Positions 1-64,000 of a stretch of 64,000 bases of DNA are shown here, one piece after another. Positions within the stretch are counted from its first letter, which is position 1. Each line of letters begins with the position of its first letter. The notes under the pieces are model-generated. The model searched no databases. It was given only the letters and a program-made list of their open reading frames with translations, and was not told where the DNA came from. This stretch comes from Alphaproteobacteria bacterium (GTDB lineage: Bacteria > Pseudomonadota > Alphaproteobacteria > SP197): the NCBI GenBank assembly GCA_965228895.1, contig OZ245842.1, positions 4,224,001-4,288,000 on the forward strand, read 5' to 3'. The position numbers and the translations under genes were made by a program.

Positions 1-116
1 TCGGACATCTGCCATCAGGATTACCGGTCGGTGTTCAAGTACTGGGCGCACGATTTCGCGACCATGATGTTGCAAGTGTGTCCGGATTGATCCAGCAAGC
101 CACGAAGACATTCTAG
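1..116 (+). CDS. Amidase-family protein, C-terminal fragment (cut by window edge)
   Basis: Frame from nt 3 reads GHLPSGLPVGVQVLGARFRDHDVASVSGLIQQATKTF*. GLPVGVQ..G.RF.D is the typical amidase-signature C-terminus. Confidence 0.65.
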   Translation, partial: GHLPSGLPVGVQVLGARFRDHDVASVSGLIQQATKTF

Positions 117-333
117 GGTCTGATCAGACCGCGTTGCACATCTTTCAACACATGCGGAATGTGCAAGCGAGCCACGATGCGCGATCTTGTGACACCACAC
201 GATAGAACGCCGAGAGCCGAAAAAACTCCGGGCCGCGTAACGATAGGTGTGCCGAACGCCTTTCAGGGTCATTGGCGGACATGTGCGATGGCTACTCATG
301 AGTCTGCTTTGGCTCGAGAAACGAACATGTCGT

Positions 334-361
334 AAATCCCATAATCTGCATTATGGGAAAT
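334..361 (+). other. dif-like XerC/XerD recombination site, copy 1
   Basis: AAATCCCATAA-TCTGCA-TTATGGGAAAT: 11-6-11 layout with a CATAA/TTATG core. It is followed by TGGTGGTGCGGGCAGT, as in copy 2. Confidence 0.65.
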
Positions 362-748
362 GGTGGTGCGGGCAGTTCCCCAAATTCCGAGTCACTTGTT
401 CTAGCTCTCAAGGTCTCTTCAGTTAATCAACAGCAGAGCCCCTACGCGACGGGGAAGGGAACTTTTTCTACGGAACGGGAAATCACCATGAACATCATGG
501 CAATGCAACTTGGCGATAGCCAGATAGATTTGATCTATTCTCCGTCGCGATTGTGAACGATACGGGGATTGGTTGACGGACCCAGACGGTCTGCGAACTC
601 GATAGTATGAGGCGCCCTGGCAAACTCATCATGAGTATCGGATGCGAGGTGATGTGAATAAGGCGGAGTGTTGTGAGGCCCAGGCGTCTTCGCTAAAAGC
701 GCGCGTAAAGTTTCGCGCCACGCACTCGAGTCTGCGTCAAAGCCCGTT

Positions 749-2083
749 CTAATCCCGAAATGATCGGCTCAGTCCTGCGACAAGGGGATCAAGCATATAG
801 GCGAGCGCCGTCTGCTCGCCGGTAAGGATCATGACTTCCGCTGGCATGCCCGGCATCAGGTCGACGTCGCCCAGTTTTTCGAGTTCGTTTTGAGCAATCC
901 TGACGCGCGCCTCGTAATAAGGTTCCCCCGTTTGCTGATCCGTCAGCCGGTCGGCGGACAGGCCGATGACCTCGCCGTGAAGAACAGGCGTCTCGCGTTG
1001 GTTTAGGCCGGAAAATCTGACCTCGGCGTTTAGGCCGATTGACGTGTTCTCGATATCATCGGGCCGCACGCGTGCCTTCACGATCAATGCGTCGCCGGCA
1101 GGCACAATGTTCATGATCGGCTCGCTTGGCTTGATGACGCCACCAACGGTATGGGCGTTCATGCCAAGCACCGTTCCGTCTTCCGGCGCGACGATGTCAA
1201 CGCGCTCGAACTGATCCGCCGCCGCCACCCGACGCTGCTCCAGATCGAAGATCTCCGCTTGAACGTCGCGCAACTCGGCGACAACCTGCTCTTGAAAACC
1301 CTTCTCAAGCTGAATGATCTGCAGTTCGGACTCCCCGATCGCGGTTCTGGCGCGCGCGATGGCCGCCAGATCCTCACCGCGTTCACCGCGCAGGCGTTCG
1401 GACTCGCGTTCCAGCGACAGGATACGCGACCGGGTCACATACCCTTCTTCATAAAGCGCGCGCAGACCCTCCAGTTCATCTTCGATCAGCACGATCTGTT
1501 CATTGCTGGCGGATTGCTGAACCTCCAGGCCGCCGATCTCGTCGTGAAGCTGTTCGATGCGTTGACGCAGAATCGCGGCCTCGCCGCTCAGGTTGGCGCG
1601 CCGGGCCTGGAAAAGAAGCTCCTGGCCGTCAAGGATCGTACCGACATCGGGGTCGCTGTCACGAACGTCCAGCAGGTCTTTGGGGAAGGTGATGGTCTCA
1701 AGGCCATCGCGTTCAGCGAGCAGGCGCGCCTCCGTCGCCTGCGCCAGATTGAGCTGGCTGTCGATAATCTGCAGCGAAGCTTCGGACCGCGTAGCGTCGA
1801 GTCTGAGGACGACGTCGCCCTGTTCGACGTGATCGCCGTCGCTCACCAGGATCTCATCGACGATGCCGCCTTCCAGGTGTTGGATGGTTCGCCAGTTGCT
1901 GTTGACCGCGATGACGCCAGGTGCGATCGCGGCGCTGCTCAGCTCGGCCGTTGCCGCCCATGTACCTAAACCGCCGAACATCGCCAGAACGATGACGATG
2001 CCGGTGACAGCGATCGGTTTTATGTGGACCTTCGGCTCGGACGGTGTCGCGCCACCGTGGGCGAAGGCAAGTGCCTTGTTCAT
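749..2083 (-). CDS. prtE: Type I secretion membrane fusion protein (HlyD/PrtE/AprE family)
   Basis: N-terminal TM, IQHLEGGIV, coiled coil, IVAPEDGTV, LMPGMPAEV. Overlaps the ABC gene by 4 bp. Confidence 0.93.
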   Translation of the reverse strand: MNKALAFAHGGATPSEPKVHIKPIAVTGIVIVLAMFGGLGTWAATAELSSAAIAPGVIAVNSNWRTIQHLEGGIVDEILVSDGDHVEQGDVVLRLDATRSEASLQIIDSQLNLAQATEARLLAERDGLETITFPKDLLDVRDSDPDVGTILDGQELLFQARRANLSGEAAILRQRIEQLHDEIGGLEVQQSASNEQIVLIEDELEGLRALYEEGYVTRSRILSLERESERLRGERGEDLAAIARARTAIGESELQIIQLEKGFQEQVVAELRDVQAEIFDLEQRRVAAADQFERVDIVAPEDGTVLGMNAHTVGGVIKPSEPIMNIVPAGDALIVKARVRPDDIENTSIGLNAEVRFSGLNQRETPVLHGEVIGLSADRLTDQQTGEPYYEARVRIAQNELEKLGDVDLMPGMPAEVMILTGEQTALAYMLDPLVAGLSRSFRD

Positions 2084-3789
2084 GATGCCGTCCTCAAACG
2101 TGGATTGTCGGTTGGCCGTGCAAGCACCTGCTCCAGGATTGCTTCTTTGTTGCCGAAGGCCTCGATCTGGCCGTTCCGCAAGACGATCAGCTTGTCGACG
2201 GACGCGATCGCGCTGCGCCGGTGGGTCATGACGACAACCGTCTTGCCGAGCTCTTTCATGGCGCGTGTCGCGAGGCCCAGCGCCCGATCGCCTTCCGCAT
2301 CAAGACTGGCATTCGGCTCGTCGAGCACGATCAGCGGCGGCTCCTTATAGAGGGCGCGCGCCAATGCTATGCGTTGGCGTTGACCGCCCGAAAGGCTGCG
2401 TCCGCCTTCGCCGACGACCGTATCGTACCCGTCGGGCAAGCGCAGGATCATGTCGTGAACGCTCGCCAGGCGTGCGGCCGTTACGATGGCTTCCGGCGAC
2501 GCATCGTCGACGAACCGCGATATGTTCTCGCCGACCGTGCCGTCGAACAGATCAACGTCCTGCGGCAGGTAGCCTATATGGCGCCCCAGATCTTCGGGAT
2601 CGTAGTTCTCCAGTTCTGCGCCATCGAGCCTGACGCTGCCGTCATAGGGCCGCCACACGCCAACCAACAAACGCGCCAGGCTGGACTTGCCAGCGCCCGT
2701 CGGACCGATGACACCGACCACATCACCGGGGTCGAGGACAAAGCTGATGCGCTTCAGCGACGGTTCCGTTCCACCGGGCGGCACCACAATGGCCTGCTCA
2801 ACGGAGATCAGGCCACGCGGTGCTGGCAGGCTCATCCGTTCCATGCCGGCCCGCCTGCCGTCCATCAGATTTTGCAGCCGGCGATAGGCATGGCGCGCCG
2901 ACACGACCGTGCGCCAATTGCCGATGGCCTGTTCGACGGGCTGTAACGCGCGCGCCAGGATGATGGATGCCGCGATCATGACACCGGGCGTGATGATCTG
3001 ATCGATAGCAAGAAACGCGCCGACGCCCAGCATGGCTATCTGGATAACCAGACGAACCGCTTTCGAGATCGCACTGATGGTGCCGCCGCGGTCGCTGGCT
3101 TCGCCTTGCAAGATCAGCGATGCCCTGTGTTTCCTACGCCAGCGCCGCTCCAGTGCCGGCAGCATGCCCATCGCTTGAATGGCGTCGGCGTTGCGCAGGC
3201 TGGACTGGGCGAAGACCGCGGCTTCGGCGGCATGACGATTGGCTTCGTCCAGCGGCGATCGGGTCCTTTGCTCGTTGGCCAGCGCCAGCGCAGCCAGGAC
3301 CACCGCGCCCGCCACGGCAACGAAACCGAGCAACGGATGAAACAGGAAGATCACCGCGATAAAGACAGGCGTCCATGGCGCATCGAACAGAGCAAACGGT
3401 GCGGTGCCGGTCAGGAAATGGCGCAGGGTTTCGAGGTCGCGCAGCGCCTGGCCGCGGTCGATCCGCGCCGCACCGAGGCTGCGTTCGAATGTCGCCTGAA
3501 AGACATGGCTGCTGAGCTGTTCGTCAAGGCGCGTTCCGACCCGCACCAGGATGCGGCTGCGGATAACCTCCAGGCCGGCCATGACGGCGATCATGCCGAT
3601 CGCCAGGATCGTCAGGGCGACCAGCGTCGACTGGCTGCCGCTTGCCAAGACCCGGTCATAGATCTGCAGCATGTAGAGCGGTGCGGTCAGCATCAGCAGG
3701 TTGATGAAGAAACTGAAGAAACCGATGAGGCCAAATGACCGGCGCATACGGCGCACGGTCTCTTCCAACAAGTTTGGATCTTTTTCCAT
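2080..3789 (-). CDS. prtD: Type I secretion ABC permease/ATPase (PrtD/AprD family)
   Basis: NLLMLTAPLYMLQIYDRVL, FDAPW, Walker A GPTGAGKS, LSGGQRQR, LDEPNASLD. Confidence 0.95.
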   Translation of the reverse strand: MEKDPNLLEETVRRMRRSFGLIGFFSFFINLLMLTAPLYMLQIYDRVLASGSQSTLVALTILAIGMIAVMAGLEVIRSRILVRVGTRLDEQLSSHVFQATFERSLGAARIDRGQALRDLETLRHFLTGTAPFALFDAPWTPVFIAVIFLFHPLLGFVAVAGAVVLAALALANEQRTRSPLDEANRHAAEAAVFAQSSLRNADAIQAMGMLPALERRWRRKHRASLILQGEASDRGGTISAISKAVRLVIQIAMLGVGAFLAIDQIITPGVMIAASIILARALQPVEQAIGNWRTVVSARHAYRRLQNLMDGRRAGMERMSLPAPRGLISVEQAIVVPPGGTEPSLKRISFVLDPGDVVGVIGPTGAGKSSLARLLVGVWRPYDGSVRLDGAELENYDPEDLGRHIGYLPQDVDLFDGTVGENISRFVDDASPEAIVTAARLASVHDMILRLPDGYDTVVGEGGRSLSGGQRQRIALARALYKEPPLIVLDEPNASLDAEGDRALGLATRAMKELGKTVVVMTHRRSAIASVDKLIVLRNGQIEAFGNKEAILEQVLARPTDNPRLRTAS

Positions 3790-3931
3790 ACGATCTCTCT
3801 TTCGTCTTCATCGTGTCGACGACGGATCCCCACGCGCCATCGACTGTTTGAGTTTTCTGGATAAGGCCTTGGTCACACCAACGGACGCGCGGGCATCACA
3901 TCGTGACACCCGCGCAGCCGTCGAAACCAAA

Positions 3932-6130
3932 CTACGAGAGCCAGCCGTCGAAACCGAGTTCGGTAAGCTGGTCAACAACACCGCCTGAACCGTCCAGGAC
4001 ATTGTTGTAGGCAGCCGCGGTAAGGTTATCGGCGGTCAAGTCTTCGGCCTGAACATCCTCCAGGACGTAGCGGCGACCGCCGTTGTTGAGGACCTCGATA
4101 ACCAGGTCATCGCCATTCTCGGTAATGCCGATCTGGGATGGCGCAAGATGACCGAAATCGATGACATCGGCGGCAGGGTCGAAGTCGTCGATGACCTCCT
4201 CGACACCCCACTTCCAGGTAATCGCGACGGTTTCTGCGTCGCCGGTGCCTGGATCGCCTGAACCAGGATCACCGGCGCCCGGATCACCTGTACCAGGGTC
4301 ACCGGTACCGGGGTCACCCGTACCGGGATCGCCGGTTCCCGGATCCTGCCCGCCGGTGTCACCGTCGTCGCCGATCAACGCAAAAACCTCAGTCTGGGCG
4401 GTGCTGTCGAGAATGGTGAAGTTCGACGGCGACAGATCCGCAAGGGCAACGTCCTCAAGCGTCGTGGTCTGGTTGTTTGACGGCACGGCGAAGATGGTGC
4501 TGCCGTTGACCTCGCTCACTGCAAGCTGGTCGGCACCGATCCAGTCGATGAAGACGGTATCGTTGGCCGGATCGAAGTCGCTGACCACGGCGTTCTGTCC
4601 CCAGCTCCACGTAACGACCACGGTCTGGGGATCGGCTGTTCCGGGGTCACCTGTGCCGGGGTCACCTGTGCCGGGGTCGCCGGTGCCCGGATCGCCGGCG
4701 CCGTCACCAATCAATGCGTAGACTTCAGCTTGGGCGGTGCTGTCGAGGATGTCGAAGTTGGCGGGCGACAGGTCCGCGAGCGTCACCCCTTCAAGCGTTG
4801 TCGTCTGGTTGTTCGACACCACCGAGAACACGACGTTGCCATTGATCTCACTGACGTCGAGCTGCTCGGCGCTGATCCAGTCGATGAATACGGTATCGTT
4901 CGCCGGATCGAAGTCGCTGACCACGGCCTGCTGACCCCACGCCCAGGTGATGACAACCGTCTGACCGTTGCCTGTGCCAGGGTCGCCGGTGCCAGGGTCG
5001 CCCGTGCCGGGATCGCCGGTGCCGGGATCGCCGGTGCCAGGGTCGCCCGTGCCCGGATCACCTGTACCGGGATCGCCTGTGCCGGGATCGCCGCTGCCGA
5101 TCAGTGCGAACACCTCTGCTGCAGCGCTCAGGTCAAGCACCGTGAAGTTCGCGGTCGTCAGGTCCGCCAGCGCGACACCTTGCAGTGTCGTCGTCTGGTT
5201 GTTGGACGGCACCGCGAAGACAATGTTACCGTCGACTTCTCGCACCTCAAGCTGATCGGCGGTGATCCAATCGATGAAGATGGTGTCGCTCGCCGGGTCA
5301 AAGCCGGTGATGACGTTGTCCTGGCCCCAAGTCCAGGTGACGACGACATCGGCGGTTTCGGCCGTCACGTCGGCCAGTCCGGTACCGTCACCTGTGCCGG
5401 GCGCACCCAGGCCTTCGTCGCCGGTCAACCGGGCTTCGAAGTAAGCGATCATCTCGTCGACGGTGGGCGTGTCGAAGTCGCCGAACTGGGCGACATACTG
5501 CAGGATCGATGTGCCGTATTCGTCAGCGCCGACAGTCCCATCCAGCAGCAGGTTGGCGACGCCATCGAAGCCACGCAGATGGGCAGCGGCCAGAATGCCG
5601 CTCAAGGTCAGCGTGACCTCGACCACCTGGCCGTTGTCGATGTAACTGCGTGTCGTGCCGACATAGTCATCGAGGCTGGCGCCGCCGGCGGCGAGCAGCT
5701 CTTCGATCAGGCCAAGGTTGAAGCCGAACGCCTCCTGAATGGCGACGTCCTGGGCGCCCTTGGTCATGAAGTCTTCAAGTGAGTTAACGCCGTTCTTCCC
5801 GGTCCAGGTGCCGTCCCAGGTAATCTCCGTGGCGCCGTTACCGTAGTAGAAGTCGTCGTCGTAGTAGCCGAGGTCGATCAGCAGAGCTTCGCCGAACTGA
5901 TAACCGACAAAACCCAGACTGTTCATCGAGCGGTAGGACATCGCATCCCATTCCGCATCGCTCAGGTCTCCCCAGCTTGAATACTGCGGAAAGAAGTCCT
6001 GGACCGTTCCGCCGGCCCATTGATCGAGCTGCCAGTCTTGGATTTCACCCGTTTCGTATCGTGGGCGATCCCATCCGGATTCAAACGCCCGTAACGCATT
6101 GAGAAAGTCGTCAAATGTGCCTGCACTCAT
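3932..6130 (-). CDS. Acidic, probably T1SS-secreted protein: lysozyme-like N-terminal domain, four ~75-aa TWxWG repeat domains, (GDPGT)n linkers
   Basis: FLNALRAFESG...GFVGYQFGEALLIDLGY...LAAAHLRG resembles the lysozyme/SLT fold. Repeats VTWxWGQ..V..FDP..D.IFIDW. No signal peptide. Directly upstream of the T1SS genes. Confidence 0.75.
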   Translation of the reverse strand: MSAGTFDDFLNALRAFESGWDRPRYETGEIQDWQLDQWAGGTVQDFFPQYSSWGDLSDAEWDAMSYRSMNSLGFVGYQFGEALLIDLGYYDDDFYYGNGATEITWDGTWTGKNGVNSLEDFMTKGAQDVAIQEAFGFNLGLIEELLAAGGASLDDYVGTTRSYIDNGQVVEVTLTLSGILAAAHLRGFDGVANLLLDGTVGADEYGTSILQYVAQFGDFDTPTVDEMIAYFEARLTGDEGLGAPGTGDGTGLADVTAETADVVVTWTWGQDNVITGFDPASDTIFIDWITADQLEVREVDGNIVFAVPSNNQTTTLQGVALADLTTANFTVLDLSAAAEVFALIGSGDPGTGDPGTGDPGTGDPGTGDPGTGDPGTGDPGTGDPGTGNGQTVVITWAWGQQAVVSDFDPANDTVFIDWISAEQLDVSEINGNVVFSVVSNNQTTTLEGVTLADLSPANFDILDSTAQAEVYALIGDGAGDPGTGDPGTGDPGTGDPGTADPQTVVVTWSWGQNAVVSDFDPANDTVFIDWIGADQLAVSEVNGSTIFAVPSNNQTTTLEDVALADLSPSNFTILDSTAQTEVFALIGDDGDTGGQDPGTGDPGTGDPGTGDPGTGDPGAGDPGSGDPGTGDAETVAITWKWGVEEVIDDFDPAADVIDFGHLAPSQIGITENGDDLVIEVLNNGGRRYVLEDVQAEDLTADNLTAAAYNNVLDGSGGVVDQLTELGFDGWLS
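4237..4346 (-). repeat. 15-bp coding tandem repeat, about 7 GDPG(T/A/S) units
   Basis: Protein QDPGTGDPGTGDPGTGDPGTGDPGAGDPGSGDPGTGD. Confidence 0.85.
4628..4700 (-). repeat. 15-bp coding tandem repeat, about 4 GDPGT units
   Basis: Protein GAGDPGTGDPGTGDPGTGDPGTADP. Confidence 0.85.
4970..5095 (-). repeat. 15-bp coding tandem repeat, 8 GDPGT units
   Basis: gccggtgccgggatc-type units with synonymous variation. Confidence 0.9.
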
Positions 6131-7009
6131 GGCGGGCCTCCTGTCGGTATTTGTGTTTTTATGTAGGTCGGCCGTTCAGCCGAGATCCCCCGTGGTACCC
6201 GGAGGTGTGTCCAAAAAATCTAGTCGATGGTCTCTCCTGCGTTGTAGGACTGGGAATGGTTAACCTTTTGCCCGGCGCGCAACGCGTCGGATGTCGTGGC
6301 AGTTGAAGCGCTGTTGTGGATTCGGAATCGCTTGATGCGATGAACGACCGGACGACCTAAACCGGATGGGACGGCGCCCGGAACATCAGTCGTCCTTATG
6401 ACCCGAGGACTGGCATTTCTTGCGCCAATGATGCTGGGCTTGATAAGCACGTCAGACGGCGACTGCGCCGGCATTGTGGGCTTTACTGACGTCAAACTTG
6501 CGCGAACGTCATCGTCAGGGATCTTCGACATTACGGCAACGGTTCCAAAGCAGCGTGTCCTTATTGTGACGCCGCATGCAATTCGTTAACCGCTCTCCCT
6601 CCGATACGGCGCTTCGAACTCACACGTAGACAACGCTCGTACGTAGGTTCTCTTGGGAACCCTACGCGGCAAAAGTGTTAACGCAAGGTGATCGCTGGCG
6701 TTGCGGTCAGCCGTTAGGAGCATGAGACCGACATGCCGTTCGCGTACGGCGACGCAGACGGGCGCGACGAGAGGTGTCACTTTGGGCGGAACCGCCCGTA
6801 GATTTTCGTGATGGGAGGTGCACGGACGTACACCTCCGCGCGTCCATGCGTCAGTTCTCGTCATGTGGCTCTTGCATGCCGCAACAGCGTCGGTGCGTCC
6901 GTGAAGGTGCACGCCGACGAGGCAGCACCGGCTGATAGCTTTGCGGTCTAAGAGGCGGTCGCGACGCGCCGGTTACACGGACCCCATACGTCGACGACCG
7001 CCCCTATCG

Positions 7010-8539
7010 TTAATCGCCTTCCACTTCCAGCGGGGCGCCGCCGGCACCAGGTGCGCCGAACGTCAGGGTGTTGTCGACATAGGCGCGCATTGCTTCCGCC
7101 CACTTGGTCAGCGTGTCGCAGATTTCTGGCTTGTCGGCGACATCGACTGTACACCGCAACGAACTGAAGTTGGTCAGGCTCATGGCCATCTGCAGCGAAT
7201 AGTCGGCCGAATAGAGCTGACTGTCGCTAAACACCGTTCCCGCCTGGACGTTGCGGTAAAAGGACATCTGGAAGTCCTGATGCGTTGCCACTGAATCGGC
7301 CGTCGTTATGCCCAACACCGGCGCGAGCGTAGATGCCGCAGGCTCAATTGCCGTCGCCGGGAAGCCGGCTGTCTGATGACACCCCATACAGGCAGCCTGC
7401 GGATTGTCGACCGGGCCAGCAAGACGACCTCCATAGCCCAGATGGTCGAGGCTCAACTCGTTTGCCGTCAGCTCCTTCAAGGCATCCATGTTGATCCACT
7501 GCTGCGTGAGTTTCGACTCATCGCAGTTACCGTCCGCATCACACGAATCGGCATAGGTGACACTCGGATCGCTGCCCCACTGGAGGCCGAGGGTAACCAT
7601 ACGATCCCACGGCGTCTCTCCGTCTCTTGTGCCGTCATAGGCGAAGGTCCCGAACAGCCAGCCGGTCAGACTGCGGTCGTCACGAACGGCCACGTCGATC
7701 TGCAGCATGCGCACCGGCTGAACCTCGCGGTCGTACTTCGACAGCGGTCCTTCGTTTCTGACTTCCGGGTTTTGCTCGACGTATCTGTCGGCTTGCCACA
7801 CGAGCGAGTTGACCATGGTCGGTAACTGTTCATCTTGGACCGTCGAGAATAGCAGTTTGATGATGTAGGACCCGTCGGGGAAGTTGTTCAGCCCGGTGGG
7901 ATCTGGATTGAGTGCCGAGGGATCGGGCGAATCCGGATCGCAATAGACCTGTCCGATAGCGAAGCCGCCTCGGTCGTTATAGTACGCGCCCGACCACGTA
8001 TCGACGAACTTGCCCTGGATTGTTGAGAACGTCTTGGGGAATGAGTCGAATTCGTGGGTCAGGCCGTGCACAAACTCTCGCCCGTCGGTGCCCGGCCAAT
8101 CGCCGGCCACCTCCGTATTCCAGTCCATCCACGGCATCGAGTACCAGTCCCGTACCGTGTTGTCCTCGACATAGAAGTCGACCTCGATGTTGCCTTCGAC
8201 GCCATACGCCAACAACGCCTCAAGATAGGCCTTCGGGTCCGTCGGACCGCCATTTTCGAACTCGATCGCGAGCCAGGGATAATCCTCCATCGGAGGAAGC
8301 TGATCGGGATAGTCCTGGCTAAGCTTGAAAACCCGCCCGGTGTAGTCGTCCGGCGGGTCGCCGCCTTCGCCCTGCAGATAGTAGTCCTTGAACATGCCGC
8401 GCACGCAGTCCTGCTTGGCATGGGCGTTGCGGACATCGTCCGACGAAGCCGCAGCAAGATCGGCACCAGCGAGAGCAAACGCGCCAGCGACAAAAACGGA
8501 TAACCCCAAGGCAAGCTTGGTCGCGTCTTTCTTGCTCAC
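7010..8539 (-). CDS. Exported 509-aa protein with one C-terminal heme-c motif (possibly cytochrome P460-like)
   Basis: Signal peptide, FPDGSYIIK, ACMGCHQ (CxxCH). Co-directional with the MCO gene, 33 bp away. Confidence 0.6.
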   Translation of the reverse strand: MSKKDATKLALGLSVFVAGAFALAGADLAAASSDDVRNAHAKQDCVRGMFKDYYLQGEGGDPPDDYTGRVFKLSQDYPDQLPPMEDYPWLAIEFENGGPTDPKAYLEALLAYGVEGNIEVDFYVEDNTVRDWYSMPWMDWNTEVAGDWPGTDGREFVHGLTHEFDSFPKTFSTIQGKFVDTWSGAYYNDRGGFAIGQVYCDPDSPDPSALNPDPTGLNNFPDGSYIIKLLFSTVQDEQLPTMVNSLVWQADRYVEQNPEVRNEGPLSKYDREVQPVRMLQIDVAVRDDRSLTGWLFGTFAYDGTRDGETPWDRMVTLGLQWGSDPSVTYADSCDADGNCDESKLTQQWINMDALKELTANELSLDHLGYGGRLAGPVDNPQAACMGCHQTAGFPATAIEPAASTLAPVLGITTADSVATHQDFQMSFYRNVQAGTVFSDSQLYSADYSLQMAMSLTNFSSLRCTVDVADKPEICDTLTKWAEAMRAYVDNTLTFGAPGAGGAPLEVEGD

Positions 8540-8572
8540 TTCTCACATCTCCTCTTCGTTCGTCTGGTACGG

Positions 8573-10264
8573 CTAGTGGTCTCCGTGGCTTCCCGACGAA
8601 TCGACGATCAGGAAGTTATGCATCATGCCGGTATCCTCGTGCGGCAGGATGTGACAGTGATAGACGGCCTTGCCGACAAACTGCTTGAAGCGCATGCGCA
8701 CTACGACCGTCTTGCCGGCCGGCACCCAGACCGTATCCTGGATCAAGCCGTGTGGTTGCGCGTCATCACCAATCGAGATCACTTCGAACGAGTTCACGTG
8801 GATGTGGAAGGGGTGGCCTTCGAACGCACCGTGATGGGTATCGGCCACCGAAAGGTGCCATTCCTCGACCCCGTTTAGGTCGACGACGGTCGGCACCTCC
8901 CGTTCACTGTAGGGGATGTCGTTGATGACGTAATCGCCACCGACGATCGTGTTGATCAGCGCCGGTGTCCTGCCGCTAAAGACGAACTCGCGAATGCGCT
9001 GGACCTCGTCCGGTTTGATCAAGGGGTATTCGCGTGATGGAAGTGGCAACTCAGTAGGCAGGTCCATGTCTTTTGCCTGACCCGTCACCTCGATTTCGGC
9101 GATCACTTTCTCGCTGCTATCAAGGAACTGTTGATCCTGGGCAAGCTCGCGTATCTGGTAGATACCTGGTGTCGCGTTTGCCTTGATCAGAAATTCCGTT
9201 CGGTTCGCGGACGCAAGGAGGATCTGTCCGTTGGCGCTGTCATACCCCTCAGCCGACACGGTGCGCAGCTCGGGAAAGTTGATACCGTCCATCGCGATGA
9301 GATGCAGGTCATGCCCATCGACAACAAGTGGCATGAGGTTGTCGGAACAGCCGTTGAGCATGAGGAACCGCACCACCTCGCCCGGCGCCACGGTGAACCG
9401 CTGAACCGGAAGCTGGGTCCCAATCGGATTGGTCGATTCATTGGGGGCGTCGTTGTGCGTCTCCTTGAAGAACGGCTCACCGTTAAGCAAGAAGTACCGA
9501 AGCTTGTAGTCGCCGGTCGTGAAACCGCCGCGAAGCGACGTGCGTTCTCCTTTGATCGTCACATAACCGCCTTCGGTCTGCCAAACCGCGTTCTGGACGG
9601 GTTCGTAAGTCCACAGGTCGGGGTCGTCCTCGCTGGGAAACAGGCCGATGTCCTGGACGACCAGCGGAATTGAACGCGCGGCCTTGATTTCTGGGACTTC
9701 GTCCAGGGCTCCTTTAACAATAAGCGGACCGGCCATGCCGCTGACGGCCTGAACCGCTGTCGCGCCATGTTTGTGCGGGTGATACCAGTTGAGCCCGGGC
9801 GGATGGTCCGACGGAATCTCGAAGACATAGTCAAGATGCTCGCCCGGCGGAATCTTGATCATCGGCGCAAGCGGTTCCGATGTGCCCACCGGCACAAACA
9901 GATGCGGTATCACATCCATGCCGTGGAGGTGCAAAGAGGTATGGCCGAGTTCGTGGGGAACGTTATGGTCGCCGTTCCAGTCCGAGGAGTCATACGGCGG
10001 CAGGGCGTTCTTCATCCGAATGCGGAGCGTTTGACCAGGCTCAACCGTGATCGTCGGACCCGGAATCTGACCGTTGTAGGCTCTCAGCCTCACGCGATGA
10101 CCGTCGAGGACGGTTTCCTTGATCGCGCTTTCCAGCACGAACCATTCACCGTCGTCCGGGGTGGTGCTGTCGCTCTCTTGCGCAACGGTCGGCGATTGCA
10201 TGTGGGCCGCGCCAACCGCCGCCGCAACCGAACCACCGACGACCTGCCGACGGGTAAACTTCAC
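8573..10264 (-). CDS. Tat-exported multicopper oxidase
   Basis: TRRQVV twin-arginine signal and four Cu motifs: HLHG, WYHPH, HPFHIH, HCHILPHEDTGMM. Confidence 0.93.
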   Translation of the reverse strand: MKFTRRQVVGGSVAAAVGAAHMQSPTVAQESDSTTPDDGEWFVLESAIKETVLDGHRVRLRAYNGQIPGPTITVEPGQTLRIRMKNALPPYDSSDWNGDHNVPHELGHTSLHLHGMDVIPHLFVPVGTSEPLAPMIKIPPGEHLDYVFEIPSDHPPGLNWYHPHKHGATAVQAVSGMAGPLIVKGALDEVPEIKAARSIPLVVQDIGLFPSEDDPDLWTYEPVQNAVWQTEGGYVTIKGERTSLRGGFTTGDYKLRYFLLNGEPFFKETHNDAPNESTNPIGTQLPVQRFTVAPGEVVRFLMLNGCSDNLMPLVVDGHDLHLIAMDGINFPELRTVSAEGYDSANGQILLASANRTEFLIKANATPGIYQIRELAQDQQFLDSSEKVIAEIEVTGQAKDMDLPTELPLPSREYPLIKPDEVQRIREFVFSGRTPALINTIVGGDYVINDIPYSEREVPTVVDLNGVEEWHLSVADTHHGAFEGHPFHIHVNSFEVISIGDDAQPHGLIQDTVWVPAGKTVVVRMRFKQFVGKAVYHCHILPHEDTGMMHNFLIVDSSGSHGDH

Positions 10265-10920
10265 GATACGCTAGCCGCTGAGAAAACGGCTCTGGCTGCC
10301 GCGGTCACCGCGTCACCGGTCACGTCGTTCTCGCCCTTTGGTGTGGCAAACAAACTCGATACCGAACATCCAATAACGTGTGGGGCACCAATAGATACGG
10401 CTTCAACGCAAACATCCGAAGAACTTCAAAGTAAATACACGCCACATCCAATTAGAATCGAATGTATCAAGAACTGTCAAGAACTAATGGTTGTGAAAGT
10501 CGGGACGACACAGACAAGCGACGCTCATCTCAACTCTGTCACCTAAGTCGTTCCGCATTCGATGCTGAACCTGCGACAAGCGCAACGTCCTCAACCAACG
10601 ATTGAGCGCCCGGACATGCCGAGGTGCATCGTCTCGCTTCTCCATAGTCGGGAATCCTGGCATGACGGATAACATTCTTCATGAGCAGGCACGGCAAACC
10701 AGAAAGACGTTGCAACACGACAGTTGGTTCGATTTCGCGAAGTAAGGCCGATTGTTTGGTGCAAAAAAGTGTGACGATCTGCACAATTCCGGCGTCATAA
10801 CTTGCCTCAGTGGGACCAACCTTTGAGGGTGGAATGGTTAACTTTGGAGCCGTTCCGAAGTCTTGGGGTCTTCGGATGAAACGGCGACACGCAGCCACCA
10901 CCAAAGCAAAGGTCTCAACG

Positions 10921-11613
10921 ATGCCCACCATTCAAGCAAATCCTTTCGAGTACGAGTTTGATCCCGACCACATCGCGCTCCTGTGCATCGATATGCAGCG
11001 CGATTTCCTGGAGCCCGGCGGCTTCGCCGATACGCTCGGCAACAATCTCGACAACGTCACGCCCTGCGTCCCGGTCATCGGCAAGTTGCAGGCGGCGTTT
11101 CGCAAAGCCGGCCTGCCGGTGATTCACACCAAAGAATGCCACAAGCCCGACCTTTCCGACCTGCCGACCGCCAAACGCAACCGCGGGCGCCCGAAGCAGC
11201 GGATCGGCGACGAAGGGCCGATGGGCCGCATCCTGATCGACGGCGAGCCGGGATCGGATTTCGTTGCTGAGAACAAACCGCTTGAGCACGAGCTGGTCAT
11301 TGCCAAACCGGGCAAGGACTCGTTCTACCGCACCGAGTTGCTCGACTATCTGGTGACGCGCAGGATCTCCAACCTGGTGATCACGGGCGTCACGACCGAA
11401 GTCTGCGTGCAGACCACCATGCGCTGCGCAAACGACCGCGGCTTCGACTGCCTGCTGGTCGAGGACGGCACCGACAGCTACTTCCCCGAGTTCAAGGAAG
11501 CCACCTTACGAGCCCTTGTCGCCCAGGGCGGCATCGTCGGTTGGACGTGCCCGTCCGACACGATTCTGGCGCTTCTGGACTCGTTCTCACCCGCCTTGGC
11601 GGACGCCGCGTAA
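10921..11613 (+). CDS. Isochorismatase-family cysteine hydrolase, triuret hydrolase (TrtA)-like
   Basis: IDMQRDF, GPMGRIL, KPGK, GVTTEVCVQT, SYFP, AQGGIVGW. These match TrtA better than BiuH (GITTDVC, MQGGVFG). Confidence 0.8.
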   Translation: MPTIQANPFEYEFDPDHIALLCIDMQRDFLEPGGFADTLGNNLDNVTPCVPVIGKLQAAFRKAGLPVIHTKECHKPDLSDLPTAKRNRGRPKQRIGDEGPMGRILIDGEPGSDFVAENKPLEHELVIAKPGKDSFYRTELLDYLVTRRISNLVITGVTTEVCVQTTMRCANDRGFDCLLVEDGTDSYFPEFKEATLRALVAQGGIVGWTCPSDTILALLDSFSPALADAA

Positions 11614-11708
11614 GCCTTCGCCGCGGCGACTGCTTTGCCTGGGCGACGCAGCGGTGGCAGGACGGATGCGAGATCGGACAGCAATCGCGATGACCCGGCG
11701 GTGTCACG

Positions 11709-12710
11709 GTGGTTAGACCAGCCTTGAAATCGCCGGTCGACGCCATTCTGCCGCAGGTCGAGCCGGAGCGCATGGCCTACTGGCGGTTCGCGCTGCGCGG
11801 CTGCTCGCAGCTTTGCTTCCAGTCCAATGAGCTGACTGGGGCCTTCTTCCTGCTCGCGGCTCTCGTTCACTCGCCCATCGCGTTTGCTTACTTTCTGGTG
11901 GCCGCGCTCGTGGCGCCGGCCGCCCGTATGCTGCTGGGCGCGCGCCGTTCGGTTCTGGCAACCGGACTGCCCGGTCTCAATCCCAGCTTGATCGCGCTGT
12001 CGCTGCCGGCGTTCTTCGAGACCGGTTGGCTCGATTTCGGCATGTGGGGCGTACTCATCGTGTGCGTGGCATGCGCCGTTGTGTTGACTCATTTGTGCGT
12101 CGCCATCCTGCCGTTTCCGACACTTGCCTTGCCGTTTGTCGTGACGTTCTGGGCGCTTTACGCGCTTGCACCGGAGATCGATGTCCTCAGGCCCCTGTCC
12201 GGCGGCAGCATCTCGCCCACGGCGTTTGAACCATTGACGGCGCTTCTGCTGGGGCTGGGGCAGGCGGTGTTCTCCGCCAGCATTTGGTCGGGCCTGCTGT
12301 TCATTATCGGCATTCTGCTCAGCAACTGGCGGCACGCGGTGATTGCGTTGCTTGGCGCTGTTATCGGTACGGCGTTGGCCTACTACTACCGCGACGTCGA
12401 TCCAGCGATCGTCGACTTGGGTCTCTATGGCTTCAACGGCGTTCTGACGGCGGTGTCCGTCTACGTAGTATGCGGAAGCAAACTGCGCCTTGCCGTGCTC
12501 GGCTCCTTGATCGCGACCATCATGATGCCGGCGATAGGCGCGCTTGATGTCCAGATCGTGTCGGCCCCCTTTGTCTTGACCACCTGGCTCATGCTCGCGT
12601 TGGGCTGGATTGAAGACAAGTGGTTCAACGTGACGTCCGAACCGAACGAAGAATCGTCAACACGCGCTCAAACTGCCTCGCGGACCGAGCACAGCGCAGC
12701 TGGAGATTGA
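11709..12710 (+). CDS. Urea transporter (UT family)
   Basis: LRGCSQLCFQ, GLGQAVF, GLYGFNG, SAPFVLTTW and about 10 TM segments. Confidence 0.88.
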   Translation: MVRPALKSPVDAILPQVEPERMAYWRFALRGCSQLCFQSNELTGAFFLLAALVHSPIAFAYFLVAALVAPAARMLLGARRSVLATGLPGLNPSLIALSLPAFFETGWLDFGMWGVLIVCVACAVVLTHLCVAILPFPTLALPFVVTFWALYALAPEIDVLRPLSGGSISPTAFEPLTALLLGLGQAVFSASIWSGLLFIIGILLSNWRHAVIALLGAVIGTALAYYYRDVDPAIVDLGLYGFNGVLTAVSVYVVCGSKLRLAVLGSLIATIMMPAIGALDVQIVSAPFVLTTWLMLALGWIEDKWFNVTSEPNEESSTRAQTASRTEHSAAGD

Positions 12711-12713
12711 TCC

Positions 12714-13079
12714 ATGACAGAACCCGTTGCACCCATCATCGTCAGCAGCCTTCTGGAGCACGTCGCGAGCCTGCCTGACGACGTCAACTGGGAACCGTTC
12801 CGACCGGGCGTGACCGCCCATTGGCTCTACCGCGAAGACAACGGCGGATCGAGCGCTGTCCTGCTGCAGTATGAGCCGGGTGCGCGTGTGGCGCGTCACG
12901 AACATGTCGGCTACGAACACCTGCTGATACTCGAGGGCGACCAATACGATGAGGACGGTTCATATCCGGAGGGCAGTCTCTTGATTCACCCTCCCGGCAC
13001 CAGCCACTCACCCGGTAGCGTTGGCGGCTGTCTGGCGCTGCTGATCTATGAGAAAGCCGTCCTCTTTCCAGACCCATGA
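12714..13079 (+). CDS. ChrR-like cupin protein
   Basis: LLQYEPGARVARHEHVGYE...HPPGTSH, with a GGAG RBS. Confidence 0.85.
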   Translation: MTEPVAPIIVSSLLEHVASLPDDVNWEPFRPGVTAHWLYREDNGGSSAVLLQYEPGARVARHEHVGYEHLLILEGDQYDEDGSYPEGSLLIHPPGTSHSPGSVGGCLALLIYEKAVLFPDP

Positions 13080-13114
13080 CGAGGCATCCGCGTCGCGCGT
13101 CGGCAGACCCTTTT

Positions 13115-13502
13115 TCAGGACCGCGACCTTCCGTAATGCCGCGGCCTCGAAACCGTCGGTGTGGTGCCTAGCGACGATACCCGATCACCAAACGGGGCGG
13201 CGCCATGGCGGTTATTCAAAGGCTTGGCGCGGCGGTGATTCGCGATTGCTGCCGCACCAACATCACGCAACCACTTCAAAAGGTGGAACGTCTGGCGCTC
13301 GCTCAAGCCAATCAACTCCGCCACAACGCAGGCCGTCAAACGCTCCTCGTTCACGCGTCCCAGAATCTCCACACGATCCAGTTCGCGGCTGCTCATCAGC
13401 AACAAGGCTATCGCCAGCACCATCCCTGAAATCCCCATCAACAGGGATGGCAACTGACATCTCTACTTTGCTCAGTACTGACGTTCTAATGCTGCGCCTA
13501 CT
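13115..13502 (-). mobile_element. IS1202/ISNCY-family remnant (left end plus truncated transposase N-terminus)
   Basis: Reads MSSRELDRVEIL...ELIGLSERQ...NHRRAKPLN. Minus-strand end (A)GTAGGCGCAGCATTAGAACGTCAG...AAAGTAGAGATGTCAG has the repeated motif typical of these ends. Confidence 0.7.
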
Positions 13503-13507
13503 GTGTT

Positions 13508-13535
13508 CGGCCGCATAATCTGCATTATGGAAAAT
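13508..13535 (+). other. dif-like XerC/XerD recombination site, copy 2
   Basis: CGGCCGCATAA-TCTGCA-TTATGGAAAAT resembles the alphaproteobacterial dif pattern CGCATAA-N6-TTATGGAA. Confidence 0.75.
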
Positions 13536-13748
13536 GGTGGTGCGGGCAGTCCGCTGCGAACCCGTCTCCGGCGAGATTTCCCTGTTAACAGGGAAAATAC
13601 AGGGAAATATTGCGATTTTCGGTCGAATTCTGAGCTCTTTCACCCGAGATCCCACCGACTTTTCATGAGCTTAGCGGGATTTTCCCTGCGCGATAGAACA
13701 AGGAAAGCCTCTGATCAAACAGGGATCGTCCTGAGCGTATCAGGGAAA
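13535..13748. repeat. Conserved dif-adjacent element, copy 2 (palindrome plus CAGGGAA boxes)
   Basis: 13535-13613 matches 27579-27657 at 72/79 nt. Perfect palindrome TTTCCCTGTTAACAGGGAAA at 13577-13596. More CA(G/A)GGA boxes extend to about 13748. Confidence 0.85.
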
Positions 13749-14100
13749 CCTCTCTCGATTGGTGGATGCGAGTTCAGAAAAATGCATAGACCCTCAATTG
13801 TCTTGGCTTGCCGTTTCAAGCCGCGATCTCGGAGCCTATCGGGCGGACGATCGAAACATCACGACGCGACGCACCGCGCCAGGGATCACAGATCGCATGT
13901 CATGAAGACCAGGTCGACCCGCTCTGGGAGGGGCAACGACGCCGGTCATGTTGCTGAGGCCAGGTCTGTTCGGCCAACTGGTTACGGTTTCAGATGGAAC
14001 CGACGTGTCGATCAGGCCAAGAGTCGATCATCGATCCTCTTGGCGACCTGACGACACACGTCCGGTACAGTCTCAACGGGCAGCGTTCATCGTCTTCACC

Positions 14101-14946
14101 TCACCCCTGGCCGACCAGCACGCGGGGGCCGAAAACCGAGGCGTTGACCTCTGGCCGACCGACAACGCCCGGCCTGTCCTCATAGGACATGACCGACATC
14201 AAGCGCATATGCTCCCCTGTGACTTCCGTGACCCGGTGAACACTGCGGTTGCCACGAAAGATCACAAGCGAACCAGGAACGCGGTGCACCTGGAGCACGC
14301 GCTCACCTCCCTTGCCATCGAGAACGTCCAGCAGCTCGACCGGGTCGGCATCGTCATCCGGCCAGATTTCTGGTGCGATCTCAAAAATCCCACCTCCTTC
14401 CGGCTCCTGCAGCATGAGTGTGACCGTAAAGGCGTTGCCCCGATCGAAATGCCATGGCGAGTTGTCACCTTCTCGCATGCCCAGGACTACCGTCGGCTGA
14501 TAAGGGTCCTCATTCATATAGAGCGTCTCGATTCCGACGATTTGAGCGATCGCCCGCCTAATCGGCTCCCAGCCATAGAACCGGACCGTCGGACCATCAG
14601 GGTCGAACTGATCGAACGCGAGGATTCGAAAGCGTGCGTCGAAGAAGACGTTCATCGGATGATCATCGGCCCTGTCGAGTGATGGCTGCTGGTTCAAGAA
14701 ACAGGTTCGGCGCGACCGGTTTGTGTGGGCGTCAGGCATCGCAGCGAGCGCTTCAGCCGCCATGGCTTTACGTGCGCTCTCGGTGACAAAGTCGGGGAGA
14801 ACGCAGAACTGCTGCCGGTCGAGATCGGTTCGTGCTGACACAATCGCATCGGCCAGCTGCGGAGATGACGGGTCGTCCAACGGATAGAGATCGAGGCGGA
14901 TGAGATCGGCGGCATCGGTTTCGCGGGCCATGGTTGGAACCTTCAT
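14101..14946 (-). CDS. 2-oxoglutarate/Fe(II)-dependent oxygenase-like protein
   Basis: WHFD (HxD), GGIFE, IFRGNRSVHRVT and a distal Arg. Confidence 0.75.
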   Translation of the reverse strand: MKVPTMARETDAADLIRLDLYPLDDPSSPQLADAIVSARTDLDRQQFCVLPDFVTESARKAMAAEALAAMPDAHTNRSRRTCFLNQQPSLDRADDHPMNVFFDARFRILAFDQFDPDGPTVRFYGWEPIRRAIAQIVGIETLYMNEDPYQPTVVLGMREGDNSPWHFDRGNAFTVTLMLQEPEGGGIFEIAPEIWPDDDADPVELLDVLDGKGGERVLQVHRVPGSLVIFRGNRSVHRVTEVTGEHMRLMSVMSYEDRPGVVGRPEVNASVFGPRVLVGQG

Positions 14947-14963
14947 CTGTGTTGAGCGGTGTC

Positions 14964-16523
14964 TCAGAGCGCGTCGGCGGGCAGTTCCGCCGTTCGACGC
15001 GCAACAAACTCAAGAAGGGCTTCGTCGAGGCCGGGATCAATGGCGGGCGCTTCATAGCGTTCAAGCTGACGTCTGGCCTCGTCACGTCCGTCGTCGATCG
15101 CTTCAAGGCCGCCCTCTTCCTCCCACTGTTCGTAGGTCGCCGTGTTCTGAAGTTCGAGATTAAAAAGTCCGCTGCGTCGCGTGTGGGCGGAACCTAGGAA
15201 GTGCCCGCCCGGTCCGACCTCGCGCATGGCATCTAGAAGTTCGTCGGGGTCTTCCATGGCAGCGCCACAGGCGAAATGATAGAGCGCGTCGACCTGTCCG
15301 TAATCGATGACCAGCTTTCCGAAGCACAGCGTCAAGGTGTTCTCGGTGCTGCCGCCGGCGTGGCTGATCCAGTTCGCGCCCGCCGTAATCGCCGAGAACG
15401 CGCTCCACATGGACTCGTATCCCGCGTTGAGATCGGCGGTTTTGGCCGTACCGATATTGAGCATGCCGCGATGGGGCACACCGTAACGCCGGGCCATCAT
15501 GCCGGCGAGAAGCTGGATAAGGGCCGAATCCGGATGACCGAACACCGGCGCGCCGGTCTTGAGCGCCACCGTCATCGGTGGACAGCCGAACAACGCCGGA
15601 CAGCCGGGCCGGATAAGCTGGGCAAGCGCGATCGCCATGACGTTCTCAGCCGCTACCACGGCCATCGTACCCACGGGACTGGCCGGTGTGCTGGCGCCGG
15701 CCATGGAGAACGGCGAACATAGTACCGCCTGATTGCTTGCGGCATAGACCTTCAACGCATCGAGCATGGTGCCGTCCCATACCAATGGCGAGGTTGAGTT
15801 GATCAGCGACGTCGTCACGGTATTGTCGGCGACAAAACCTTCGCCGAATACAAGCCGCATCATGGCGAGCGTGTCGTCGGCCCGCGAGCGGGCGGTCACG
15901 TTGCCCAGCACCGGCTTATCGGACCATTTGAGCGCGCTATAGGTCATGTGCAGATGGCGATGCGGCACGGGAACATCCGTGATTTCGACGATCGGTCCGC
16001 CGGTGATGTGGACCGCACGCGCCATGTGGGTCAGCTTCTGCAGCGCATCGAGATCGGCCAGCGTCGCATTACGTCTGACACCGTCGAGATCACGAACGAA
16101 GGGATTGCCGTAGGACGGCGAGAAGACCGTATTGCGGCCACCCACCGTGACCGAGCGTTCGGGGTTGCGGGCATGCTGGACGTACTCCGCCGGGGCCGTC
16201 GCGATCAATTCCATCAGCATCTCGCGCGAGGCTCTGACCCGTTGGTCTTTCACATCGGCGCCGGCGCGGCGCCAGATTTCCAAAGACTCGGGATCGCGAA
16301 ACTCGACACCGATCTCCTCGACAATGCGCATGGCCATGTCGTGGATCTTCTCGACACCCTCGGCATCCAGTAGATCGAGGACGGGGATGTTTCGCATCAA
16401 CGTCGGCCTGTGCACTATCGGCGCATCCGAAATCGCGGCATGGCGTCCAGCGCGACCGCCCCGCCGGCGTTTACCGGCATCGCGCATCGGCGCTTCAATA
16501 TCGATGGCCCGATCGGCGCTCAT
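14964..16523 (-). CDS. Trimethylamine methyltransferase family protein (MttB/MtgB-like, no pyrrolysine)
   Basis: ARNPERSVTVGG, INSTSPLVWD, PFSMAGASTP, VGPGGHFLG.HT. No in-frame amber codon. Confidence 0.9.
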   Translation of the reverse strand: MSADRAIDIEAPMRDAGKRRRGGRAGRHAAISDAPIVHRPTLMRNIPVLDLLDAEGVEKIHDMAMRIVEEIGVEFRDPESLEIWRRAGADVKDQRVRASREMLMELIATAPAEYVQHARNPERSVTVGGRNTVFSPSYGNPFVRDLDGVRRNATLADLDALQKLTHMARAVHITGGPIVEITDVPVPHRHLHMTYSALKWSDKPVLGNVTARSRADDTLAMMRLVFGEGFVADNTVTTSLINSTSPLVWDGTMLDALKVYAASNQAVLCSPFSMAGASTPASPVGTMAVVAAENVMAIALAQLIRPGCPALFGCPPMTVALKTGAPVFGHPDSALIQLLAGMMARRYGVPHRGMLNIGTAKTADLNAGYESMWSAFSAITAGANWISHAGGSTENTLTLCFGKLVIDYGQVDALYHFACGAAMEDPDELLDAMREVGPGGHFLGSAHTRRSGLFNLELQNTATYEQWEEEGGLEAIDDGRDEARRQLERYEAPAIDPGLDEALLEFVARRTAELPADAL

Positions 16524-17644
16524 ACCGCCGATCCTTTCGCTTGTCGCACGCTCTTGCCCAGCCGCGACACGCCCTCTTCGATTTCGGCGACGCTCGGAAA
16601 CCCGAAGGCCAGGCGGATGTGGGGACCGGCATCGTTGCGGATGTGAAAGTCCGAGCCGTGTGCGAAGTCGACACCGTTGTCGACAGCGATCTCCTTCAGA
16701 CGTCCCGGATCGACATCGTCAGGCAGGCGTATCCAGATGAACAGCCCGCCTGGCGGCTGCGACACCGCACATTCGTTGCCAAGCTGGCGGTGCAGCGCGG
16801 CAAGCATGGTGTCGCGTTTGACCTTTAGGCCGTCATTGGCCATCTCGACATGCTGCCACAGACGGTCTTTCAGGTATTCGTGGGTAATGGCCGAGGCCAG
16901 CGTGTTCGGGCCGGCGTCGTTGCGCTTGGCGAGCACCTTCTCGAGCATGGGCGGACGAACCACGAGATAGCCGAGCCTGACGCCCGGCGCGAAGATCTTG
17001 GATAGCGAACACAGATAGATTTGGCGCGGATCGTCGTCGAGCGCATAGAGCGCCTGCGGCTTGTCGCCGTCATAGTGGACGTCGCCGTAACAATTATCTT
17101 CGATGACCGGAACATCGTGACAACGGGCCAACTCGATCAATTGCAGGCGGCGTTCGCGTGACATGACGGCGTCGGTCGGATTCTGATAGGTCGCGAGCGT
17201 ATAGATGCACCGCGGCCTGCGCCCTTCATCCGCCAGGCGATCCAACGTCTCGGCAAGCGCGTCCATGCGCATGCCTTCCTGGTCCAGAGGCACGCCGGCC
17301 ATCTCGATGCCCATGGCCTCGAAGGCACGGATGCTGCCGACATAGCAGTACTCCTCCATCACCACGATGTCGTCGTGACCGGTGCGCAACGCCTCGACCG
17401 CCAGTGTGATGGCCTGCATGGAACCGTTGGTGATCAAGATGTGCTCGGGATCGACAGCGGCGCCTTCGCGCTCCATCTCCCGTTGCGCCATCAAGGCGCG
17501 AAGACCGTCGTGGCCCAGCTTGCCCGGATAGGTGTTGAGCGCCACGGTCATGTTGCATATGGCACGCTGGGCCGCATCGGCGAACCCGTCGGCCGGGAAG
17601 GTCTCAGGATTGGTGTTGCCGGTGGCGAAACTGATCAGGTCCAC
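16520..17644 (-). CDS. PLP-dependent class I/II aminotransferase
   Basis: ITNGSMQA, YQNPT, IEDNCY, SLSKIFAPGVRLG. Confidence 0.9.
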   Translation of the reverse strand: MDLISFATGNTNPETFPADGFADAAQRAICNMTVALNTYPGKLGHDGLRALMAQREMEREGAAVDPEHILITNGSMQAITLAVEALRTGHDDIVVMEEYCYVGSIRAFEAMGIEMAGVPLDQEGMRMDALAETLDRLADEGRRPRCIYTLATYQNPTDAVMSRERRLQLIELARCHDVPVIEDNCYGDVHYDGDKPQALYALDDDPRQIYLCSLSKIFAPGVRLGYLVVRPPMLEKVLAKRNDAGPNTLASAITHEYLKDRLWQHVEMANDGLKVKRDTMLAALHRQLGNECAVSQPPGGLFIWIRLPDDVDPGRLKEIAVDNGVDFAHGSDFHIRNDAGPHIRLAFGFPSVAEIEEGVSRLGKSVRQAKGSAV

Positions 17645-17653
17645 ATACCGCTC

Positions 17654-18424
17654 CTAGTCCTTGACCGAAAAACCGCCATCGACGGCGATGGACGCGCCCG
17701 TGATGTAGTCGGATGCCGCGCTCGCCAGGAACACGGCCGTTCCCGCCAGATCGTCCGGCTCGCCCCAACGGCCGGCCGGCGTGCGTGCGCTGATCGCCTT
17801 TTCTTTCTCCGGGAACTGTTCGAGATAAGAGCCGGTCAACTCGGTCACGAACCAGCCCGGCAGGATGGCGTTGACCTGGATGTTGTCCTTGGCCCAGGCA
17901 ATCGCACAGACCTTGGTGAACTGGACCAGGCCGCCTTTGCTGGTGGCGTAGGCGCTGTCGTTGGCGCCGCCAAAGATCGCGTACATTGACGCGATATTGA
18001 TGACCTTGCCGCCGCCGGCAGCCTTCATCTGCGGATGAACCGCCTTCGACAGCATGAAAGCGCCCTTGACGTTCGTATCCATCACCCGGTCCCACTCGTC
18101 ATCGGGCGTTTCCTCAGGCGCGAAGCGACACGAAGTGCCGGAGTTGTTGACCAGGATGTGGATCCCCTGCATCGCGTCGGCAGCGGCCGAGACCGCCGCC
18201 GCGATGGACTCCGATGACGCGACATCACAGTCGACCGCCATGGCGCGGCGCCCGGCGCCTTCAATCTCGGCTACTGCCTCGGCGGCCTTCGTCTGATCAC
18301 GGCAGGCGATGACGATATCCGCGCCGGCCCTGGCCATGCCGACCGCCATGCCGAGGCCAAGCCCCCGGTTACCGCCGCTGATCATCGCTACCCTGCCGCT
18401 AAGGTCGAAGGGGTTGTCACTCAT
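17654..18424 (-). CDS. SDR oxidoreductase (KduD/gluconate 5-dehydrogenase-like)
   Basis: GGNRGLG, NNSG, YATSK, VDGG. Start placed at MSDNPFDL. Confidence 0.9.
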   Translation of the reverse strand: MSDNPFDLSGRVAMISGGNRGLGLGMAVGMARAGADIVIACRDQTKAAEAVAEIEGAGRRAMAVDCDVASSESIAAAVSAAADAMQGIHILVNNSGTSCRFAPEETPDDEWDRVMDTNVKGAFMLSKAVHPQMKAAGGGKVINIASMYAIFGGANDSAYATSKGGLVQFTKVCAIAWAKDNIQVNAILPGWFVTELTGSYLEQFPEKEKAISARTPAGRWGEPDDLAGTAVFLASAASDYITGASIAVDGGFSVKD

Positions 18425-20166
18425 GCCTGTCTCTCCGCGTCGCTGACGCGCGTAGCTTCGTCGTGGGGTCGCTGCAAGGTGCCCGGACGCTGTGTGGTGT
18501 CCCAGTTGTCCGCATAACCCACCGCCGCATTCGATGGCGGCAGCGGATCGCGTCCCAGGATCATGTCCGAGGCCTTTTCGCCGATCATGATCGTCGGCGC
18601 ATTGAGATTGCCGTTGGTGATGACCGGCATGATCGACGAGTCGACGACCCGCAAGCCGCCGATGCCGTGTACCCGCAGTTGCGAGTCGAGCACCGCGTCC
18701 TTTCCCGTACCCATCGGACAAGTGCAGCTGGGGTGGTAAGCGGTTTCCGCATGATCTGCGGTCCACCTATCCAGCGCCTCGTCGCTCACCACGTCCGCGC
18801 CGGGCAAAACCTCCTTGTCCCGATAGGCATCAAAGGCTGGTTGCGCGAAGATCTCGCGCGTCAAACGGATGGCGCGGCGGAAGGTGATGCGGTCTTCTTC
18901 CTCGGCAAGATAGTTAAACCGTATGTGCGGCTTGTCGGCGGGCTCTGCCGAACGCAACCAGACCCGGCCACGGCTCTTGGGTTTGGTCGGGCTGAGATGC
19001 GCCTGATAGCCATGGCCCTTGAACTTCGACGACCCATCGAACCCCATGGCAACCGGGATGAAGTGATACTGGATATCGGGGAACGACAGCCCTGCGCGGC
19101 TGCGGATGTATCCGTTCGCCTCGAAGTGGTTGGTCGCGCCCAGGCCATCGTGAAACATCAACCAGCGCAAGCCGACCAAGAGCTTGCCGATCGGATTCAG
19201 CCTGCTGTTCAGCGTGACCGGCTTCGTGCAGGAGACCTGGTACCAGAGCTCAAGATGATCCTGCAGGTTGCCCCCGACGCCGGGCAGGTCGTGCACAGGC
19301 TCGATCCCGTTTTCCATCAGGTGGGCGGCCTCGCCGATACCCGAGAGCATCAGGAGTTTCGGTGAGTTGATGGGCCCCGCCGACAAGATGACTTCGCGGC
19401 GGGCGAAGGCACGCTTGACCACGCCGCCCTGCTCGTACTCGACGCCGCTGGCGCGCCTGCCCTCCGTCAAGACGCGCCGGGTCAACGCATGCAAGACGAC
19501 GGTAAGGTTGGTGCGAGTCCTGGCGGGTTTGAGATAGGCATTCGCGGTCGACCAGCGCCGGCCGTCCTTGACCGTCATGTCCATGCGCCCGAAACCTTCC
19601 TGGCGCCATCCGTTGACGTCATCGGATCGCGGATAGCCCGCTTCCACCCCAGCCTCGACCAAGGCGCGGTAAAGCGGGTTCGCCATGTTGCTGCCGTTGC
19701 AGGTGTGGAGCGGTCCGTCGCTGCCCCGATAGTCGTCACCGCCGAAGGCCGAGGTCTCGGCGCGCCGGAAGTAAGGCAGGCAGTGACGGTAACCCCAGCC
19801 TTCGTTGCCAAGCGCCTCCCACTCATCAAAGTCGCCGGCATGCCCGCGCACGTAACACATGCCGTTGATCGATGATGTGCCGCCGATGACCTTGCCGCGC
19901 GCCTGATGGATCTGTCGGCCATTGAGTCCCGGCTCCGGCTCGGTCATGAAACCCCAGTCGAAGCGCGGTTTCGTCATTGGGATAGCGCAGGCTGCCGGCA
20001 TCTGGATAACCACGCTGTCATCCCGACCGCCATATTCCAGCACCAGGACGCTGTTGCCGCTGTTCTCGCTGAGCCGCGCGGCCAGCACGGCACCGGCCGA
20101 ACCGGCACCGATAACGATGAAGTCGTATGTCTGGGTTTCCGTCGCCGTCACGACAGAAACCCACAT
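18421..20166 (-). CDS. betA: Choline dehydrogenase (GMC oxidoreductase)
   Basis: GAGSAG, RGKVIGGTSSINGM, QEGFG, AYHPSCTC, TNGNLNAPTIMIGEKA. Confidence 0.88.
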   Translation of the reverse strand: MWVSVVTATETQTYDFIVIGAGSAGAVLAARLSENSGNSVLVLEYGGRDDSVVIQMPAACAIPMTKPRFDWGFMTEPEPGLNGRQIHQARGKVIGGTSSINGMCYVRGHAGDFDEWEALGNEGWGYRHCLPYFRRAETSAFGGDDYRGSDGPLHTCNGSNMANPLYRALVEAGVEAGYPRSDDVNGWRQEGFGRMDMTVKDGRRWSTANAYLKPARTRTNLTVVLHALTRRVLTEGRRASGVEYEQGGVVKRAFARREVILSAGPINSPKLLMLSGIGEAAHLMENGIEPVHDLPGVGGNLQDHLELWYQVSCTKPVTLNSRLNPIGKLLVGLRWLMFHDGLGATNHFEANGYIRSRAGLSFPDIQYHFIPVAMGFDGSSKFKGHGYQAHLSPTKPKSRGRVWLRSAEPADKPHIRFNYLAEEEDRITFRRAIRLTREIFAQPAFDAYRDKEVLPGADVVSDEALDRWTADHAETAYHPSCTCPMGTGKDAVLDSQLRVHGIGGLRVVDSSIMPVITNGNLNAPTIMIGEKASDMILGRDPLPPSNAAVGYADNWDTTQRPGTLQRPHDEATRVSDAERQA

Positions 20167-20185
20167 GTCGAACCGCGCACGGCGG

Positions 20186-21037
20186 TCATGGCGATGGCCG
20201 GGGATCGCGGACGACCGCGCGGTGCATGCGGCGCAGGAAACCCTTGCCGTGCAGCTTGGCTTCAAGGTCGTCATCAAGCGCCTCGTGCACCGTTGCGCGA
20301 TTGTCCCACATGACAATCGTGTCGGGCTGCCAGCGAATACGGCAAGTCAGTTCGTTGCGCGTGGCGTGGCCGTTCAGGAAGTTCAGCAACGCCGCACTTT
20401 CCTCGCGCGTCATGCCTTCAATCTCGCGCGCATAGTAGGGGCTGATCGACAGCAACCGCGCGCCGCTCTCCGGATGAACACCGGCGAGCGGATGGCGTGC
20501 GACCTCGCGTGGCTTGTCGAGATCCTTGAACCCCATACCGCCGAACGGCGTCGGATCGGGCGGCCACGACTCGTGCACGGCGACTAATCCCTTGAGCAGA
20601 TCGCGCATGCTTTCGGAAAGCGTCAGCCAAGCATTGGTCAGACTGGCAAAGCAGGTATCGCCGCCGACAGCCGGGACATCCTTGCCGTGCAGAAAGGTTC
20701 CCATGGGCGGGCGTGCGCGGAACGACATGTCCATATGCCAGCCGCTGCCAAAGGCCTGCACGTCATCGGGCAGCTTCAGGATCTCGGTGAGTTCCGGCAC
20801 GCCCTCGACGCTGGTTGCGTAAGGATAGTCCTCGATCTCACCGAACCGGCGCACGAAGGCCAGAAACTGCTGCGGGCTGATCGGCTGGTCACGGATAGCG
20901 AGCACGCCAAAGCGGACCCAGGCTGCCCTTAGCGCATCAAAGCTGGCCTCACTAAGCGGCTCGGAAAGATCGAGACCAAACACCTCCGCCCCCAATGCGG
21001 TCGCCAGCGGCCGCAACTCAAAGGAGTTCTGCGTCAT
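20186..21037 (-). CDS. TauD/TfdA-family dioxygenase
   Basis: WHMD, GGDT, HPESG, WDNRATVH. Confidence 0.9.
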   Translation of the reverse strand: MTQNSFELRPLATALGAEVFGLDLSEPLSEASFDALRAAWVRFGVLAIRDQPISPQQFLAFVRRFGEIEDYPYATSVEGVPELTEILKLPDDVQAFGSGWHMDMSFRARPPMGTFLHGKDVPAVGGDTCFASLTNAWLTLSESMRDLLKGLVAVHESWPPDPTPFGGMGFKDLDKPREVARHPLAGVHPESGARLLSISPYYAREIEGMTREESAALLNFLNGHATRNELTCRIRWQPDTIVMWDNRATVHEALDDDLEAKLHGKGFLRRMHRAVVRDPRPSP

Positions 21038-21071
21038 GTCGTCTGCCCCCCTCTCCGTGGCCAACAAGAAG

Positions 21072-22322
21072 TCATGCCGCCGTCTCCATACGCAGCCTGA
21101 TGTGCCCGGCAAGATGGGCGGGGTCGTCGCCGATCCCGTAGAAACCGCCAGATGCGAAGGTGTGGAGCCAGTGTTGACCGCAAAAGTAGAGACCCGGCAG
21201 ATCACTCACACCGCGCTGCTGGCGCGGAAACCCGCGTCTGTCGAGGACGGGTTCGTGAATCCAGTCGAAATCGCAGTTGAATCCCGTCGCCCAGATGATC
21301 GAGGTGATGCCGGCGGCCGCCAGATCGATCCGCTCGGTTTCCGCGTAGCCTGAGCCTTCGCAAGGCTGGCCCTCATCAGTATTGTCCGCATTGACCTCGG
21401 GTACATCAAGACCATGTTCGCGGACGAAACCGTCGACTTTCTGCTTAAAGTCGACGGCAAAGGCATCGGACTCGGCAATCCGCTGATTGAGGTCCGAACC
21501 GAATAGTGCCACGCCGTCTTCAACACCATTAAGCCGCCCGGTGAGCGCCACGCCACGTGCGGCAAGAGAATGCAGGTTGACACCATGCCGGTCGCGCGCA
21601 CCGGTCAGCATCATGCTGGCGGCGTATCGTTCCTCATGGGTGACCGGATTGACCGGCGTCGTCAGCCAACCCATGTCGACCATCCAGGCAAAGGCATCTC
21701 GTCCGCGATAGACCCGAGGAATTCGGTTACCGGCGCCGACCGCCAAAAAAACCTCACGACCTGCCTCGATAAAGTCCTCGCAAATCTGCACACCCGTCAT
21801 GGACGAACCGACGATCAGTGCCGCACCGCCGGGCAGCCCCGACGGGTTCTTGTATGTGTAGGGATCCAACTGCATGACATCGCCGGAAGCCGCCGTTGCA
21901 AAGCCGGGCACGTTGGGCCGGTGAAAGAAGCCGGTGGCCACGATGACATTGCGGGCCTGCAACGTGCCGCTGCTGGTTTCCACGCGCCAGCCATCGCCAC
22001 TGCGCCGCAGATCGGTCACCTCAACGCCATGCCGGATCGGCGGGCGGACCATCGCGCAGAAATCGTTGAGGTAGCCGACAACTTCATCACCCGTCAGAAA
22101 GGCGTCGGGCTCATCGCCGTCATAGGCAAAGTCGGGAAGGCGCAGAAACCAATTCGGCGTGACAAGCGTGAAGCTGTCCCAGCGTTCATGGCTCCATGCG
22201 TGACCGACCTGGTCTTCTCGTTCCAGGACGACATGTTCCATGCCGTACTGGGCGAGCCGATAGCTGACCGAGAGTCCGGCCTGGCTGCCGCCGATGACAA
22301 CGATGTCGTGCCGTTCACTCAC
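21072..22322 (-). CDS. Flavin-containing monooxygenase (CzcO-like)
   Basis: GGSQAG, RWDSFTLVTP, ATG, WATGF, GLYFCG. Confidence 0.85.
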   Translation of the reverse strand: MSERHDIVVIGGSQAGLSVSYRLAQYGMEHVVLEREDQVGHAWSHERWDSFTLVTPNWFLRLPDFAYDGDEPDAFLTGDEVVGYLNDFCAMVRPPIRHGVEVTDLRRSGDGWRVETSSGTLQARNVIVATGFFHRPNVPGFATAASGDVMQLDPYTYKNPSGLPGGAALIVGSSMTGVQICEDFIEAGREVFLAVGAGNRIPRVYRGRDAFAWMVDMGWLTTPVNPVTHEERYAASMMLTGARDRHGVNLHSLAARGVALTGRLNGVEDGVALFGSDLNQRIAESDAFAVDFKQKVDGFVREHGLDVPEVNADNTDEGQPCEGSGYAETERIDLAAAGITSIIWATGFNCDFDWIHEPVLDRRGFPRQQRGVSDLPGLYFCGQHWLHTFASGGFYGIGDDPAHLAGHIRLRMETAA

Positions 22323-22466
22323 GTTTCATTACCGCCCCGGCGCCCGGTCGTGTAGCGCAACCGCAAAGTAGTCGCTCACGATTCGGCGCCGCTCCATACC
22401 GACATGACTGGAGGTCATCTTTGCCCAAGCACAAACCCAGTAAAAATTCCAAATACTGGGCCGGAT

Positions 22467-23432
22467 CTATGCGATCAGATCATCGTTGGCTGCGGTTGGG
22501 GACAGCGCCAGGGTAGTCGCGACCTCGGATTTCAGCCAATCGCAGAACGCGACGATGTCGGACCTGCCGGCGCGGTCTGCTGGCACCACCATGAAGTGGC
22601 CGCGGTCCCAACGGCAAATCTCGGGAATTGGCCGCACCAGGCTACCTTCGCGCAAGAGGTCACCGGCGCAATGATGCCAGCCTATGGCGACACCCAGGCC
22701 GCGTTGCGCCGCTTGAATAACCATCTGGTAGCTGGTGAAGGTCATGCCGTGGGGCGGCAGTGGCAGTTCGACGTCGAAGTGGCCGAGCCAGACCTTCCAG
22801 TTGATCGGTGTCGGCCACGGATAGCCAATCCACGTCGCATCGTCGAGGTGGAGCAAGGTTGCGTTCAGCAGATCCTTCGGACCGGTCATCGGAGCGTGCT
22901 GGGCAACGTACTCGGAGCTGCACACCGGATAGGCTTCCTCCATGAACAGCAGCTCGGCGTGAAACTGGGGATCGTCTTGATGGCCAACCACGATCGATAC
23001 ATCAAAGTCGTCGACGGTGGGACTGGGATTGCGTTCCAGCGAGACGATATGGACATCGAGCTCGGGGTACTTCTGGCGGAAGGCCGCCATGCGCGGTACG
23101 ACATAGAGGCTCGCCTGGGACGTCAGCATGCCGACTGTCAGCTTGCCGGATTCACGTTGCTGGCGGATTTCCTGCGCTACCAGGCTCATATGGGACAACG
23201 CCATGGAAACCGCTTCCATCAACTTGCGTCCATCGGCGGTCAGGCGAACGGTCCGGTTCTTGCGCTCGAAGAGTCGGACGCCAAGGTCGTCCTCCAGGTT
23301 ACGTACGTGGCGGCTCACGGCCGACTGTGTCAGCAGAAGCTCATCGGCGGCGCGCGTGAAGTTCTGATGCCGCGCGGCAGCTTCAAATGCCCGCAGAGCA
23401 CTCAGCGGCGGCAGTTTGCGGTGGGAAACCAT
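22467..23432 (-). CDS. LysR-type regulator, GcvA-like
   Basis: LPPLSALRAFEAAARHQNFTRAADEL..TQSAVS. Confidence 0.93.
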   Translation of the reverse strand: MVSHRKLPPLSALRAFEAAARHQNFTRAADELLLTQSAVSRHVRNLEDDLGVRLFERKNRTVRLTADGRKLMEAVSMALSHMSLVAQEIRQQRESGKLTVGMLTSQASLYVVPRMAAFRQKYPELDVHIVSLERNPSPTVDDFDVSIVVGHQDDPQFHAELLFMEEAYPVCSSEYVAQHAPMTGPKDLLNATLLHLDDATWIGYPWPTPINWKVWLGHFDVELPLPPHGMTFTSYQMVIQAAQRGLGVAIGWHHCAGDLLREGSLVRPIPEICRWDRGHFMVVPADRAGRSDIVAFCDWLKSEVATTLALSPTAANDDLIA

Positions 23433-23455
23433 GCCAGCTTGGCTCTTCAATCCCT

Positions 23456-23830
23456 TCAAGTGTCGTCGGCGTCGATCGCACGGTTCGGTCCATGCAGATA
23501 AACCAGAATGGTACAGCCTCGCGGCGACTGCGAGGCATGCCGGCTTCCCGCACCGTAACTTACGATACTGCCGGGACCGAACACCCGGCCATCCCCATCG
23601 ACGAGTTCGCCGGCAACAATATAGGAGTCTTCACCGCCCGTATGAATGTGCGGCAACGACTTGGTGCCGGGGTCGAGCCGAACAAGAAACGAGCCCCGCA
23701 CCGCCTGACTATCAAAGTTGATCGGTTTCCAGAAGATGCCTGGAACCGGATCGCCGTAGAGGTCGTAGGGGCGAAAGTCCGCAGTCTCTACAGTAAGGAT
23801 CGTGCGTCCCGGAACGTCGTTGTGGGTCAT
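23456..23830 (-). CDS. ChrR-like cupin protein
   Basis: PGTKSLPHIHTGGE...GSRH. Confidence 0.75.
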   Translation of the reverse strand: MTHNDVPGRTILTVETADFRPYDLYGDPVPGIFWKPINFDSQAVRGSFLVRLDPGTKSLPHIHTGGEDSYIVAGELVDGDGRVFGPGSIVSYGAGSRHASQSPRGCTILVYLHGPNRAIDADDT

Positions 23831-23855
23831 GGTGTTCTCCGTTGCGTCAGGTCTT

Positions 23856-26039
23856 TCACTCCGCGTCGATGCCGTACTCTCTCTTCTTGCGTGCACTCCA
23901 GCTTTGAATAATGCGGTCGGTGGTCATGGCGATGAAGGCCATGCACAACGCCGCGGTAATGCCGACACCAAAACCGCCATCGGCAAGGCTTTGATAGATG
24001 ATTTGGCCAAGACCCTTGGTGCCGACGAGCGCCGTGATCACCAGCATCGCCAATGCGAACAAGACGGTTTGGTTGATACCCAGCATGATTTCCGGCAGCG
24101 CCAGGGGAAGCTGGACACGGAACAGGAGTTGCCTGTCTGTACAACCCATCACGCGGGCCGCTTCCACCGCGTCCGCGTCGACCCGGCGGACACCCAATTC
24201 CGTGTACCGGATACAGGGCACGATCGCGTACATCACAATTGCCAGCAGACCCGCGAAGTCGCCGACCTTGAACAGTACGACCACTGGGATCAGGAAAACG
24301 AAAAGCGGGATCGATTGCAGCGTGTCGTTCAGCGGCCGCACGATGGCGGAAACGCGGTTGCTCAGTGCCGCCCAGACGCCGATCGAAACGCCGAGCAGAA
24401 TACAGACCAACACCGCCGAGCCGCATAAATAGACCGAGATCATCGATCGCATCCAAAAACCGCTCGTCAGCATGAAGGTGAGACAGAAGATCGCAAAAAG
24501 ACCGATCTTCCAGCCGCCCACTTGCCAGGCGAGCGCGACGACAGGCACAAGAACCGCGGGCCAAGGCATCTCGGTCAGACCGACGTAGTAGATCAGCGCG
24601 ACGTAGAGTACCGCTAGCGCGGCCCGCCACGACCACGACCGCGCGGCCCAAGCAGCCGCGGCGGCGGCCAGGGTCGCGTACACAACGATGACCGGTGTTG
24701 TCAGGGCAAAGCCCCATGAGAAGGGACTGACGGCCTTGTTAAAGCCTATCTTGATAGGCAGCATGAAGTAGAAAAGCGTCCAGTTTCGAATGCTGTCGGT
24801 GATCGCGTGATAGTTCGTGTTGATCCACGTGATCGCCGCATCGAGTGGTTGATGGGGCAGCACCGTCCAGGCGGCCGGATAGGTCTGAAGAACCGGGACA
24901 AACATGCTGGCGGCAAGAAGCGGGACGGCGACAGCGATGGTTCCGACCATCACCGGATGACGCCGCCAGAAATCGCCGGACGCGCCGGCGGCAAGTGTGG
25001 TGTCGCCCCTGCGCGAAAAGCCGAGCGTGATACGGTCCATCATCATGGCAACCAGCACGATGGCGAGGCCTGTGAGCAGGCTTTTGCCGAACTCGGCCTG
25101 GCGCATGGTGTAGAGCACCTCCCAGCCAAGATCCTCGCCACTGCCAAGCACAGCGGCGATGACCACCATCGACAGGGTCGCAAGGATCGTCTGGTTGATG
25201 CCCAACATGATGGTCGGCATGGCGGCAGGCAGTTTGACGAGCCAGAGTATCTGCCGGGTTGTCGCACCGGACATGACCGCCGAGTCAACGACATCGTCGG
25301 GCACGCGGCCCAGCCCCAGCATCACGGTGCGCGCCATCGGCGGCATGGCGAACGTCGCCGATGCGATCAGACCCACGGTCGGGCCAAACCCGAACAGCAC
25401 CAGGCAAGGCACCAGGTAGGCAAAGGTCGGTATGGTTTGCATGAAATCGAGCATCGGCTCGATGGCACGGCGTAAGTTCGGACTTCTGTGACCGATGATC
25501 CCGACGACGAGGCCGACAGTGATGGCGAGCGGCAACGCGACACTGACAAGCGCTATGGTTAGCGCCGTCTTCTCCCAAAACCCGGCCACAAGAATGTAGG
25601 TCAGCGCAACCAGGCAGAACACGGCAAGACGCCAGCCGCCCGCAACGTGCGCGGCGGCAACGACGGCGACCATGACCAAGGGCCAGGGCAGCCACAGATA
25701 AAAGTTGCGTAGACCGTAGACCGGCCATTCGAGAGTCCACGAGATCGCCCGGAAGATCGATTTGAAGATGCCGACAAACCAGTCCATGCCAGCATCGAAG
25801 AGGTCGGGGATTGGCAGCCCCTGGCCTTCTTCGAGACGCAGGAGCCACGCGTTGTCGGACGCGAACAGAAAACTTGCGGCAACGATGACGCAGACAGCCA
25901 ACCAAACCAAGCCGCTGCGGCCGACGCCCGCATCTACGCCACCGATCAGGCGGTTATAGAGGCCGCGCGACGTCGCGGCGGCATTCGTGCCCTCGACCAT
26001 CACGGCACGTTGTCCGACGATAGCGGCATAGATCCTCAT
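23856..26039 (-). CDS. Glycine betaine/choline-type ABC permease, fused double ProW domain
   Basis: Two ProW repeats: LDFMQTIPTFAYL/GINQT and DTLQSIPLFVFL/EAA/GINQT. The start could be 26000. Confidence 0.9.
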   Translation of the reverse strand: MRIYAAIVGQRAVMVEGTNAAATSRGLYNRLIGGVDAGVGRSGLVWLAVCVIVAASFLFASDNAWLLRLEEGQGLPIPDLFDAGMDWFVGIFKSIFRAISWTLEWPVYGLRNFYLWLPWPLVMVAVVAAAHVAGGWRLAVFCLVALTYILVAGFWEKTALTIALVSVALPLAITVGLVVGIIGHRSPNLRRAIEPMLDFMQTIPTFAYLVPCLVLFGFGPTVGLIASATFAMPPMARTVMLGLGRVPDDVVDSAVMSGATTRQILWLVKLPAAMPTIMLGINQTILATLSMVVIAAVLGSGEDLGWEVLYTMRQAEFGKSLLTGLAIVLVAMMMDRITLGFSRRGDTTLAAGASGDFWRRHPVMVGTIAVAVPLLAASMFVPVLQTYPAAWTVLPHQPLDAAITWINTNYHAITDSIRNWTLFYFMLPIKIGFNKAVSPFSWGFALTTPVIVVYATLAAAAAAWAARSWSWRAALAVLYVALIYYVGLTEMPWPAVLVPVVALAWQVGGWKIGLFAIFCLTFMLTSGFWMRSMISVYLCGSAVLVCILLGVSIGVWAALSNRVSAIVRPLNDTLQSIPLFVFLIPVVVLFKVGDFAGLLAIVMYAIVPCIRYTELGVRRVDADAVEAARVMGCTDRQLLFRVQLPLALPEIMLGINQTVLFALAMLVITALVGTKGLGQIIYQSLADGGFGVGITAALCMAFIAMTTDRIIQSWSARKKREYGIDAE

Positions 26040-26127
26040 TGGGGGTTTCCGGGCGCGGGAGCCCGGCGGGGAGAAGCGGTCCGGAGCAGCGAAGGCAACC
26101 GGACCGCATCATCACCTGTGCCGACGG

Positions 26128-27111
26128 TTAGGGGTTCTTGGCCACCTCGATCCACGCCTGCCAGCGATCGCTGTTGTCGGCCATCCATTGATCGAGGAAA
26201 ACGTCGATGTCCGTGCCGTCAGAGACCGCCTTTTCCATTTGGATTTGGTCATCCGCATTCATGTCGATGTTCTGGAGAATGCGGTATGCCGTGGGCCACT
26301 GGTCGGGCGTTCCCGGCCAGGCGGTGTTCCATATTCTGGCAGCCGACCAGTCGCAGTCATAGGTCGCATCCGGATTGACGCCGCCCGAGGGGTCCTCGTT
26401 GCAGCCATCCCAGTATTCGGGAAGGCCAACCTCGGCCAGCGGGTAGTCGGCCAGGATGCCGTGCGGCGACCAGAACTGGATGAGCAATGGTTCGCCGCGT
26501 TCGTGAGCCGACTTGATCTCGGCAACCAACGCGCCCTCGCTTCCCGCCGGTTGGGATACTAAGGGAAGACCAAGCGCCTCGATGCGCCACTCGTTGGTCA
26601 CGCCCCACTCGATCGGATAGTCGAGCAAGCGTCCGTTCGGAAAGGTCTCGGCGGTCGCGAGCGATTGAGCGCATTCGTGCAGGACCGTGTAGTCCGTGTC
26701 GAGATCCGGACAGGCTTCCAACGCCTTGTCGTTGGCGTACCAAGTCTCGATACCCGAATAGCCGATCTCGCCGGCATCCAGCACCTGACCGCTCTCAAAG
26801 AGCTCCATCCAGCCTTCGCCGATATTGGACGACCACAGACCCAAGGCCATGTGAATGTCACCGTCGGCCACACCCTGGACTTGCGGATAGTAGCCTGCCG
26901 AAATGTACTCGACTTTGTATCCCGCCGCCTCGAGCACCCGGCCAAGTACATGGGCATTGAAGTACTGTCCGGCCGCACCTTGAACCGCAATCTTGATGGG
27001 ATCCTCGCTTTCGGGAACCTCGGCCACCACAGCGGTCCCTGTTCCACCAGCGTACAGTCCGGCTGCAACGGCCGCCGACATAGCCCACTGCTTAATCTCC
27101 AGCGCCTTCAT
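26128..27111 (-). CDS. Betaine/TMAO-type ABC substrate-binding protein (ProX/TmoX-like)
   Basis: Signal peptide, ESEDPIKI, AGSEGAL, FWSPH, TYDCDW, GGGAGG RBS. Confidence 0.88.
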   Translation of the reverse strand: MKALEIKQWAMSAAVAAGLYAGGTGTAVVAEVPESEDPIKIAVQGAAGQYFNAHVLGRVLEAAGYKVEYISAGYYPQVQGVADGDIHMALGLWSSNIGEGWMELFESGQVLDAGEIGYSGIETWYANDKALEACPDLDTDYTVLHECAQSLATAETFPNGRLLDYPIEWGVTNEWRIEALGLPLVSQPAGSEGALVAEIKSAHERGEPLLIQFWSPHGILADYPLAEVGLPEYWDGCNEDPSGGVNPDATYDCDWSAARIWNTAWPGTPDQWPTAYRILQNIDMNADDQIQMEKAVSDGTDIDVFLDQWMADNSDRWQAWIEVAKNP

Positions 27112-27534
27112 TCGGTCACCCTCCCATTGTTGTGGCGTCATCAGAAGTGTGACTCATCCTAGTGATCGTGATTTGTCGCTCAAAATGAGAAACAGACATG
27201 CTCATTCATGCGCCTGCCTCATGGTTGATATGCTGAGTGGGTTGCGGTTGGGTCTGACCGTCAGGCCTCAAGTGAACCAACGAAGGCATCGTCGCGCCGG
27301 CAGTGACCTCGCCCATCAAACCGCGCCAGGCCCGACGCCGCAGATCCAGGCTGAGCATTATGGTTAGCGCGACAGAGGACCGCTTTGCCCCACGAAGCAA
27401 TGGCAATACGAGAGTGTGTGGCTAGTGCCAAACCCTTCCTTTGCCCAGCCGTTTCGCCGTCGGTGTCGAGAGAGACGGACACAGCCATCTCTTCTTTTCT
27501 CAGCGCCTACCTTTGGTCCTGAACCTCAAAGCGC

Positions 27535-27562
27535 GAGGGTCATAATCTGCATTATGGAAAGT
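27535..27562 (+). other. dif-like XerC/XerD recombination site, copy 3
   Basis: GAGGGTCATAA-TCTGCA-TTATGGAAAGT, with the same spacer and orientation as copies 1 and 2. Confidence 0.65.
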
Positions 27563-27578
27563 GGGCGGATAAGGAGAA

Positions 27579-27746
27579 TGGCGGTGCGGGCAGTCTGCTG
27601 CGAACCCGTCTCTGCCGAAATTTCCCTGTTAACAGGGAAATTACAGGGAAATTTTGCAGATACTGGCGGAATCTGAGTTTTTCACCGCAGTTCCTGCCAT
27701 ATTTTCAGTAACTTAGATGAAAATTCGCTACGCATCCGAACAGGGA
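27579..27746. repeat. Conserved dif-adjacent element, copy 3 (interrupted by IS110; resumes at 29165-29227)
   Basis: Palindrome at 27621-27640. CAGGGAA boxes at 27633, 27644 and 27741, then 29179 and 29221 after the IS. Confidence 0.85.
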
Positions 27747-27763
27747 ATATATGGCCTGCTCCC

Positions 27764-28037
27764 GGGCTGGAAGAGGGAATTTCGGGAACGGCATCAGGGA
27801 AGTCTGCTCGAATATATCCGGCTTTGATATGCGGCGTGGTACCCGCCGCTGCCACGATGGAAATGCGCACATCCGGTGCCTTTAAAATTTACGCGGCCTT
27901 GGTGGCCGTTCGCTGTTCCAGGTTGGCCGGATGCCGATCGACTGTGATGCCATCCTGTCTGGTCCCACTTCGCAGATCAGGTGAGCTCTCTGGCCTCCTT
28001 GTCCCTGTTTATTCGCCTTTGCCTTAATGCCTGACGA
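27764..28037 (-). ncRNA. Putative seekRNA/bridge RNA region of the IS1111 element
   Basis: Non-coding region 3' of the transposase, where IS1111 guide RNAs lie. It contains AACAGGGA (minus strand, 28002-28009), identical to the flanking target. Boundaries are unknown. Confidence 0.5.
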
Positions 28038-29087
28038 TCACGCCGATGCTGCTGTCCTCTCGGTCCTGGCAACGGCGAACTCGGTGTAGTGGTCGCCGGC
28101 CGTCAGCACCGCCCAGGCGATGCGCACCAGCTTGTTGGCGAGCGCCACGATGGCGACGTTGCGGTGCCGTCGCTCGAGCACCCCGTTCACCCAAAGGCCC
28201 AGTCGTGTTCGTTTGCCCTCAAGCGAACGCATCGCCGCCCGCGCGCCGTGAATGAACAAGCGTCGCAAGTAGGCATTGCCGTGCTTGGTGATGCCGAGCA
28301 GCTTAGGCTTGCCGCCGGTTGTCACCTGCCGCGGCACCAGGCCCATCCAGGCCGCCAGATCGCGCCCGGACTCGAAAGCCTCCCCTTTGCCGATCGCCGC
28401 CACCAGCGCCGTTGCCGTCAGTGGGCCGATCCCCGGGATCTCGACCAGCCGCCGCGTTGCTTCGTCCTGGCGCGCCAGCATGACGAACTCTGCATCGAGG
28501 TCGGCAACCCGGTCGTCAAGGACCCGCCACTCACCTCGAAGCTCCTCGATCAGCGTCCGGATGCGTTCGCTCAGGCCCACGCTCTCGTCAGCCAGGATCT
28601 CCGGTAACGCCCGCACCAAGTGATACTTGCCCTTCGGCACCATGATGCCGCGCTCCAGCAGAATGCCCCGGATCTGATTGATCAGCGCCGTACGCTGCTG
28701 TACGACCCGCTCGCGCACCCGGTGCAGGGTCTGCAGGTCGAGCTGACCCTGGCTCTTCACTGTCACAAACCTCATCGTCGGACGTAACGCCGCCTCGGCA
28801 ATCGCCTCCGCGTCCCGATCGTCGTTCTTCTGCGACTTCACGAACGGCTTCACATATTGCGGTGCGATCAGCCGCACGTCGTAATCCAGGTCCAGCAGCT
28901 GCCGGCCCACGTAGTGCGCCCCGCAACACGACTCCATCGCTACCGCACATACCGGCAGGGTTGAAAGGACCGGCACCAGACCCGAACGCTTCACACGCCG
29001 TGACATCACCACCTGTCCTTGTTCGTCAAGACCAGCAAGACTGCAAACGCTCTTGCCCAAATCAACGCCCACAATAACAATGCTCAT
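28038..29087 (-). CDS. IS110 family DEDD transposase/recombinase
   Basis: VGVDLGK, AMESC, KNDDRDAEAI, IPGIGP, GLVPRQVTTGGK, GAGGAG RBS. Confidence 0.95.
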   Translation of the reverse strand: MSIVIVGVDLGKSVCSLAGLDEQGQVVMSRRVKRSGLVPVLSTLPVCAVAMESCCGAHYVGRQLLDLDYDVRLIAPQYVKPFVKSQKNDDRDAEAIAEAALRPTMRFVTVKSQGQLDLQTLHRVRERVVQQRTALINQIRGILLERGIMVPKGKYHLVRALPEILADESVGLSERIRTLIEELRGEWRVLDDRVADLDAEFVMLARQDEATRRLVEIPGIGPLTATALVAAIGKGEAFESGRDLAAWMGLVPRQVTTGGKPKLLGITKHGNAYLRRLFIHGARAAMRSLEGKRTRLGLWVNGVLERRHRNVAIVALANKLVRIAWAVLTAGDHYTEFAVARTERTAASA

Positions 29088-29297
29088 CGGTCTGCTCCTC
29101 TCGCTTTGGATCACTCACAAATCCAGAGTACCCCACCAAGGGGTGGGAGCAGGCCATCCCATAAATATTTAGACCGAACAGGGAAATGTTTCCGTGGATC
29201 AGAGAATCGTCGCACGCGCTCAGGGAACGCACCCTTGGCGGGAGCCGGACTGATCTGAACTGTTCTCCTTTCCGTTTTTGAACGAAAGAAGATCGAG

Positions 29298-29560
29298 ATG
29301 ACGGACGATACCGGGCCGCGGGCTCGCGTTCTGGCGGGCGCATCACGAGACGTTCTAGCGTAGTGACCTGAATCAGCGGGAGTATTGCGTGGCTCACGGC
29401 CTGTCGCAGAAGGCGTTCGGGAACTGGCGCGCGAAGTTCAAGGCCGAGCCTCAGGCGCCGACGCACAAGCTGTTGTACCGGCGGGGCGGCGTAAGTCACA
29501 CCAGTCAAATGACTTATCTCTCATTGGCGCTGTCTGCGGTCCCTATCGTCCCGTATGACC
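29298..29560 (+). pseudogene. IS66 TnpA-like accessory gene remnant
   Basis: FWRAHHETF*RSDLNQREYCVAHGLSQKAFGNWRAKFK, with an in-frame TAG at 29356. Confidence 0.65.
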
Positions 29561-29670
29561 TGACAGTTTCACCTGATCTTCTCGCATCAGCGCAGGACTG
29601 GCGGTACCGGGTCAAGAACCGCCTTTACGGGATCGCGAGATCGATCGCCTCTAATCGACCAATATCTCTC

Positions 29671-29701
29671 TTGAACCTCTAGTAACTGTAGAGTTCATGC
29701 T
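29671..29701 (+). promoter_or_regulatory. MerR-type promoter/operator
   Basis: TTGAAC, 19-bp spacer CTCTAGTAACTGTAGAGTT, then CATGCT. Confidence 0.7.
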
Positions 29702-30200
29702 AGAGGAATTGATAGACGAAGGTTGGCGTTGTGCTACCGGTTGACCATGTCATGAGCGATGGTGGTGAACAGAAAGTGCGGCATGAACCGACGACTCGGA
29801 CAGTTGTGCCTCCCGTCACGGTATCGCTGCAATCGGTGGTAACAGGGCAAAAACGTTCGGCCTCCCCATGGCCGCTTGTTCCATCTCATTGAAGTCATCT
29901 GAGGTGACTGTCGACATGTATCTGCATTTGGCGACCTCGCATGATGAACTCACTCTCGTTTCAGGATACACGGCATGACGTGTACAGCCCGAGTGGAACG
30001 CAGGAGTTGAAAAAACCTGTCAAGAATTGGAGTTGTCCGAACAGTAATCATAGCAGTCTGCTGCATTGTGACCGCACCCATGATGACCTTCGCACCTTGA
30101 TCCCCCTGTACTCATCGGCCGGCTCGGCTATGTACATTTTCCGCACCGGTAGAATTCAAAGCACTTCTATCTACCCCAATTGGAAGATGCAGTCGGCGTG

Positions 30201-30410
30201 ATGAACACGCGATACACAATGACCTGCCCGCATGGGCACCAACACACTGAAACCACACCCAGCGACATTGGTCAGCTCTTCGTTACCCGTGCCCATTATG
30301 GCGAAGGTTTGCCGCCCAACACGCGCAACTGCTGCGTCTTCTGTCAAGACGGTACGGCGCCGTGCCCTCCAATTCGATGCGCCAAAGGGCTAGATGAAAA
30401 GCCTGATTGA
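30201..30410 (+). CDS. Degenerate GDCCVxC-domain small Cys-rich protein
   Basis: TCPHGHQHTET.P...NCCVFCQDG..PCPPI. The middle Cys residues of the family appear lost. Confidence 0.6.
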   Translation: MNTRYTMTCPHGHQHTETTPSDIGQLFVTRAHYGEGLPPNTRNCCVFCQDGTAPCPPIRCAKGLDEKPD

Positions 30411-30945
30411 TACGATCGTTGGCAAGTTGAACGGGCCATGGTTTGGAAACAGCAGAACGCTGAGACGACTGGCGTTGGCTGCAGCGTTAACCACCGGGAT
30501 CGTTGCACTCGATCAGTTCACCAAGTGGCTCGCCGAAAACATCATGCAGGGCACTACTCAACCCCTCAATGTGACAGCGTTCTTCAATCTCGTGCTGAGC
30601 TATAATCGCGGGGTCAGCTTTGGTTTGTTGAGCACACAACACCCCCTCATGCCTTATGTGCTGGGCACGGTGGCTTTGGCTCTGATCGTCCTGCTTGGCC
30701 TATGGCTCTGGCGTACGTCAAGCTCTCTTCTGGCAATCGGGCTCACCTGTGTTTTTGCCGGCGCGATCAGCAACGCGGTCGATAGGATGCACGATGGTGC
30801 CGTTACAGATTTCTTGGACTTCTATGCTGGAAGTTACCATTGGCCAACGTTTAACCTGGCCGATGTCGCCATTTCATGTGGCGTCTTCGTCATTGTTTTC
30901 GAGACGTTCTTGATCAATCCGGACCGACGGAGCAACAAGACGTAA
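30394..30945 (+). CDS. lspA: Lipoprotein signal peptidase II
   Basis: DQFTK, NRGVSFG, GAISNAVDR, VTDF, FNLAD. Confidence 0.92.
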   Translation: MKSLIDTIVGKLNGPWFGNSRTLRRLALAAALTTGIVALDQFTKWLAENIMQGTTQPLNVTAFFNLVLSYNRGVSFGLLSTQHPLMPYVLGTVALALIVLLGLWLWRTSSSLLAIGLTCVFAGAISNAVDRMHDGAVTDFLDFYAGSYHWPTFNLADVAISCGVFVIVFETFLINPDRRSNKT

Positions 30946-31032
30946 GGGATCGCAATGAACGCCCCGCTACACGCCGAATGTGTGAAGCCAGACAAAAAGG
31001 CACGGCTATCAAACGGCGGAGAATCTCGCTTC

Positions 31033-31143
31033 TTAGGCACTGAAGAAGAACCGGATAGCGTAGGCTACGACGCCAACTATCGTGATTGCCGCTGCACAAG
31101 CGGCGAGAACAACGAAAGCGCGGACTAGGATCTTCTGCATCAT
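31033..31143 (-). CDS. 36-aa single-TM small protein (below the ORF-track cutoff)
   Basis: MMQKILVRAFVVLAACAAAITIVGVVAYAIRFFFSA*, with a GGGAG RBS at 31151-31155. Confidence 0.5.
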   Translation of the reverse strand: MMQKILVRAFVVLAACAAAITIVGVVAYAIRFFFSA

Positions 31144-31500
31144 CAGAACTCTCCCGTATCAGCACACTCAACAGCCACAGCCACTCACGTTCATTCGGTT
31201 ACCGCGCGCCATCGTGATGGCAGCGCTCCTTCCTTATCGGTGCGGCAAGCTTTGATCGGCCGTGAACCATCATCAAGCAGTTGCAGCGTACGCCTGGAAT
31301 GAACGAGGCGACCTACGCAGCAATTTCTGATGCGATGGTTCGCATGACTTTGTGCGACGTGACTGATCTGCCGACACAACATGCTTAGACTTGACGATGT
31401 CATGGCACTGCACGGTCGCGTGGATCTCCTCGCAGCCGCAGCAGTGCGCCAAACTCACTCTGGTGATGATCCGCTGTCCCGCTACTTTAAATTTGCGCTG

Positions 31501-31531
31501 ACTTTAGGACCTACAGCAGCTGTAGGATCAA
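31501..31531 (-). promoter_or_regulatory. MerR-type promoter/operator
   Basis: Minus strand: TTGATC, 19-bp spacer CTACAGCTGCTGTAGGTCC, then TAAAGT. Confidence 0.75.
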
Positions 31532-31783
31532 GTGAACAAATCCCAATGGAAACATCACTGGTGTGTCTTTGTGCTGCAAGCGTTGGGCCGGTAGTGTCAC
31601 ATCAACGTGCCGCAGTCAGGCTAAGAAGACTAACCTCACGACCGGGTGATGATGGCATGTTGTGAATGACCATCAGTGTGCCGCCTTCTAGTTCTAAGCG
31701 GTATGATCTCAGCAGCAAGATCGATGCTCATCCATTGGACCACAGCGGCCTGACACCACTACGGAGAAGTTGAGAATCGGAAC

Positions 31784-32389
31784 ATGATCACACGACGAAA
31801 AGTGCTTCACATCGGAGTATTCGTTGCGGCGATGCTGCAGCTATCAAGTATGGCCTTGGCCCAGGAACCACTGCCCGACATGATAGTGGGTGATTCTGAC
31901 GCGCCGGTCGAAATCATCGAGTACGCCTCTATGACCTGCCCGCACTGTGCGGCATTCCACACCGATACACTGCCAACAATCAAAGAACGCTATATCGATA
32001 CCGGCAAGGTCAAGCTGGTGTTCCGGGAGTTCCCGCTCGACCGCATGGCGGTTACCACGTCAGCGATCGCGCGCTGTGCGGGCGAGGATCAGTTTTTTGC
32101 GGTTGTCGACACGCTGTTCCGCACCCAGGCACAGTGGTCCCGAGCTGAGGGTACGCTTCAAGATTTGAAGAAGGTCGTCGAAACGGCGGGACTCGAACCA
32201 ACGATGGTCGACACCTGCCTGGAAAATCAGGCGATCATCGAAGGCATCCTGGCAGTCCGGCTCAACGGTGAACGGAACTATGACATTCACGCGACACCGA
32301 CCTTCATCATCAATGGCGACAGCTACGACGGCTATATGACTGTTGAGGAGTTCGAAGCCGTTCTTGCCCCCTACTTGGAGGAGGGGTGA
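31784..32389 (+). CDS. DsbA-family protein
   Basis: TRRK signal, EYASMTCPHC, REFPL, TPTF. Confidence 0.9.
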   Translation: MITRRKVLHIGVFVAAMLQLSSMALAQEPLPDMIVGDSDAPVEIIEYASMTCPHCAAFHTDTLPTIKERYIDTGKVKLVFREFPLDRMAVTTSAIARCAGEDQFFAVVDTLFRTQAQWSRAEGTLQDLKKVVETAGLEPTMVDTCLENQAIIEGILAVRLNGERNYDIHATPTFIINGDSYDGYMTVEEFEAVLAPYLEEG

Positions 32390-32814
32390 TTTGTCTGTCC
32401 AGTATGTCATTGCGCTGCGGCGTGAGATTCGCTCTTCGTGTGTCCGCACTAGCGGTGTGTTCCAGGTTACCTATTCCAGGTTTCGCGAGGAGGTTAAAAG
32501 ACGGAAACTTGTGCCTGGATTTTGTACTGTCGACAATACCGTTGCGCCCGCGTAATCGGCAAATCGAAGTCGATCTCCCCAGCTTGCACGGCCAACCGGT
32601 ACTCACGGTTCTATGGCTAATCCGCATCTCACCTTAAGTGCCCTTGCGCCTTCGGAAACCCAATCAGCCAACATCCTCGACCCTCGACAATATGTCGCCA
32701 CCGAACTCAAACTCACCAACGCCGGCGACACACCATGTTTGCGACCGAACGTCTCATTGTCACACACGGCCAATCAAGGTTAGAGCACATCCGAAATATC
32801 CGGCATATGGTTTT

Positions 32815-33258
32815 CTAGTGTCCGGACGGGTCCTCGACCATAACTATCACGCTTATGCTGCCCTTGTTGCCAAAGTCCAAAACGAGGTCGAATGAGTCGC
32901 CTTCCGTGAGCGGCTTCGTCAGGCCGGATAACCAGATATGCTCCCGCCACGGGGCCATACCCAACGGCTTGTCTGGGCTGACGTCGATCGTCTCCGGCCA
33001 CGATACTACGCCATTGTCCATGGTGCGGAAGCGGACCTGGTCGGCGACCGACGCCGACGCGCTGAGAAGACGAACTGTACTATCGCTACGGTTGGCTATG
33101 GCCCCATACACCGGCACGCTCGTAGCACCACTCTCGGGCGGCGGTGCCCAGACGTGACCAATCGCTGTATCGCCCAGGGTGTAGCTATGTGCGACAGCAG
33201 AGGCCGGCATTGAAACCGCGGCGAGAAGAATTGCAGCCAACACGAATACAGGGGTCAC
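32815..33258 (-). CDS. PCu(A)C-like periplasmic protein with a degenerate Cu site
   Basis: Signal peptide, IGHVWA, RLLSAS, EHIWLSGL..PL.EGD.F.L.LDF. Confidence 0.7.
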   Translation of the reverse strand: MTPVFVLAAILLAAVSMPASAVAHSYTLGDTAIGHVWAPPPESGATSVPVYGAIANRSDSTVRLLSASASVADQVRFRTMDNGVVSWPETIDVSPDKPLGMAPWREHIWLSGLTKPLTEGDSFDLVLDFGNKGSISVIVMVEDPSGH

Positions 33259-33301
33259 GTTCGCGGCGCCGTCAGTGTCGCATGGTCAACCTGACGGCGC
33301 C

Positions 33302-33757
33302 TCATCCGTCAGGCCCTTTGGCGCCCGGATTTATGATTGGCACAATGACGTCAGTTTCGCTGTCATCTGCAAAACGCAGGTAGAGTTCAAGGCTTTCACC
33401 CACGTCCAACGACTGGACGAGATCCATCATCATGATGTGCAGACCGCCTGGCGCCAGGACGACACGTTCTCCCGGCAGAATCCTAACGTCGCCTGCCGGC
33501 TCCATACGTACAACGCCGTCATCTTCCTTAACGGTACGATGCACATCTGCGCGATCTGCGGCCGAACTTTCGACCTCGATGAGATAGGCCGTTTCGCTGC
33601 CATTGTTAACGAGCGTCAGAAATGCGGCAGCAGGACGCGATGCCCCGATCGACGCACGCGCCCATGGCTTCTCTACGCTAACACTGGACTGGACCCCTGC
33701 ATTCCCATGTGAAGCAAAAAAATTTAGCGAAAGCAATAGTGCAATGGCAGTGCTCAT
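33302..33757 (-). CDS. Copper chaperone PCu(A)C
   Basis: PWARAS, VH...M...APGGLHIMM. Confidence 0.88.
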   Translation of the reverse strand: MSTAIALLLSLNFFASHGNAGVQSSVSVEKPWARASIGASRPAAAFLTLVNNGSETAYLIEVESSAADRADVHRTVKEDDGVVRMEPAGDVRILPGERVVLAPGGLHIMMMDLVQSLDVGESLELYLRFADDSETDVIVPIINPGAKGPDG

Positions 33758-33936
33758 CTTTTCCTCGCTGTTTGCATTTTGCGATCTACGGAGACAGAGC
33801 AGTTTATCTGCACGACTTCCTCGGGCCTGTGGCAAAAAGATGATGAGGGCCAGACACGAGACATCACAACCTGCGGACCAGCGATCGATCGCTGGTCGCG
33901 ATGTTGCGGCCGGATTCCAGGATCTGTCCGAACCAC

Positions 33937-34590
33937 TCATCGTCGTGGCGCATCGTTGTCAAAGTCGACTGGCTCTGCCCGATCTAGCTTGGCATCGATT
34001 TCTTCTGAACCTGCTCTGAGATCTCGTGCCGCCGCCACGTCCTCGGTCGACAAGTCCGTCTGCTTAAAGAACGTGTAGGACAACGTTATGCTGCGAACTT
34101 CATTCGTGCCCCGGTCTTCAAGAAGTTGCTCGTCTACGAACAGGACAAGCGGCATTCGGGCACTCTCACCGGGTCCGAGTCGTTGTTCGGTGAAGCAGAA
34201 ACACTCGATCTTGAAGAAGTATGGCGCGGTCTTGTAGGGCGTCACATTAAACGTCGCCCGCGCCACGACCGTTTCATCGGAATTGTTCTTGGCGTAGTAA
34301 TAGACTTTGGCTGGCTCACCAAAGCGAGTTTCGACTTTACGTTGCTCGGGTCTAAATTCCCATGGGAGGCCCGGCGCAATGTTGGCGTCAAAGTAGACGG
34401 TCACTGATTCGTTTGACGCGACCAACGCTGAATCCGGTGCCGTTGATTGCTGTACCGTTCCACCGAACCCCGTGAGATTGCAGAACGTTTGGTAAAGCGT
34501 GGGCGCATAGATTACCAGCCCGCTCATGACGGCCATGATCGCGCCCGAAAGGGCAAGACTCCGAATGTTTTTGGTGCACAACTTGATCAC
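33937..34590 (-). CDS. ctaG: Cytochrome c oxidase assembly protein CtaG/Cox11
   Basis: LYQTFCNLTGFGG, KIECFCF, ITLSYTFF. Confidence 0.92.
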   Translation of the reverse strand: MIKLCTKNIRSLALSGAIMAVMSGLVIYAPTLYQTFCNLTGFGGTVQQSTAPDSALVASNESVTVYFDANIAPGLPWEFRPEQRKVETRFGEPAKVYYYAKNNSDETVVARATFNVTPYKTAPYFFKIECFCFTEQRLGPGESARMPLVLFVDEQLLEDRGTNEVRSITLSYTFFKQTDLSTEDVAAARDLRAGSEEIDAKLDRAEPVDFDNDAPRR

Positions 34591-34669
34591 CTCCTGCGGA
34601 GCTGATTGTCATAAGACCGTCCCGACCATCTCGCGCGAACTGTTCCGGCAGCCAACTACAGAAAAGGCG

Positions 34670-37036
34670 CTATCGCCCATGCGCCGGGTCTCCAGCAACA
34701 ATGCCGCCGGCACCTCGCTCCCTGCACTCACCGCTTGAGCCAGGGCCTTTGCCAATCTGGAGTAGCCGCAGTGCATTGGCGACGACAAGCAGCGACGCGC
34801 CGACATCAGCCGCGATCGCGCCCCATAGCGATGCGAAACCGGCAAAGGTCAGAACAACGAAAATTGCCTTCACGCCGAGCGAAAAGATGATGTTCTGGCG
34901 GATAATCCAAAGCGTGCGACGCGAGTGACGAACGAGCCATGGCAGCTTCGCCAGGTCATCTGTCATAAGTGCGATATCGGCTGTTTCGATCGCTGCGTCC
35001 GAGCCGGCGGCACCCATGGCAATACCGAAGCTGGCCCGAGCCATAGCCGGAGCGTCATTGACGCCGTCGCCAACCATGGCGACGGTACCATACTTCTTGA
35101 CCAACGCTTCCACGACCAAGACCTTGTCTTCGGGCAAGAGCTCGGCATGCACCTCATCGATACCAACCTGATGAGCAATGACCTGTGCCGTCGTCCGATT
35201 GTCTCCGGTCAACATGACCAAGTGTTCGATGCCACCGACCCGTAGCGCGTCCAGCGCATCGAGAGCCCCGCGCCGCATCGTGTCGGCGATGGCGAGCAGA
35301 CCACAAACGTGTCGGTCGTTGCCGATCACGACAACCGTTTTACCATCTCGCTCTAGCATCTCGGCTCTATCGGTTACGTCCGACGTCTCTTGGCCACGTT
35401 CGATGAGATAGCGATGGGAACCGAGCCAGTAGGCTTCTCCTTCAAACGTCCCGGTAATGCCCTTACCCCTGAAAGTCTGAGCGTCGGCAGCAGGGTGCGT
35501 ACTGATCCCCCGTTCACTCGCAAATTCGATCACCGCCCGTGCCAGAGGGTGTGTGCTTCGCGACTCGAGGGCCAATGCTCGTTCGAGCAGTTCCTCCTCG
35601 CTATGATCGTTGAGCGGAACAACATCGACAACAACTGGCTTGCCACGTGTCAGTGTGCCTGTTTTGTCAAAGGCGAGTGCCTTTAAATGAGCCGGCTGCT
35701 CTATGAACACCCCACCCTTGACCAACACGCCCTGGCGTGCGGAAGCTGCCAGGGCGGCAACGATGCTGACGGGAGTCGAGATCACCAATGCGCATGGGCA
35801 AGCGATGACGAGCAGGACGAGTGCACGGTAAAACCAATCGGCCCAGGAAGCATCGAACGCAAGCGGCGGCACGAGGCAGACGCCAATCGCAGCAACGATC
35901 ACAACGGGTGTGTAGATGCGGGCGAATTTCTCGACCCATTGTTCAGCGAGGGCGCGGCGGCCGTGGGCTTCCTCGACCATTCGAATGATTCGGGCAAGTG
36001 TCGTATTTTCGGCTGTCTTGGTACTCTCGACTTCGAGTGCGCCATCACCATTGATAGTCCCGGCAAAGACCTCGTCTCCGGCCTCCTTGGGCACCGGCAT
36101 GCTCTCGCCGGTGATTGGCGCCTGATTTACGCCGCTGGTACCACTGACAACCGCTCCATCAAGAGGAATTCGCTCGTCGGGCAATACGACAAAGCTTGTG
36201 CCAACCGAGACGCTCGCAGCCGCAACTTCCTCTTCGCGACCATCACCGTGTTTGACCCGTGCGAATGGCGGAGCGAGGTCTAGTAGTGCCGAAATCGCGC
36301 GTCGGGCTCGTCCAACACTCCAGGTTTCTAATGCCAACGAAAGCGCGAATAGGAAGGCCACTGTCGCCCCTTCGAACCAGTCGCCGATACCGATGGCCCC
36401 GGCGATCGCGATTACCATCAAAAGGTTGATATCCGGGCGCATGCGTTTGGCCGCAAACCATGCCTTGGGCAGAACTAGATACACACCGAAACCGATAGCC
36501 ATTGCGTAAGCAATAGTCTCGGGCAGCGGCATGGGCTGGTCGCCGTGGTCCCCGAAAAGACGCAACGCCTCCAAAAAACCGCCAGCGAGCACAACGTGAA
36601 TAACGAGCCCCGTAAGTACCCCGATGCCGCTGAGGGACGTGAAAAGAACTTGCACACGGCGACGTCGGTCATCGGCGCCCGCACTCTCTTGGCCGGGTTG
36701 CCATTCTTCGGCTGTCATCCCAGTACGCGCCACGGCATCGCGCACAGCGGCAGCGGATACAGACTCGGCGTTGTCGAGTACGAGCATGCGACCGTTCAAC
36801 ACGTCGAAGGCAAGCCGCTCCTCGCCACCGACAAGCGGACCAACTTCCCGCTTTAGGGTGGCAACTTCCTCTGCGCAGTCGAGACCCTGGATCTTGAAAG
36901 TGAGCCGTACATCGCCGCCGGGACCGACGCTGCCCGTATCCGCAGCCGACATGTCGGAATGGCGGGAGCAGCAGATTTGATCGCGACCATGCTGATGGTC
37001 ATGCATATCGTCGTGCTGGTGTCCCTGCTGCTGCAT
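34670..37036 (-). CDS. Heavy-metal P1B-type ATPase (Zn/Cd/Pb, ZntA/CadA-like)
   Basis: His-rich N-terminus, GLDCAEE, TGES, CPC, DKTGT, HP, GDGVNDAP. Confidence 0.95.
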   Translation of the reverse strand: MQQQGHQHDDMHDHQHGRDQICCSRHSDMSAADTGSVGPGGDVRLTFKIQGLDCAEEVATLKREVGPLVGGEERLAFDVLNGRMLVLDNAESVSAAAVRDAVARTGMTAEEWQPGQESAGADDRRRRVQVLFTSLSGIGVLTGLVIHVVLAGGFLEALRLFGDHGDQPMPLPETIAYAMAIGFGVYLVLPKAWFAAKRMRPDINLLMVIAIAGAIGIGDWFEGATVAFLFALSLALETWSVGRARRAISALLDLAPPFARVKHGDGREEEVAAASVSVGTSFVVLPDERIPLDGAVVSGTSGVNQAPITGESMPVPKEAGDEVFAGTINGDGALEVESTKTAENTTLARIIRMVEEAHGRRALAEQWVEKFARIYTPVVIVAAIGVCLVPPLAFDASWADWFYRALVLLVIACPCALVISTPVSIVAALAASARQGVLVKGGVFIEQPAHLKALAFDKTGTLTRGKPVVVDVVPLNDHSEEELLERALALESRSTHPLARAVIEFASERGISTHPAADAQTFRGKGITGTFEGEAYWLGSHRYLIERGQETSDVTDRAEMLERDGKTVVVIGNDRHVCGLLAIADTMRRGALDALDALRVGGIEHLVMLTGDNRTTAQVIAHQVGIDEVHAELLPEDKVLVVEALVKKYGTVAMVGDGVNDAPAMARASFGIAMGAAGSDAAIETADIALMTDDLAKLPWLVRHSRRTLWIIRQNIIFSLGVKAIFVVLTFAGFASLWGAIAADVGASLLVVANALRLLQIGKGPGSSGECRERGAGGIVAGDPAHGR

Positions 37037-37116
37037 GGTGCTAATCCTGACTGTTACGGCGATAACCGGGCGGCGAGAAATCGTGACTCCGGCATGCCTT
37101 GCGGCAATTCCTTCTG

Positions 37117-37147
37117 ATCCTAAGAGCTACAGCAACTGTAGGTTCAA
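37117..37147 (-). promoter_or_regulatory. MerR-type promoter/operator for the P1B ATPase
   Basis: Minus strand: TTGAAC, 19-bp spacer CTACAGTTGCTGTAGCTCT, then TAGGAT. Confidence 0.8.
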
Positions 37148-37504
37148 GGGTTACTTGGCGAGAGATGTGCTCGAAATCGCAATGAACAAAGCGCATGTTC
37201 GCCTTGGAATGGGAACATGGCGGACTGGGTCCATTCGGAATGTCAATCCCGTTCATCATCAACATCTAAGGGACCGACTCACGGCCGACGACGATGGCGC
37301 TCGTCATGGTCAATCGAACGAGCACTCGTTCTGCGCTTAACATTTAGCTATACACTGCCTGCCGCGATGAAGACGATGCCGGCGGGTCGTTCCTGCGATT
37401 TTGTCGTGCATTATCAAGCACTCAGCTTCCGGACTTGCTTAGCGACTAAATTCTTCCTAACTATAGAAGGCCAAGGCTACAGTGACTGGAGGTCCGAGGC
37501 GGAA

Positions 37505-37990
37505 GTGGAACTCAATGACAGGTTCACGATCGGTCAACTCTCACGAGAAACCGGTTGCAAGGTCCAAACAATCCGCTACTACGAGGAAATCGGGCTTATG
37601 CCTGAGCCCGAACGGTCAAGCGGCAACCAACGCCTTTATGATCGAACCCAAATGGACAGATTGGCTTTTGTTCGACATTCACGAGAACTTGGTTTTCCTC
37701 TCGAGGCAATCCGCGAACTGCTAAGCTTAGCTGATGATCCGTCAAGGCCTTGCGAGGCCGCAGATGCGATCGCACAAGTACATCTCAAGCAGATAGAGAA
37801 TCGACTTGTTCGTCTTCGGGCACTTAAACGTGAGCTAGAGCGCATGGTGAAGCAGTGCAAGGGCGGAACGGTCTCGGACTGCCGAGTTATTGAAGTTCTT
37901 GCCGATCACTCAAAATGCCTGAGCGACGATCATCGCGACCTATCGTTGACACAGGGCAACCGGGTGACGCGATCGCGGAAGGCGCTGTGA
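37505..37990 (+). CDS. MerR-family regulator (CadR/PbrR/ZntR-like)
   Basis: FTIGQLS, TIRYYE, three Cys (RPC, QC, DC) and a GTG start with a GGAGG RBS. Confidence 0.9.
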   Translation: MELNDRFTIGQLSRETGCKVQTIRYYEEIGLMPEPERSSGNQRLYDRTQMDRLAFVRHSRELGFPLEAIRELLSLADDPSRPCEAADAIAQVHLKQIENRLVRLRALKRELERMVKQCKGGTVSDCRVIEVLADHSKCLSDDHRDLSLTQGNRVTRSRKAL

Positions 37991-38076
37991 CAGGTGGACC
38001 CCCACCAAACTTGGAAGCACCACCACCACAAGCATCAAAACACGGCTAGGAATGCGCCAAGTGGCGCCTTAGAACC

Positions 38077-38832
38077 TTAGAACAGGTCGACAAGAAAGGT
38101 ATCGTGACCAGAGGCTGGCGCGGTCTGCGCAGGTTTTGCGGACTCCGGTTGCTGGTCATCTGACGCGGGCATGTAGATCCAGCCGTCGACACGGTTGAGC
38201 GCATAGATCGGCTGGTAAGCATCATTCATGACGGATTCGACATCGGCGCTCAGATTATCGAGGACCAGCGAGCGGTCGCCTTTCCGGACCTCCAACACAG
38301 CATGGTGCATGCCACGGCTTTCATCCAGAAGCACCACCACACGCAGATCCTGTTCGGCAAATCCCAGAAGCTTGAGTGCCGCATATTTGGCAATCGCATA
38401 GTCTTCGCAATCGCCTGATCCGGCAATGAAGGACAGCGGTGACTGCCAGACGTCTTCGATACCAAAGGTACTGATGTCGGTAGTGTAAGGCAGACGATTG
38501 AAATAGTCGTTGACGGCCTCAAGCTGACTGTCGGGTGATTGATCGGCAACGCCGGTCAGAAACGCCACAAATTTCATGACATCAGGACGGCTGCAACTGC
38601 CGCCTTGCCGGCACACTTCAATTTCAGCGCTGTCCCGGTCGATCAGAGCGCCGAGATTGCGCCACGCCGGAATGTTGAGTGCATCACCGACATTGACCTC
38701 GACGAGATCACCGTCATGATCGGCCACCACAGGTGCCGGGAAGGCAAAACATGCCACAGCGGCTGCCAGAAGCCCGCGACGAAACCCAATTACTGGCCCA
38801 AATCGAAGCAGAGTCATTTCTGCGACCACCAA
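38077..38832 (-). CDS. Transglutaminase-like cysteine peptidase (BTLCP/LapG family)
   Basis: GDCEDYAIAKY, HAVL, VLDN. Confidence 0.88.
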   Translation of the reverse strand: MVVAEMTLLRFGPVIGFRRGLLAAAVACFAFPAPVVADHDGDLVEVNVGDALNIPAWRNLGALIDRDSAEIEVCRQGGSCSRPDVMKFVAFLTGVADQSPDSQLEAVNDYFNRLPYTTDISTFGIEDVWQSPLSFIAGSGDCEDYAIAKYAALKLLGFAEQDLRVVVLLDESRGMHHAVLEVRKGDRSLVLDNLSADVESVMNDAYQPIYALNRVDGWIYMPASDDQQPESAKPAQTAPASGHDTFLVDLF

Positions 38833-39311
38833 GTAATGCGTAACAATTTAGGATAGTTTAGCGATACCTCGAAGGTGGTATGTGATGACTATCACTAAGG
38901 CAGATAATGCTTCTCATCCATTGCCTCAATTGTCTGAGTGACCGGCTGGCTGAGCTCAATTGGGCGTATGTCTGGGTCACGGATCTGTCTCGGCCTGGCT
39001 TCCTCGACAAAGTTGGCAACCCGACGGATTATGATCGGTGACCTCAACGGGCAAGATGTCGGCCCAACCCAAATCCCTTGAATCAGATATTCGATCCGAA
39101 TGGAGTTATCCGTGACTCATTGCGTTCAGAATTTCGTCTGACAGTGCGAAAGCAGGATAGGACATGACTAGGTGCGGCAGTGATTTTGCCGACGCAGTCG
39201 AAATTCAAACCGACCCGGAGCGATAGGCTGCAGTAGCCGGCGGCAAGCTGCAGAATTGATGTTGGTAACCGACGCGGACGCATGGTTCCTTGCCCTGCTG
39301 GAGACTCAATC

Positions 39312-39839
39312 CTATTCCCGATTTCCCGCAATCACGTCTTCGAAGAGGGCAATCATTTCTGGTGTATCCCATTCGGCGGGCCCCACAAGTCGTCCGAGCT
39401 CTTTGCCGTCCGGCCCAACCAGAATTGTGGCGGGCAGGCCGAACACCTTGAGCTCCCCTGCCGCCCGTCCGCTTTGGTCGATGAAGATCTGCAAGTGCTT
39501 GATACCTATCTCATCAAAAAACCCGGCGACGGCATCAACACCTGCGCGATCGATCGAGAGCGCAATCACTTCAAAGTTGTCACCGCCGAGGAGTGCTTGC
39601 AGACTGTCGAGCGTCGGCATTTCTTCCCGGTACGGCGGGCACCAAGTAGCCCAAACATTAAGAAGCACGACCTTCCCACGCCACGCTTTGAGTGAGAGTA
39701 CCGTGCCGGACTCATCGGTAAAGGTGATCTCCGCCAAGGGAAGCGGTTCTTCGTGCAGTAACATGTCAGAAGGGCCGGCGGCATGCACACTCACAGCACT
39801 CACCACAATCCCCAACAAAACGGCCACGGTTAACCTCAT
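39312..39839 (-). CDS. TlpA-family thioredoxin with CxxC changed to CPPY
   Basis: LLNVWATWCPPYREEMP, GLPAT. Confidence 0.85.
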   Translation of the reverse strand: MRLTVAVLLGIVVSAVSVHAAGPSDMLLHEEPLPLAEITFTDESGTVLSLKAWRGKVVLLNVWATWCPPYREEMPTLDSLQALLGGDNFEVIALSIDRAGVDAVAGFFDEIGIKHLQIFIDQSGRAAGELKVFGLPATILVGPDGKELGRLVGPAEWDTPEMIALFEDVIAGNRE

Positions 39840-40438
39840 GGCTGCTGCTCACTTTGATCCGCTCGAAGGCTGTGGACGAGCGGCAGGATCGTGTTGTTCA
39901 GAACCTGTTCGGTCACCGGACCGATATGCTTGTATGCAATGCGACCGTCGGGGCCCACGACGAAGGTCTCCGGCACACCGTAGACACCCCATTCTATTCC
40001 CACGCGGCCGTTCAGGTCTGCGCCGGTCCGTGTGTAGGGGTCCCCAAGCTCATCCAGCCAACTCGCTGCATCATGTCCCCGGTCCTTATAGTTTAGGCCG
40101 TGGATAGGCACCGTCCCAGACTGTGCCAGTTCCATAAACAGCGGATGTTCGACACGGCAAGTGGTACACCATGAAGCGAAAACATTAACCAGGGAGACTT
40201 CGCCACGAAGGTCCGCCGTCGCCAAGCCTAGCGTCCGACCTTGAACCGGTGCCAAGGCGAACTCTGGAACGGGCTTACCGATCAGAACGGACTGAATCTG
40301 CTGCGGGTTTCTCGTCAGCCCCATGCCGAGCGACACTATGATGGCCAACGCCAAAAAAACCGGGACGAGAAAGACCAATCGCCGCCGGATACGTGGACGT
40401 TCCGTACTGTTTATCGTTTCTAGTGGCTTGCCCGCCAT
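39836..40438 (-). CDS. dsbE: DsbE/CcmG thiol:disulfide interchange protein
   Basis: NVFASWCTTC, GLNYKD, YGVPETF. Confidence 0.9.
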   Translation of the reverse strand: MAGKPLETINSTERPRIRRRLVFLVPVFLALAIIVSLGMGLTRNPQQIQSVLIGKPVPEFALAPVQGRTLGLATADLRGEVSLVNVFASWCTTCRVEHPLFMELAQSGTVPIHGLNYKDRGHDAASWLDELGDPYTRTGADLNGRVGIEWGVYGVPETFVVGPDGRIAYKHIGPVTEQVLNNTILPLVHSLRADQSEQQP

Positions 40439-40653
40439 AACATCTTCCCCCTTTCATACGTCACTTGCGGGGCCTGTATCTCGGCGTCTCGGCTTTTCTT
40501 TTACGGGACAGTCGATGATGGCGGTCGTCTGCGCCGGGGCCAGCCCGGCCTCGCCTTCCCCCTCTGCAACGACATCCCGTTTGATATCTCGCAGAGCCCA
40601 GAACACGGCCAATGCTGGGGCGGCATCGCAATCGCTCTTGTGAACTGCCGGGA

Positions 40654-41283
40654 TCATCGAGCACTCATGGTCAATGGCTTGAGATCACGAATGATGTCCT
40701 CTGCGCGTGTCCCGTATGCATAGGCCCTCAAAAAGTATCCGTTCGGCGAGATGAGATAGATGGCCGAGGTGTGAGCCATGGTGTAGCCGTCGGGTGCTCC
40801 TTCCTGCTCGATCGTCTCATAGTAGATGCGGAAGTTCTCGGCGGTCGTAGCAATCTCTGCCTCGGTTCCGGTGAAACCGATGATGGATGGGTGAAAGGCT
40901 GCGACGTACTCCGCCAAATCCTGAACTCGATCTCGCCTTGGATCAATTGTGATGAAAAGCGGCTGGATATTCTCCGCCGATCGATCGAGTCCATCCATCA
41001 TTCCGGCGATAACGGACAACGTCGTTGGACAGACATCGGGGCAGTTGGTGAAACCGAAAAAGATGAGCAACCACTTCCCCCGATAATCGGCCTCGGTCGC
41101 TGCCTCCCCTTCGTGATCGGTGAGCGCGAAAGCTGTCCGGATATCGCTTGGCCGCACTGTCTCAGCATCGACCATCGTACGTCCCGGCGGCTGCCATGCC
41201 TGCCAAAACACCAGTCCAGAGAACCCCACAACCGCGGCCGTAACCAGACCCCACAGCATCTTGCGCAGAACCGAGAGTCTCAT
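40654..41283 (-). CDS. SCO family protein
   Basis: FGFTNCPDVCP, DP.RD, YTMAH. Confidence 0.92.
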   Translation of the reverse strand: MRLSVLRKMLWGLVTAAVVGFSGLVFWQAWQPPGRTMVDAETVRPSDIRTAFALTDHEGEAATEADYRGKWLLIFFGFTNCPDVCPTTLSVIAGMMDGLDRSAENIQPLFITIDPRRDRVQDLAEYVAAFHPSIIGFTGTEAEIATTAENFRIYYETIEQEGAPDGYTMAHTSAIYLISPNGYFLRAYAYGTRAEDIIRDLKPLTMSAR

Positions 41284-41438
41284 TGCTGGTGCCCGTCTAC
41301 CTAAACCTGTCCTGCCGTCCAGCCGACGGTGTCGTCCGAACGTTGAGGGAACTTGGATCGCCGGTCTATCATGACGCTTGGTCGTCACAAGACCGCCTCC
41401 TAAACACGAACCCACGGGAAGTGAGGTCCGCCGTCACC

Positions 41439-42089
41439 TCAACCGCCACGCGCCGCGTCGACTTCGGTACGCACGAGGTCGTAGAGTTGTTGGGCGCCGA
41501 AGGAGGGCAGTGGCTTGCCGTTGACAAAGAAGGTAGGGGTCTGTTTCACACCAACCAATTGAACATCACTCATATCCTGATTGAGCCTTGCAGTAATGTC
41601 CGGCATCAACATGTCGCGGCGTGCTCGTGACACGTCGAGTCCGGCGGCACCGGCCGCCTCCCACGCCTTGCTGAGATCAGCTGAACCATGTGCCGCCCAA
41701 GCCGGCTGTGCCTCCAATACCGCCTCAAGAACTGGTTCAAACACGCCCTGAAGCCGCGCCGTTTCGAGAATGCGGACCGCTTCGTCAGAGCCGTCGTGGA
41801 ATACCGTGTATCGAAGTACTACTCGAACCTCATCGGGAAAGTCGGCCAAGATCTGCTTCACGACGGGATGGAATGCGCGACAGGCTTCGCAGGCGGGGTC
41901 AAAAAACTCGACGATAGTCACGGGCGCGTCCGCCGGACCGATAACTGGCGAATGAGATCGCACAAGCAGATTCTCCTCTGTAGTGGACGAAACCTGTTGT
42001 GCGGTACTGCGGTCATAGAAGAACGCAGCTGCTGCAAAAACTACGATGGCCACCGCGATTGTCGTGACGACTATCAATCGTCCGGTCAT
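41439..42089 (-). CDS. DsbA-family (BdbD-like) oxidoreductase
   Basis: EFFDPACEAC, TPTFFVNG. Confidence 0.9.
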   Translation of the reverse strand: MTGRLIVVTTIAVAIVVFAAAAFFYDRSTAQQVSSTTEENLLVRSHSPVIGPADAPVTIVEFFDPACEACRAFHPVVKQILADFPDEVRVVLRYTVFHDGSDEAVRILETARLQGVFEPVLEAVLEAQPAWAAHGSADLSKAWEAAGAAGLDVSRARRDMLMPDITARLNQDMSDVQLVGVKQTPTFFVNGKPLPSFGAQQLYDLVRTEVDAARGG

Positions 42090-42541
42090 TTGGCGCTCCC
42101 TTTTCGGACCAACAACATAAGAATGATAATGGCGCTGAAGGCGCCGAGTGACAGCACCGGCAACGGCAAGCCACCCAGAACCGTCATGTCGCCGCTAGTA
42201 CAAGAGGGTCCGGCGCCACACGGTTCAATCGCCTCAGGGACGACGCCTGCAAAGAGCAGCACATGGTAAGCGGCCATGAGCCAACCTAAGGCAGCCAACG
42301 GGAGCACATAGCGCCACGCACCGCTATCCGAGACATAGCAAGCAACCGCGAGCACCACGGCAAGAGGAAACATAAAGACCCGCTGATACCAACAGAGGAC
42401 ACAAGGCGTCTGTCCCATGACCTCGCCGACAAAGAGTGCACCGAGTGTCGAAAGCAACGCGATGAGCCATGCCGTAAACATCCAGGCTGTTAACACAGCT
42501 TGCCACGACCACTTGCCACGGCCCTCCGTACTCGTCGTCAT
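42086..42541 (-). CDS. dsbB: Disulfide bond formation protein B (BdbC-like)
   Basis: PCVLCWYQR and a second Cys pair PCGAGPSC. Confidence 0.9.
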   Translation of the reverse strand: MTTSTEGRGKWSWQAVLTAWMFTAWLIALLSTLGALFVGEVMGQTPCVLCWYQRVFMFPLAVVLAVACYVSDSGAWRYVLPLAALGWLMAAYHVLLFAGVVPEAIEPCGAGPSCTSGDMTVLGGLPLPVLSLGAFSAIIILMLLVRKGSAK

Positions 42542-42698
42542 CGAGTTCGCATTCTTCCTTGCAGCAGCATTTGGGCAACGCATTGGAGTTTTATGCCGCT
42601 CGGCGCAAGTGCGGCGTCACCCTCTAGCCGCGCGATCGCGGTTCGGTCTGCGACATGGTCTTTCACAAGCATGCCATTCTCCTCGACAGGCATGCTCA

Positions 42699-42729
42699 CA
42701 AATACAACCTACAGCAACTGGAGGTTCAA
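42699..42729 (-). promoter_or_regulatory. MerR-type promoter/operator upstream of dsbB
   Basis: Minus strand: TTGAAC, 19-bp spacer CTCCAGTTGCTGTAGGTTG, then TATTTG (weak -10). Confidence 0.65.
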
Positions 42730-42828
42730 GAGTTGATCCGAGCATTGTCCAGGCTGCTATGACTCACTTTGAATAGCCCCTAGATTTGTAGACGCCTTCT
42801 TCCCTAATTTTGAGGCAAGGAGGCACAG

Positions 42829-43097
42829 ATGGGTAAAGCCAATTTCAGTGAGGACTTCAAACGGGACGCGGTGGCGCAGATCACCGAGCGCGGCTATCCT
42901 GTTGCGGAGGTTTCGCAGCGTCTTGGGGTGAGCCAGCATTCGCTCTACGCCTGGAAGCGGAAGTACGCGAGGGCATCTTCGGGAGAGGCCGGGAAGGATG
43001 CCGAGATCAGGCGTCTGAAGCGCGAGCTCGCCCGCGTGACCGAGGAGCGCGACATTCTAAAAAAGCCACCGCGTATTTCGCCAGGGATGCAAAGTGA
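42829..43097 (+). CDS. IS3 OrfA (its normal C-terminus is out of frame after the A6G site)
   Basis: FSEDFKRDAV, HTH, EERDILKK. The expected ATAYFARDAK* tail lies in another frame. Confidence 0.75.
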
Positions 43098-43969
43098 GAT
43101 TCGCGTTCATCGCCGGGCATCGCCCTGTGTTCTCGGTACGGGCGATGTGTCGCTGCCTGCGCCTTCATCCGAGCGGCTTCTATGCGTGGCTCAAGCACCC
43201 GCTGAGCAAGCGGGCACGCGAAGATGCCCGCCAGACCGCACTCATCCGGAAGGCCTGGAAGGAGAGCGGCAGGATCTACGGCTATCGCAAGCTTCATGAT
43301 GATCTGCTGGACCAGGGCGAGACGTGCTGCCCGAACCGTGTGGCCCGTCTGGCCAGGTTGGCAGGCATCAAGGCCCAGATCGGTTACATGCGCCGGCCCG
43401 GCACCTATGGCGGCAAGCCATCAGTGGTGGTCGACAATACGCTGGATAGGCAGTTCGATGTGGACGCGCCCGACGGGGTCTGGGTCACCGACATCACCTA
43501 TATCAGGACGCTCGAAGGCTTCGCCTATCTGGCCGTGGTGATCGATCTGTACTCCCGCCGTGTGGTCGGCTGGTCGATGCAGAGCCGCCAGACGACCGAT
43601 GTTGTCCTGCAGGCTTTGCTCATGGCGGTGTGGCGCCGGAAGCCAAAGCACAAGGTGCTCGTCCACTCCGACCAGGGCTCGCAGTTCACCAGCATGGACT
43701 GGGCGGCGTTCATCAAGGCTCACAACCTCGAGCATTCGATGAGCAGGCGCGGGAACTGCCATGACAACGCCGTGGCCGAGAGCTTCTTCAACCTGCTGAA
43801 GCGCGAGCGGATAAGACGCCGGACCTACAAGACCCGCGCCGAGGCAAGGCAGGATGTGTTCGACTACATCGAGATGTTCTACAATCCCAAGCGCAAACAC
43901 GTGAGAAACGGGATGCTGTCGCCCGTCCAGTTCGAACGCCAGCAGAAAACCAAGACCGAAGGCGTCTAG
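43094..43969 (+). CDS. IS3 OrfB DDE transposase
   Basis: WVTDITY, HSDQGSQF, DNAVAESFF. Confidence 0.92.
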   Translation: MRFAFIAGHRPVFSVRAMCRCLRLHPSGFYAWLKHPLSKRAREDARQTALIRKAWKESGRIYGYRKLHDDLLDQGETCCPNRVARLARLAGIKAQIGYMRRPGTYGGKPSVVVDNTLDRQFDVDAPDGVWVTDITYIRTLEGFAYLAVVIDLYSRRVVGWSMQSRQTTDVVLQALLMAVWRRKPKHKVLVHSDQGSQFTSMDWAAFIKAHNLEHSMSRRGNCHDNAVAESFFNLLKRERIRRRTYKTRAEARQDVFDYIEMFYNPKRKHVRNGMLSPVQFERQQKTKTEGV

Positions 43970-44073
43970 AAAACGCGGGGCTATTCAATCCGACCGATGA
44001 GATCTCCGCTTTGAGCGTTGACGCCGACGTCGTTCCTAGCTCCGTAGATGTTCGCTTTTGGCCGTGAGCCGAC

Positions 44074-44526
44074 TCAGTGTGCCTGAGACGTTCCTTGATT
44101 TTCTGCAGGATCGCGTAGCGGTGAGTTATCCGCCAGAGCCTCGACGATCTGGCAATGCTCCACTCGACCGCCGCGGCAGGCCTTGATCATGCGCACAAGT
44201 TCGCCTTTCAGTGCAGTGAGCCGGGCAATACGTTGGTTCACGGAGTAGAGGTGCGTCCGAGCAATCTCGGTGACGGCCTCGCAGGACCTGTCTGGATGTT
44301 CCGTTAGCTCCAAGAGCTCTCGAATAACGGCCTGCGAAAACCCGAGATCCCGACAGTGTTGAACGAAGTTGAGCCGGGCCAGGTGAGCGGAGCCGTAGAG
44401 CCGTGTATTGCCAGGCGAACGTCCGGGCGCTGGCATAAGACCGATCTGTTCGTAGTAACGGATTGTGGCGACCTTACAGCCAGTTTCTCTGGCGAGGTGG
44501 CCGATTGTGAACTCTGTCACTGCCAT
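44074..44526 (-). CDS. MerR-family regulator
   Basis: FTIGHLA, TIRYYE and three Cys. Divergent from the cation transporter. Confidence 0.9.
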   Translation of the reverse strand: MAVTEFTIGHLARETGCKVATIRYYEQIGLMPAPGRSPGNTRLYGSAHLARLNFVQHCRDLGFSQAVIRELLELTEHPDRSCEAVTEIARTHLYSVNQRIARLTALKGELVRMIKACRGGRVEHCQIVEALADNSPLRDPAENQGTSQAH

Positions 44527-44537
44527 CGAATTATGCC

Positions 44538-44568
44538 TTGAATCTCTAGTTACTATAGATCGTAGATT
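44538..44568 (+). promoter_or_regulatory. MerR-type promoter/operator
   Basis: TTGAAT, 19-bp spacer CTCTAGTTACTATAGATCG, then TAGATT. Confidence 0.8.
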
Positions 44569-44619
44569 GCTGACGACGGATACACAAGGTTCCGAAACGG
44601 CAAGAAGGATTCTGGCAGT

Positions 44620-45276
44620 ATGGCCGGTTGCGGCTGCGGTGAAGAATTGGGTTTTGACGGCCTCTCAGCGTCGTACAAACGTGTGCTCTGGGTGGTCATC
44701 GCCATTAACGGGACGATGTTTGCGGCCGAGATTGCTGCGGGCGTCTTCGCGGGTTCGCAGGCCCTCAAGGCCGATGCACTCGACTTCCTGGGCGACACCG
44801 CGACCTATGCAATTACGCTGTTTGTCATTGGCATGCCGCTTGTGTGGCGTGCCCGCGCTGCGCTCTTCAAGGGACTAACCCTTGGCGCAATGGGCCTGTG
44901 GGTGTTGGGTTCAACGATCTATCACGTTGCTGTTCTCGACCTTCCGAAGGCAGAGGTGATGGGTGTTGTTGGATTCCTGGCATTGGCGGCCAATCTCACC
45001 AGCGTCCTGCTCTTACTCAAGTTTCGGAACGGCGACTCTAATGTTCGCTCCGTCTGGCTTTGCAGTCGCAATGACGCCATCGGCAACGTGGCCGTCGTTC
45101 TTGCGGCAAGTGGCGTGTGGGCAACCAATACCGCGTGGCCGGATCTGACAGTTGCCGGCATCATGGCGAGCTTGTTTCTGTGGTCTTCCGTCCGGATCGT
45201 CCGCCATGCTCGCTTTGAGTTGCGCCATGCCAATGAAGTTCCGGCGGAGTCGACGACTATGGGAGTGAGGCCATGA
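44620..45276 (+). CDS. Short CDF-family cation efflux transporter
   Basis: MAGCGC, ADALDFLGD, WLCSRNDAIGN, WPD. Confidence 0.88.
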   Translation: MAGCGCGEELGFDGLSASYKRVLWVVIAINGTMFAAEIAAGVFAGSQALKADALDFLGDTATYAITLFVIGMPLVWRARAALFKGLTLGAMGLWVLGSTIYHVAVLDLPKAEVMGVVGFLALAANLTSVLLLLKFRNGDSNVRSVWLCSRNDAIGNVAVVLAASGVWATNTAWPDLTVAGIMASLFLWSSVRIVRHARFELRHANEVPAESTTMGVRP

Positions 45277-45859
45277 GAACAGGAAGAATGAAATCTAGTT
45301 TTGTTTTAGCCGGCGTTCTTGCGCTTGCTGTTGCAGTCGCTGCCCTATTTGATCTCAGCAAGGCCACCGCTCAATCATCCGACACTCAAACACCCCCGTG
45401 CTGTTCGGACATGTGGGGCCCTTTTGGATGCAGCGCGATATGTGGGGCTCCGATCAGATGGGTCCCGGCATGAACCAGAGGATGGAGCACCATTGGACCT
45501 TCATGCATCAAGGCATCCCCACTGACTATCGTGGAGCCGGCAAACCCCTTTCACCGGATGCCAAGACGATCAATGCAGGTCGCACCCTCTATGCGGAGAA
45601 CTGCGCTTCCTGTCATGGCGCATCGGGCATGGGCGGCGGCGAAGCGGGACGTTCACTCAATCCCTCTCCAGCCCTGCTCGCCTACATGATCCAAATGCCA
45701 ATGGCTGTTGACGAGTATCTCTTGTGGACAATCTCTAGTGGTGGCGAAGCATTCGTAACCGACATGCCCCCGTTCAAGGACGGGCTCACCACCGAAGAAA
45801 TTTGAACGATCGTTACCTACATGCGTGCCGGGTTTCCCAGTGAATCGACGAAACAATGA
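45273..45859 (+). pseudogene. Cytochrome c pseudogene (frameshift plus nonsense codon)
   Basis: The signal peptide frame (45273) shifts near 45420 into the frame with CASCH. TGA at 45803 interrupts EEI*TIVTYMRAGFP. Confidence 0.7.
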
Positions 45860-45870
45860 GGATTGCACCA

Positions 45871-46209
45871 ATGAAAATGCTAATCCGTTTGGTTATCACA
45901 GTGCTTGGCTTTGTCTTTGTTACCTCTACCGCATTGTCACAACAGGTCCAGAACAGCCCTTATGGACCGGACATGTGGCATGGCGGATGGTCGGGATGGT
46001 TCATGGGTCCGTTCATGATGATCATCATCTTGGTCGTGGCGGTTGTCGTGATCGTCTTGATCGTACGCTTTCTCGGTGGCGCTGGTCACAGCGGCACACC
46101 GCATGTCCCGCCGGGCAGGACGGCCCTTGATATTCTGAAGGAGCGGTATGCACGCGGTGAGATTGACAAAGCCGAGTTCGAGGAGCGGCGGCGGGTGATC
46201 GGTGATTAA
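45871..46209 (+). CDS. SHOCT-domain membrane protein
   Basis: ALDILKERYARGEIDKAEFEERR. Confidence 0.85.
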   Translation: MKMLIRLVITVLGFVFVTSTALSQQVQNSPYGPDMWHGGWSGWFMGPFMMIIILVVAVVVIVLIVRFLGGAGHSGTPHVPPGRTALDILKERYARGEIDKAEFEERRRVIGD

Positions 46210-46218
46210 CGGTCTTCG

Positions 46219-46755
46219 TTGAAGACGGTTGTGCACACGTCATGGTTCGGAAGACGCCGCACGCTCCGGCGTCTCACGATGGCTGGCTCGTTAAGTGCTG
46301 GAATCGTTGCGGTCGATCTGGGCACCAAGTGGTTCGCTGAAGGCACCGTACAGGACTCTGCACAGCCTATAGCGGTCACGACATTCTTCAATCTCGTACT
46401 GCACTACAATCGGGGCGTCAGTTTCGGCTTCCTGAGTACAGAGCATCCCCTCATGCCGTATGCTTTGGGCGCAGCCGCGTTAGTTCTGATCGTGCTTGTC
46501 GGCATTTGGCTTTGGCGTACATCGAGTTCTCTGCTCGCACTTGGTCTCACCTGCATCTTCGGCGGCGCGATCAGTAACCTGTTGGATCGGATTTGGGACG
46601 GCGCCGTAACTGACTTTTTGGATTTCTACTTGCGAGCGTATCACTGGCCAGCCTTTAATTTGGCCGATGTTGCGATTACCTGCGGAGTCGTCATTAGTTT
46701 CTGCTGGTCATTTTCGTCATCGAAAGTTGGACCCGACAACCGGGTTGAGGAGTGA
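46219..46755 (+). CDS. lspA: Lipoprotein signal peptidase II, second paralog
   Basis: NRGVSFG, GGAISNLLDR, VTDF, FNLAD. Start is uncertain. Confidence 0.88.
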   Translation: MKTVVHTSWFGRRRTLRRLTMAGSLSAGIVAVDLGTKWFAEGTVQDSAQPIAVTTFFNLVLHYNRGVSFGFLSTEHPLMPYALGAAALVLIVLVGIWLWRTSSSLLALGLTCIFGGAISNLLDRIWDGAVTDFLDFYLRAYHWPAFNLADVAITCGVVISFCWSFSSSKVGPDNRVEE

Positions 46756-46969
46756 AGGATCATGCCATGCGAACCTGCTTCCCTCTACGTAGAGAAGATG
46801 GTGCGCGTCTCTCGCGTTGACGATCGTTCCGGCCCCTGACTTATGGCCGCTTCGGGTTGATAGTGGATCTGAACGCTAGTAATCCAGGAGGCCCGCTTCC
46901 AGCTATGAAGCAGACGGGCATCGTCAACTTAACCGGCCGAAATCATGTACGACCTGGATCGTCGCCCGA

Positions 46970-47150
46970 TCAGACGGCCGAAGAAGCACCAGTCCATAGA
47001 ACGAACGAGCCGCTGCCAAGGTCTTTGTAACTGGCTCGGTTGAGCAGATGACACTGGTGGTAAAAGGTTTTGTAGGTAGCGGCGTAGACCGCAAGGAAAC
47101 GTTGTGCGAATCCTGACCGAAACCACGCTTGTCGCTCTCCTCGTTGACGT
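46970..47150 (-). pseudogene. IS6-family transposase C-terminal remnant
   Basis: FRSGFAQRFLAVYAATYKTFYHQCHL resembles the IS6 C-terminus AQRFLS.HAA.YNTF..QRHL. Confidence 0.55.
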
Positions 47151-47257
47151 ACTACATCATGCTGAAATATTGCCATGACCAAACTACTTGAACTAGCGCT
47201 AAATACCAAGTGCCAACACGGCAACAAGCAACGCGTCGTCTAATAGGCTTCCTCAGT

Positions 47258-47857
47258 CTAATCAGAAGGATCAACTTGTTTCTCGGCATGAGAACCGCCC
47301 TCGACGACGACAGGACAAACGAGTGGCTCGCCTATTTTCTTCGCAGCAAACAGGACTGAGAAGCCGAGCATGCCGACCCCCAACATGCCAAACTCTTGGC
47401 CGTCGAATGGCAAAATGGAAACCAGCCCGGCGGCGCCCACCAAAGAGAGTACAGGGCTGAGGACGAACGTGCCGCACGCAGCACAGCCGATACCAAGAAA
47501 GCCGCTTACAAGTCCACCAAGTCCTGCTGCGGCACCCGCTTGGCCCGTCTGAGTGTTCAATCGTCTTCGCTGGTTCACATAGTACGTCACCATCGCAACG
47601 TTCATTCCAAACAAGACAGCGATTGCGGTCGTATACAAGCCAGAAAAGAACGTAAAATTAGTCGTGATCGACCCAACCAGACTCGTGAGAATTTTGGCCT
47701 TGTCGAGCAGGGGTATCGAAGATGAGACAGTGATCTGCCAAACAAGTTCCAAGTTCGGTAACCAGGTCGCGAGAACGAGCACGAGAATCGCAACAATTAT
47801 CGCGGGAAAAACGTAGGTCCACTCCTTGAAAACACAAATCAGCGCCTGGACAATCAT
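47258..47857 (-). CDS. Membrane protein with a GCAAC motif
   Basis: Four to five TM segments, GFLGIGCAACG, C-terminal Cys. Follows the DsbA gene. Confidence 0.7.
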   Translation of the reverse strand: MIVQALICVFKEWTYVFPAIIVAILVLVLATWLPNLELVWQITVSSSIPLLDKAKILTSLVGSITTNFTFFSGLYTTAIAVLFGMNVAMVTYYVNQRRRLNTQTGQAGAAAGLGGLVSGFLGIGCAACGTFVLSPVLSLVGAAGLVSILPFDGQEFGMLGVGMLGFSVLFAAKKIGEPLVCPVVVEGGSHAEKQVDPSD

Positions 47858-47863
47858 CGGAAC

Positions 47864-48832
47864 TCAATTCTTTGTAAGAGCCACCTCAATGATGGATTTG
47901 AAAGTCGAAAACGGCTGGGCGCCGCTTATCGGGAGCACTTCCCCATTGGGTGCGATTACGACGATATAGGGCGTCCCGGTGCCCCCCGAAGCAATAGCGT
48001 CCTGAAAATCTGCCTCGATATGACCGGCATATTTGCCGCCGCGCATATCGCCAACAAGACATGCCTCGAACAAATCGCGGTCCAGGCCAATCTCCTCAGC
48101 GATTTCAGGCAGGAGTAATAGGTCAAGGCCGTCATTTGACGGCGTAATTTCGAATAGCCTGTCGATATACGCCCAAAAAGCGTCATTCCCGCCGAGCTCG
48201 TTGGCACATTCGCTCGCCTGTGCTTCTTTCCGCGCCTTCGCATGAAGGGAATCGAGCGGGAAATGGCGGTATACCCATGCGACTTCACCAGTCTCACCGT
48301 ACTCGGTCATAATCCGCTTCAAGGTGGGATGAAGGCTCTTGCAGAACGGACACTCGAAATCGGAGAACTCTAGCAAGATTACTGGTGCGGCAGGGTCGCC
48401 AAGAATATGGTCCTCGTCGCCAACTGGCCTGACGGCTCCAGCCGCATCTTGCCGCGTCTGATCGGCCACCTGCTGTTGTTGGGCACGAAGTTCCTGGATC
48501 GCTTCGGCAATCACCTCTGGGTGACTAAGGATGTAACTTCGTATTATCTCTTCAATAGTCTTGCTGTCTTCAAGATCGAAACTGCCGACAGCCTGGCTCT
48601 GGTGAGTTGCCATGGCTGGCAAGCTCAGCGTCAGGCCTATCGCTAGTGTGACGGCGACAACGGCCATACCTAGAAAAGCCTTCAGGTCGTTGTACATCGG
48701 CGAGACTGGATGTCGTTCGTCGTTCAACATCGGTCGTTCAACTTTCCTGGCGATTGGCTCTTTCCTCGTGATCGTCATTGGTTCGACAAACGGCCGCTTG
48801 CTAACCCGACGCCCCCGGCTAATCTTCTTCAC
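47864..48832 (-). CDS. DsbA-family protein
   Basis: YILSHPEVI, EFSDFECPFC, RHFPL, GTP, GAQP. The true start is probably downstream. Confidence 0.88.
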   Translation of the reverse strand: MKKISRGRRVSKRPFVEPMTITRKEPIARKVERPMLNDERHPVSPMYNDLKAFLGMAVVAVTLAIGLTLSLPAMATHQSQAVGSFDLEDSKTIEEIIRSYILSHPEVIAEAIQELRAQQQQVADQTRQDAAGAVRPVGDEDHILGDPAAPVILLEFSDFECPFCKSLHPTLKRIMTEYGETGEVAWVYRHFPLDSLHAKARKEAQASECANELGGNDAFWAYIDRLFEITPSNDGLDLLLLPEIAEEIGLDRDLFEACLVGDMRGGKYAGHIEADFQDAIASGGTGTPYIVVIAPNGEVLPISGAQPFSTFKSIIEVALTKN

Positions 48833-49175
48833 GAGATTTTGTGTCTACAACCGTTGCCGATCTTTCTTTGGCCTTCGGATTGTCGGACGAGCAGGACTTC
48901 CCTCCTCCCTTCATGCAGAGACCTAGCGCGCACATCACGGCACAGGGCGCCAAGGTCAAGAGGATCGGCGCAATCCCAATTGCGACCAGCCAGCCCCAGT
49001 TGAGAGCAGCACCAGCTCCCAAGGTTACCACGGCCGATAAGATCAGGCCTCGGCGTCCGCCCAAGTACGGACGAACCCGGTTAGTCGCGTGCCGTGCGTA
49101 ATATCGAACAAGCTCAATCGCATCCTTGGTTAACGACGTCTCAGATGCCTTCGTTGTTTCGTTTGATGTGCTCAT
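48819..49175 (-). CDS. Small Cys-rich membrane protein (DUF2933-like)
   Basis: LAPCAVMCALGLCM, GAGG RBS. Confidence 0.65.
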   Translation of the reverse strand: MSTSNETTKASETSLTKDAIELVRYYARHATNRVRPYLGGRRGLILSAVVTLGAGAALNWGWLVAIGIAPILLTLAPCAVMCALGLCMKGGGKSCSSDNPKAKERSATVVDTKSREED

Positions 49176-49203
49176 CGTTCACCTCGTGCGATTGTGTTGA
49201 CTG

Positions 49204-49234
49204 TGTATAAGGCTTTCACCTGCTGGAAGGTCAA
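49204..49234 (-). promoter_or_regulatory. CueR-like MerR promoter/operator
   Basis: Minus strand: TTGACC, 19-bp spacer TTCCAGCAGGTGAAAGCCT, then TATACA. Contains an ACCTTCC half-site. Confidence 0.65.
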
Positions 49235-49281
49235 ACACCATCGGATTTTCGTTGGTTTGTGTCAGAGTAAACATTCTGCAA

Positions 49282-50022
49282 CTAGCCGATGTTGCCTAGC
49301 ACAGGGAACATATCGAGCAGCCAGTAGGAAAATGCGGAAAGCTGGTCGGTAATCATGGCGATGCCCATAACGATCATGATCACACCGGCTGCAATTTGAA
49401 GCAGACGACCTGCGCGACCGAACAACTTGAGACGAGCGGCGAGACCGTCAGTGAATGCAGCTGCAAGCAGGAACGGTACGCCGAGCCCGATTGAGTAGAC
49501 AGCGAGCAGCATCACGCCGTCGGCCACTGTGACCGACGTAGCGCTGACCGTCAGAATGGCACCTAGGACCGGCCCGATGCAGGGCGTCCAGCCAAACGCG
49601 AATGCCAGCCCCAGAAAGTATGCGCCAAGGGGTCGGCCGCCAGGAATTCTTGCGTGAAAACGGACATCGCGTTGAAGCCAAGGCAGCCTCAACATTCCAA
49701 GCATGAACAATCCGAACACAATGATGATCGCCCCGCCGACGATGTTCGTTTCGTAGCGATAACGTAAAAGCAATTGACCGAGGGCGGTGGCACTCGCCCC
49801 GAGAGCGACGAACACAGTGCTGAATCCGAGAACAAACAAGAGACTCAAGGACAACGCTGGCAGCCTGGCCGCTGGACCTCGCGGCTTCTGCGCGCCATGC
49901 AGAGTTTGACCGGCCACGTAGGAAACATAACCAGGCACCAATGGTAGTACGCAGGGCGATAGGAAGGAGATCGTACCCGCGGCGAAGGCTGTTAGGACGC
50001 CTATACTTGATAGTTCAAGCAT
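49282..50022 (-). CDS. ccdA: Cytochrome c biogenesis protein CcdA
   Basis: SFLSPCVLP and WTPCIGP. Confidence 0.93.
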   Translation of the reverse strand: MLELSSIGVLTAFAAGTISFLSPCVLPLVPGYVSYVAGQTLHGAQKPRGPAARLPALSLSLLFVLGFSTVFVALGASATALGQLLLRYRYETNIVGGAIIIVFGLFMLGMLRLPWLQRDVRFHARIPGGRPLGAYFLGLAFAFGWTPCIGPVLGAILTVSATSVTVADGVMLLAVYSIGLGVPFLLAAAFTDGLAARLKLFGRAGRLLQIAAGVIMIVMGIAMITDQLSAFSYWLLDMFPVLGNIG

Positions 50023-50227
50023 GTGTTCTCACAGGGCGGCCTCAGTCGACCACTCAAGATGAATAGACATCTCATCGCCAAGTCCGTAGGTGGCAGCCAT
50101 TGACGCACCGGCATGCAATCGATGGCCAGCCGACGAGTGGCGAGTTCTGACACTCTTGTCTTAACAATGCCATTCAGACACATCATATGATCTGCCTCCG
50201 TCTCAGCCGCTTCGACGACATGTTTGG

Positions 50228-50929
50228 TTACCATCCAAACAGACTAAGGAGTTCGTTCCAGAAGCCCTGTTCACTGTGACCGTGAGGGGCGCCGGCATTC
50301 GTAAGACCATTGATAAACAGAACCAGATTAGTTGGCTCAAATCGGAGGCCATGGAAGTTTCCGCGCCATCGTCCCTGACTGTCGATAACATGTGTCACCA
50401 CTCCGTGAACCTGATAGCCGTCCTCGGTCAGTGTGAAAGTGTGTCCGAAGCTTTCGGCGAGTGTCCGGGTGATGTCCTCCGGTTGGTCCGGCGTCTTCGT
50501 GAGGAAGATCCAGTTGGCGGAGTCGAGTCCGTGTGCCCGACCGTAGTCACTCAGCACCTCGGGCGTATCATTCTCGGGGTCCGTTGTGATGGTAATGAAC
50601 TGGACCAGCTCCTTCATCGGCGTCTGGTTGACCATCTCTTGTACTTCGGCGATGCGCTCGGCATGAAGCGGGCAGACATCGGGGCAGCCGGCGTAGATGA
50701 AATTGAGCACAACGACTTTGCCTAGGAAATCCGAGAGCCGAACAGGTTCCCCATCGGTCGACTGCAAAGAGAAGTCCGGTGACTCGCGGTCGAGCGGCTG
50801 GAAGAACTCCTCTTTGTCACCTAGCATTGCCTCGAGATCGTCAAGCGAATGCGCCGAGGCCGACGTTACGCTTGCGACAGCGAAGGCCAGTACCGCAAGG
50901 GCCGCAAGAGCCTGTCTCATCGAAGACAA
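50228..50929 (-). CDS. SCO family protein
   Basis: CPDVCP, TDPEND and a distal His. Confidence 0.88.
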   Translation of the reverse strand: MSSMRQALAALAVLAFAVASVTSASAHSLDDLEAMLGDKEEFFQPLDRESPDFSLQSTDGEPVRLSDFLGKVVVLNFIYAGCPDVCPLHAERIAEVQEMVNQTPMKELVQFITITTDPENDTPEVLSDYGRAHGLDSANWIFLTKTPDQPEDITRTLAESFGHTFTLTEDGYQVHGVVTHVIDSQGRWRGNFHGLRFEPTNLVLFINGLTNAGAPHGHSEQGFWNELLSLFGW

Positions 50930-50954
50930 CTTCGGGGCGAAAGCGTGAGGGGCC

Positions 50955-50978
50955 GGCCGGAGGCACGCACCTCCGGCC
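50955..50978. other. Intergenic stem-loop
   Basis: GGCCGGAGG-cacgca-CCTCCGGCC. No U-tract, so it may be a stability element rather than a terminator. Confidence 0.4.
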
Positions 50979-50993
50979 TGACCTTCCTAAGTA

Positions 50994-51266
50994 TCACCCC
51001 TCGTTCTCAACCGACAAATCTTGCTTCTCCTGCGTCTTCGTCCCGTGGTCGGCCATGTCCTGCATCATTTCGTTACAGGTCGTCATCATGTCACTCATCT
51101 GCTGCATCATGCCCATCATGTCCATCATTTCGCCCTGGCCGCTCTGCATCACGTCGCTGGGCGCTTCGGAATCGGGGGTATCGGCATAGGCGTAGAGAGC
51201 CGACCCAGCCATAAAGACGGTAAGGACTGCCGTAACGGTCATGATCTTCTTCAGAGGCTTGCGCAT
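50994..51266 (-). CDS. Small exported Met-rich protein (putative Cu binder)
   Basis: Signal peptide, then MMDMMGMMQQMSDMMTTCNEMM. Confidence 0.75.
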   Translation of the reverse strand: MRKPLKKIMTVTAVLTVFMAGSALYAYADTPDSEAPSDVMQSGQGEMMDMMGMMQQMSDMMTTCNEMMQDMADHGTKTQEKQDLSVENEG

Positions 51267-51457
51267 AATTTGGTTTCCTTTCGTTTGCCGTGCCAGTGCG
51301 GTGTCACACTGGGAGCGACGGCACTCATCTCGCCCAGTCATATGTCTGCGCCACCTCACAACGTTGGTCTCAAGAAGCTTGGTGTTTTCGGGTGCAGGAA
51401 CGTTAAAGGTCAATCGTGTGGTCCTCATGCCAACTTGTGCTTCTGTTTCGAAAACGT

Positions 51458-52117
51458 TCAGGGGCCGGATGTTGTGGTACCGTGTTTGCCCATTGGACAG
51501 TTGCACTCACCGCCGGTGGTCATCACGAGAAGCCGACTCAAGAAGCTCACCATGGCCTCGCTGTCCCACACCGCCGGACCGACGAGACGGCCCAACTCGC
51601 GCCCGCTTGGGCCGATCAGCAACGTCGAAGGAATGCCAAATACGGCGAGATCTTGGGTGGCTCTGCCCGTAGGATCGACGTAGATTGAGAGGGCCCTCAA
51701 GTCCAATTCCTCGTAAAATTCCCTCACCGGAGTCAATCCCCCGCGGTCGATTGATAGGGGTAAGACTTGGAAGTCAGAACTGCCAAGCCTGGCCTGTAGG
51801 CGGTCAAGTGCCGGCATCTCCTCGCGGCATGGAACGCACCAAGTCGCCCAGACATTGAGAAGCACCATCTGTCCGTCGAATGGTTCCAGTGTCATGTCGC
51901 GACCTTCGCCATCCATAAAGGCGAACTGCGGCAGGGGTTTTGGCGTGTCATGCAGCGGAATGGCGAGATCCGTCTCCGGCAGCATGCCTTCACCAAGCGT
52001 ATCCGGTGCTAGCGACTCGATTGTCCCTGCCGTATCGTCCATCGAGATGAAGGTTGCTCCAACGACAAGGGCGGTGAGTGCGGACGCTAAGGTGGCCAAA
52101 ATTACGATGCGGCGCAT
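51458..52117 (-). CDS. TlpA-family thioredoxin
   Basis: NVWATWCVPCREEMP, C-terminal CNC. Confidence 0.9.
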   Translation of the reverse strand: MRRIVILATLASALTALVVGATFISMDDTAGTIESLAPDTLGEGMLPETDLAIPLHDTPKPLPQFAFMDGEGRDMTLEPFDGQMVLLNVWATWCVPCREEMPALDRLQARLGSSDFQVLPLSIDRGGLTPVREFYEELDLRALSIYVDPTGRATQDLAVFGIPSTLLIGPSGRELGRLVGPAVWDSEAMVSFLSRLLVMTTGGECNCPMGKHGTTTSGP

Positions 52118-52184
52118 GGCAACGTCCTTTGGAAGATCAAAGGGGCCCGTCCGGCCGTGCGGCCTAACTTCCTGCCTACATCGC

Positions 52185-52755
52185 TCATTGTCGGAGCTCC
52201 TGAAGCAACGGAGCTATCGTGTCCCGATACACGTCTGGAGTGATCGGCCCGATCTGCTTGAAGACAATCCTTCCGTCTTCGTCGACGACAAACGTTTCGG
52301 GTACGCCGTAGACGCCCCAATCGATCGAAACTCGGCCGTTGAGATCGGCGCCGGTCCGCGTATACGGGTCGCCGAGTTCGTCGAGCCACTGGGCAGCATC
52401 CTCGGGACTATCCTTGTAATTAATGCCGTGGATCGGAACGATGCCCTCCTCCCTGAGTCTCATGAAGACCGGATGCTCCAGACGGCAGGACGTGCACCAC
52501 GACGCGAATACGTTGACCAGCGACACTTCTCCCTTGAGATCCGAGCTCGAAAGACCCAGCGTTCGTCCCTCAACAGGTGGTAGGGCGAACTCGGGGACCG
52601 ACTTGCCGATCAGTGCCGAGGGGATTTCCCCTGGATCTCTTGTGAGCCCCACGCCGAGCGCCACAACAAGTGCTATGAACAGGATGACTGGGACAAAGAA
52701 CGCTAATCGCGGCCGGCTCTTTTGCTGGTCGGTTCGTGAAACAGTCGGCGACGGA

Positions 52756-52769
<14 letters not shown>
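52185..52769 (-). CDS. dsbE: DsbE/CcmG thiol:disulfide interchange protein, second paralog
   Basis: NVFASWCTSC, GINYKD, YGVPETF. Confidence 0.9.
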
Positions 52770-52944
<175 letters not shown>

Positions 52945-53022
52945 CGAGCTGCCTCCTGTTTATCAACATGTGCAGTGGTGGGCACTGTCTGCCACGCAAT
53001 GCGGTGCCAGCTGCAACTCCGC

Positions 53023-53469
53023 TCATTCGACCGCGTAGACCTGTGGTGCGCCTTCGCCGACCTCATAGATTGTGAAAGGGGCAGTCTTGCTACCTCCCAT
53101 ACCGGGTGATCCCAACGGCATGCCGGGCAGCGTGACCCCGATGATATCGGGGCGCTCGGTGACGAGTTGATTGACGGTGTCCACCGGCACGTGACCACTG
53201 ACGACATAACCGTCGATGAACGCGAGATGGCAGCCCTGAAAATCTTCGGGGATACCAGCCTCTCGGCTCATGGCTACAAGTTCGTGGGTCGGTTCGACGG
53301 TGACGGTGAAACCATTCTCGCGCAGATAGTCGGCATAGTTCTCGCAGCAACCGCACTGAGGATTTTTGTAGAGGGTTACTTCTTCGGCCTGAGCATTTGG
53401 ACTGGCAAGCAAATAACTTCCCCCGGCAATCGCGCCTGCGGCTGCCAGGGCCATGATTATCCTAAGCAT
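53023..53469 (-). CDS. DUF411/CopG-like metal-binding protein
   Basis: CGCC, GCH, GHVP, PGMPLGSPGM. Confidence 0.9.
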   Translation of the reverse strand: MLRIIMALAAAGAIAGGSYLLASPNAQAEEVTLYKNPQCGCCENYADYLRENGFTVTVEPTHELVAMSREAGIPEDFQGCHLAFIDGYVVSGHVPVDTVNQLVTERPDIIGVTLPGMPLGSPGMGGSKTAPFTIYEVGEGAPQVYAVE

Positions 53470-54964
53470 CGTTGTTGTCTCCTTGTGTCGAGGTTGAGGC
53501 GACGCGGATGACACCCATCATCCCGGACGCCAAGTGTTCGAGGATGTGACAGTGGAACATCCAATCACCAACATTGTCGGCTACGAACGCGATTTCGACC
53601 CGCTCGCGCGGCGCCATCAATACCGTGTCCTGCCACTCGCGGTACGGTGTCGACTTGCCGTTGCGGGACAATACGCGGAAGGAGTGGCCGTGCAGATGGA
53701 TCGGATGATGCCATGCGGTCGCATTGGTCATGGCGATGACGTGACTTCGATCTTGTTCGAGGGTGAGCATTGGGTCCATGACGTGGCCTTCGGCGGCCAC
53801 GCCGTTGATGAACCAGATCTTGCCGGAGTGCATCATATCCATCATGGAACCCATGTTCCCCATCATCCCGCTGGAGGAACCGTCGCCCATACTGCCGCCC
53901 ATTTCCTGCATCACCATTCCGCCCATCATGCCACCGTTGAACACGACGTCGTGGCGAACGGCATCGCCCAGGTCCGGTTCCGGTAGAGGATTGGCCGGAA
54001 GCGCTATCGGCCAGTCCGGCGCATGGTCCCTGAGCGGCGCGTCGGCATAGGCGAGATCGACAAGCCGATATTCGAGCCCTTGGTAATACCCGTCGATCAC
54101 CGAGAGATTGCTGCTTGGCTCGCCCGTCATGTCGAGAACTAGATCAACGCGCATGGCCGGACCCAGAACGACCAGACCATCGTTGGGTGTGTGTGGTGCC
54201 ACCGGTTGGCCGTCGAGTGCGATGACGAGCGGTTCGTGGCCCTGGAAGTCAAGGCCGAAGATTCGCGCATTTGCCGCGTTGATGAGACGCAAACGGATTC
54301 GCTCTCCTGTTCGTACTGCAAACGCGTCCGGCACCTGGCCATTGATCGTGACCGTGTTGCCGACCCGACCGTTGTGGCTCATGTCGTGACCATTGCCGAA
54401 GTCATCGCTGATTGCGGCGGACGGCGTGAGCCGCCAATCGTCCAGCACCCAGGTCACGTCACGGTCGACGCGGACCGGTTCGGACTCTTCAATGATGAGA
54501 GGACCATATAGGCCACGTCCAACCTGCTCGAAGCCGCGTAGGTGCGGGTGATACCAGAAGGTTCCGGCGTCAACGGCGTCGAACTCGTAGGTAAATGTTT
54601 CGCCGGGGTGGATCGGCTTTTGCGTTAGGTACGGCACTCCGTCCATGGCGTTCGGCACGCGCAGGCCGTGCCAGTGAACGGTCGTCTCCTCGTCGAGACC
54701 GTTCTCGACAGCTATACGGAGACGATCACCTTGGCGCACGCGGATTTCCGGACCGGGGACGCTGCCGTCGTAACACCAGGCGGCCGTTTGCCCATTCAGT
54801 TCAGGGACAATGCGGACGCGGCCAGGTGCCGCCCGCAGTCCCACCTCGGTTGCAGGCGCTGCGTGGACCGACGATGAATGCGAGAAAGGAAGCATCGCAC
54901 CGGCGGCAGCACTCGATGCAAGAAAAGTGCGACGCGTCAGAATCGACGAATGAAAACTGGACAT
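53462..54964 (-). CDS. Tat-exported multicopper oxidase (CopA/CueO-like)
   Basis: TRRTFL, HWHG, WYHPH, Met-rich loop, HPIHLH, HCHILEH. Confidence 0.93.
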   Translation of the reverse strand: MSSFHSSILTRRTFLASSAAAGAMLPFSHSSSVHAAPATEVGLRAAPGRVRIVPELNGQTAAWCYDGSVPGPEIRVRQGDRLRIAVENGLDEETTVHWHGLRVPNAMDGVPYLTQKPIHPGETFTYEFDAVDAGTFWYHPHLRGFEQVGRGLYGPLIIEESEPVRVDRDVTWVLDDWRLTPSAAISDDFGNGHDMSHNGRVGNTVTINGQVPDAFAVRTGERIRLRLINAANARIFGLDFQGHEPLVIALDGQPVAPHTPNDGLVVLGPAMRVDLVLDMTGEPSSNLSVIDGYYQGLEYRLVDLAYADAPLRDHAPDWPIALPANPLPEPDLGDAVRHDVVFNGGMMGGMVMQEMGGSMGDGSSSGMMGNMGSMMDMMHSGKIWFINGVAAEGHVMDPMLTLEQDRSHVIAMTNATAWHHPIHLHGHSFRVLSRNGKSTPYREWQDTVLMAPRERVEIAFVADNVGDWMFHCHILEHLASGMMGVIRVASTSTQGDNNDA

Positions 54965-55105
54965 CGGTGACCCACCCTGTAGGCCGTCTGTCTGGATTGC
55001 AGGATGTCGCCTTGGTCGCATCCCGCGGTACAGTTGCAACACACGTTGTATCTACACCGTGCATCGCAAGCCGACGCCGCTATCCGGATGAAGATCCGGC
55101 CGGCG

Positions 55106-55432
55106 TCAGTTCAGGGTGAGAGATCGAGGAGGATCCGGGTCGGGATGGCCCGCGCGACCCACGTCATTGCGCGGGGCAGTTTCGGCGGTGTGTTGCCCAA
55201 CCAGAGATTGGAGACCTTTGTCAGCATCCACCATCGCCAAGAGAGGCGACACGCAGACGTTATCGCACAATGATGTGGAGTCATCGTCGCTGCCACAACC
55301 ATCACAATCGGCCATGTCCATACCGGCAGCATCTGACACGGCCACACTCGTCGCGTTTGCCGTATTCACTACAGCCCCCGCCACAAACGCAGCGAGAAGT
55401 GCAACAAGTGATATGCGCAAGAAAGTCTTCAC
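55106..55432 (-). CDS. Small exported Cys-rich protein (CopL-like)
   Basis: Signal peptide, CDGC, CDNVC and a PDPDPPR tail. Upstream of the MCO. Confidence 0.65.
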   Translation of the reverse strand: MKTFLRISLVALLAAFVAGAVVNTANATSVAVSDAAGMDMADCDGCGSDDDSTSLCDNVCVSPLLAMVDADKGLQSLVGQHTAETAPRNDVGRAGHPDPDPPRSLTLN

Positions 55433-55489
55433 AAGCGGACAGATTGGGTATTTTCACGATTTTGTCAAGACTCGCATTGCCGCCGGCGA

Positions 55490-55634
55490 CGAGCTTGCCA
55501 CCTCGGCCCACAAGGTCTCGGGCTTGGGCGAAGCGATCGAAATAGCAGTGGCAAGCCTCCTGCATCTCCCACCCAGTCCGTCCGATTTCAACTTGATCGA
55601 AATAACCTTCTCGAAGCTCAAGACACTTCTGTGA
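55490..55634 (+). pseudogene. IS630 transposase C-terminal remnant
   Basis: AHKVSG..EAIE...LLHLPPSPSDFNLIEITFSKLK versus canonical LPPYSPDFNPIE. Confidence 0.65.
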
Positions 55635-55652
55635 ACGGTGGGTGCTCGATGA

Positions 55653-56057
55653 TTAGACTGCCTCTCTAAACAAAGCGTCGATGACCGGGCACTCGGGCAC
55701 CTCTCCGCCGTCGCATTGGGAAGCCATATCTTTCAGGACTCTTTCCAACCTGCGAAGATCAACAATCTTGAGGCGTACTTGATCAACATGATCGAGGGTG
55801 ATCGCCTTCACCTCGGCACATGAGTAGTCTCCGCCATCGACAAGACGAAGCAGGCTGCGCACCTCTTCCAATGTAAATCCTAACTCGCGGCTTCGACGAA
55901 TGAAGGTTAGCCGTTTCAAGTGCTCGGCACCGTATAGCCGGTAACCGCCCTGGGAGCGAGGTGGCGGGGGCAGCAGTTCAATCCGCTCGTAGTAGCGGAT
56001 CGTCTCGATGTTGCAGCCGGTGCGCTTTGAAAGCATTCCAATTTGGATGGGCGCCAT
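55653..56057 (-). CDS. merR: Mercury-responsive regulator
   Basis: ETIRYYE and a Cys triad. Divergent from merT. Confidence 0.9.
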   Translation of the reverse strand: MAPIQIGMLSKRTGCNIETIRYYERIELLPPPPRSQGGYRLYGAEHLKRLTFIRRSRELGFTLEEVRSLLRLVDGGDYSCAEVKAITLDHVDQVRLKIVDLRRLERVLKDMASQCDGGEVPECPVIDALFREAV

Positions 56058-56067
56058 GCTTTTTTCC

Positions 56068-56098
56068 TTGAGCCTGTAGTTACTACAGACGCCACTAT
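56068..56098 (+). promoter_or_regulatory. mer operator/promoter
   Basis: TTGAGC, 19-bp spacer CTGTAGTTACTACAGACGC, then CACTAT. Confidence 0.8.
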
Positions 56099-56131
56099 AT
56101 CAAGCAAGGCGACAAACGGGAGCCTGAGATC

Positions 56132-56527
56132 GTGACCGAAGTTCAGGACGCGGCACCGACCGCGAAGCAACAGCATCAAGCCAGGCCGGCCGTGGTGGCG
56201 GGCGCAAGCGTACTCGGCGCTATTGCGGCCTCGTCATGCTGCATTGTCCCCCTGGTGCTTTTCAGTCTCGGTGTCAGCGGTGCATGGTTGGGCAATCTGA
56301 CCGCTCTTGCACCGTATCAGCCGATCTTTGTCACAGTCACGGTCGGCTCACTCGTTGGCGGGTTCTGGATGGTGTACCGCAAGCCAAAGGTGGCCTGCGC
56401 GGAAGGGGCGCATTGCGCGCGCCCAGTCCCCCGCCGGATTGTAGAGCTCGCGTTGTGGAGTGCAACAGCGCTGGTCATTGTGGCCGTGGCTTTCCCCTTT
56501 GTTGCGCCGGCACTGCTGGGTAATTGA
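56132..56527 (+). CDS. merT: Mercuric transporter MerT
   Basis: ASSCC, GAWLGNLTALAPYQP and a second Cys pair. Confidence 0.92.
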   Translation: MTEVQDAAPTAKQQHQARPAVVAGASVLGAIAASSCCIVPLVLFSLGVSGAWLGNLTALAPYQPIFVTVTVGSLVGGFWMVYRKPKVACAEGAHCARPVPRRIVELALWSATALVIVAVAFPFVAPALLGN

Positions 56528-56546
56528 ACGAAGGAGAATGTGGACC

Positions 56547-56843
56547 ATGAGACAGCTTCTTGCCGCCATGACTACCGTCATGACACTGGCAGCATCCCAC
56601 GGTGCCTTGGCCGATGAGCAGACTGTCACCCTCACGGTGGACAACATGTCCTGCGTGACTTGTCCTTATATGGTGCAACGAACGTTGGCAGATGTGGATG
56701 GCGTGTCAGACGTTGACGTGTCCTTCGAGGACAAAACCGCTGTCGTGATCTTCGACGATAACAAGACCGATGTGGCCGCATTGACGGCAGCTACCACTGC
56801 CATCGGGTTTCCCTCTCAGCTTGTTGAGGTGGCAACGCCATGA
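56547..56843 (+). CDS. merP: Periplasmic mercury-binding protein MerP
   Basis: Signal peptide, MSCVTC, GFPS, AAGGAG RBS. Confidence 0.88.
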   Translation: MRQLLAAMTTVMTLAASHGALADEQTVTLTVDNMSCVTCPYMVQRTLADVDGVSDVDVSFEDKTAVVIFDDNKTDVAALTAATTAIGFPSQLVEVATP

Positions 56844-57109
56844 GCCACACGCCGATTTTGGCATTCGCTGCCGCAGCCCTCATAGCCCCACTGCTCATCG
56901 TTTGTTGCCTCGGCCCTACAGTCGCGATTTTGGCTGTTGTCTGGACATCAGGTTGGCTTAGCGGGCTAGATCTCGCCACGACAGCGGCACTGGCTATCCT
57001 GGCCGGAGTTTTTGCCTATGGGCTCCTCTGGTCAAGGAAATTGAAAGCCGGTGGCAATGACGCCAGTCATGCTCTCCGCTCACTACCATTTGACAGAGGT
57101 TCGATGTGA
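56840..57109 (+). CDS. Small membrane protein with vicinal Cys (MerF/MerE-like)
   Basis: LIVCCLGP and two to three TM segments. Translationally coupled in the mer operon. Confidence 0.65.
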   Translation: MSHTPILAFAAAALIAPLLIVCCLGPTVAILAVVWTSGWLSGLDLATTAALAILAGVFAYGLLWSRKLKAGGNDASHALRSLPFDRGSM

Positions 57110-57504
57110 CCAACCGTAAACTACTTGGCATCGGCATATCGGGAACCGTGATAGCCGCCATCTGCTGCTTTACGCCCGTTCTCGTCATTCTCGTCGGATT
57201 CGCCGGACTGTCGGCGGTTGTCGGCTGGTTGGACTATGGCCTATTCCCAATTTTGTTCGCTTTTATGGCGTTGGTCGCCTATGCGCTCTATCTGCGCTTT
57301 GGTCGCGTTGGTCGATCGCCAGTGTTGGTGATCGCGGCCGCTGTTGTCATGCTTTCCGCTGTGCTCTTCTGGCTAGAGTTCAAGTACGCACTGGGTGTTT
57401 TCATCGCAACTGGCGTCGGGATTGCCCTTTACGCCTTGTACCTGAGCGTCCGTGCGCGGCGGGGAAACCGTCGGGTGCCTGAAACTAGGGAAACTTTCTC
57501 ATGA
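57106..57504 (+). CDS. merF: MerF mercury transporter with a two-TM extension
   Basis: AAICCFTPVLV, GWLDY.L.P. Confidence 0.85.
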   Translation: MTNRKLLGIGISGTVIAAICCFTPVLVILVGFAGLSAVVGWLDYGLFPILFAFMALVAYALYLRFGRVGRSPVLVIAAAVVMLSAVLFWLEFKYALGVFIATGVGIALYALYLSVRARRGNRRVPETRETFS

Positions 57505-58931
57505 GCAAAATTTGCTGCCCACCATCGAACAGAGAGGATCGCTTCGATCTTGCTGTCATTGGTGCAGGGTCGGCTGGCTTCTCCGCGGCAATCACGGCCG
57601 CCGATCAGGGCGCGCACGTGGCGCTGATTGGTCACGGAACAATCGGTGGAACCTGCGTCAACGTTGGCTGTGTGCCGTCAAAAACCATGATTCGGGTAGC
57701 GGAAGCACTGCACGGCGCGCACGCGGCTGCTCGGTTCGATGGAATCGTTGCCGAGAGCCGCGTTGTCGATTGGCGAAAACTCGTCGCGCAAAAAGACGAA
57801 CTCGTTGGAACACTCCGGCAGCAGAAATACATTGATCTACTGCCGGCTTACAACAGCATCGCTTATTTGGAAGGTGCGGCGCGGTTCGGGGCGGACGGCA
57901 TTGCTGTCAACGAAACAACTCTGTCGGCAGCGAAGACCATCATCGCGACCGGATCATCGGCAGCCGACCCGAAGATTCCGGGTTTGGACAACATTTCGTA
58001 TCTCACGAGCACAACTGCACTCGAACTAACGAAGTTACCTCGATCCCTTCTGGTAATTGGCGGCGGCTATATTGGCTGTGAGCTTGCGCAGATGTTTGCG
58101 CGCGCCGGTGTAGAGGTCTCACTTGTAACCCGTAGCCGTCTCTTGCCCGAGGCGGAACCAGAGATTTCGGAAGCTCTAACAGAATATTTCAAGGACGAAG
58201 GGATCACGTATCGATCAGGGCTCAGCTATCGCCAGATTGTAGCCACGACAAGTGGTGCCGCCTTGACAATTGACCAGGGCGGCAACGTCGAAACGATAGA
58301 GGCTCAAGCAGTCCTGGTTACGACAGGACGCCGACCAAACACAGTCGGGCTTGGACTTGCGGAAGCTGGGATAATGCTCGGAGAGCATGGTGGTGTACTC
58401 ATCGATGACCGTATGCGCACGACAATTCCGGGTGTGTACGCAGCTGGCGATGTAACCGGACAAGACCAGTTCGTCTACATGGCGGCTTATGGGGCGAAGC
58501 TTGCGGCGCTCAATGCCCTAAACGGCGACAGCCTCAGCTACGACAACAGTGCGATGCCCTGGGTCGTCTTTACCGATCCCCAGGTTGCCGGTGTTGGGCT
58601 CAGCGAGACCGCAGCGCAATCGGCTGGCTATACAACAAAAGTGTCGGTGCTCCCCTTGAACCATGTTCCCCGTGCACTGGCCGCACGAGACACTCGGGGC
58701 CTCATAAAATTGGTTGCGGACACCAAGACTGATCGACTTCTGGGCGCACAGATCCTCGCCCCCGAAGGTGCGGACAGCATTCAGACTGCCGTTCTTGCTA
58801 TCAAACTTGGGATGACGGCCAAACAGCTAGGGGAAACGATCTTTCCCTACCTCACGACCGTCGAAGGCTTGAAGCTTGCCGCTCAGACCTTCGACATGGA
58901 CGTGACCAAATTGTCGTGTTGTGCGGGCTAG
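57501..58931 (+). CDS. merA: Mercuric reductase lacking an NmerA domain
   Basis: GGTCVNVGCVPSK, FPYLT, C-terminal LSCCAG. Confidence 0.96.
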   Translation: MSKICCPPSNREDRFDLAVIGAGSAGFSAAITAADQGAHVALIGHGTIGGTCVNVGCVPSKTMIRVAEALHGAHAAARFDGIVAESRVVDWRKLVAQKDELVGTLRQQKYIDLLPAYNSIAYLEGAARFGADGIAVNETTLSAAKTIIATGSSAADPKIPGLDNISYLTSTTALELTKLPRSLLVIGGGYIGCELAQMFARAGVEVSLVTRSRLLPEAEPEISEALTEYFKDEGITYRSGLSYRQIVATTSGAALTIDQGGNVETIEAQAVLVTTGRRPNTVGLGLAEAGIMLGEHGGVLIDDRMRTTIPGVYAAGDVTGQDQFVYMAAYGAKLAALNALNGDSLSYDNSAMPWVVFTDPQVAGVGLSETAAQSAGYTTKVSVLPLNHVPRALAARDTRGLIKLVADTKTDRLLGAQILAPEGADSIQTAVLAIKLGMTAKQLGETIFPYLTTVEGLKLAAQTFDMDVTKLSCCAG

Positions 58932-58961
58932 GAACCGGAAAAGCGAAAACGGGAGCGCCCC

Positions 58962-59564
58962 ATGTTGAAGAAGTGTGATTTTTACACGGTCGCCGCCCCG
59001 TTTGCGTTGATCGTGGGGTTCTGCTGGGTCTACGTCGCTATGGTCTTCCTGAAAATTCCCGGGTGGCCGGCTATGGTCGGGATGGCCGGCTATTACGCAG
59101 TAGGCGGCCTCGCTTGCCATGAGCGACATGACAATGGGTCAAAGTCGCTCAAGGGGTTGATGCTCGGTGTCGTTGCTAGTTGGGTTGCAGTGTCGGTCTG
59201 GACGTACTTTTTTAAGGGCAATCCTGTCGCCATGGGACTTGCGATGGGGATCATCGTTGTCGCACTTGTCCTGTCGACCAAGCTGCGCTTTTGGGGCGAC
59301 AACCATTTCATTGCGATGCCTCAAGCTTTCCTGGGTGCGACGATCTATTTTGGCTTGTTCAACACCTTCATGATGGCGGAGGGCGCACAGCCCGGATTGC
59401 TGTTTGGGTCATTACGATCGCTGGCGCTCATGGGGCCAGCACAGCCTCATATTGCTGGTGTTCTCGGTGTTCTTTCGGTTCTGGTCGGCGTGCTTTTGGG
59501 TCTGGTTCACCAGAACGTCTCTCTCTATTTCGCAGGGGCGAAACCTTCGTATGACAAGTCATGA
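58962..59564 (+). CDS. Membrane protein (DUF1097-like)
   Basis: About six TM segments, PGWPAMVG..GYYA.G, P.AFLG...YF. Confidence 0.65.
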   Translation: MLKKCDFYTVAAPFALIVGFCWVYVAMVFLKIPGWPAMVGMAGYYAVGGLACHERHDNGSKSLKGLMLGVVASWVAVSVWTYFFKGNPVAMGLAMGIIVVALVLSTKLRFWGDNHFIAMPQAFLGATIYFGLFNTFMMAEGAQPGLLFGSLRSLALMGPAQPHIAGVLGVLSVLVGVLLGLVHQNVSLYFAGAKPSYDKS

Positions 59565-59938
59565 ACGATGTGGCTCAAGAGCAACGAGATTGGGTCGGCA
59601 GTCCGTTCAGCCGCATTGTTGCGTGGGGTCTACCAACAGCCGCGTTGGCCGTCGGTACTTTCTTGGACCCATCGGCCAGAACATGGATCTGGGCCGTGGC
59701 TCTTGCCTGGATGGGGATTGCGTGCGTGGCCAATGCAACGCGCTGTGGCCGTCGGCACTGTTACCTTACCGGGCCGTTCTTCCTCGTAATGGCCGTAGCG
59801 GTTCTGCTTCATGGGCTCCAAATTGTGTGGCTTGGACCGCAGGGTTGGCTGTGGCTAGGAGTGGTGTTTGTTGTCGGTGGCTACGGCGTACTTTGGATTT
59901 TGCCGGTGCTTGTCTGGGGCAAGTTTGTACGTCGATAA
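59561..59938 (+). CDS. Membrane protein with C-x5-C-x4-C (mer-associated hypothetical)
   Basis: ACVANATRCGRRHCYLTGPFF and four TM segments. Confidence 0.75.
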   Translation: MNDVAQEQRDWVGSPFSRIVAWGLPTAALAVGTFLDPSARTWIWAVALAWMGIACVANATRCGRRHCYLTGPFFLVMAVAVLLHGLQIVWLGPQGWLWLGVVFVVGGYGVLWILPVLVWGKFVRR

Positions 59939-60489
59939 GACGGCCATGGCCAACATCCTGATAAATAACCACTAGCGGCACAGGCAGCGGGTCAGTTAGA
60001 GCCCTGCCCCTCCTTCCCGTCTATAGCGCATTGAATGATATCAAGGTTGCAGCTGTGATGTTCAGTGCACCATACTTCGCACTTCTGCGCGAGATCTCGC
60101 GTTGGATATTTGAAATGACAGACTGGACATTCGTATGTTGTGTTTGAGGTCATGTATCTGACAATTAGCTATGAGCGGGTCTTCACATACGGAAGAGGTC
60201 AACAGCACCTCAGATATGATCTTGAGTTGGTCGACCTCCACTATTTTGGAGGACGTGTACTAGATAGTACCACGTCGCCAAGTGTTTCTTTCACAAGGTG
60301 CACGCGACAAATCGCGTGTCACGGGCTTGGCAGACAAAACGCATGCAAGATTGCGGCATCGGTGCTGCACAGAGGAACAGCGGCGCTCTGGTGAAAAGCG
60401 GTACTGAAGACAAAGAGGGTGTCTCTGTTCCAGTCGTAGACCAATATCCACGTCTGCTCGCTCCGTCACCACGACATTCAAAAAAAGAC

Positions 60490-60521
60490 TTTACTCCGTA
60501 TCATAGTACGGAGCCTAGGCT
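60490..60521 (+). promoter_or_regulatory. Tn21-like mer operator/promoter
   Basis: TTTACT-CCGTATCATAGTACGGAGCC-TAGGCT, with dyad CTCCGTA..TACGGAG. Confidence 0.75.
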
Positions 60522-60538
60522 GTGTCTGTGAGGATGAA

Positions 60539-60991
60539 ATGATGAATGGCGAGACGATCAGTAAAGCTGCCCGGAAAGCCGGTGTTGGTGTGGAAACAAT
60601 CCGCTTTTATGAGCGGAAAGGGCTCATAGAACAGCCTCCAAAACCGAGGTATGGCGGCTACCGGATGTATCCAGTCGAGACGATTGAGCGCATCAAGTTC
60701 ATTCGGGAAGGGCAAGAGCTTGGTTTCTCGCTTCGGGAAATCGACGAATTGCTGTCACTGCGGGCGGACCCGTCGAGTGACTGTGGCGATGTCCGCAAGC
60801 GAGCCCAAAGGAAGCTAGCTGAAGTCAACGACAAGATAACGCAGCTTGAGTGCATCAGGGCAGGGCTGGAACAAGTGATTGCAGCCTGCCCCGGCAAAGG
60901 AGCGCTCAGGGCTTGCTCCATTATGGAGGCACTTGAAGGCTCCGATGGTGCTCACGCGATCACAAACCAAAAAAAGGAACCAGACTTATGA
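60539..60991 (+). CDS. MerR-family regulator, Hg(II)-type Cys triad
   Basis: GVETIRFYERKGL, GFSL.EI, SDC, ACPG, RAC. Confidence 0.9.
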   Translation: MMNGETISKAARKAGVGVETIRFYERKGLIEQPPKPRYGGYRMYPVETIERIKFIREGQELGFSLREIDELLSLRADPSSDCGDVRKRAQRKLAEVNDKITQLECIRAGLEQVIAACPGKGALRACSIMEALEGSDGAHAITNQKKEPDL

Positions 60992-61257
60992 CCGAAAAAC
61001 GCAAAATCGAGATCTTTAGTGCAGGCTGTGCGGTCTGTGAGGCAACAATTTCGCGGGTGAGAGAACTTGCCTGCACGTCGTGTGAAGTCGTTGTACTCGA
61101 CATGAGAGACCCTGACGTGACCCGACGGGCCAAGGATTTGGGTATCCGCTCGGTGCCTGCTGTGGCAATTGACGGCAAACTTGCCGATTGCTGTGCAGGC
61201 CGTGGACCGGACGAGGCGAGTTTGCAGGCGGCCGGTCTCGGACAACCCCTTTCGTAA
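60988..61257 (+). CDS. Small thioredoxin/glutaredoxin-like protein with six Cys
   Basis: AGCAVC, CTSC, SVPAV, DCC. Confidence 0.8.
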   Translation: MTEKRKIEIFSAGCAVCEATISRVRELACTSCEVVVLDMRDPDVTRRAKDLGIRSVPAVAIDGKLADCCAGRGPDEASLQAAGLGQPLS

Positions 61258-61265
61258 GGGATGCC

Positions 61266-61601
61266 ATGAATGATCCGAAAAAACGACCGCAGCTATGGCG
61301 TGTCCTTCTCGCCGTCTGCTTTGTGAGCACCCTCTGGGCAGACACGGGGGCGGCACAGGATGCAAAGCCTGTCTATACGCTGCAAATTGACGGACTAGCC
61401 TGTCCCTTTTGCGCCTATGGCATCGAAAAGCAACTAGGCGCCATTGAAGGCGTCGAAACAGTCGAAACTGATATCAAGTCTGGCACCGTGACAGTCACAA
61501 TGCAGGAGGGGGCTTCCCTAGACGAAGGAGCGGCTAATGGGGCCGTTGAGGCCGCCGGGTTCACGTTGCGTGGTTTTGAACAAGAAGTCGCAACTAACTG
61601 A
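61266..61601 (+). CDS. Exported HMA-domain protein
   Basis: Signal peptide, GLACPFC, AGF. Confidence 0.85.
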   Translation: MNDPKKRPQLWRVLLAVCFVSTLWADTGAAQDAKPVYTLQIDGLACPFCAYGIEKQLGAIEGVETVETDIKSGTVTVTMQEGASLDEGAANGAVEAAGFTLRGFEQEVATN

Positions 61602-61603
61602 AC

Positions 61604-62503
61604 ATGCACCTTCGCAACGTCTACTTAGCAAGTATGGTAATGGTCGTCTGGGCCGGAGTGGCTGAGGCCGCGCCTCAGACTTTCAACACAGCGCTGCCTG
61701 TCGCTGAGGGCGAGTTCGTTTTTCGCGAGCAATTTGTCTATCGAAAGGCGACCGACGACCCAAGCCCAGCCGACCGAGATCTGCAAGTGCTTGGCGGCAT
61801 TTCTGTCCTTGGGTATGGGGTGAGCGGTGACCTCGCTATCTTCGGCGTGCTTCCCTATCTGGACAAGGAGCTAGATGTTACGACAACGGGGGGCCAGCGT
61901 GTTACGCGGCAGACAAATGGCATCGGTGACGCCCGCTTGTTCGGTCGCTACACCGTCTATCAGGATGACGCGCCGGGGCGTACTTTCCGCGTCGCACCGT
62001 TTCTTGGCCTTGAGCTACCAACGGGAGATGACGACGACAGCGACAGCCTTGGGACTTTGCCCGCTCCCTTGCAGCTCGGCTCGGGTTCCTGGGATCCCTT
62101 TGGTGGTGTTGTTCTCACTTATCAGACCCTTGATTTTCAGATAGATGCCCAAGCCAGTTACAAGGCTAACACGGAAGCAAACGGCTTCGCGTTTGGTGAT
62201 GAGGCCCGCCTCGATGGTTCCCTTCAGTATCGACTGTGGCCACGCGAGCTGGGCTCCGGGGTGCCAGCCTTTCTCTACGGGGTTCTTGAAGGGAACCTCA
62301 TCAATCAGGCCGAGAACGAGGTGAATGGTGTCAAGAACGCCAATTCCGGCGGCACCTCGTTCTTTCTCGCTCCGGGACTTCAGTACGTTACGAAGCGATG
62401 GATTTTGGAAGGCATCGTCCAGGTCCCCGTCGTTCAAGACCTTAATGGCACGGCTTTGGAGGATGATTTTATTTTCCGCGCCGGGTTCCGGCTCAACTTC
62501 TGA
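61604..62503 (+). CDS. Outer-membrane beta-barrel transporter (MetA-pathway-like)
   Basis: Signal peptide, GIGD, LPTG, LGSGSWD, C-terminal Phe. Confidence 0.75.
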   Translation: MHLRNVYLASMVMVVWAGVAEAAPQTFNTALPVAEGEFVFREQFVYRKATDDPSPADRDLQVLGGISVLGYGVSGDLAIFGVLPYLDKELDVTTTGGQRVTRQTNGIGDARLFGRYTVYQDDAPGRTFRVAPFLGLELPTGDDDDSDSLGTLPAPLQLGSGSWDPFGGVVLTYQTLDFQIDAQASYKANTEANGFAFGDEARLDGSLQYRLWPRELGSGVPAFLYGVLEGNLINQAENEVNGVKNANSGGTSFFLAPGLQYVTKRWILEGIVQVPVVQDLNGTALEDDFIFRAGFRLNF

Positions 62504-62515
62504 GGTGCTGGAGCG

Positions 62516-63487
62516 ATGTGGAAAAAGCTTCTCAGGATTGCCGGTACATGTGTGTTGGTCCTCGCTGCTTTGGTTGTGGGCGCGTGGTTGGCGTTTGTGC
62601 CATCTGCCAAAGAACCGGACTATCAATTCATGTCTAGCTGGGGTGACGAGGGAACCGGACCAGGACAATTCCACGACCCCACAGGTATTGCCATTTCAGG
62701 CAATGAGGTTTTTGTGTCAGATGCCCGGAACGGGCGCATTCAGGTCTTCGACGTGGTGGGCAAATTCCTACGGTCCTTTGGAGGGGTCGGGGATGGTCCC
62801 GGTGAGCTTGGCCGCCCCATGAACTTGGTCGTCCAGGGTAGCGAGCTTTATGTGCCTGAGTATTTCAATGATCGCGTCCAAGTGTTCGGGCTGGACGGAA
62901 CGCCCGAACGAATAATCGGCGGGCCGGGCAGCGGCCCCGGACAATTTAACGCCCCTGGCGGGATCGCTGTGGGCTTGGATGGATTTCTCTATGTGGCCGA
63001 TTTCTATAACCAGCGCGTCCAGAAGCTAGAGCCCGACGGCACCTTCGTCAGCCAGTGGGGTAAGACCGGTGAAGTCGGCATCTGGAAGAATGAGTTCAAT
63101 TATCCAACGGATGTGGCACTCGGACTGGACGGCACGCTCTACGTTGCTGACGGCTACAACGACCGGATACAAGCCTTCGACCCAACCGGAGAGTTCTCCC
63201 ACAAATGGGGCGGACCATTCGCTATAAATGTTTTCGGCCCATTCAACGGCTGGTTCACGACCGCAACCAGTGTCGCAGTAGACAGCTATGGCAATGTTTT
63301 TGTCGCGGATTTCTACAATCACCGGGTTCAGAAATTCGCCGCGAATGGCAGCTTCTTGACGAGCTTCGGAAGGCAAGGCGCTGGGCCTGGTGAGTTTGAA
63401 TATCCTTCGGCGGTTGCTGTGGCGAGTGACGGCACGGTGTTTGTTGCCGACTTTGGCAACAACCGCATTCAGAGGTGGGGCCAGTAG
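62516..63487 (+). CDS. NHL-repeat beta-propeller protein with an N-terminal anchor
   Basis: Six GxGPGQF..P.GIA...YVAD..N.RVQ repeats. Confidence 0.9.
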   Translation: MWKKLLRIAGTCVLVLAALVVGAWLAFVPSAKEPDYQFMSSWGDEGTGPGQFHDPTGIAISGNEVFVSDARNGRIQVFDVVGKFLRSFGGVGDGPGELGRPMNLVVQGSELYVPEYFNDRVQVFGLDGTPERIIGGPGSGPGQFNAPGGIAVGLDGFLYVADFYNQRVQKLEPDGTFVSQWGKTGEVGIWKNEFNYPTDVALGLDGTLYVADGYNDRIQAFDPTGEFSHKWGGPFAINVFGPFNGWFTTATSVAVDSYGNVFVADFYNHRVQKFAANGSFLTSFGRQGAGPGEFEYPSAVAVASDGTVFVADFGNNRIQRWGQ

Positions 63488-63604
63488 ATTGCCATCCCAT
63501 GCACTTCTGTTATGCACCGAACAGCGGATGAAATGAGGGGAATAGCGGACATTTGACATGAGTCGCACAATTTCTTTTCTTGCGACATACGTGGGTCAGT
63601 CTGA

Positions 63605-63847
<243 letters not shown>

Positions 63848-63877
63848 GAACCGGAAAAGCGAAAACGGGAGCGCCCC

Positions 63878-64000
63878 ATGTTTAAAAAGTTCGATTTTTA
63901 CACGACCGCTGCACCAGCTGCGCTGATCGTGGGGTTCTGCTGGGTCTATGTCGCCATGGTCTTCCTGAAAATTCCCGGTTGGCCTGCCATGGTGGGTATG
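63878..64000 (+). CDS. Second copy of the DUF1097-like gene (cut by window edge)
   Basis: MFKKFDFYTTAAPAALIVGFCWVYVAMVFLKIPGWPAMVGM, versus MLKKCDFYTVAAPFA at 58962. Confidence 0.85.
   Translation, partial: MFKKFDFYTTAAPAALIVGFCWVYVAMVFLKIPGWPAMVGM

Follow-up and report, generated by a model that had tools for sequence, protein, structure and literature searches.

Three copies of a short repeat are present in the window, the stretch of 64,000 nucleotides of an alphaproteobacterial genome analysed here. On balance, these repeats are best regarded as Xer (dif-like, 11-6-11) sites belonging to two direct-repeat arrays whose modules probably turn over via the host XerCD. The 5.53-Mb genome contains 18 dif-like sites, all within two low-GC islands. 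Array 1 extends over 216 kb downstream of tRNA-Met and includes 14 sites, and array 2 extends over 71 kb downstream of tRNA-Ser(GGA) and includes 4 sites, three of them inside the window. The preliminary description of this DNA, which proposed a Xer-built cassette array, is partly supported by these results; its scale of three sites was too small.

Anatomy and distribution of the sites

The exact sequence CATAATCTGCATTATGG occurs three times in the window, always on the + strand, with starts at 340, 13514, and 27541. The chance expectation is 0.01, and a triple occurrence was seen in 0 of 100 shuffles. Each copy begins 6 nt inside a 28-bp intergenic site, and the three sites are directly repeated. 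Site A (334..361, +) consists of the XerC-side arm AAATCCCATAA, the spacer TCTGCA, and the XerD-side arm TTATGGGAAAT, with a PWM score of 44.8 bits. Site B (13508..13535, +) reads CGGCCGCATAA-TCTGCA-TTATGGAAAAT (46.3 bits), and site C (27535..27562, +) reads GAGGGTCATAA-TCTGCA-TTATGGAAAGT (42.9 bits). The starts at 334, 13508, and 27535, the site-to-site distances of 13,174 and 14,027 bp, and the common orientation with a constant spacer had all been given correctly in the preliminary description. The sequence TGG(T/C)GGTGCGGGCAGT, which it placed after every copy, follows directly at sites A and B; at site C it appears after 22 further nt.

Among the array sites, conservation covers the spacer TCTGCA and, within the XerC arm, the inner CATAA only. 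The consensus XerD arm, TTATGGAAAAT, is identical to that of the candidate chromosomal dif, AAGTCGCATAA-TATATA-TTATGGAAAAT, which is located at 2,268,582, at a distance of 88 kb from the maximum of the cumulative GC skew (2,356,452). The likeness to dif claimed previously is thereby supported against the host's own candidate site. In all 4 of the other alphaproteobacterial genomes checked, a site with the TCTGCA spacer and a full XerC arm (e.g. AAGTCGCATAA-TCTGCA-TTATGGGAAAT) is found once per genome, as would be expected of their dif.

A PWM trained on 17 sites was applied to the whole genome with a threshold of 18 bits. It returned 20 matches, namely the 17 training sites, the island site 4,295,113, and, close to the terminus, two sites of dif type. 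The weakest true site scored 29.8 bits, and besides the 20 matches no position in the genome reached 18 bits. The motif is not the end of a scattered transposon, which the preliminary description had named as a finding that would refute its proposal. Additionally, the site motif was absent from 31 other genomes of the order and from 16 additional genomes of the class. The core is intergenic and imperfectly palindromic, as an ordinary dispersed repeat (REP- or MITE-like) or a palindrome that arose by chance and is irrelevant to module structure could be. However, such a reading is already contradicted by the confinement of all 18 copies to the two arrays, by the genome scan and the low expectation in the window, and by the genomes of relatives, and it is extremely improbable.

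Site polarity is uniform within each array, one strand being used by 14 of 14 and 4 of 4 sites, and all sites of either array have their XerD arm directed towards the tRNA gene's 3' end. The arrays lie approximately 1.8-2.0 Mb away from the terminus and the skew maximum. It can be asked whether they are the usual tandem accretions, either of IMEX type, phage-like and at dif, or of tRNA-island type, borne by an integrase and bounded by repeats of a tRNA 3' end. Integrase-less direct dif-like repeats are the hallmark of IMEXs, the arrays adjoin tRNA genes as classical islands do, and the head of the element that follows the core loosely resembles a tRNA 3' end (TGGTGG...CGAACC). Nevertheless, the arrays are not at dif, their cargo is metabolic and not phage, and no tyrosine integrase was found at either tRNA gene. 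The similarity of the element to tRNA was within the range of shuffles (its best score was 15, and the null maximum was 11.9 +/- 1.6, ranging up to 20), and an Rfam search of it found no tRNA at E up to 10. An origin of this kind is considered very unlikely.

The XerD-side element and the candidate recombinases

A conserved element of approximately 240 nt, Rp-B (13536..13781, +), is located on the XerD side of site B. It is built of a 40-nt head (GGTGGTGCGGGCAGTCCGCTGCGAACCCGTCTC...) and about seven copies of the motif ACAGGGAA/TTCCCTG, the last three of which are spaced 22-23 nt apart. The '79-bp element' noted previously is real, with 90% identity between 13526-13613 and 27570-27657, but it is only the head of this longer element. 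At site A, the element (Rp; 362..376, +) has a shortened head, GGTGGTGCGGGCAGT, of which about 15 nt are left before the likeness to other copies ends. Rp-C (27563..27751, +) begins with an extra 22 nt or so, a partial duplication of the head, and ends after ACAGGGAATATA at 27751. Within the genome, the repeats of core plus Rp are 74-93% identical across about 95 nt, and the similarity extends to about 240 nt. Six of the 18 sites retain a core of 22-28 bp without the element; Rp-like elements without a core are found at 2 places in the window's genome and on 2 metagenome contigs. No RNA covariation was detected in Rp (covariation term +0.2; compensated pairs 1 of 25). Clusters of at least 3 motifs were not found outside the Rp copies, including the far module ends and the regions upstream of candidate genes, and the motif matches no binding site that could be named.

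The arrays carry no tyrosine recombinase. The window's genome has 4 matches to PF00589, one XerC-like, one XerD-like, and two P4-type integrases, and none of them lies in the arrays. PF00589 is also absent from the array contigs of the congener G002 (3 matches) and of a third, distant genome, G049 (8 matches). In Pfam scans of the arrays (218 + 27 + 62 ORFs), no site-specific recombinase was found between the outermost sites, with the exception of a single large serine recombinase that lies at a distance of about 0.9 kb from site 4,295,113. The earlier statement that the modules lack a recombinase gene holds for the 27 ORFs scanned, to which two transposase ORFs, 13118-13453(-) and 28041-29114(-), have to be added. 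Two related large serine recombinases are encoded in elements that separate the tRNA genes from the first site, suggesting that another recombination system shares these loci.

It is conceivable that the engine is a protein which binds the phased motifs of Rp, such as a transposase, a trans-acting integrase, or the large serine recombinases adjoining the tRNA genes, and that the core serves as a target, a safe-haven signal, or for product resolution. The repeated and regularly spaced 8-nt motif, with no sign of RNA covariation, fits protein-binding sites like those in transposon ends or attP arms, and both the core-less Rp copies and the serine-recombinase elements can be cited in favour. Still, the motif clusters exist only in Rp, six sites have no Rp, and no transposase or integrase is common to the arrays of all three genomes. 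Moreover, at the tRNA-Met locus of G002 a site lies 5 bp from the tRNA without a serine-recombinase element. An engine of this type is doubtful.

A conserved flank of about 60 nt was also observed on the XerC side of 8 sites, 4 in the window's genome and 4 in G049. Its start is TGT or a decayed TGT, position 9 is C in 7 of 8 cases, and its end is separated from the XerC arm by exactly 5 bp in all 8. According to published work, these three features are the IRL hallmarks of the IS1202/ISAba32-type IS that target xrs. Judged by these features, the flanks are IS1202-family end remnants and an independent marker of Xer sites. In the window, an IS1202-family (ISAba32-type) remnant (13115..13502, -) reaches with its IRL-like outer end to 13502, which leaves 5 bp to the XerC arm of site B. 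The ORF at 13118-13453(-), 112 aa long, aligns with no more than the N-terminal 54 residues of an ISNCY transposase model (NF033594, E 5.8e-5, far under the cut-off).

Cargo modules and comparison between genomes

The modules between sites are self-contained and 1.2-44 kb in size. They carry catabolic operons with their own transporters and regulators, or metal-resistance clusters. Pfam assignments agree with the gene blocks outlined previously, an exporter/multicopper oxidase/urea block followed by a quaternary-amine block and then metal genes. The cargo of module 1 (749..13079; GC 0.603) comprises HlyD and an ABC exporter, a 732-aa repeat protein with 15-nt periodic repeats, a multicopper oxidase, an isochorismatase, a urea transporter, and a cupin. 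That of module 2 (14101..27141) comprises a 2OG oxygenase, an MttB-family methyltransferase, an aminotransferase, an SDR, a GMC oxidoreductase, TauD, a flavin monooxygenase, and a fused OpuA-type permease/OpuAC binding protein. Module 2 is also present as a single 14,070-nt contig, with 133 differences, in a public run labelled another organism.

Beyond site C, an IS110-family element (27752..29400, far end approximate, -) lies inside an ACAGGGAAwATA motif of Rp-C, and its transposase (28041-29114) matches NF033542 with 337 bits. In the Rp at genome position 451361, this motif is followed by the same 45 nt or so as at the insertion point in Rp-C; no second long copy of the element was found in the genome. 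An IS3-family copy (42770..43987, +) and an identical inverted copy at window-equivalent 64300-65517 bracket mer and copper/thiol-redox genes. It is followed by a copy of a small array-1 module (43987..46916, +; 95.5% over 2,931 nt), whose source lies between genome sites 466545 and 463541 and whose genes are MerR, cation efflux, cytochrome c, SHOCT, and signal peptidase II. A site-to-site module of array 1, whose ends are 41 nt and 7 nt away from the sites on either side, is therefore duplicated in array 2, which speaks for the favoured explanation. No dif-like site flanks the copy at 43987-46916. This site-less copy and the core-less Rp copies count against the favoured explanation.

In the congener G002, the same two tRNA loci carry colinear arrays, with one strand used by 9 of 9 and 2 of 2 sites. 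Contig C4 of G002 is colinear with array 1, and entire modules are absent or replaced. At G002 site 122299, the DNA on the left corresponds to the flank found at genome site 451361, and the DNA on the right to that at site 399785; in the window's genome these two sites are 51.6 kb, or three modules, apart. Gain, loss, or replacement of blocks in relatives, with breakpoints at the sites, is seen here as the preliminary description had anticipated. The crossover at this junction can be narrowed only to the interval from the core's left edge to about +85 of Rp. Shared modules occur in the same order in both congeners, suggesting that much of the array is vertically inherited and that turnover may be slow.

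The distant genome G049 has 12 sites with unrelated cargo, and on three contigs its sites use one strand in 5 of 5, 3 of 3, and 2 of 2 cases. The core together with the next 75-78 nt shows a median of 88% identity between the window's genome and G049. Almost no DNA is shared in the cargo, the few segments being mostly 72-73% identical, with single ones at 80% and 88%. The conservation of the sites exceeds the relatedness of the two genomes.

These comparisons also bear on the possibility that the sites are genuinely dif-like, and that RecA homologous recombination between the core-plus-Rp repeats of about 270 bp drives turnover, with the core as a passenger or relic. The identity of the repeats, the coarse position of the single junction examined, and the colinearity of shared modules are all compatible with RecA, which would yield the same picture at the G002 junction. 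However, the six bare cores are still well conserved, which homology between repeats would not bring about by itself. Conservation falls precisely on the inner XerC half, the spacer, and the XerD arm, and the strict single polarity is unexplained by homology, though inverted copies would be selected against. Also, the likeness of sites across genomes with unrelated cargo needs spread or constraint beyond homology. Turnover by RecA is considered possible, although rather unlikely.

No excision product was found in the contigs of public runs. One public-run joint across module 2 (13595 to 27573) connects positions that are not equivalent in two Rp copies, and its depth is raised; it is therefore read as a repeat-collapsed unitig.

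Known systems and the proposed mechanism

The closest known systems are the Acinetobacter islands and IMEXs, and the arrays stand apart from both by their direct orientation, their anchoring at tRNA genes, the size of their modules, and their host. IMEXs (CTX-phi, TLC-phi, VGJ-phi, and the gonococcal genetic island) are integrase-less, have direct dif-like repeats, and form tandem arrays by successive integration. The arrays resemble them in the lack of an integrase, the directly repeated dif-like boundaries, and the need for FtsK independence. However, IMEXs are located at the terminus dif and are mostly phages or satellites, whereas metabolic operons far from the terminus are found here. Sedentary chromosomal integrons share a long array, promoter-poor cargo, a repeat in one orientation, and variable cassettes at a conserved locus. 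Unlike integrons, the arrays have no intI and no attI, their repeat is a dif-like duplex site with a motif array instead of a folded attC, and their units, instead of being single ORFs, comprise entire operons together with the regulators of these. At cer and psi, accessory DNA on the XerC side binds PepA with ArgR or ArcA. The similarity to these sites lies in a Xer core with a flank of about 200 bp, which could bind architectural proteins and so make recombination FtsK-independent and specific for direct repeats. The conserved element here is on the XerD side, contrary to the XerC-side accessory regions of cer and psi, and this counts against the favoured explanation.

Clustered Xer-type sites in Acinetobacter delimit modules without a dedicated recombinase ('dif modules' and 'dif module islands'), and a 36-kb chromosomal island has 10 sites and 9 modules (PMC12907356, PMC10132070, bioRxiv 10.1101/2022.12.17.520857). 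The many clustered extra Xer sites, the absence of a dedicated recombinase, and an IS1202-family IS 5 bp from the XerC arm are shared with the present arrays. The Acinetobacter sites alternate in orientation (C/D, D/C), their modules are mostly small, and the cargo is mainly resistance and toxin-antitoxin genes, on plasmids or the chromosomal island. Here, the sites are direct repeats, the modules are far larger, and long tRNA-adjoining arrays with an XerD-side element occur in an alphaproteobacterial host. The preliminary description called the arrangement unfamiliar. Clusters of Xer-site modules already described on the Acinetobacter chromosome give the Xer-module idea a precedent (PMC12907356), whereas a literature search found none for direct-repeat Xer arrays or for Alphaproteobacteria. 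In another report, a hybrid dif-like site linked to Tn6022 has a perfect host XerD half, a divergent other half, and its own XerC-like recombinase, and direct-repeat excision was shown experimentally (PMC11014353). The array sites likewise combine a host-perfect XerD half-site with a divergent second half; the dedicated XerC-like gene adjoins the site in that system, whereas no extra Xer-like gene is present among the 4 PF00589 matches here.

In the favoured explanation, the host XerC and XerD would bind the array sites. The XerC arm is degenerate outside CATAA, making XerC binding uncertain. FtsK-activated Xer recombination is not expected far from the terminus, and at the distance of these arrays the reaction would have to be FtsK-independent. 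The best candidate for a region where accessory proteins would bind and make this possible is the element of about 240 nt with its phased ACAGGGAA motifs. A pair of direct repeats would recombine, the intervening module would leave as a circle with one site, and recombination of this circle with any array site would lead to insertion. Over time, the array would gain, drop, and swap modules in an integron-like manner, without an integrase of its own.

Two arrays of dif-like sites beside tRNA genes

The three direct copies of a dif-like site proposed in the preliminary description are real and non-random, and they belong to a feature larger than first noted. The 17-mer CATAATCTGCATTATGG occurs in three exact copies on the + strand of the window (340, 13514 and 27541), where 0.01 are expected, and with the six bases upstream of it forms the 28-bp sites at 334, 13508 and 27535 (sites A, B and C). 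Both spacings (13,174 and 14,027 bp) were borne out, as was the common downstream sequence, and the gene blocks assigned to the intervals were reproduced by Pfam on 27 ORFs. The array of three thus stands as a set of real sites but not as the full extent of the system, since 18 island sites in two arrays are found in the whole genome. A position-weight matrix was trained on 17 sites and the whole genome was scanned at a threshold of 18 bits, giving 20 places. In coordinates of the single 5,528,408-bp contig to which the window belongs (4,224,001-4,288,000), 14 sites form array 1 (345,430 to 561,843, all on the - strand), four form array 2 (4,224,340 to 4,295,113, all on the + strand; three are sites A to C), and two are dif-type sites (2,268,582 and 2,598,520). 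The weakest family member scored 29.8 bits, and nothing else scored at least 18.

All 18 island sites share an 11-6-11 layout with an inner inverted repeat (..ATAA N6 TTAT..) and fit CATAA-TCTGCA-TTATGGAAAAT, so that the array consensus is nnnnnnCATAA-TCTGCA-TTATGGAAAAT with a conserved spacer. The XerD arm of this consensus is identical to the arm TTATGGAAAAT of the dif candidate at 2,268,582. Compared with the host dif arm AAGTCGCATAA, only the inner CATAA is kept in the XerC arm, and the outer 6 nt differ among sites; divergent XerC arms are reported for other xrs in the IS1202 preprint. The legend to its Fig. 6 names IS from Methylobacterium and Rhizobium beside 6-7 different xrs, and arrays of a similar kind may be listed in that work. 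The dif candidate, AAGTCGCATAA-TATATA-TTATGGAAAAT, lies 88 kb from the peak of cumulative GC skew (maximum 2,356,452, minimum 5,050,734) and is likely the chromosomal dif. The second dif-type site, at 2,598,520, shares both arms with it but has the spacer GCTACA. The two sites, 330 kb from each other and in one orientation, bracket the skew maximum and have flanks that are alike in the 29-bp core only. When one genome per species was scanned, the core was found once per genome, with the full XerC arm, in four other Alphaproteobacteria (labels: Hyphomonadaceae for two, Hyphomicrobiaceae and Azospirillum for one each), which is the pattern expected of their own dif.

The host possesses one XerC-like gene (296 aa; TIGR02224, 318 bits, cut-off 335) and one XerD-like gene (301 aa; NF001399, 366 bits, above the cut-off). 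Each protein scores best on its own NCBIfam model, both slightly below the equivalog cut-offs, and for PRK00283 the XerD-like protein exceeds the cut-off. With integron-integrase models, both proteins remain far under the cut-offs. The further tyrosine recombinases of the genome are only two P4-type integrases, located elsewhere, and no PF00589 match lies in or beside the arrays.

Both site clusters lie in low-GC stretches (module GC 0.555-0.624, genome 0.624). By crude ORF calls, 12 of the 14 array-1 sites are outside ORFs; the remaining two lie in short ORFs of 93 and 110 aa, which overlap the repeat and lack a Pfam match. A dispersed REP or MITE repeat is contradicted, as every one of the 18 island sites is confined to the two arrays and the orphan fragments of the adjoining element number only two.

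Array 1 begins downstream of tRNA-Met (321,892-321,968, + strand), and array 2 ends upstream of the tRNA-Ser(GGA) gene (4,310,749-4,310,838, complement). The XerD arms are directed toward the tRNA 3' end in both arrays, and because of this the site polarity flips between replichores; polarity follows the tRNA gene. A single array split by an origin-symmetric inversion, with which polarity would also flip by replichore, was rejected, since a separate small array is present at this tRNA-Ser locus in G002, a genome of the same genus. In the tRNA-Met array of G002, the last site is 5 bp from the tRNA 3' end. In the genome of the window, a 16-23-kb element lies between each tRNA and the first site (322,274-345,400 and 4,295,130-4,310,510). 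Both elements encode a large serine recombinase, terminase, DUF5681 and N6/N4 methylase, and their recombinase genes are 75% identical; no tyrosine integrase was found at tRNA-Met or tRNA-Ser. One of the two elements also carries RES, AAA_15+UvrD (Gabija-like) and PIN genes.

Conserved sequences flanking the sites

On the XerD side, a conserved element of about 240 nt, here termed Rp, follows 11 of the 18 sites at 0-6 nt past the XerD arm, with an extra 22-29 nt at the junction of arm and element in three of these 11. The full Rp consists of a 40-nt head (GGTGGTGCGGGCAGTCTGCTGCGAACCCGTCTC...), then an inverted pair TTCCCTGTTAACAGGGAA, then more ACAGGGAA copies, the last three of which are 22-23 nt apart. 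Clusters of at least three such motifs occur genome-wide in Rp copies only. Rp is read, from this arrangement of motifs, as an array of putative protein-binding sites. One of the two main rivals to an action of XerCD concerns this element: a putative enzyme that itself binds Rp would be responsible for the events at the sites.

Other origins of Rp were considered and dropped. As an RNA, ten copies analyzed with RNAalifold gave a covariation term of +0.2, with one of 25 pairs compensated. Rfam returned no match in the whole window at gathering thresholds, and in 13450-13750, with E up to 10, one chance lncRNA match only and no tRNA. An origin of the Rp head from a tRNA was rejected, since its score against all 50 tRNAs was no better than that of shuffles.

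Head-only or core-less Rp fragments exist at 934,783 and 4,213,618 and on two metagenome contigs, and therefore Rp is separable from the core. In metagenomes, no match was obtained to the core joined with the Rp head, and a scan with the head alone gave these two contigs, both without the core and beside ordinary genes. At 934,748-934,783 the 40-nt head stands alone with no dif-like core. This head lies close to tRNA-Ser(CGA) in a further stretch of low GC, and short repeats of another kind (GCAAATCA, AACACG) come after it.

An IS110-family element (window 27740-29400; transposase 28041-29114) is inserted right after the motif ACAGGGAAwATA of the Rp copy at site C. Because the same approximately 45 nt also come after this motif in a second Rp copy (genome 451,361; 451,292), ACAGGGAAwATA is suggested to be the target of this IS110-family ('RNA-guided') element.

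On the XerC side, eight sites carry a conserved sequence of about 60 nt: 345430, 366733, 427150 and site B in this genome, and four in G049, a distant genome. Read outward from the site it starts TGTAGGCGC. In all eight cases exactly 5 bp separate its end from the 11-nt XerC arm and its first bases are TGT or a decayed TGT; position 9 is C in seven. The literature on the ISAba32/ISAjo2 subgroup of the IS1202 family describes an IRL always toward the XerC arm of Xer sites, 5-6 bp off, an end starting with TGT, an invariant C at position 9, and retention of the IRL in partial copies. A 112-aa ORF beside site B also matches the first 54 residues of the ISNCY transposase model (E 5.8e-5). By these features of the flanks, the sites are of the kind targeted by ISAba32-type IS of the IS1202 family. 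The flanks are called IS remnants because no intact copy of this type was found. A separate candidate, left-flank ORFs (for example 27261-27488) as a conserved and possibly XafT-like small gene, was rejected: the likeness extends over just about 60-110 nt and the frames are unconserved.

Cargo of the modules and its turnover among relatives

Pfam was applied to 218 ORFs of array 1 (10 border-crossing ORFs left out) and to 62 ORFs of array 2 beyond site C (one left out). Catabolic functions include Rieske oxygenases, OYE-type flavin dehydrogenases, TauD, MttB, creatinase, dimethylformamidase and GFA. These are accompanied by many ABC systems including OpuAC, by regulators of the IclR, TetR and LysR types, and by copper and mercury resistance clusters. 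The complete list of recombinase and mobile genes inside the outermost sites is an IS4/5 fragment, the IS110 element, two IS3 copies and one large serine recombinase, which lies about 0.9 kb from site 4,295,113 with ParB/RepB-like genes. The IS3-family copies (window 42770-43987 and window-equivalent 64300-65517) are inverted, identical and 1,218 bp long; they enclose about 20 kb with a mer operon, multicopper oxidase and thiol-disulfide/copper-chaperone genes, in a layout like that of a composite transposon.

Adjoining an HlyD/ABC exporter in module 1 (the interval between sites A and B), a 732-aa ORF (window 3932-6130, - strand) contains 15-nt tandem repeats (5 residues, rich in Gly, Asp, Pro and Thr) in three super-repeats of about 340 nt. 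It has no informative Pfam match and is likely a type I secretion substrate.

Window 43,987-46,916 is a copy, at 95.5% identity, of a 2.9-kb module of array 1 (sites 466,545 to 463,541). The limits of homology are 41 and 7 nt away from the two sites of array 1, and no site accompanies the copy in the window.

Contig C4 of G002 carries nine sites, all on the + strand, in an array ending at tRNA-Met. It is colinear with array 1, and whole modules differ. Three blocks are shared: C4 46,702-58,711 with 526,763-514,677 of the genome of the window (81-82% identity), 110,393-122,385 with 463,291-451,292 (84%), and 122,302-138,975 with 399,798-383,520 (79-84%). The chromosomal flank, C4 139,395-169,258, matches 320,030-291,210 (81-90%). 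The DNA that separates these blocks is all particular to one genome or the other. The proposed check whether blocks in relatives change at the sites has a positive outcome at G002 site 122,299, a junction that combines the left flank of site 451,361 with the distal Rp of site 399,785, two sites that are 51.6 kb apart in the genome of the window. Homologous recombination between the repeats, the other main rival, would exchange modules at such a junction through the similarity of the repeats themselves. The best-supported reading is a pair of chromosomal Xer-site arrays with modules turning over at the sites.

The G002 island matching array 2 has two + sites, 6-7 kb from tRNA-Ser, and the gene beside one of them has a 75% homologue in the same relative position at array-1 site 537,491. 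In G049, a MAG with the label Hyphomicrobiales, five contigs carry 12 sites, on one strand per contig, with Rp and IRL remnants. Its cargo has almost no DNA in common with the other two genomes; the core plus 75-78 nt is nevertheless a median of 88% identical to copies in the genome of the window, as close as copies within one genome are to each other (85%). No tyrosine recombinase was found on the array contigs of G002 or G049. Among 33 genomes of the order, all of one family, sites were found in this genus only, and a further 16 genomes at class level were without them. The congener G001 has no site within one mismatch, in a 500-contig assembly whose flank contig stops before tRNA-Met and which is hence uninformative. 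Both congeners also contain, on many contigs, dozens of 75-95% matches to a sequence of about 120 nt at genome 310,666-310,793; this is a different family of dispersed repeats, with no relation to the dif-like sites.

Module 2 (the interval between sites B and C) is absent from G001, G002 and G049, where matches are at the paralogue level only (64-76%), and has no relative in the plasmid collection beyond one 167-bp match. Four public runs were found, all as contigs. In X2, a source-like run, module 2 is a separate contig of 14,034 nt ending in Rp; in X3, under another organism label, it is a contig of 14,070 nt with 133 differences, also ending in Rp. Module 2 therefore sits between repeats in both organisms; these contigs are uninformative on excision. 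X3 contains module 2 complete and leaves most of 7701-13036 in module 1 uncovered, which is not evidence of absence, and the low share in X4 reflects low depth. A joint of 13595 to 27573 is read as a repeat artefact.

Relation to known systems and possible mechanism

In their working the arrays would come closest to an IMEX array or a dif-module island. As in IMEX, there is no self-encoded integrase and direct dif-like repeats form the bounds; IMEX, however, integrate at the terminus dif, whereas the arrays lie at 0.35-0.56 and 4.22-4.30 Mb and the skew maximum at 2.36 Mb. Acinetobacter dif modules are defined by alternating inverse sites (C/D, D/C), in contrast to the one strand per array seen here. 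How the Xer-site modules of Acinetobacter move is called unclear in the published account, and simple excision is impossible there because the sites are inverted. An integron is defined by intI with adjacent attI and attC-bounded cassettes, and a tyrosine-integrase tRNA island by an integrase next to the tRNA with repeats copying the tRNA 3' end; the arrays have neither arrangement. At cer and psi, accessory sequence of about 180 bp is on the XerC side, whereas here the conserved element of about 240 nt is on the XerD side and the XerC side has nothing conserved or an IS remnant. Full-text searches, with most subscription journals outside their scope, returned no account of Xer-site arrays built from direct repeats, whether adjacent to tRNA genes or from Alphaproteobacteria.

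A Xer mechanism is plausible: host XerCD would act on the dif-like sites and modules would be excised as circles. A more complete model is offered tentatively, as possible rather than probable. It describes an integron-like capture platform without its own recombinase, in which complete operons of 1-44 kb for catabolism or metal resistance would leave and enter as circles at direct dif-like repeats immediately 3' of tRNA genes, through host XerCD and a putative factor that binds the phased ACAGGGAA motifs next to the XerD arm. The unit of site and accessory element would be exchanged among distant Alphaproteobacteria independently of cargo.

A direct-repeat array predicts circles with one site and precise empty junctions, both of which are easy to test. 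If such Xer action is confirmed, the housekeeping enzymes of dimer resolution would also build large metabolic islands in environmental Alphaproteobacteria, at chromosomal positions remote from the terminus. A host XerD arm repeated in one direction would then give annotators a marker for island limits, and operon-scale gene exchange would have an added route that requires no element-encoded recombinase.

What the first reader, a model, noticed from the sequence alone, without database searches (positions are those of the whole stretch)
27731..29227. RNA-guided IS1111-type element inserted into the CAGGGAA array, with a matching guide-like segment
Seen: removing 27747-29164 restores GAACAGGGAATATTTAGACC-GAACAGGGAA, recovering the 20-bp box spacing. 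The IS's own downstream non-coding region, read in transposase sense, contains GCGAATA-AACAGGGA (28016-28002). AACAGGGA matches one side of the insertion point and AATA matches the other side on the opposite strand. Known: IS1111 members use a seekRNA/bridge RNA from this region and often target repeated recombination sites such as attC. Inference: this IS specialises on the dif-associated element, paralleling IS1111-attC.
Basis: partly seen in the sequence, partly recalled or inferred. Interest (0 to 1): 0.75.

Follow-up and report, generated by a model that had tools for sequence, protein, structure and literature searches.

The report
RNA-guided IS1111 element targeting repeat boxes

Summary
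The IS is real. Contigs of a close relative hold the empty site. Removing the IS restores a 21-bp box period, not 20, with no target duplication.

Every IS1111 hallmark I could test is met:
- a DEDD transposase of 349 aa;
- perfect 13-bp subterminal inverted repeats;
- terminal extensions of 7 and 3 nt;
- a 290-nt non-coding region downstream of the transposase gene.

A covariance model built only from relatives places the seekRNA/bridge RNA at 27798-27946 (E 8e-12). By homology, the guide for the right flank is GAACAGCGAA (27918-27909). It pairs with 9 of 10 bases of the box TTCCCTGTTC. The left-flank guide (27892-27886) matches only the TT core and 1 of 5 flank bases.

It lies outside the conserved RNA. 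It is not conserved in the closest relative (77% aa). Shuffles give an 8-mer match that good in 3-10% of trials.

Four insertions abut a CAGGGAA box in the same orientation: this copy, a 63-bp remnant elsewhere in the genome, a metagenome relative, and a ~98% copy in another organism. Box specialisation is therefore supported. This is a new member of a known kind.

The parts
27748..29164 (-). Complete IS1111-family insertion sequence, 1417 bp, no target duplication. A 2-bp AA ambiguity (TT in transposase sense) is shared with the flank.
   Evidence: Empty site in X8 contigs and exact boundary at 29164 in the X6 contig. The 7/3 extension rule is shared with 29 relatives. Coordinates verified.
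28038..29087 (-). Transposase gene, 349 aa from the ATG (the ORF is open from GTG at 29114). It carries the GLVPRQVTTG motif.
   Evidence: Pfam PF01548 (1.9e-18) and PF02371 (5.4e-23). The C-terminus matches ISCro4 and IS621 transposase chains. Translation.
29145..29157 (-). Left subterminal inverted repeat ATGGCCTGCTCCC (transposase sense). The 7-nt extension TTATGGG precedes it at 29158-29164.
27751..27763 (-). Right subterminal inverted repeat GGGAGCAGGCCAT. The 3-nt extension ATA follows it at 27748-27750.
27798..27946 (-). seekRNA / bridge RNA homologue: a target-binding loop followed by a donor-binding loop.
   Evidence: Covariance model R1, built from 25 relatives with this window left out, scores 49.3 bits, E 8.1e-12, over the full model length.
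27909..27918 (-). Right-flank (top-strand) target guide, RNA 5'-GAACAGCGAA-3'. It pairs with TTCCCTGTTC at 9 of 10 positions, with a C.C mismatch at +4.
   Evidence: Homologous columns. 476 of 11,056,816 genome positions fit this 10-mer with at most 1 mismatch.
27886..27892 (-). Left-flank (bottom-strand) target guide GUAAA plus core UU. The actual left flank is AATAT|TT, so only 1 of 5 flank bases and 2 of 2 core bases match.
   Evidence: Register taken from relatives and L098. Mismatch count.
27894..27908 (-). Hairpin P2 between the two target guides (CGGCC ACCAA GGCCG).
   Evidence: RNAalifold pairs with compensatory changes. Also flagged as terminator-like.
27927..27933 (-). 5' arm of stem P1 (CAUCCGG). 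It pairs with 27876-27870 (CCGGAUG) and closes the target-binding loop.
   Evidence: A duplex is found in 31 of 31 family members, with differing sequences. There is a U-A to C-G compensatory change against L098.
27857..27861 (-). Donor guide UCCAU, complementary to ATGGG of the left-end extension with one G.U pair.
   Evidence: This position covaries with the left-end extension across relatives.
27811..27817 (-). Donor guide AUAUAUU, equal to the last 5 nt of the right end plus the first 2 nt of the left end.
   Evidence: This match of 6-8 nt is seen in 23 of the 26 elements listed (7 nt here; L049 has 5 and L059 has 4).
27738..27747 (+). Target box GAACAGGGAA that abuts the IS right end.
29165..29185 (+). 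Other half of the target: 11-nt spacer ATATTTAGACC and the next GAACAGGGAA box.
28002..28016 (-). It lies outside the conserved RNA and is probably a chance match.
27775..27801 (+). Three GGGAA box-like motifs inside the IS right end, in the same orientation as the host boxes.
   Evidence: 3 in 47 bp and none elsewhere in the IS. They are kept in the L002 remnant. Only one remains in L098.
27537..27639 (+). Start of the host repeat: dif-like core (27537-27562), a conserved GC-rich stretch, and the palindrome TTCCCTGTTAACAGGGAA (27622-27639).

Best explanation
This is an intact, recently inserted member of the IS1111 group of DEDD-transposase insertion sequences.

Its 290-nt region downstream of the transposase gene encodes a two-loop guide RNA (seekRNA / bridge RNA) at 27798-27946.

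- In the first loop, GAACAGCGAA pairs with the top strand of the right flank, which is the box TTCCCTGTTC including the TT core. GUAAA-UU is the guide for the left flank plus core.
- In the second loop, UCCAU and AUAUAUU match the element's own left-end extension and the right-end/left-end junction.

The inferred cycle follows ISEc11 and IS621. The element excises as a circle. The RNA-loaded transposase pairs the circle junction with a site that carries the box. Strand exchange at the TT core inserts the element in one orientation without a duplication.

Recognition of the right flank fixes the element next to CAGGGAA boxes of a ~300-bp host repeat that begins with a dif-like Xer-type core. 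The left-flank guide is poorly matched at this site.

Shown here: element anatomy, boundaries, RNA homology, guide/flank complementarity, and repeated use of the box.

Inferred: that the RNA is made, that it binds the transposase, and that it directs insertion.
For: Family features:
- Pfam DEDD_Tnp_IS110 and Transposase_20 both hit.
- 13-bp perfect subterminal repeats, 7/3 extensions, a 77-nt upstream and a 290-nt downstream non-coding region. These match the features stated in the introduction and results of Siddiquee 2024.

Boundaries:
- The empty site and the exact boundary are seen in other organisms' contigs.

RNA homology:
- Model R1, built without the window, finds 27798-27946 at 49.3 bits. 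The only other match in 64 kb scores 3.3 bits.
- Stem P1 is present in 31 of 31 members, mean z -2.1.

Guide/flank complementarity across the family:
- In 26 genome elements, each element's own guides scored a mean of 13.8 of 16 against its own flanks. The 586 non-cognate pairs scored 8.4.
- This replicated in 48 metagenome elements: 14.0 against 8.8 for 1918 non-cognate pairs.

This element's guide:
- The right-flank guide fits its flank at 9 of 10 positions. Only 4.3e-5 of genome positions fit that well.
- The closest relative, L098, has GAACAGGGAA, a perfect complement of the box. Its left guide CGAAA-UU matches its own left flank at 7 of 7.

Four insertions abut the box with the same end at the same 3-nt distance:
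- the window copy;
- remnant L002;
- L098;
- X6 record 12.
Against: - The left-flank guide matches only 1 of 5 flank bases in the homologous register. Over the whole 15-nt specification the site has 5 mismatches. At least 5 unoccupied boxes in the genome fit better, with 2 or 3 mismatches.
- The right-flank guide has a mismatch at +4. That position differs among close copies (C here, U in X6, G in L098) although all sit at a box.
- Only 3 nt of L098's right flank are visible, so the box there is inferred from spacing.
- There are no RNA data (one search lists no RNA holder).
- The single-sequence fold is not clearly better than shuffles (z -1.74) and differs from the comparative model.
- The four insertions may not all be independent, because kin share ancestry.
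Confidence: 0.82

Rival explanations
1. The reader's segment GCGAAUAAACAGGGA (28016-28002) is the working target guide, alone or as a second guide in a longer precursor RNA.
For: It is an exact 8-nt complement of +2..+9 of the right flank. The homologous guide has one mismatch. Long seekRNA precursors exist in ISEc11.
Against: - It lies outside the covariance-model match.
- It is not conserved in L098, where the true guide is perfect.
- 28009 T>C shortens it in X2 and X6.
- Chance gives such a match in 3-10% of shuffles.
- Its B-before-T order is the one reported for IS110, not for IS1111.
Confidence: 0.05
2. The site is chosen mainly by protein or DNA structure. A host protein bound to the CAGGGAA array, possibly also to the three GGGAA motifs in the IS right end, recruits the transposase, and the RNA plays a minor part.
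For: - Three GGGAA motifs lie in 47 bp of the right end and nowhere else in the IS. They are kept in the remnant L002.
- The left-flank guide fits poorly.
- Guide position +4 varies without a change of target.
Against: - Guide/flank covariation is strong across 26 + 48 relatives.
- L098 keeps only one of the three motifs and still sits at a box.
- Relatives at ~50% identity lack such motifs.
- No box-binding protein has been identified.
Confidence: 0.08
3. The association with the boxes is inherited, not targeted. The IS rode along with copies of the host repeat, so the four cases go back to one or two events.
For: The window copy and X6 record 12 occupy the same relative box of the repeat. 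All cases come from related sequence families.
Against: - Three different boxes of the repeat are used: the distal box, the palindrome half and the second box.
- In X6 the IS is ~98% identical, while the 87 nt beside it do not align at 85% and the other flank is unrelated.
- A close relative has the empty site.
Confidence: 0.05

Closest known systems
IS1111 family elements with a seekRNA: ISEc11, ISPa11, ISKpn4/ISPst6 (Siddiquee et al. 2024, PMC11187229; sections read)
   Same: - DEDD transposase of 330-350 aa with the GL-P----S/TG motif.
- 11-13-bp subterminal repeats and 7/3 extensions.
- A long downstream non-coding region.
- The top-strand guide lies 5' of the bottom-strand guide, and the two overlap at the insertion point.
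- No duplication, and a single orientation.
   Different: - The transposase is at most ~50% identical to anything in the species-representative genomes searched. The closest relative, at 77%, is on a metagenome contig.
- The target is new: a box of a repeat that begins with a dif-like site.
- No experimental data exist for this element.
IS1111-attC group (ISKpn4, ISPst6, ISPa25), which insert in attC sites of integron cassettes (as described)
   Same: An IS1111 lineage that specialises on a repeated sequence tied to a site-specific recombination site.
   Different: - The target here is not attC.
- It is not the recombination core itself. It is an accessory-like box 76 to ~200 bp from a Xer-type core.
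- No integron is involved. Membership in this group is not claimed.
IS621 bridge RNA (Durrant et al. 2024, PMC11208160, passages; excision study PMC13626964, passages)
   Same: - A two-loop RNA with four guide regions for target and donor and a shared dinucleotide core.
- The donor guides covary with the element's ends.
   Different: - IS621 belongs to the IS110 group. Its RNA is encoded upstream, its subterminal repeats are 2-3 bp, and its core is CT.
- Here the RNA is encoded downstream and the apparent core is TT.
REP-targeting IS110/IS1111 elements (ISPa11, ISPpu9, IS621; listed)
   Same: They insert at a fixed position of a short repeated extragenic sequence.
   Different: The host repeat here is a ~300-bp composite: a dif-like core, a palindrome and phased boxes. 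It is not a REP hairpin.

Membership tests
IS1111 family | DEDD (RuvC-like) transposase with the PF02371 C-terminal domain, 330-350 aa | tested here: met
   PF01548 at 1.9e-18 and PF02371 at 5.4e-23; 349 aa.
IS1111 family | GL-P----S/TG motif in the C-terminal domain | tested here: met
   GLVPRQVTTG read in the translation.
IS1111 family | Subterminal inverted repeats of about 11-13 bp | tested here: met
   13 of 13 bp, at 27751-27763 and 29145-29157. 29 of the 39 related loci examined have the same ATGG.CC-type repeat.
IS1111 family | Asymmetric terminal extensions, 7 nt on the left and 3 nt on the right | tested here: met
   TTATGGG and ATA. The boundaries are fixed independently by the empty site and by the X6 contig.
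IS1111 family | The longer non-coding region lies downstream of the transposase gene | tested here: met
   290 nt downstream against 77 nt upstream.
IS1111 family | No target duplication; one orientation at a specific target | tested here: met
   The empty site equals the flanks joined without loss or gain. The right end abuts the box in all 4 cases.
IS1111 family | seekRNA with a top-strand guide 5' of a bottom-strand guide, both matching the target | tested here: inconclusive
   The order and position are homologous. The top-strand guide fits at 9 of 10. The bottom-strand guide fits only the core plus 1 of 5 flank bases at this site.
IS1111 family | Circular intermediate with a junction promoter; RNA co-purifies with the transposase | not testable with these tools
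   No sigma-70-like promoter is found in the integrated copy. No RNA run is listed.
IS1111-attC group | Inserts at a fixed position in attC sites of integron cassettes | tested here: not met
   The target is GAACAGGGAA within a repeat associated with a dif-like site. I did not search for an integron integrase.
Bridge RNA (IS110-family sense) | A second loop whose two guides match the element's own ends (the donor) | tested here: met
   The donor guides covary with the left-end extension and with the right-end/left-end junction across the 26 elements. Here they are UCCAU and AUAUAUU.

The most novel reading that the evidence does not exclude
The IS is a dedicated parasite of a Xer-type modular system. 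The host repeat has a dif-like core that shares the XerD-arm sequence of the candidate chromosomal dif, followed by phased CAGGGAA boxes. It stands at 12 places in this genome, many of them 10-38 kb apart with one orientation on each side of the origin. The IS carries three phased copies of the same box in its right end. It could therefore extend or mimic the protein-binding array it interrupts, for example to recruit the box-binding factor or to keep the array working. On this reading, guide position +4 is deliberately unpaired.
Probability: 0.12. Interest if true: 0.55.

Novelty: new member of a known kind. Interest (0 to 1): 0.33.

Why it matters
It adds a natural IS1111 guide/target pair with a new target class: accessory-like boxes beside Xer-type sites. 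The case comes with an empty site, a remnant and close variants whose guides differ at defined positions. That makes it a compact test of how much mismatch an IS1111 seekRNA tolerates in each guide. It also shows that a guide should be located by homology to relatives' RNAs, because a raw complementarity search pointed to the wrong segment. The mechanism itself has been known since 2024.

Tried and rejected
Searches that found nothing:
- Rfam found nothing in 27000-30000 at E up to 1.
- Megablast against plasmids found no match.
- There is no second full copy in the genome, by DNA or by protein.
- No transposase closer than 47% was found in the 33 genomes of the family/order.
- No sigma-70-like promoter lies in 27500-29400. 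The one terminator-like hit is hairpin P2 plus the U-rich guide.
- No RNA holder was listed.
- One literature search (IS1111 + dif + Xer) listed no paper on such a target. Word-start matching makes this a weak negative.

Folding attempts:
- RNAalifold on the MAFFT alignment returned only 7 pairs.
- The single-sequence fold had z -1.74, with 10 of 200 shuffles as good. It did not reproduce the comparative model.

Readings I rejected:
- That 27749-27801 belongs to the host repeat rather than to the IS, which the L002 match suggested. The empty site and the inverted repeat rule this out.
- A shifted register for the left guide (TAAATTTT against TAAATATT, 7 of 8), on which the site looked like the best in the genome. 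This is not the homologous register, so I do not rely on it. The same caveat applies to the flexible score, where 8 of 200,000 random sites reached this site's score.

Data left out:
- Of the 53 loci, I examined 39. The other 14 were cut short or were weak matches.
- 10 of those 39 had no clear subterminal repeat and were left out of the flank counts.
- 4 identical duplicates were dropped.
- L098 was left out because its right flank is too short.

Full report
**What is there**

Reading 27300-29700 and listing ORFs shows a 358-codon frame on the minus strand (28038-29114; ATG at 29087 gives 349 aa). It matches Pfam DEDD_Tnp_IS110 (1.9e-18) and Transposase_20 (5.4e-23). Residues 212-333 match the ISCro4 and IS621 transposase chains in the PDB (2.9e-10 and 3.1e-9).

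A perfect 13-bp inverted repeat brackets the gene: ATGGCCTGCTCCC at 27751-27763 and its complement at 29145-29157. No sigma-70-like promoter lies in the integrated copy.

**Boundaries**

Three lines of evidence put the element at 27748-29164 (1417 bp).

1. 29 of the 39 related loci I examined have the same kind of subterminal repeat (ATGG.CC...). In each, 7 nt lie beyond it on the left (TAATGxx; here TTATGGG) and 3 nt on the right (xxA; here ATA). This is the 7/3 rule given in the introduction of Siddiquee et al. 2024.
2. Contigs of a close relative (run X8) hold the empty site. Record 20 follows 27600-27747 with 2 differences and continues ATGTTTAGACCGAACAGG, which is 29165 onward with one difference. 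Record 26 resumes at 29163.
3. A 20.6-kb contig of another organism (X6 record 12) carries a ~98% copy (29 differences and 2 gaps over 27739-29164). It leaves the reference exactly after 29164.

The restored site is GAACAGGGAA, 11 nt, GAACAGGGAA. That is a 21-bp period, as in the uninterrupted paralogue at 381.6 kb and in L098. There is no duplication. Two bases (AA; TT in transposase sense) are shared between the end and the flank, so the cut point is ambiguous by 2 bp.

**The host repeat**

The flanks belong to a ~300-bp non-coding repeat. It has, in order:
- a dif-like core (CATAA-TCTGCA-TTATGGAAA);
- a conserved GC-rich stretch;
- the palindrome TTCCCTGTTAACAGGGAA;
- about 80 nt of less conserved sequence;
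- phased CAGGGAA boxes.

It matches 12 places in this genome, three of them in the window (dif-like cores at 340, 13514 and 27541). It also occurs in 9 of the 32 other genomes of the family.

GC skew puts the terminus near 2.35 Mb. A better dif candidate lies at 2,268,582. It shares the arm TTATGGAAAAT but has a different central hexamer. The repeats are therefore dif-like sites and not the chromosomal dif.

Only four tyrosine-recombinase genes were found, and none is near the arrays.

**Locating the guide RNA by homology**

The element is single-copy here. Its nearest relatives in species-representative genomes are ~50% identical, so I used the family.

In relatives, the region downstream of the transposase gene has a conserved layout:
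- stem P1;
- ACCUG;
- a variable ~10-nt stretch complementary to the top strand of the right flank;
- hairpin P2;
- one nucleotide, then 5 nt equal to the left flank plus 2 nt of core;
- the 3' arm of P1;
- a second loop with NNCAU, complementary to the left-end extension;
- a hairpin;
- a stretch equal to the last 5 nt of the right end plus the first 2-3 nt of the left end.

A covariance model built from 25 relatives, with the window left out, finds 27798-27946 on the minus strand at 49.3 bits, E 8.1e-12, over its full length. The only other match in 64 kb scores 3.3 bits.

P1 is detectable in 31 of 31 family members with unrelated sequences (mean z -2.1). In 18 of the 31, at most 10 of 200 shuffles do as well. 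For the window it is 15 of 200. Between the window and L098, a U-A pair of P1 becomes C-G.

**Do the guides track the flanks?**

Each element's two target-guide stretches were scored against its own flanks.
- In 26 non-identical genome elements the mean was 13.8 of 16. The 586 pairs from different target groups scored 8.4.
- In an independent set of 48 metagenome elements the means were 14.0 and 8.8 (1918 non-cognate pairs).
- Close pairs show single-base covariation. L042 has GCAGACUUA with flank TAAGTCTGC, and L048 has GCGGACUUA with TAAGTCCGC.
- The donor guides likewise follow each element's own ends.

**This element's guides**

The right-flank guide is GAACAGCGAA (27918-27909). It pairs with TTCCCTGTTC at 9 of 10 positions, including the TT core, with a C.C mismatch at +4. 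Only 476 of 11,056,816 genome positions fit that 10-mer with at most 1 mismatch.

The left-flank guide in the homologous register is GUAAA plus UU (27892-27886). The flank is AATAT|TT, so only the core and one flank base match. Over all 15 specified bases the site has 5 mismatches. At least 5 unoccupied boxes fit better, with 2 or 3 mismatches. Examples are GAAAA|TTCCCTGTTC at 399.6 kb and the window's own palindrome box.

A poor left-guide match with a good right-guide match is also seen in natural insertions of relatives (L057, L061, L064). It is therefore not disqualifying, but it remains a real weakness.

An earlier, more flattering result used a shifted register (7 of 8) that is not homologous. 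I set it aside.

**The closest relative**

A 1523-bp metagenome contig (L098, transposase 77% identical) has the same inverted repeat and the same right-end extension (ATA). Its 7-nt left-end extension, TTATGGA, differs from the window's TTATGGG in the last base.
- Its right-flank guide is GAACAGGGAA, the perfect complement of the box.
- Its left guide CGAAA-UU equals its own left flank GGCGAAA|TT at 7 of 7.
- Its left flank contains two TTCCCTGTTC boxes 21 bp apart, plus the CGCGCAGGGAATTCG motif of the host repeat.
- By spacing (88 nt against 86 in the 381.8-kb paralogue), the IS sits just after the second box that follows the palindrome.
- Only TTC of its right flank is on the contig, so that box is inferred.

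**Repeated use of the box**

Besides the window copy and L098, there are two more cases.
- A 63-bp remnant of the right end (89% identical) lies at genome 451,242-451,304. It is joined to the palindrome's AACAGGGAA half, at the same 3-nt distance from the inverted repeat. The same remnant locus is present in X8, which lacks the full IS.
- X6 record 12 has the ~98% copy at the corresponding box of a diverged copy of the repeat. The adjacent 87 nt do not align at 85%, and the other flank is unrelated.

That makes four cases at three different boxes, with one orientation and one register.

In X6 the right-flank guide reads AAACAGUGAA (27912 G>A, 27918 C>U). Position +4 is therefore C, U or G in three close copies that all sit at a box. 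This is unexplained.

GCGAAUAAACAGGGA is at 28016-28002, and AACAGGGA is complementary to +2..+9 of the right flank. Against it as a guide:
- it lies 56 nt 5' of the model match;
- it aligns to a gapped, unconserved stretch in L098;
- its first base is changed in X2 and X6;
- its order (bottom-type AAUA before top-type AACAGGGA) is the one reported for IS110;
- shuffles reach an 8-mer match in 204 of 2000 trials, or 64 of 2000 under a restricted search.

It is most likely a chance match in a purine-rich stretch.

**Mechanism, and what is inferred**

I infer the cycle by analogy with ISEc11 and IS621. Rare read-through transcription yields transposase and RNA. The element excises as a circle. 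The last bases of the right end and the first bases of the left end then form a TATTAT-like -10 element. The RNA's donor loop holds the junction and its target loop holds a box-bearing site. Exchange at TT inserts the element. None of these steps was observed here, and no RNA run was listed.

**Comparison and novelty**

Every structural feature that defines the IS1111 family is met. The seekRNA criterion is met for one guide and only weakly for the other. The element is not a member of the IS1111-attC group, because its target is different. The kind of system was described in 2024, so this is a new member with a new target. One literature search found no report of such a target (a weak negative).

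**Verdict**

The element is ordinary in kind. It is useful as a natural case of guide mismatch tolerance. The host repeat may deserve its own study.

Noticed in passing
window 340, 13514, 27541; genome 345-562 kb and 4224-4252 kb: A ~300-bp repeat begins with a dif-like core that shares the arm TTATGGAAAAT with the candidate chromosomal dif at 2,268,582, but has central TCTGCA instead of TATATA. It stands at 12 places, many 10-38 kb apart. All copies left of the origin point one way and all copies right of it point the other way. Blocks of metabolic genes lie between them. In G005, five copies lie ~12 kb apart on one contig. Only 4 tyrosine-recombinase genes were found, none nearby. It looks like a Xer-type modular array.
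   Followed up: partly
window 27775-27801: Three GGGAA motifs lie 9 and 13 bp apart inside the IS right end, in the same orientation as the host boxes. There are none elsewhere in the IS (about 0.03 expected in 47 bp). They are kept in the L002 remnant. Only one remains in L098, and relatives at ~50% identity have none.
   Followed up: partly
window 27927-27934 and 27732-27738: The 5' arm of stem P1 contains GCAUCCG. This is identical to the 7 nt that precede the target box on the plus strand at this site only; paralogous boxes have other bases there. It may be chance.
   Followed up: no
window 27912 and 27918 (guide positions), runs X6 and L098: The guide base that faces +4 of the box is C here, U in a ~98% copy and G in the 77% relative. 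All three elements sit at a CAGGGAA box.
   Followed up: partly
L042:22-111, L046:2301-2442, L049:1278-1414, L071:1771-1907: In Paraburkholderia/Cupriavidus relatives the target GGCCGGATA|TA is the 3' end of another seekRNA-like sequence. The model matches it directly upstream of the IS left end. These elements therefore insert into guide-RNA genes, or their remnants, of kin.
   Followed up: no
window 27884-27908: Hairpin P2 followed by the U-rich left guide was scored as an intrinsic-terminator-like site. If it terminates transcription it would cut the RNA between its two target guides.
   Followed up: no
window 43094-43966: An ORF with rve/HTH_21 integrase-core domains (IS3-type transposase) lies beyond a block of copper-handling genes: PCuAC, CtaG, a P-type ATPase, MerR and SCO1.
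   Followed up: no
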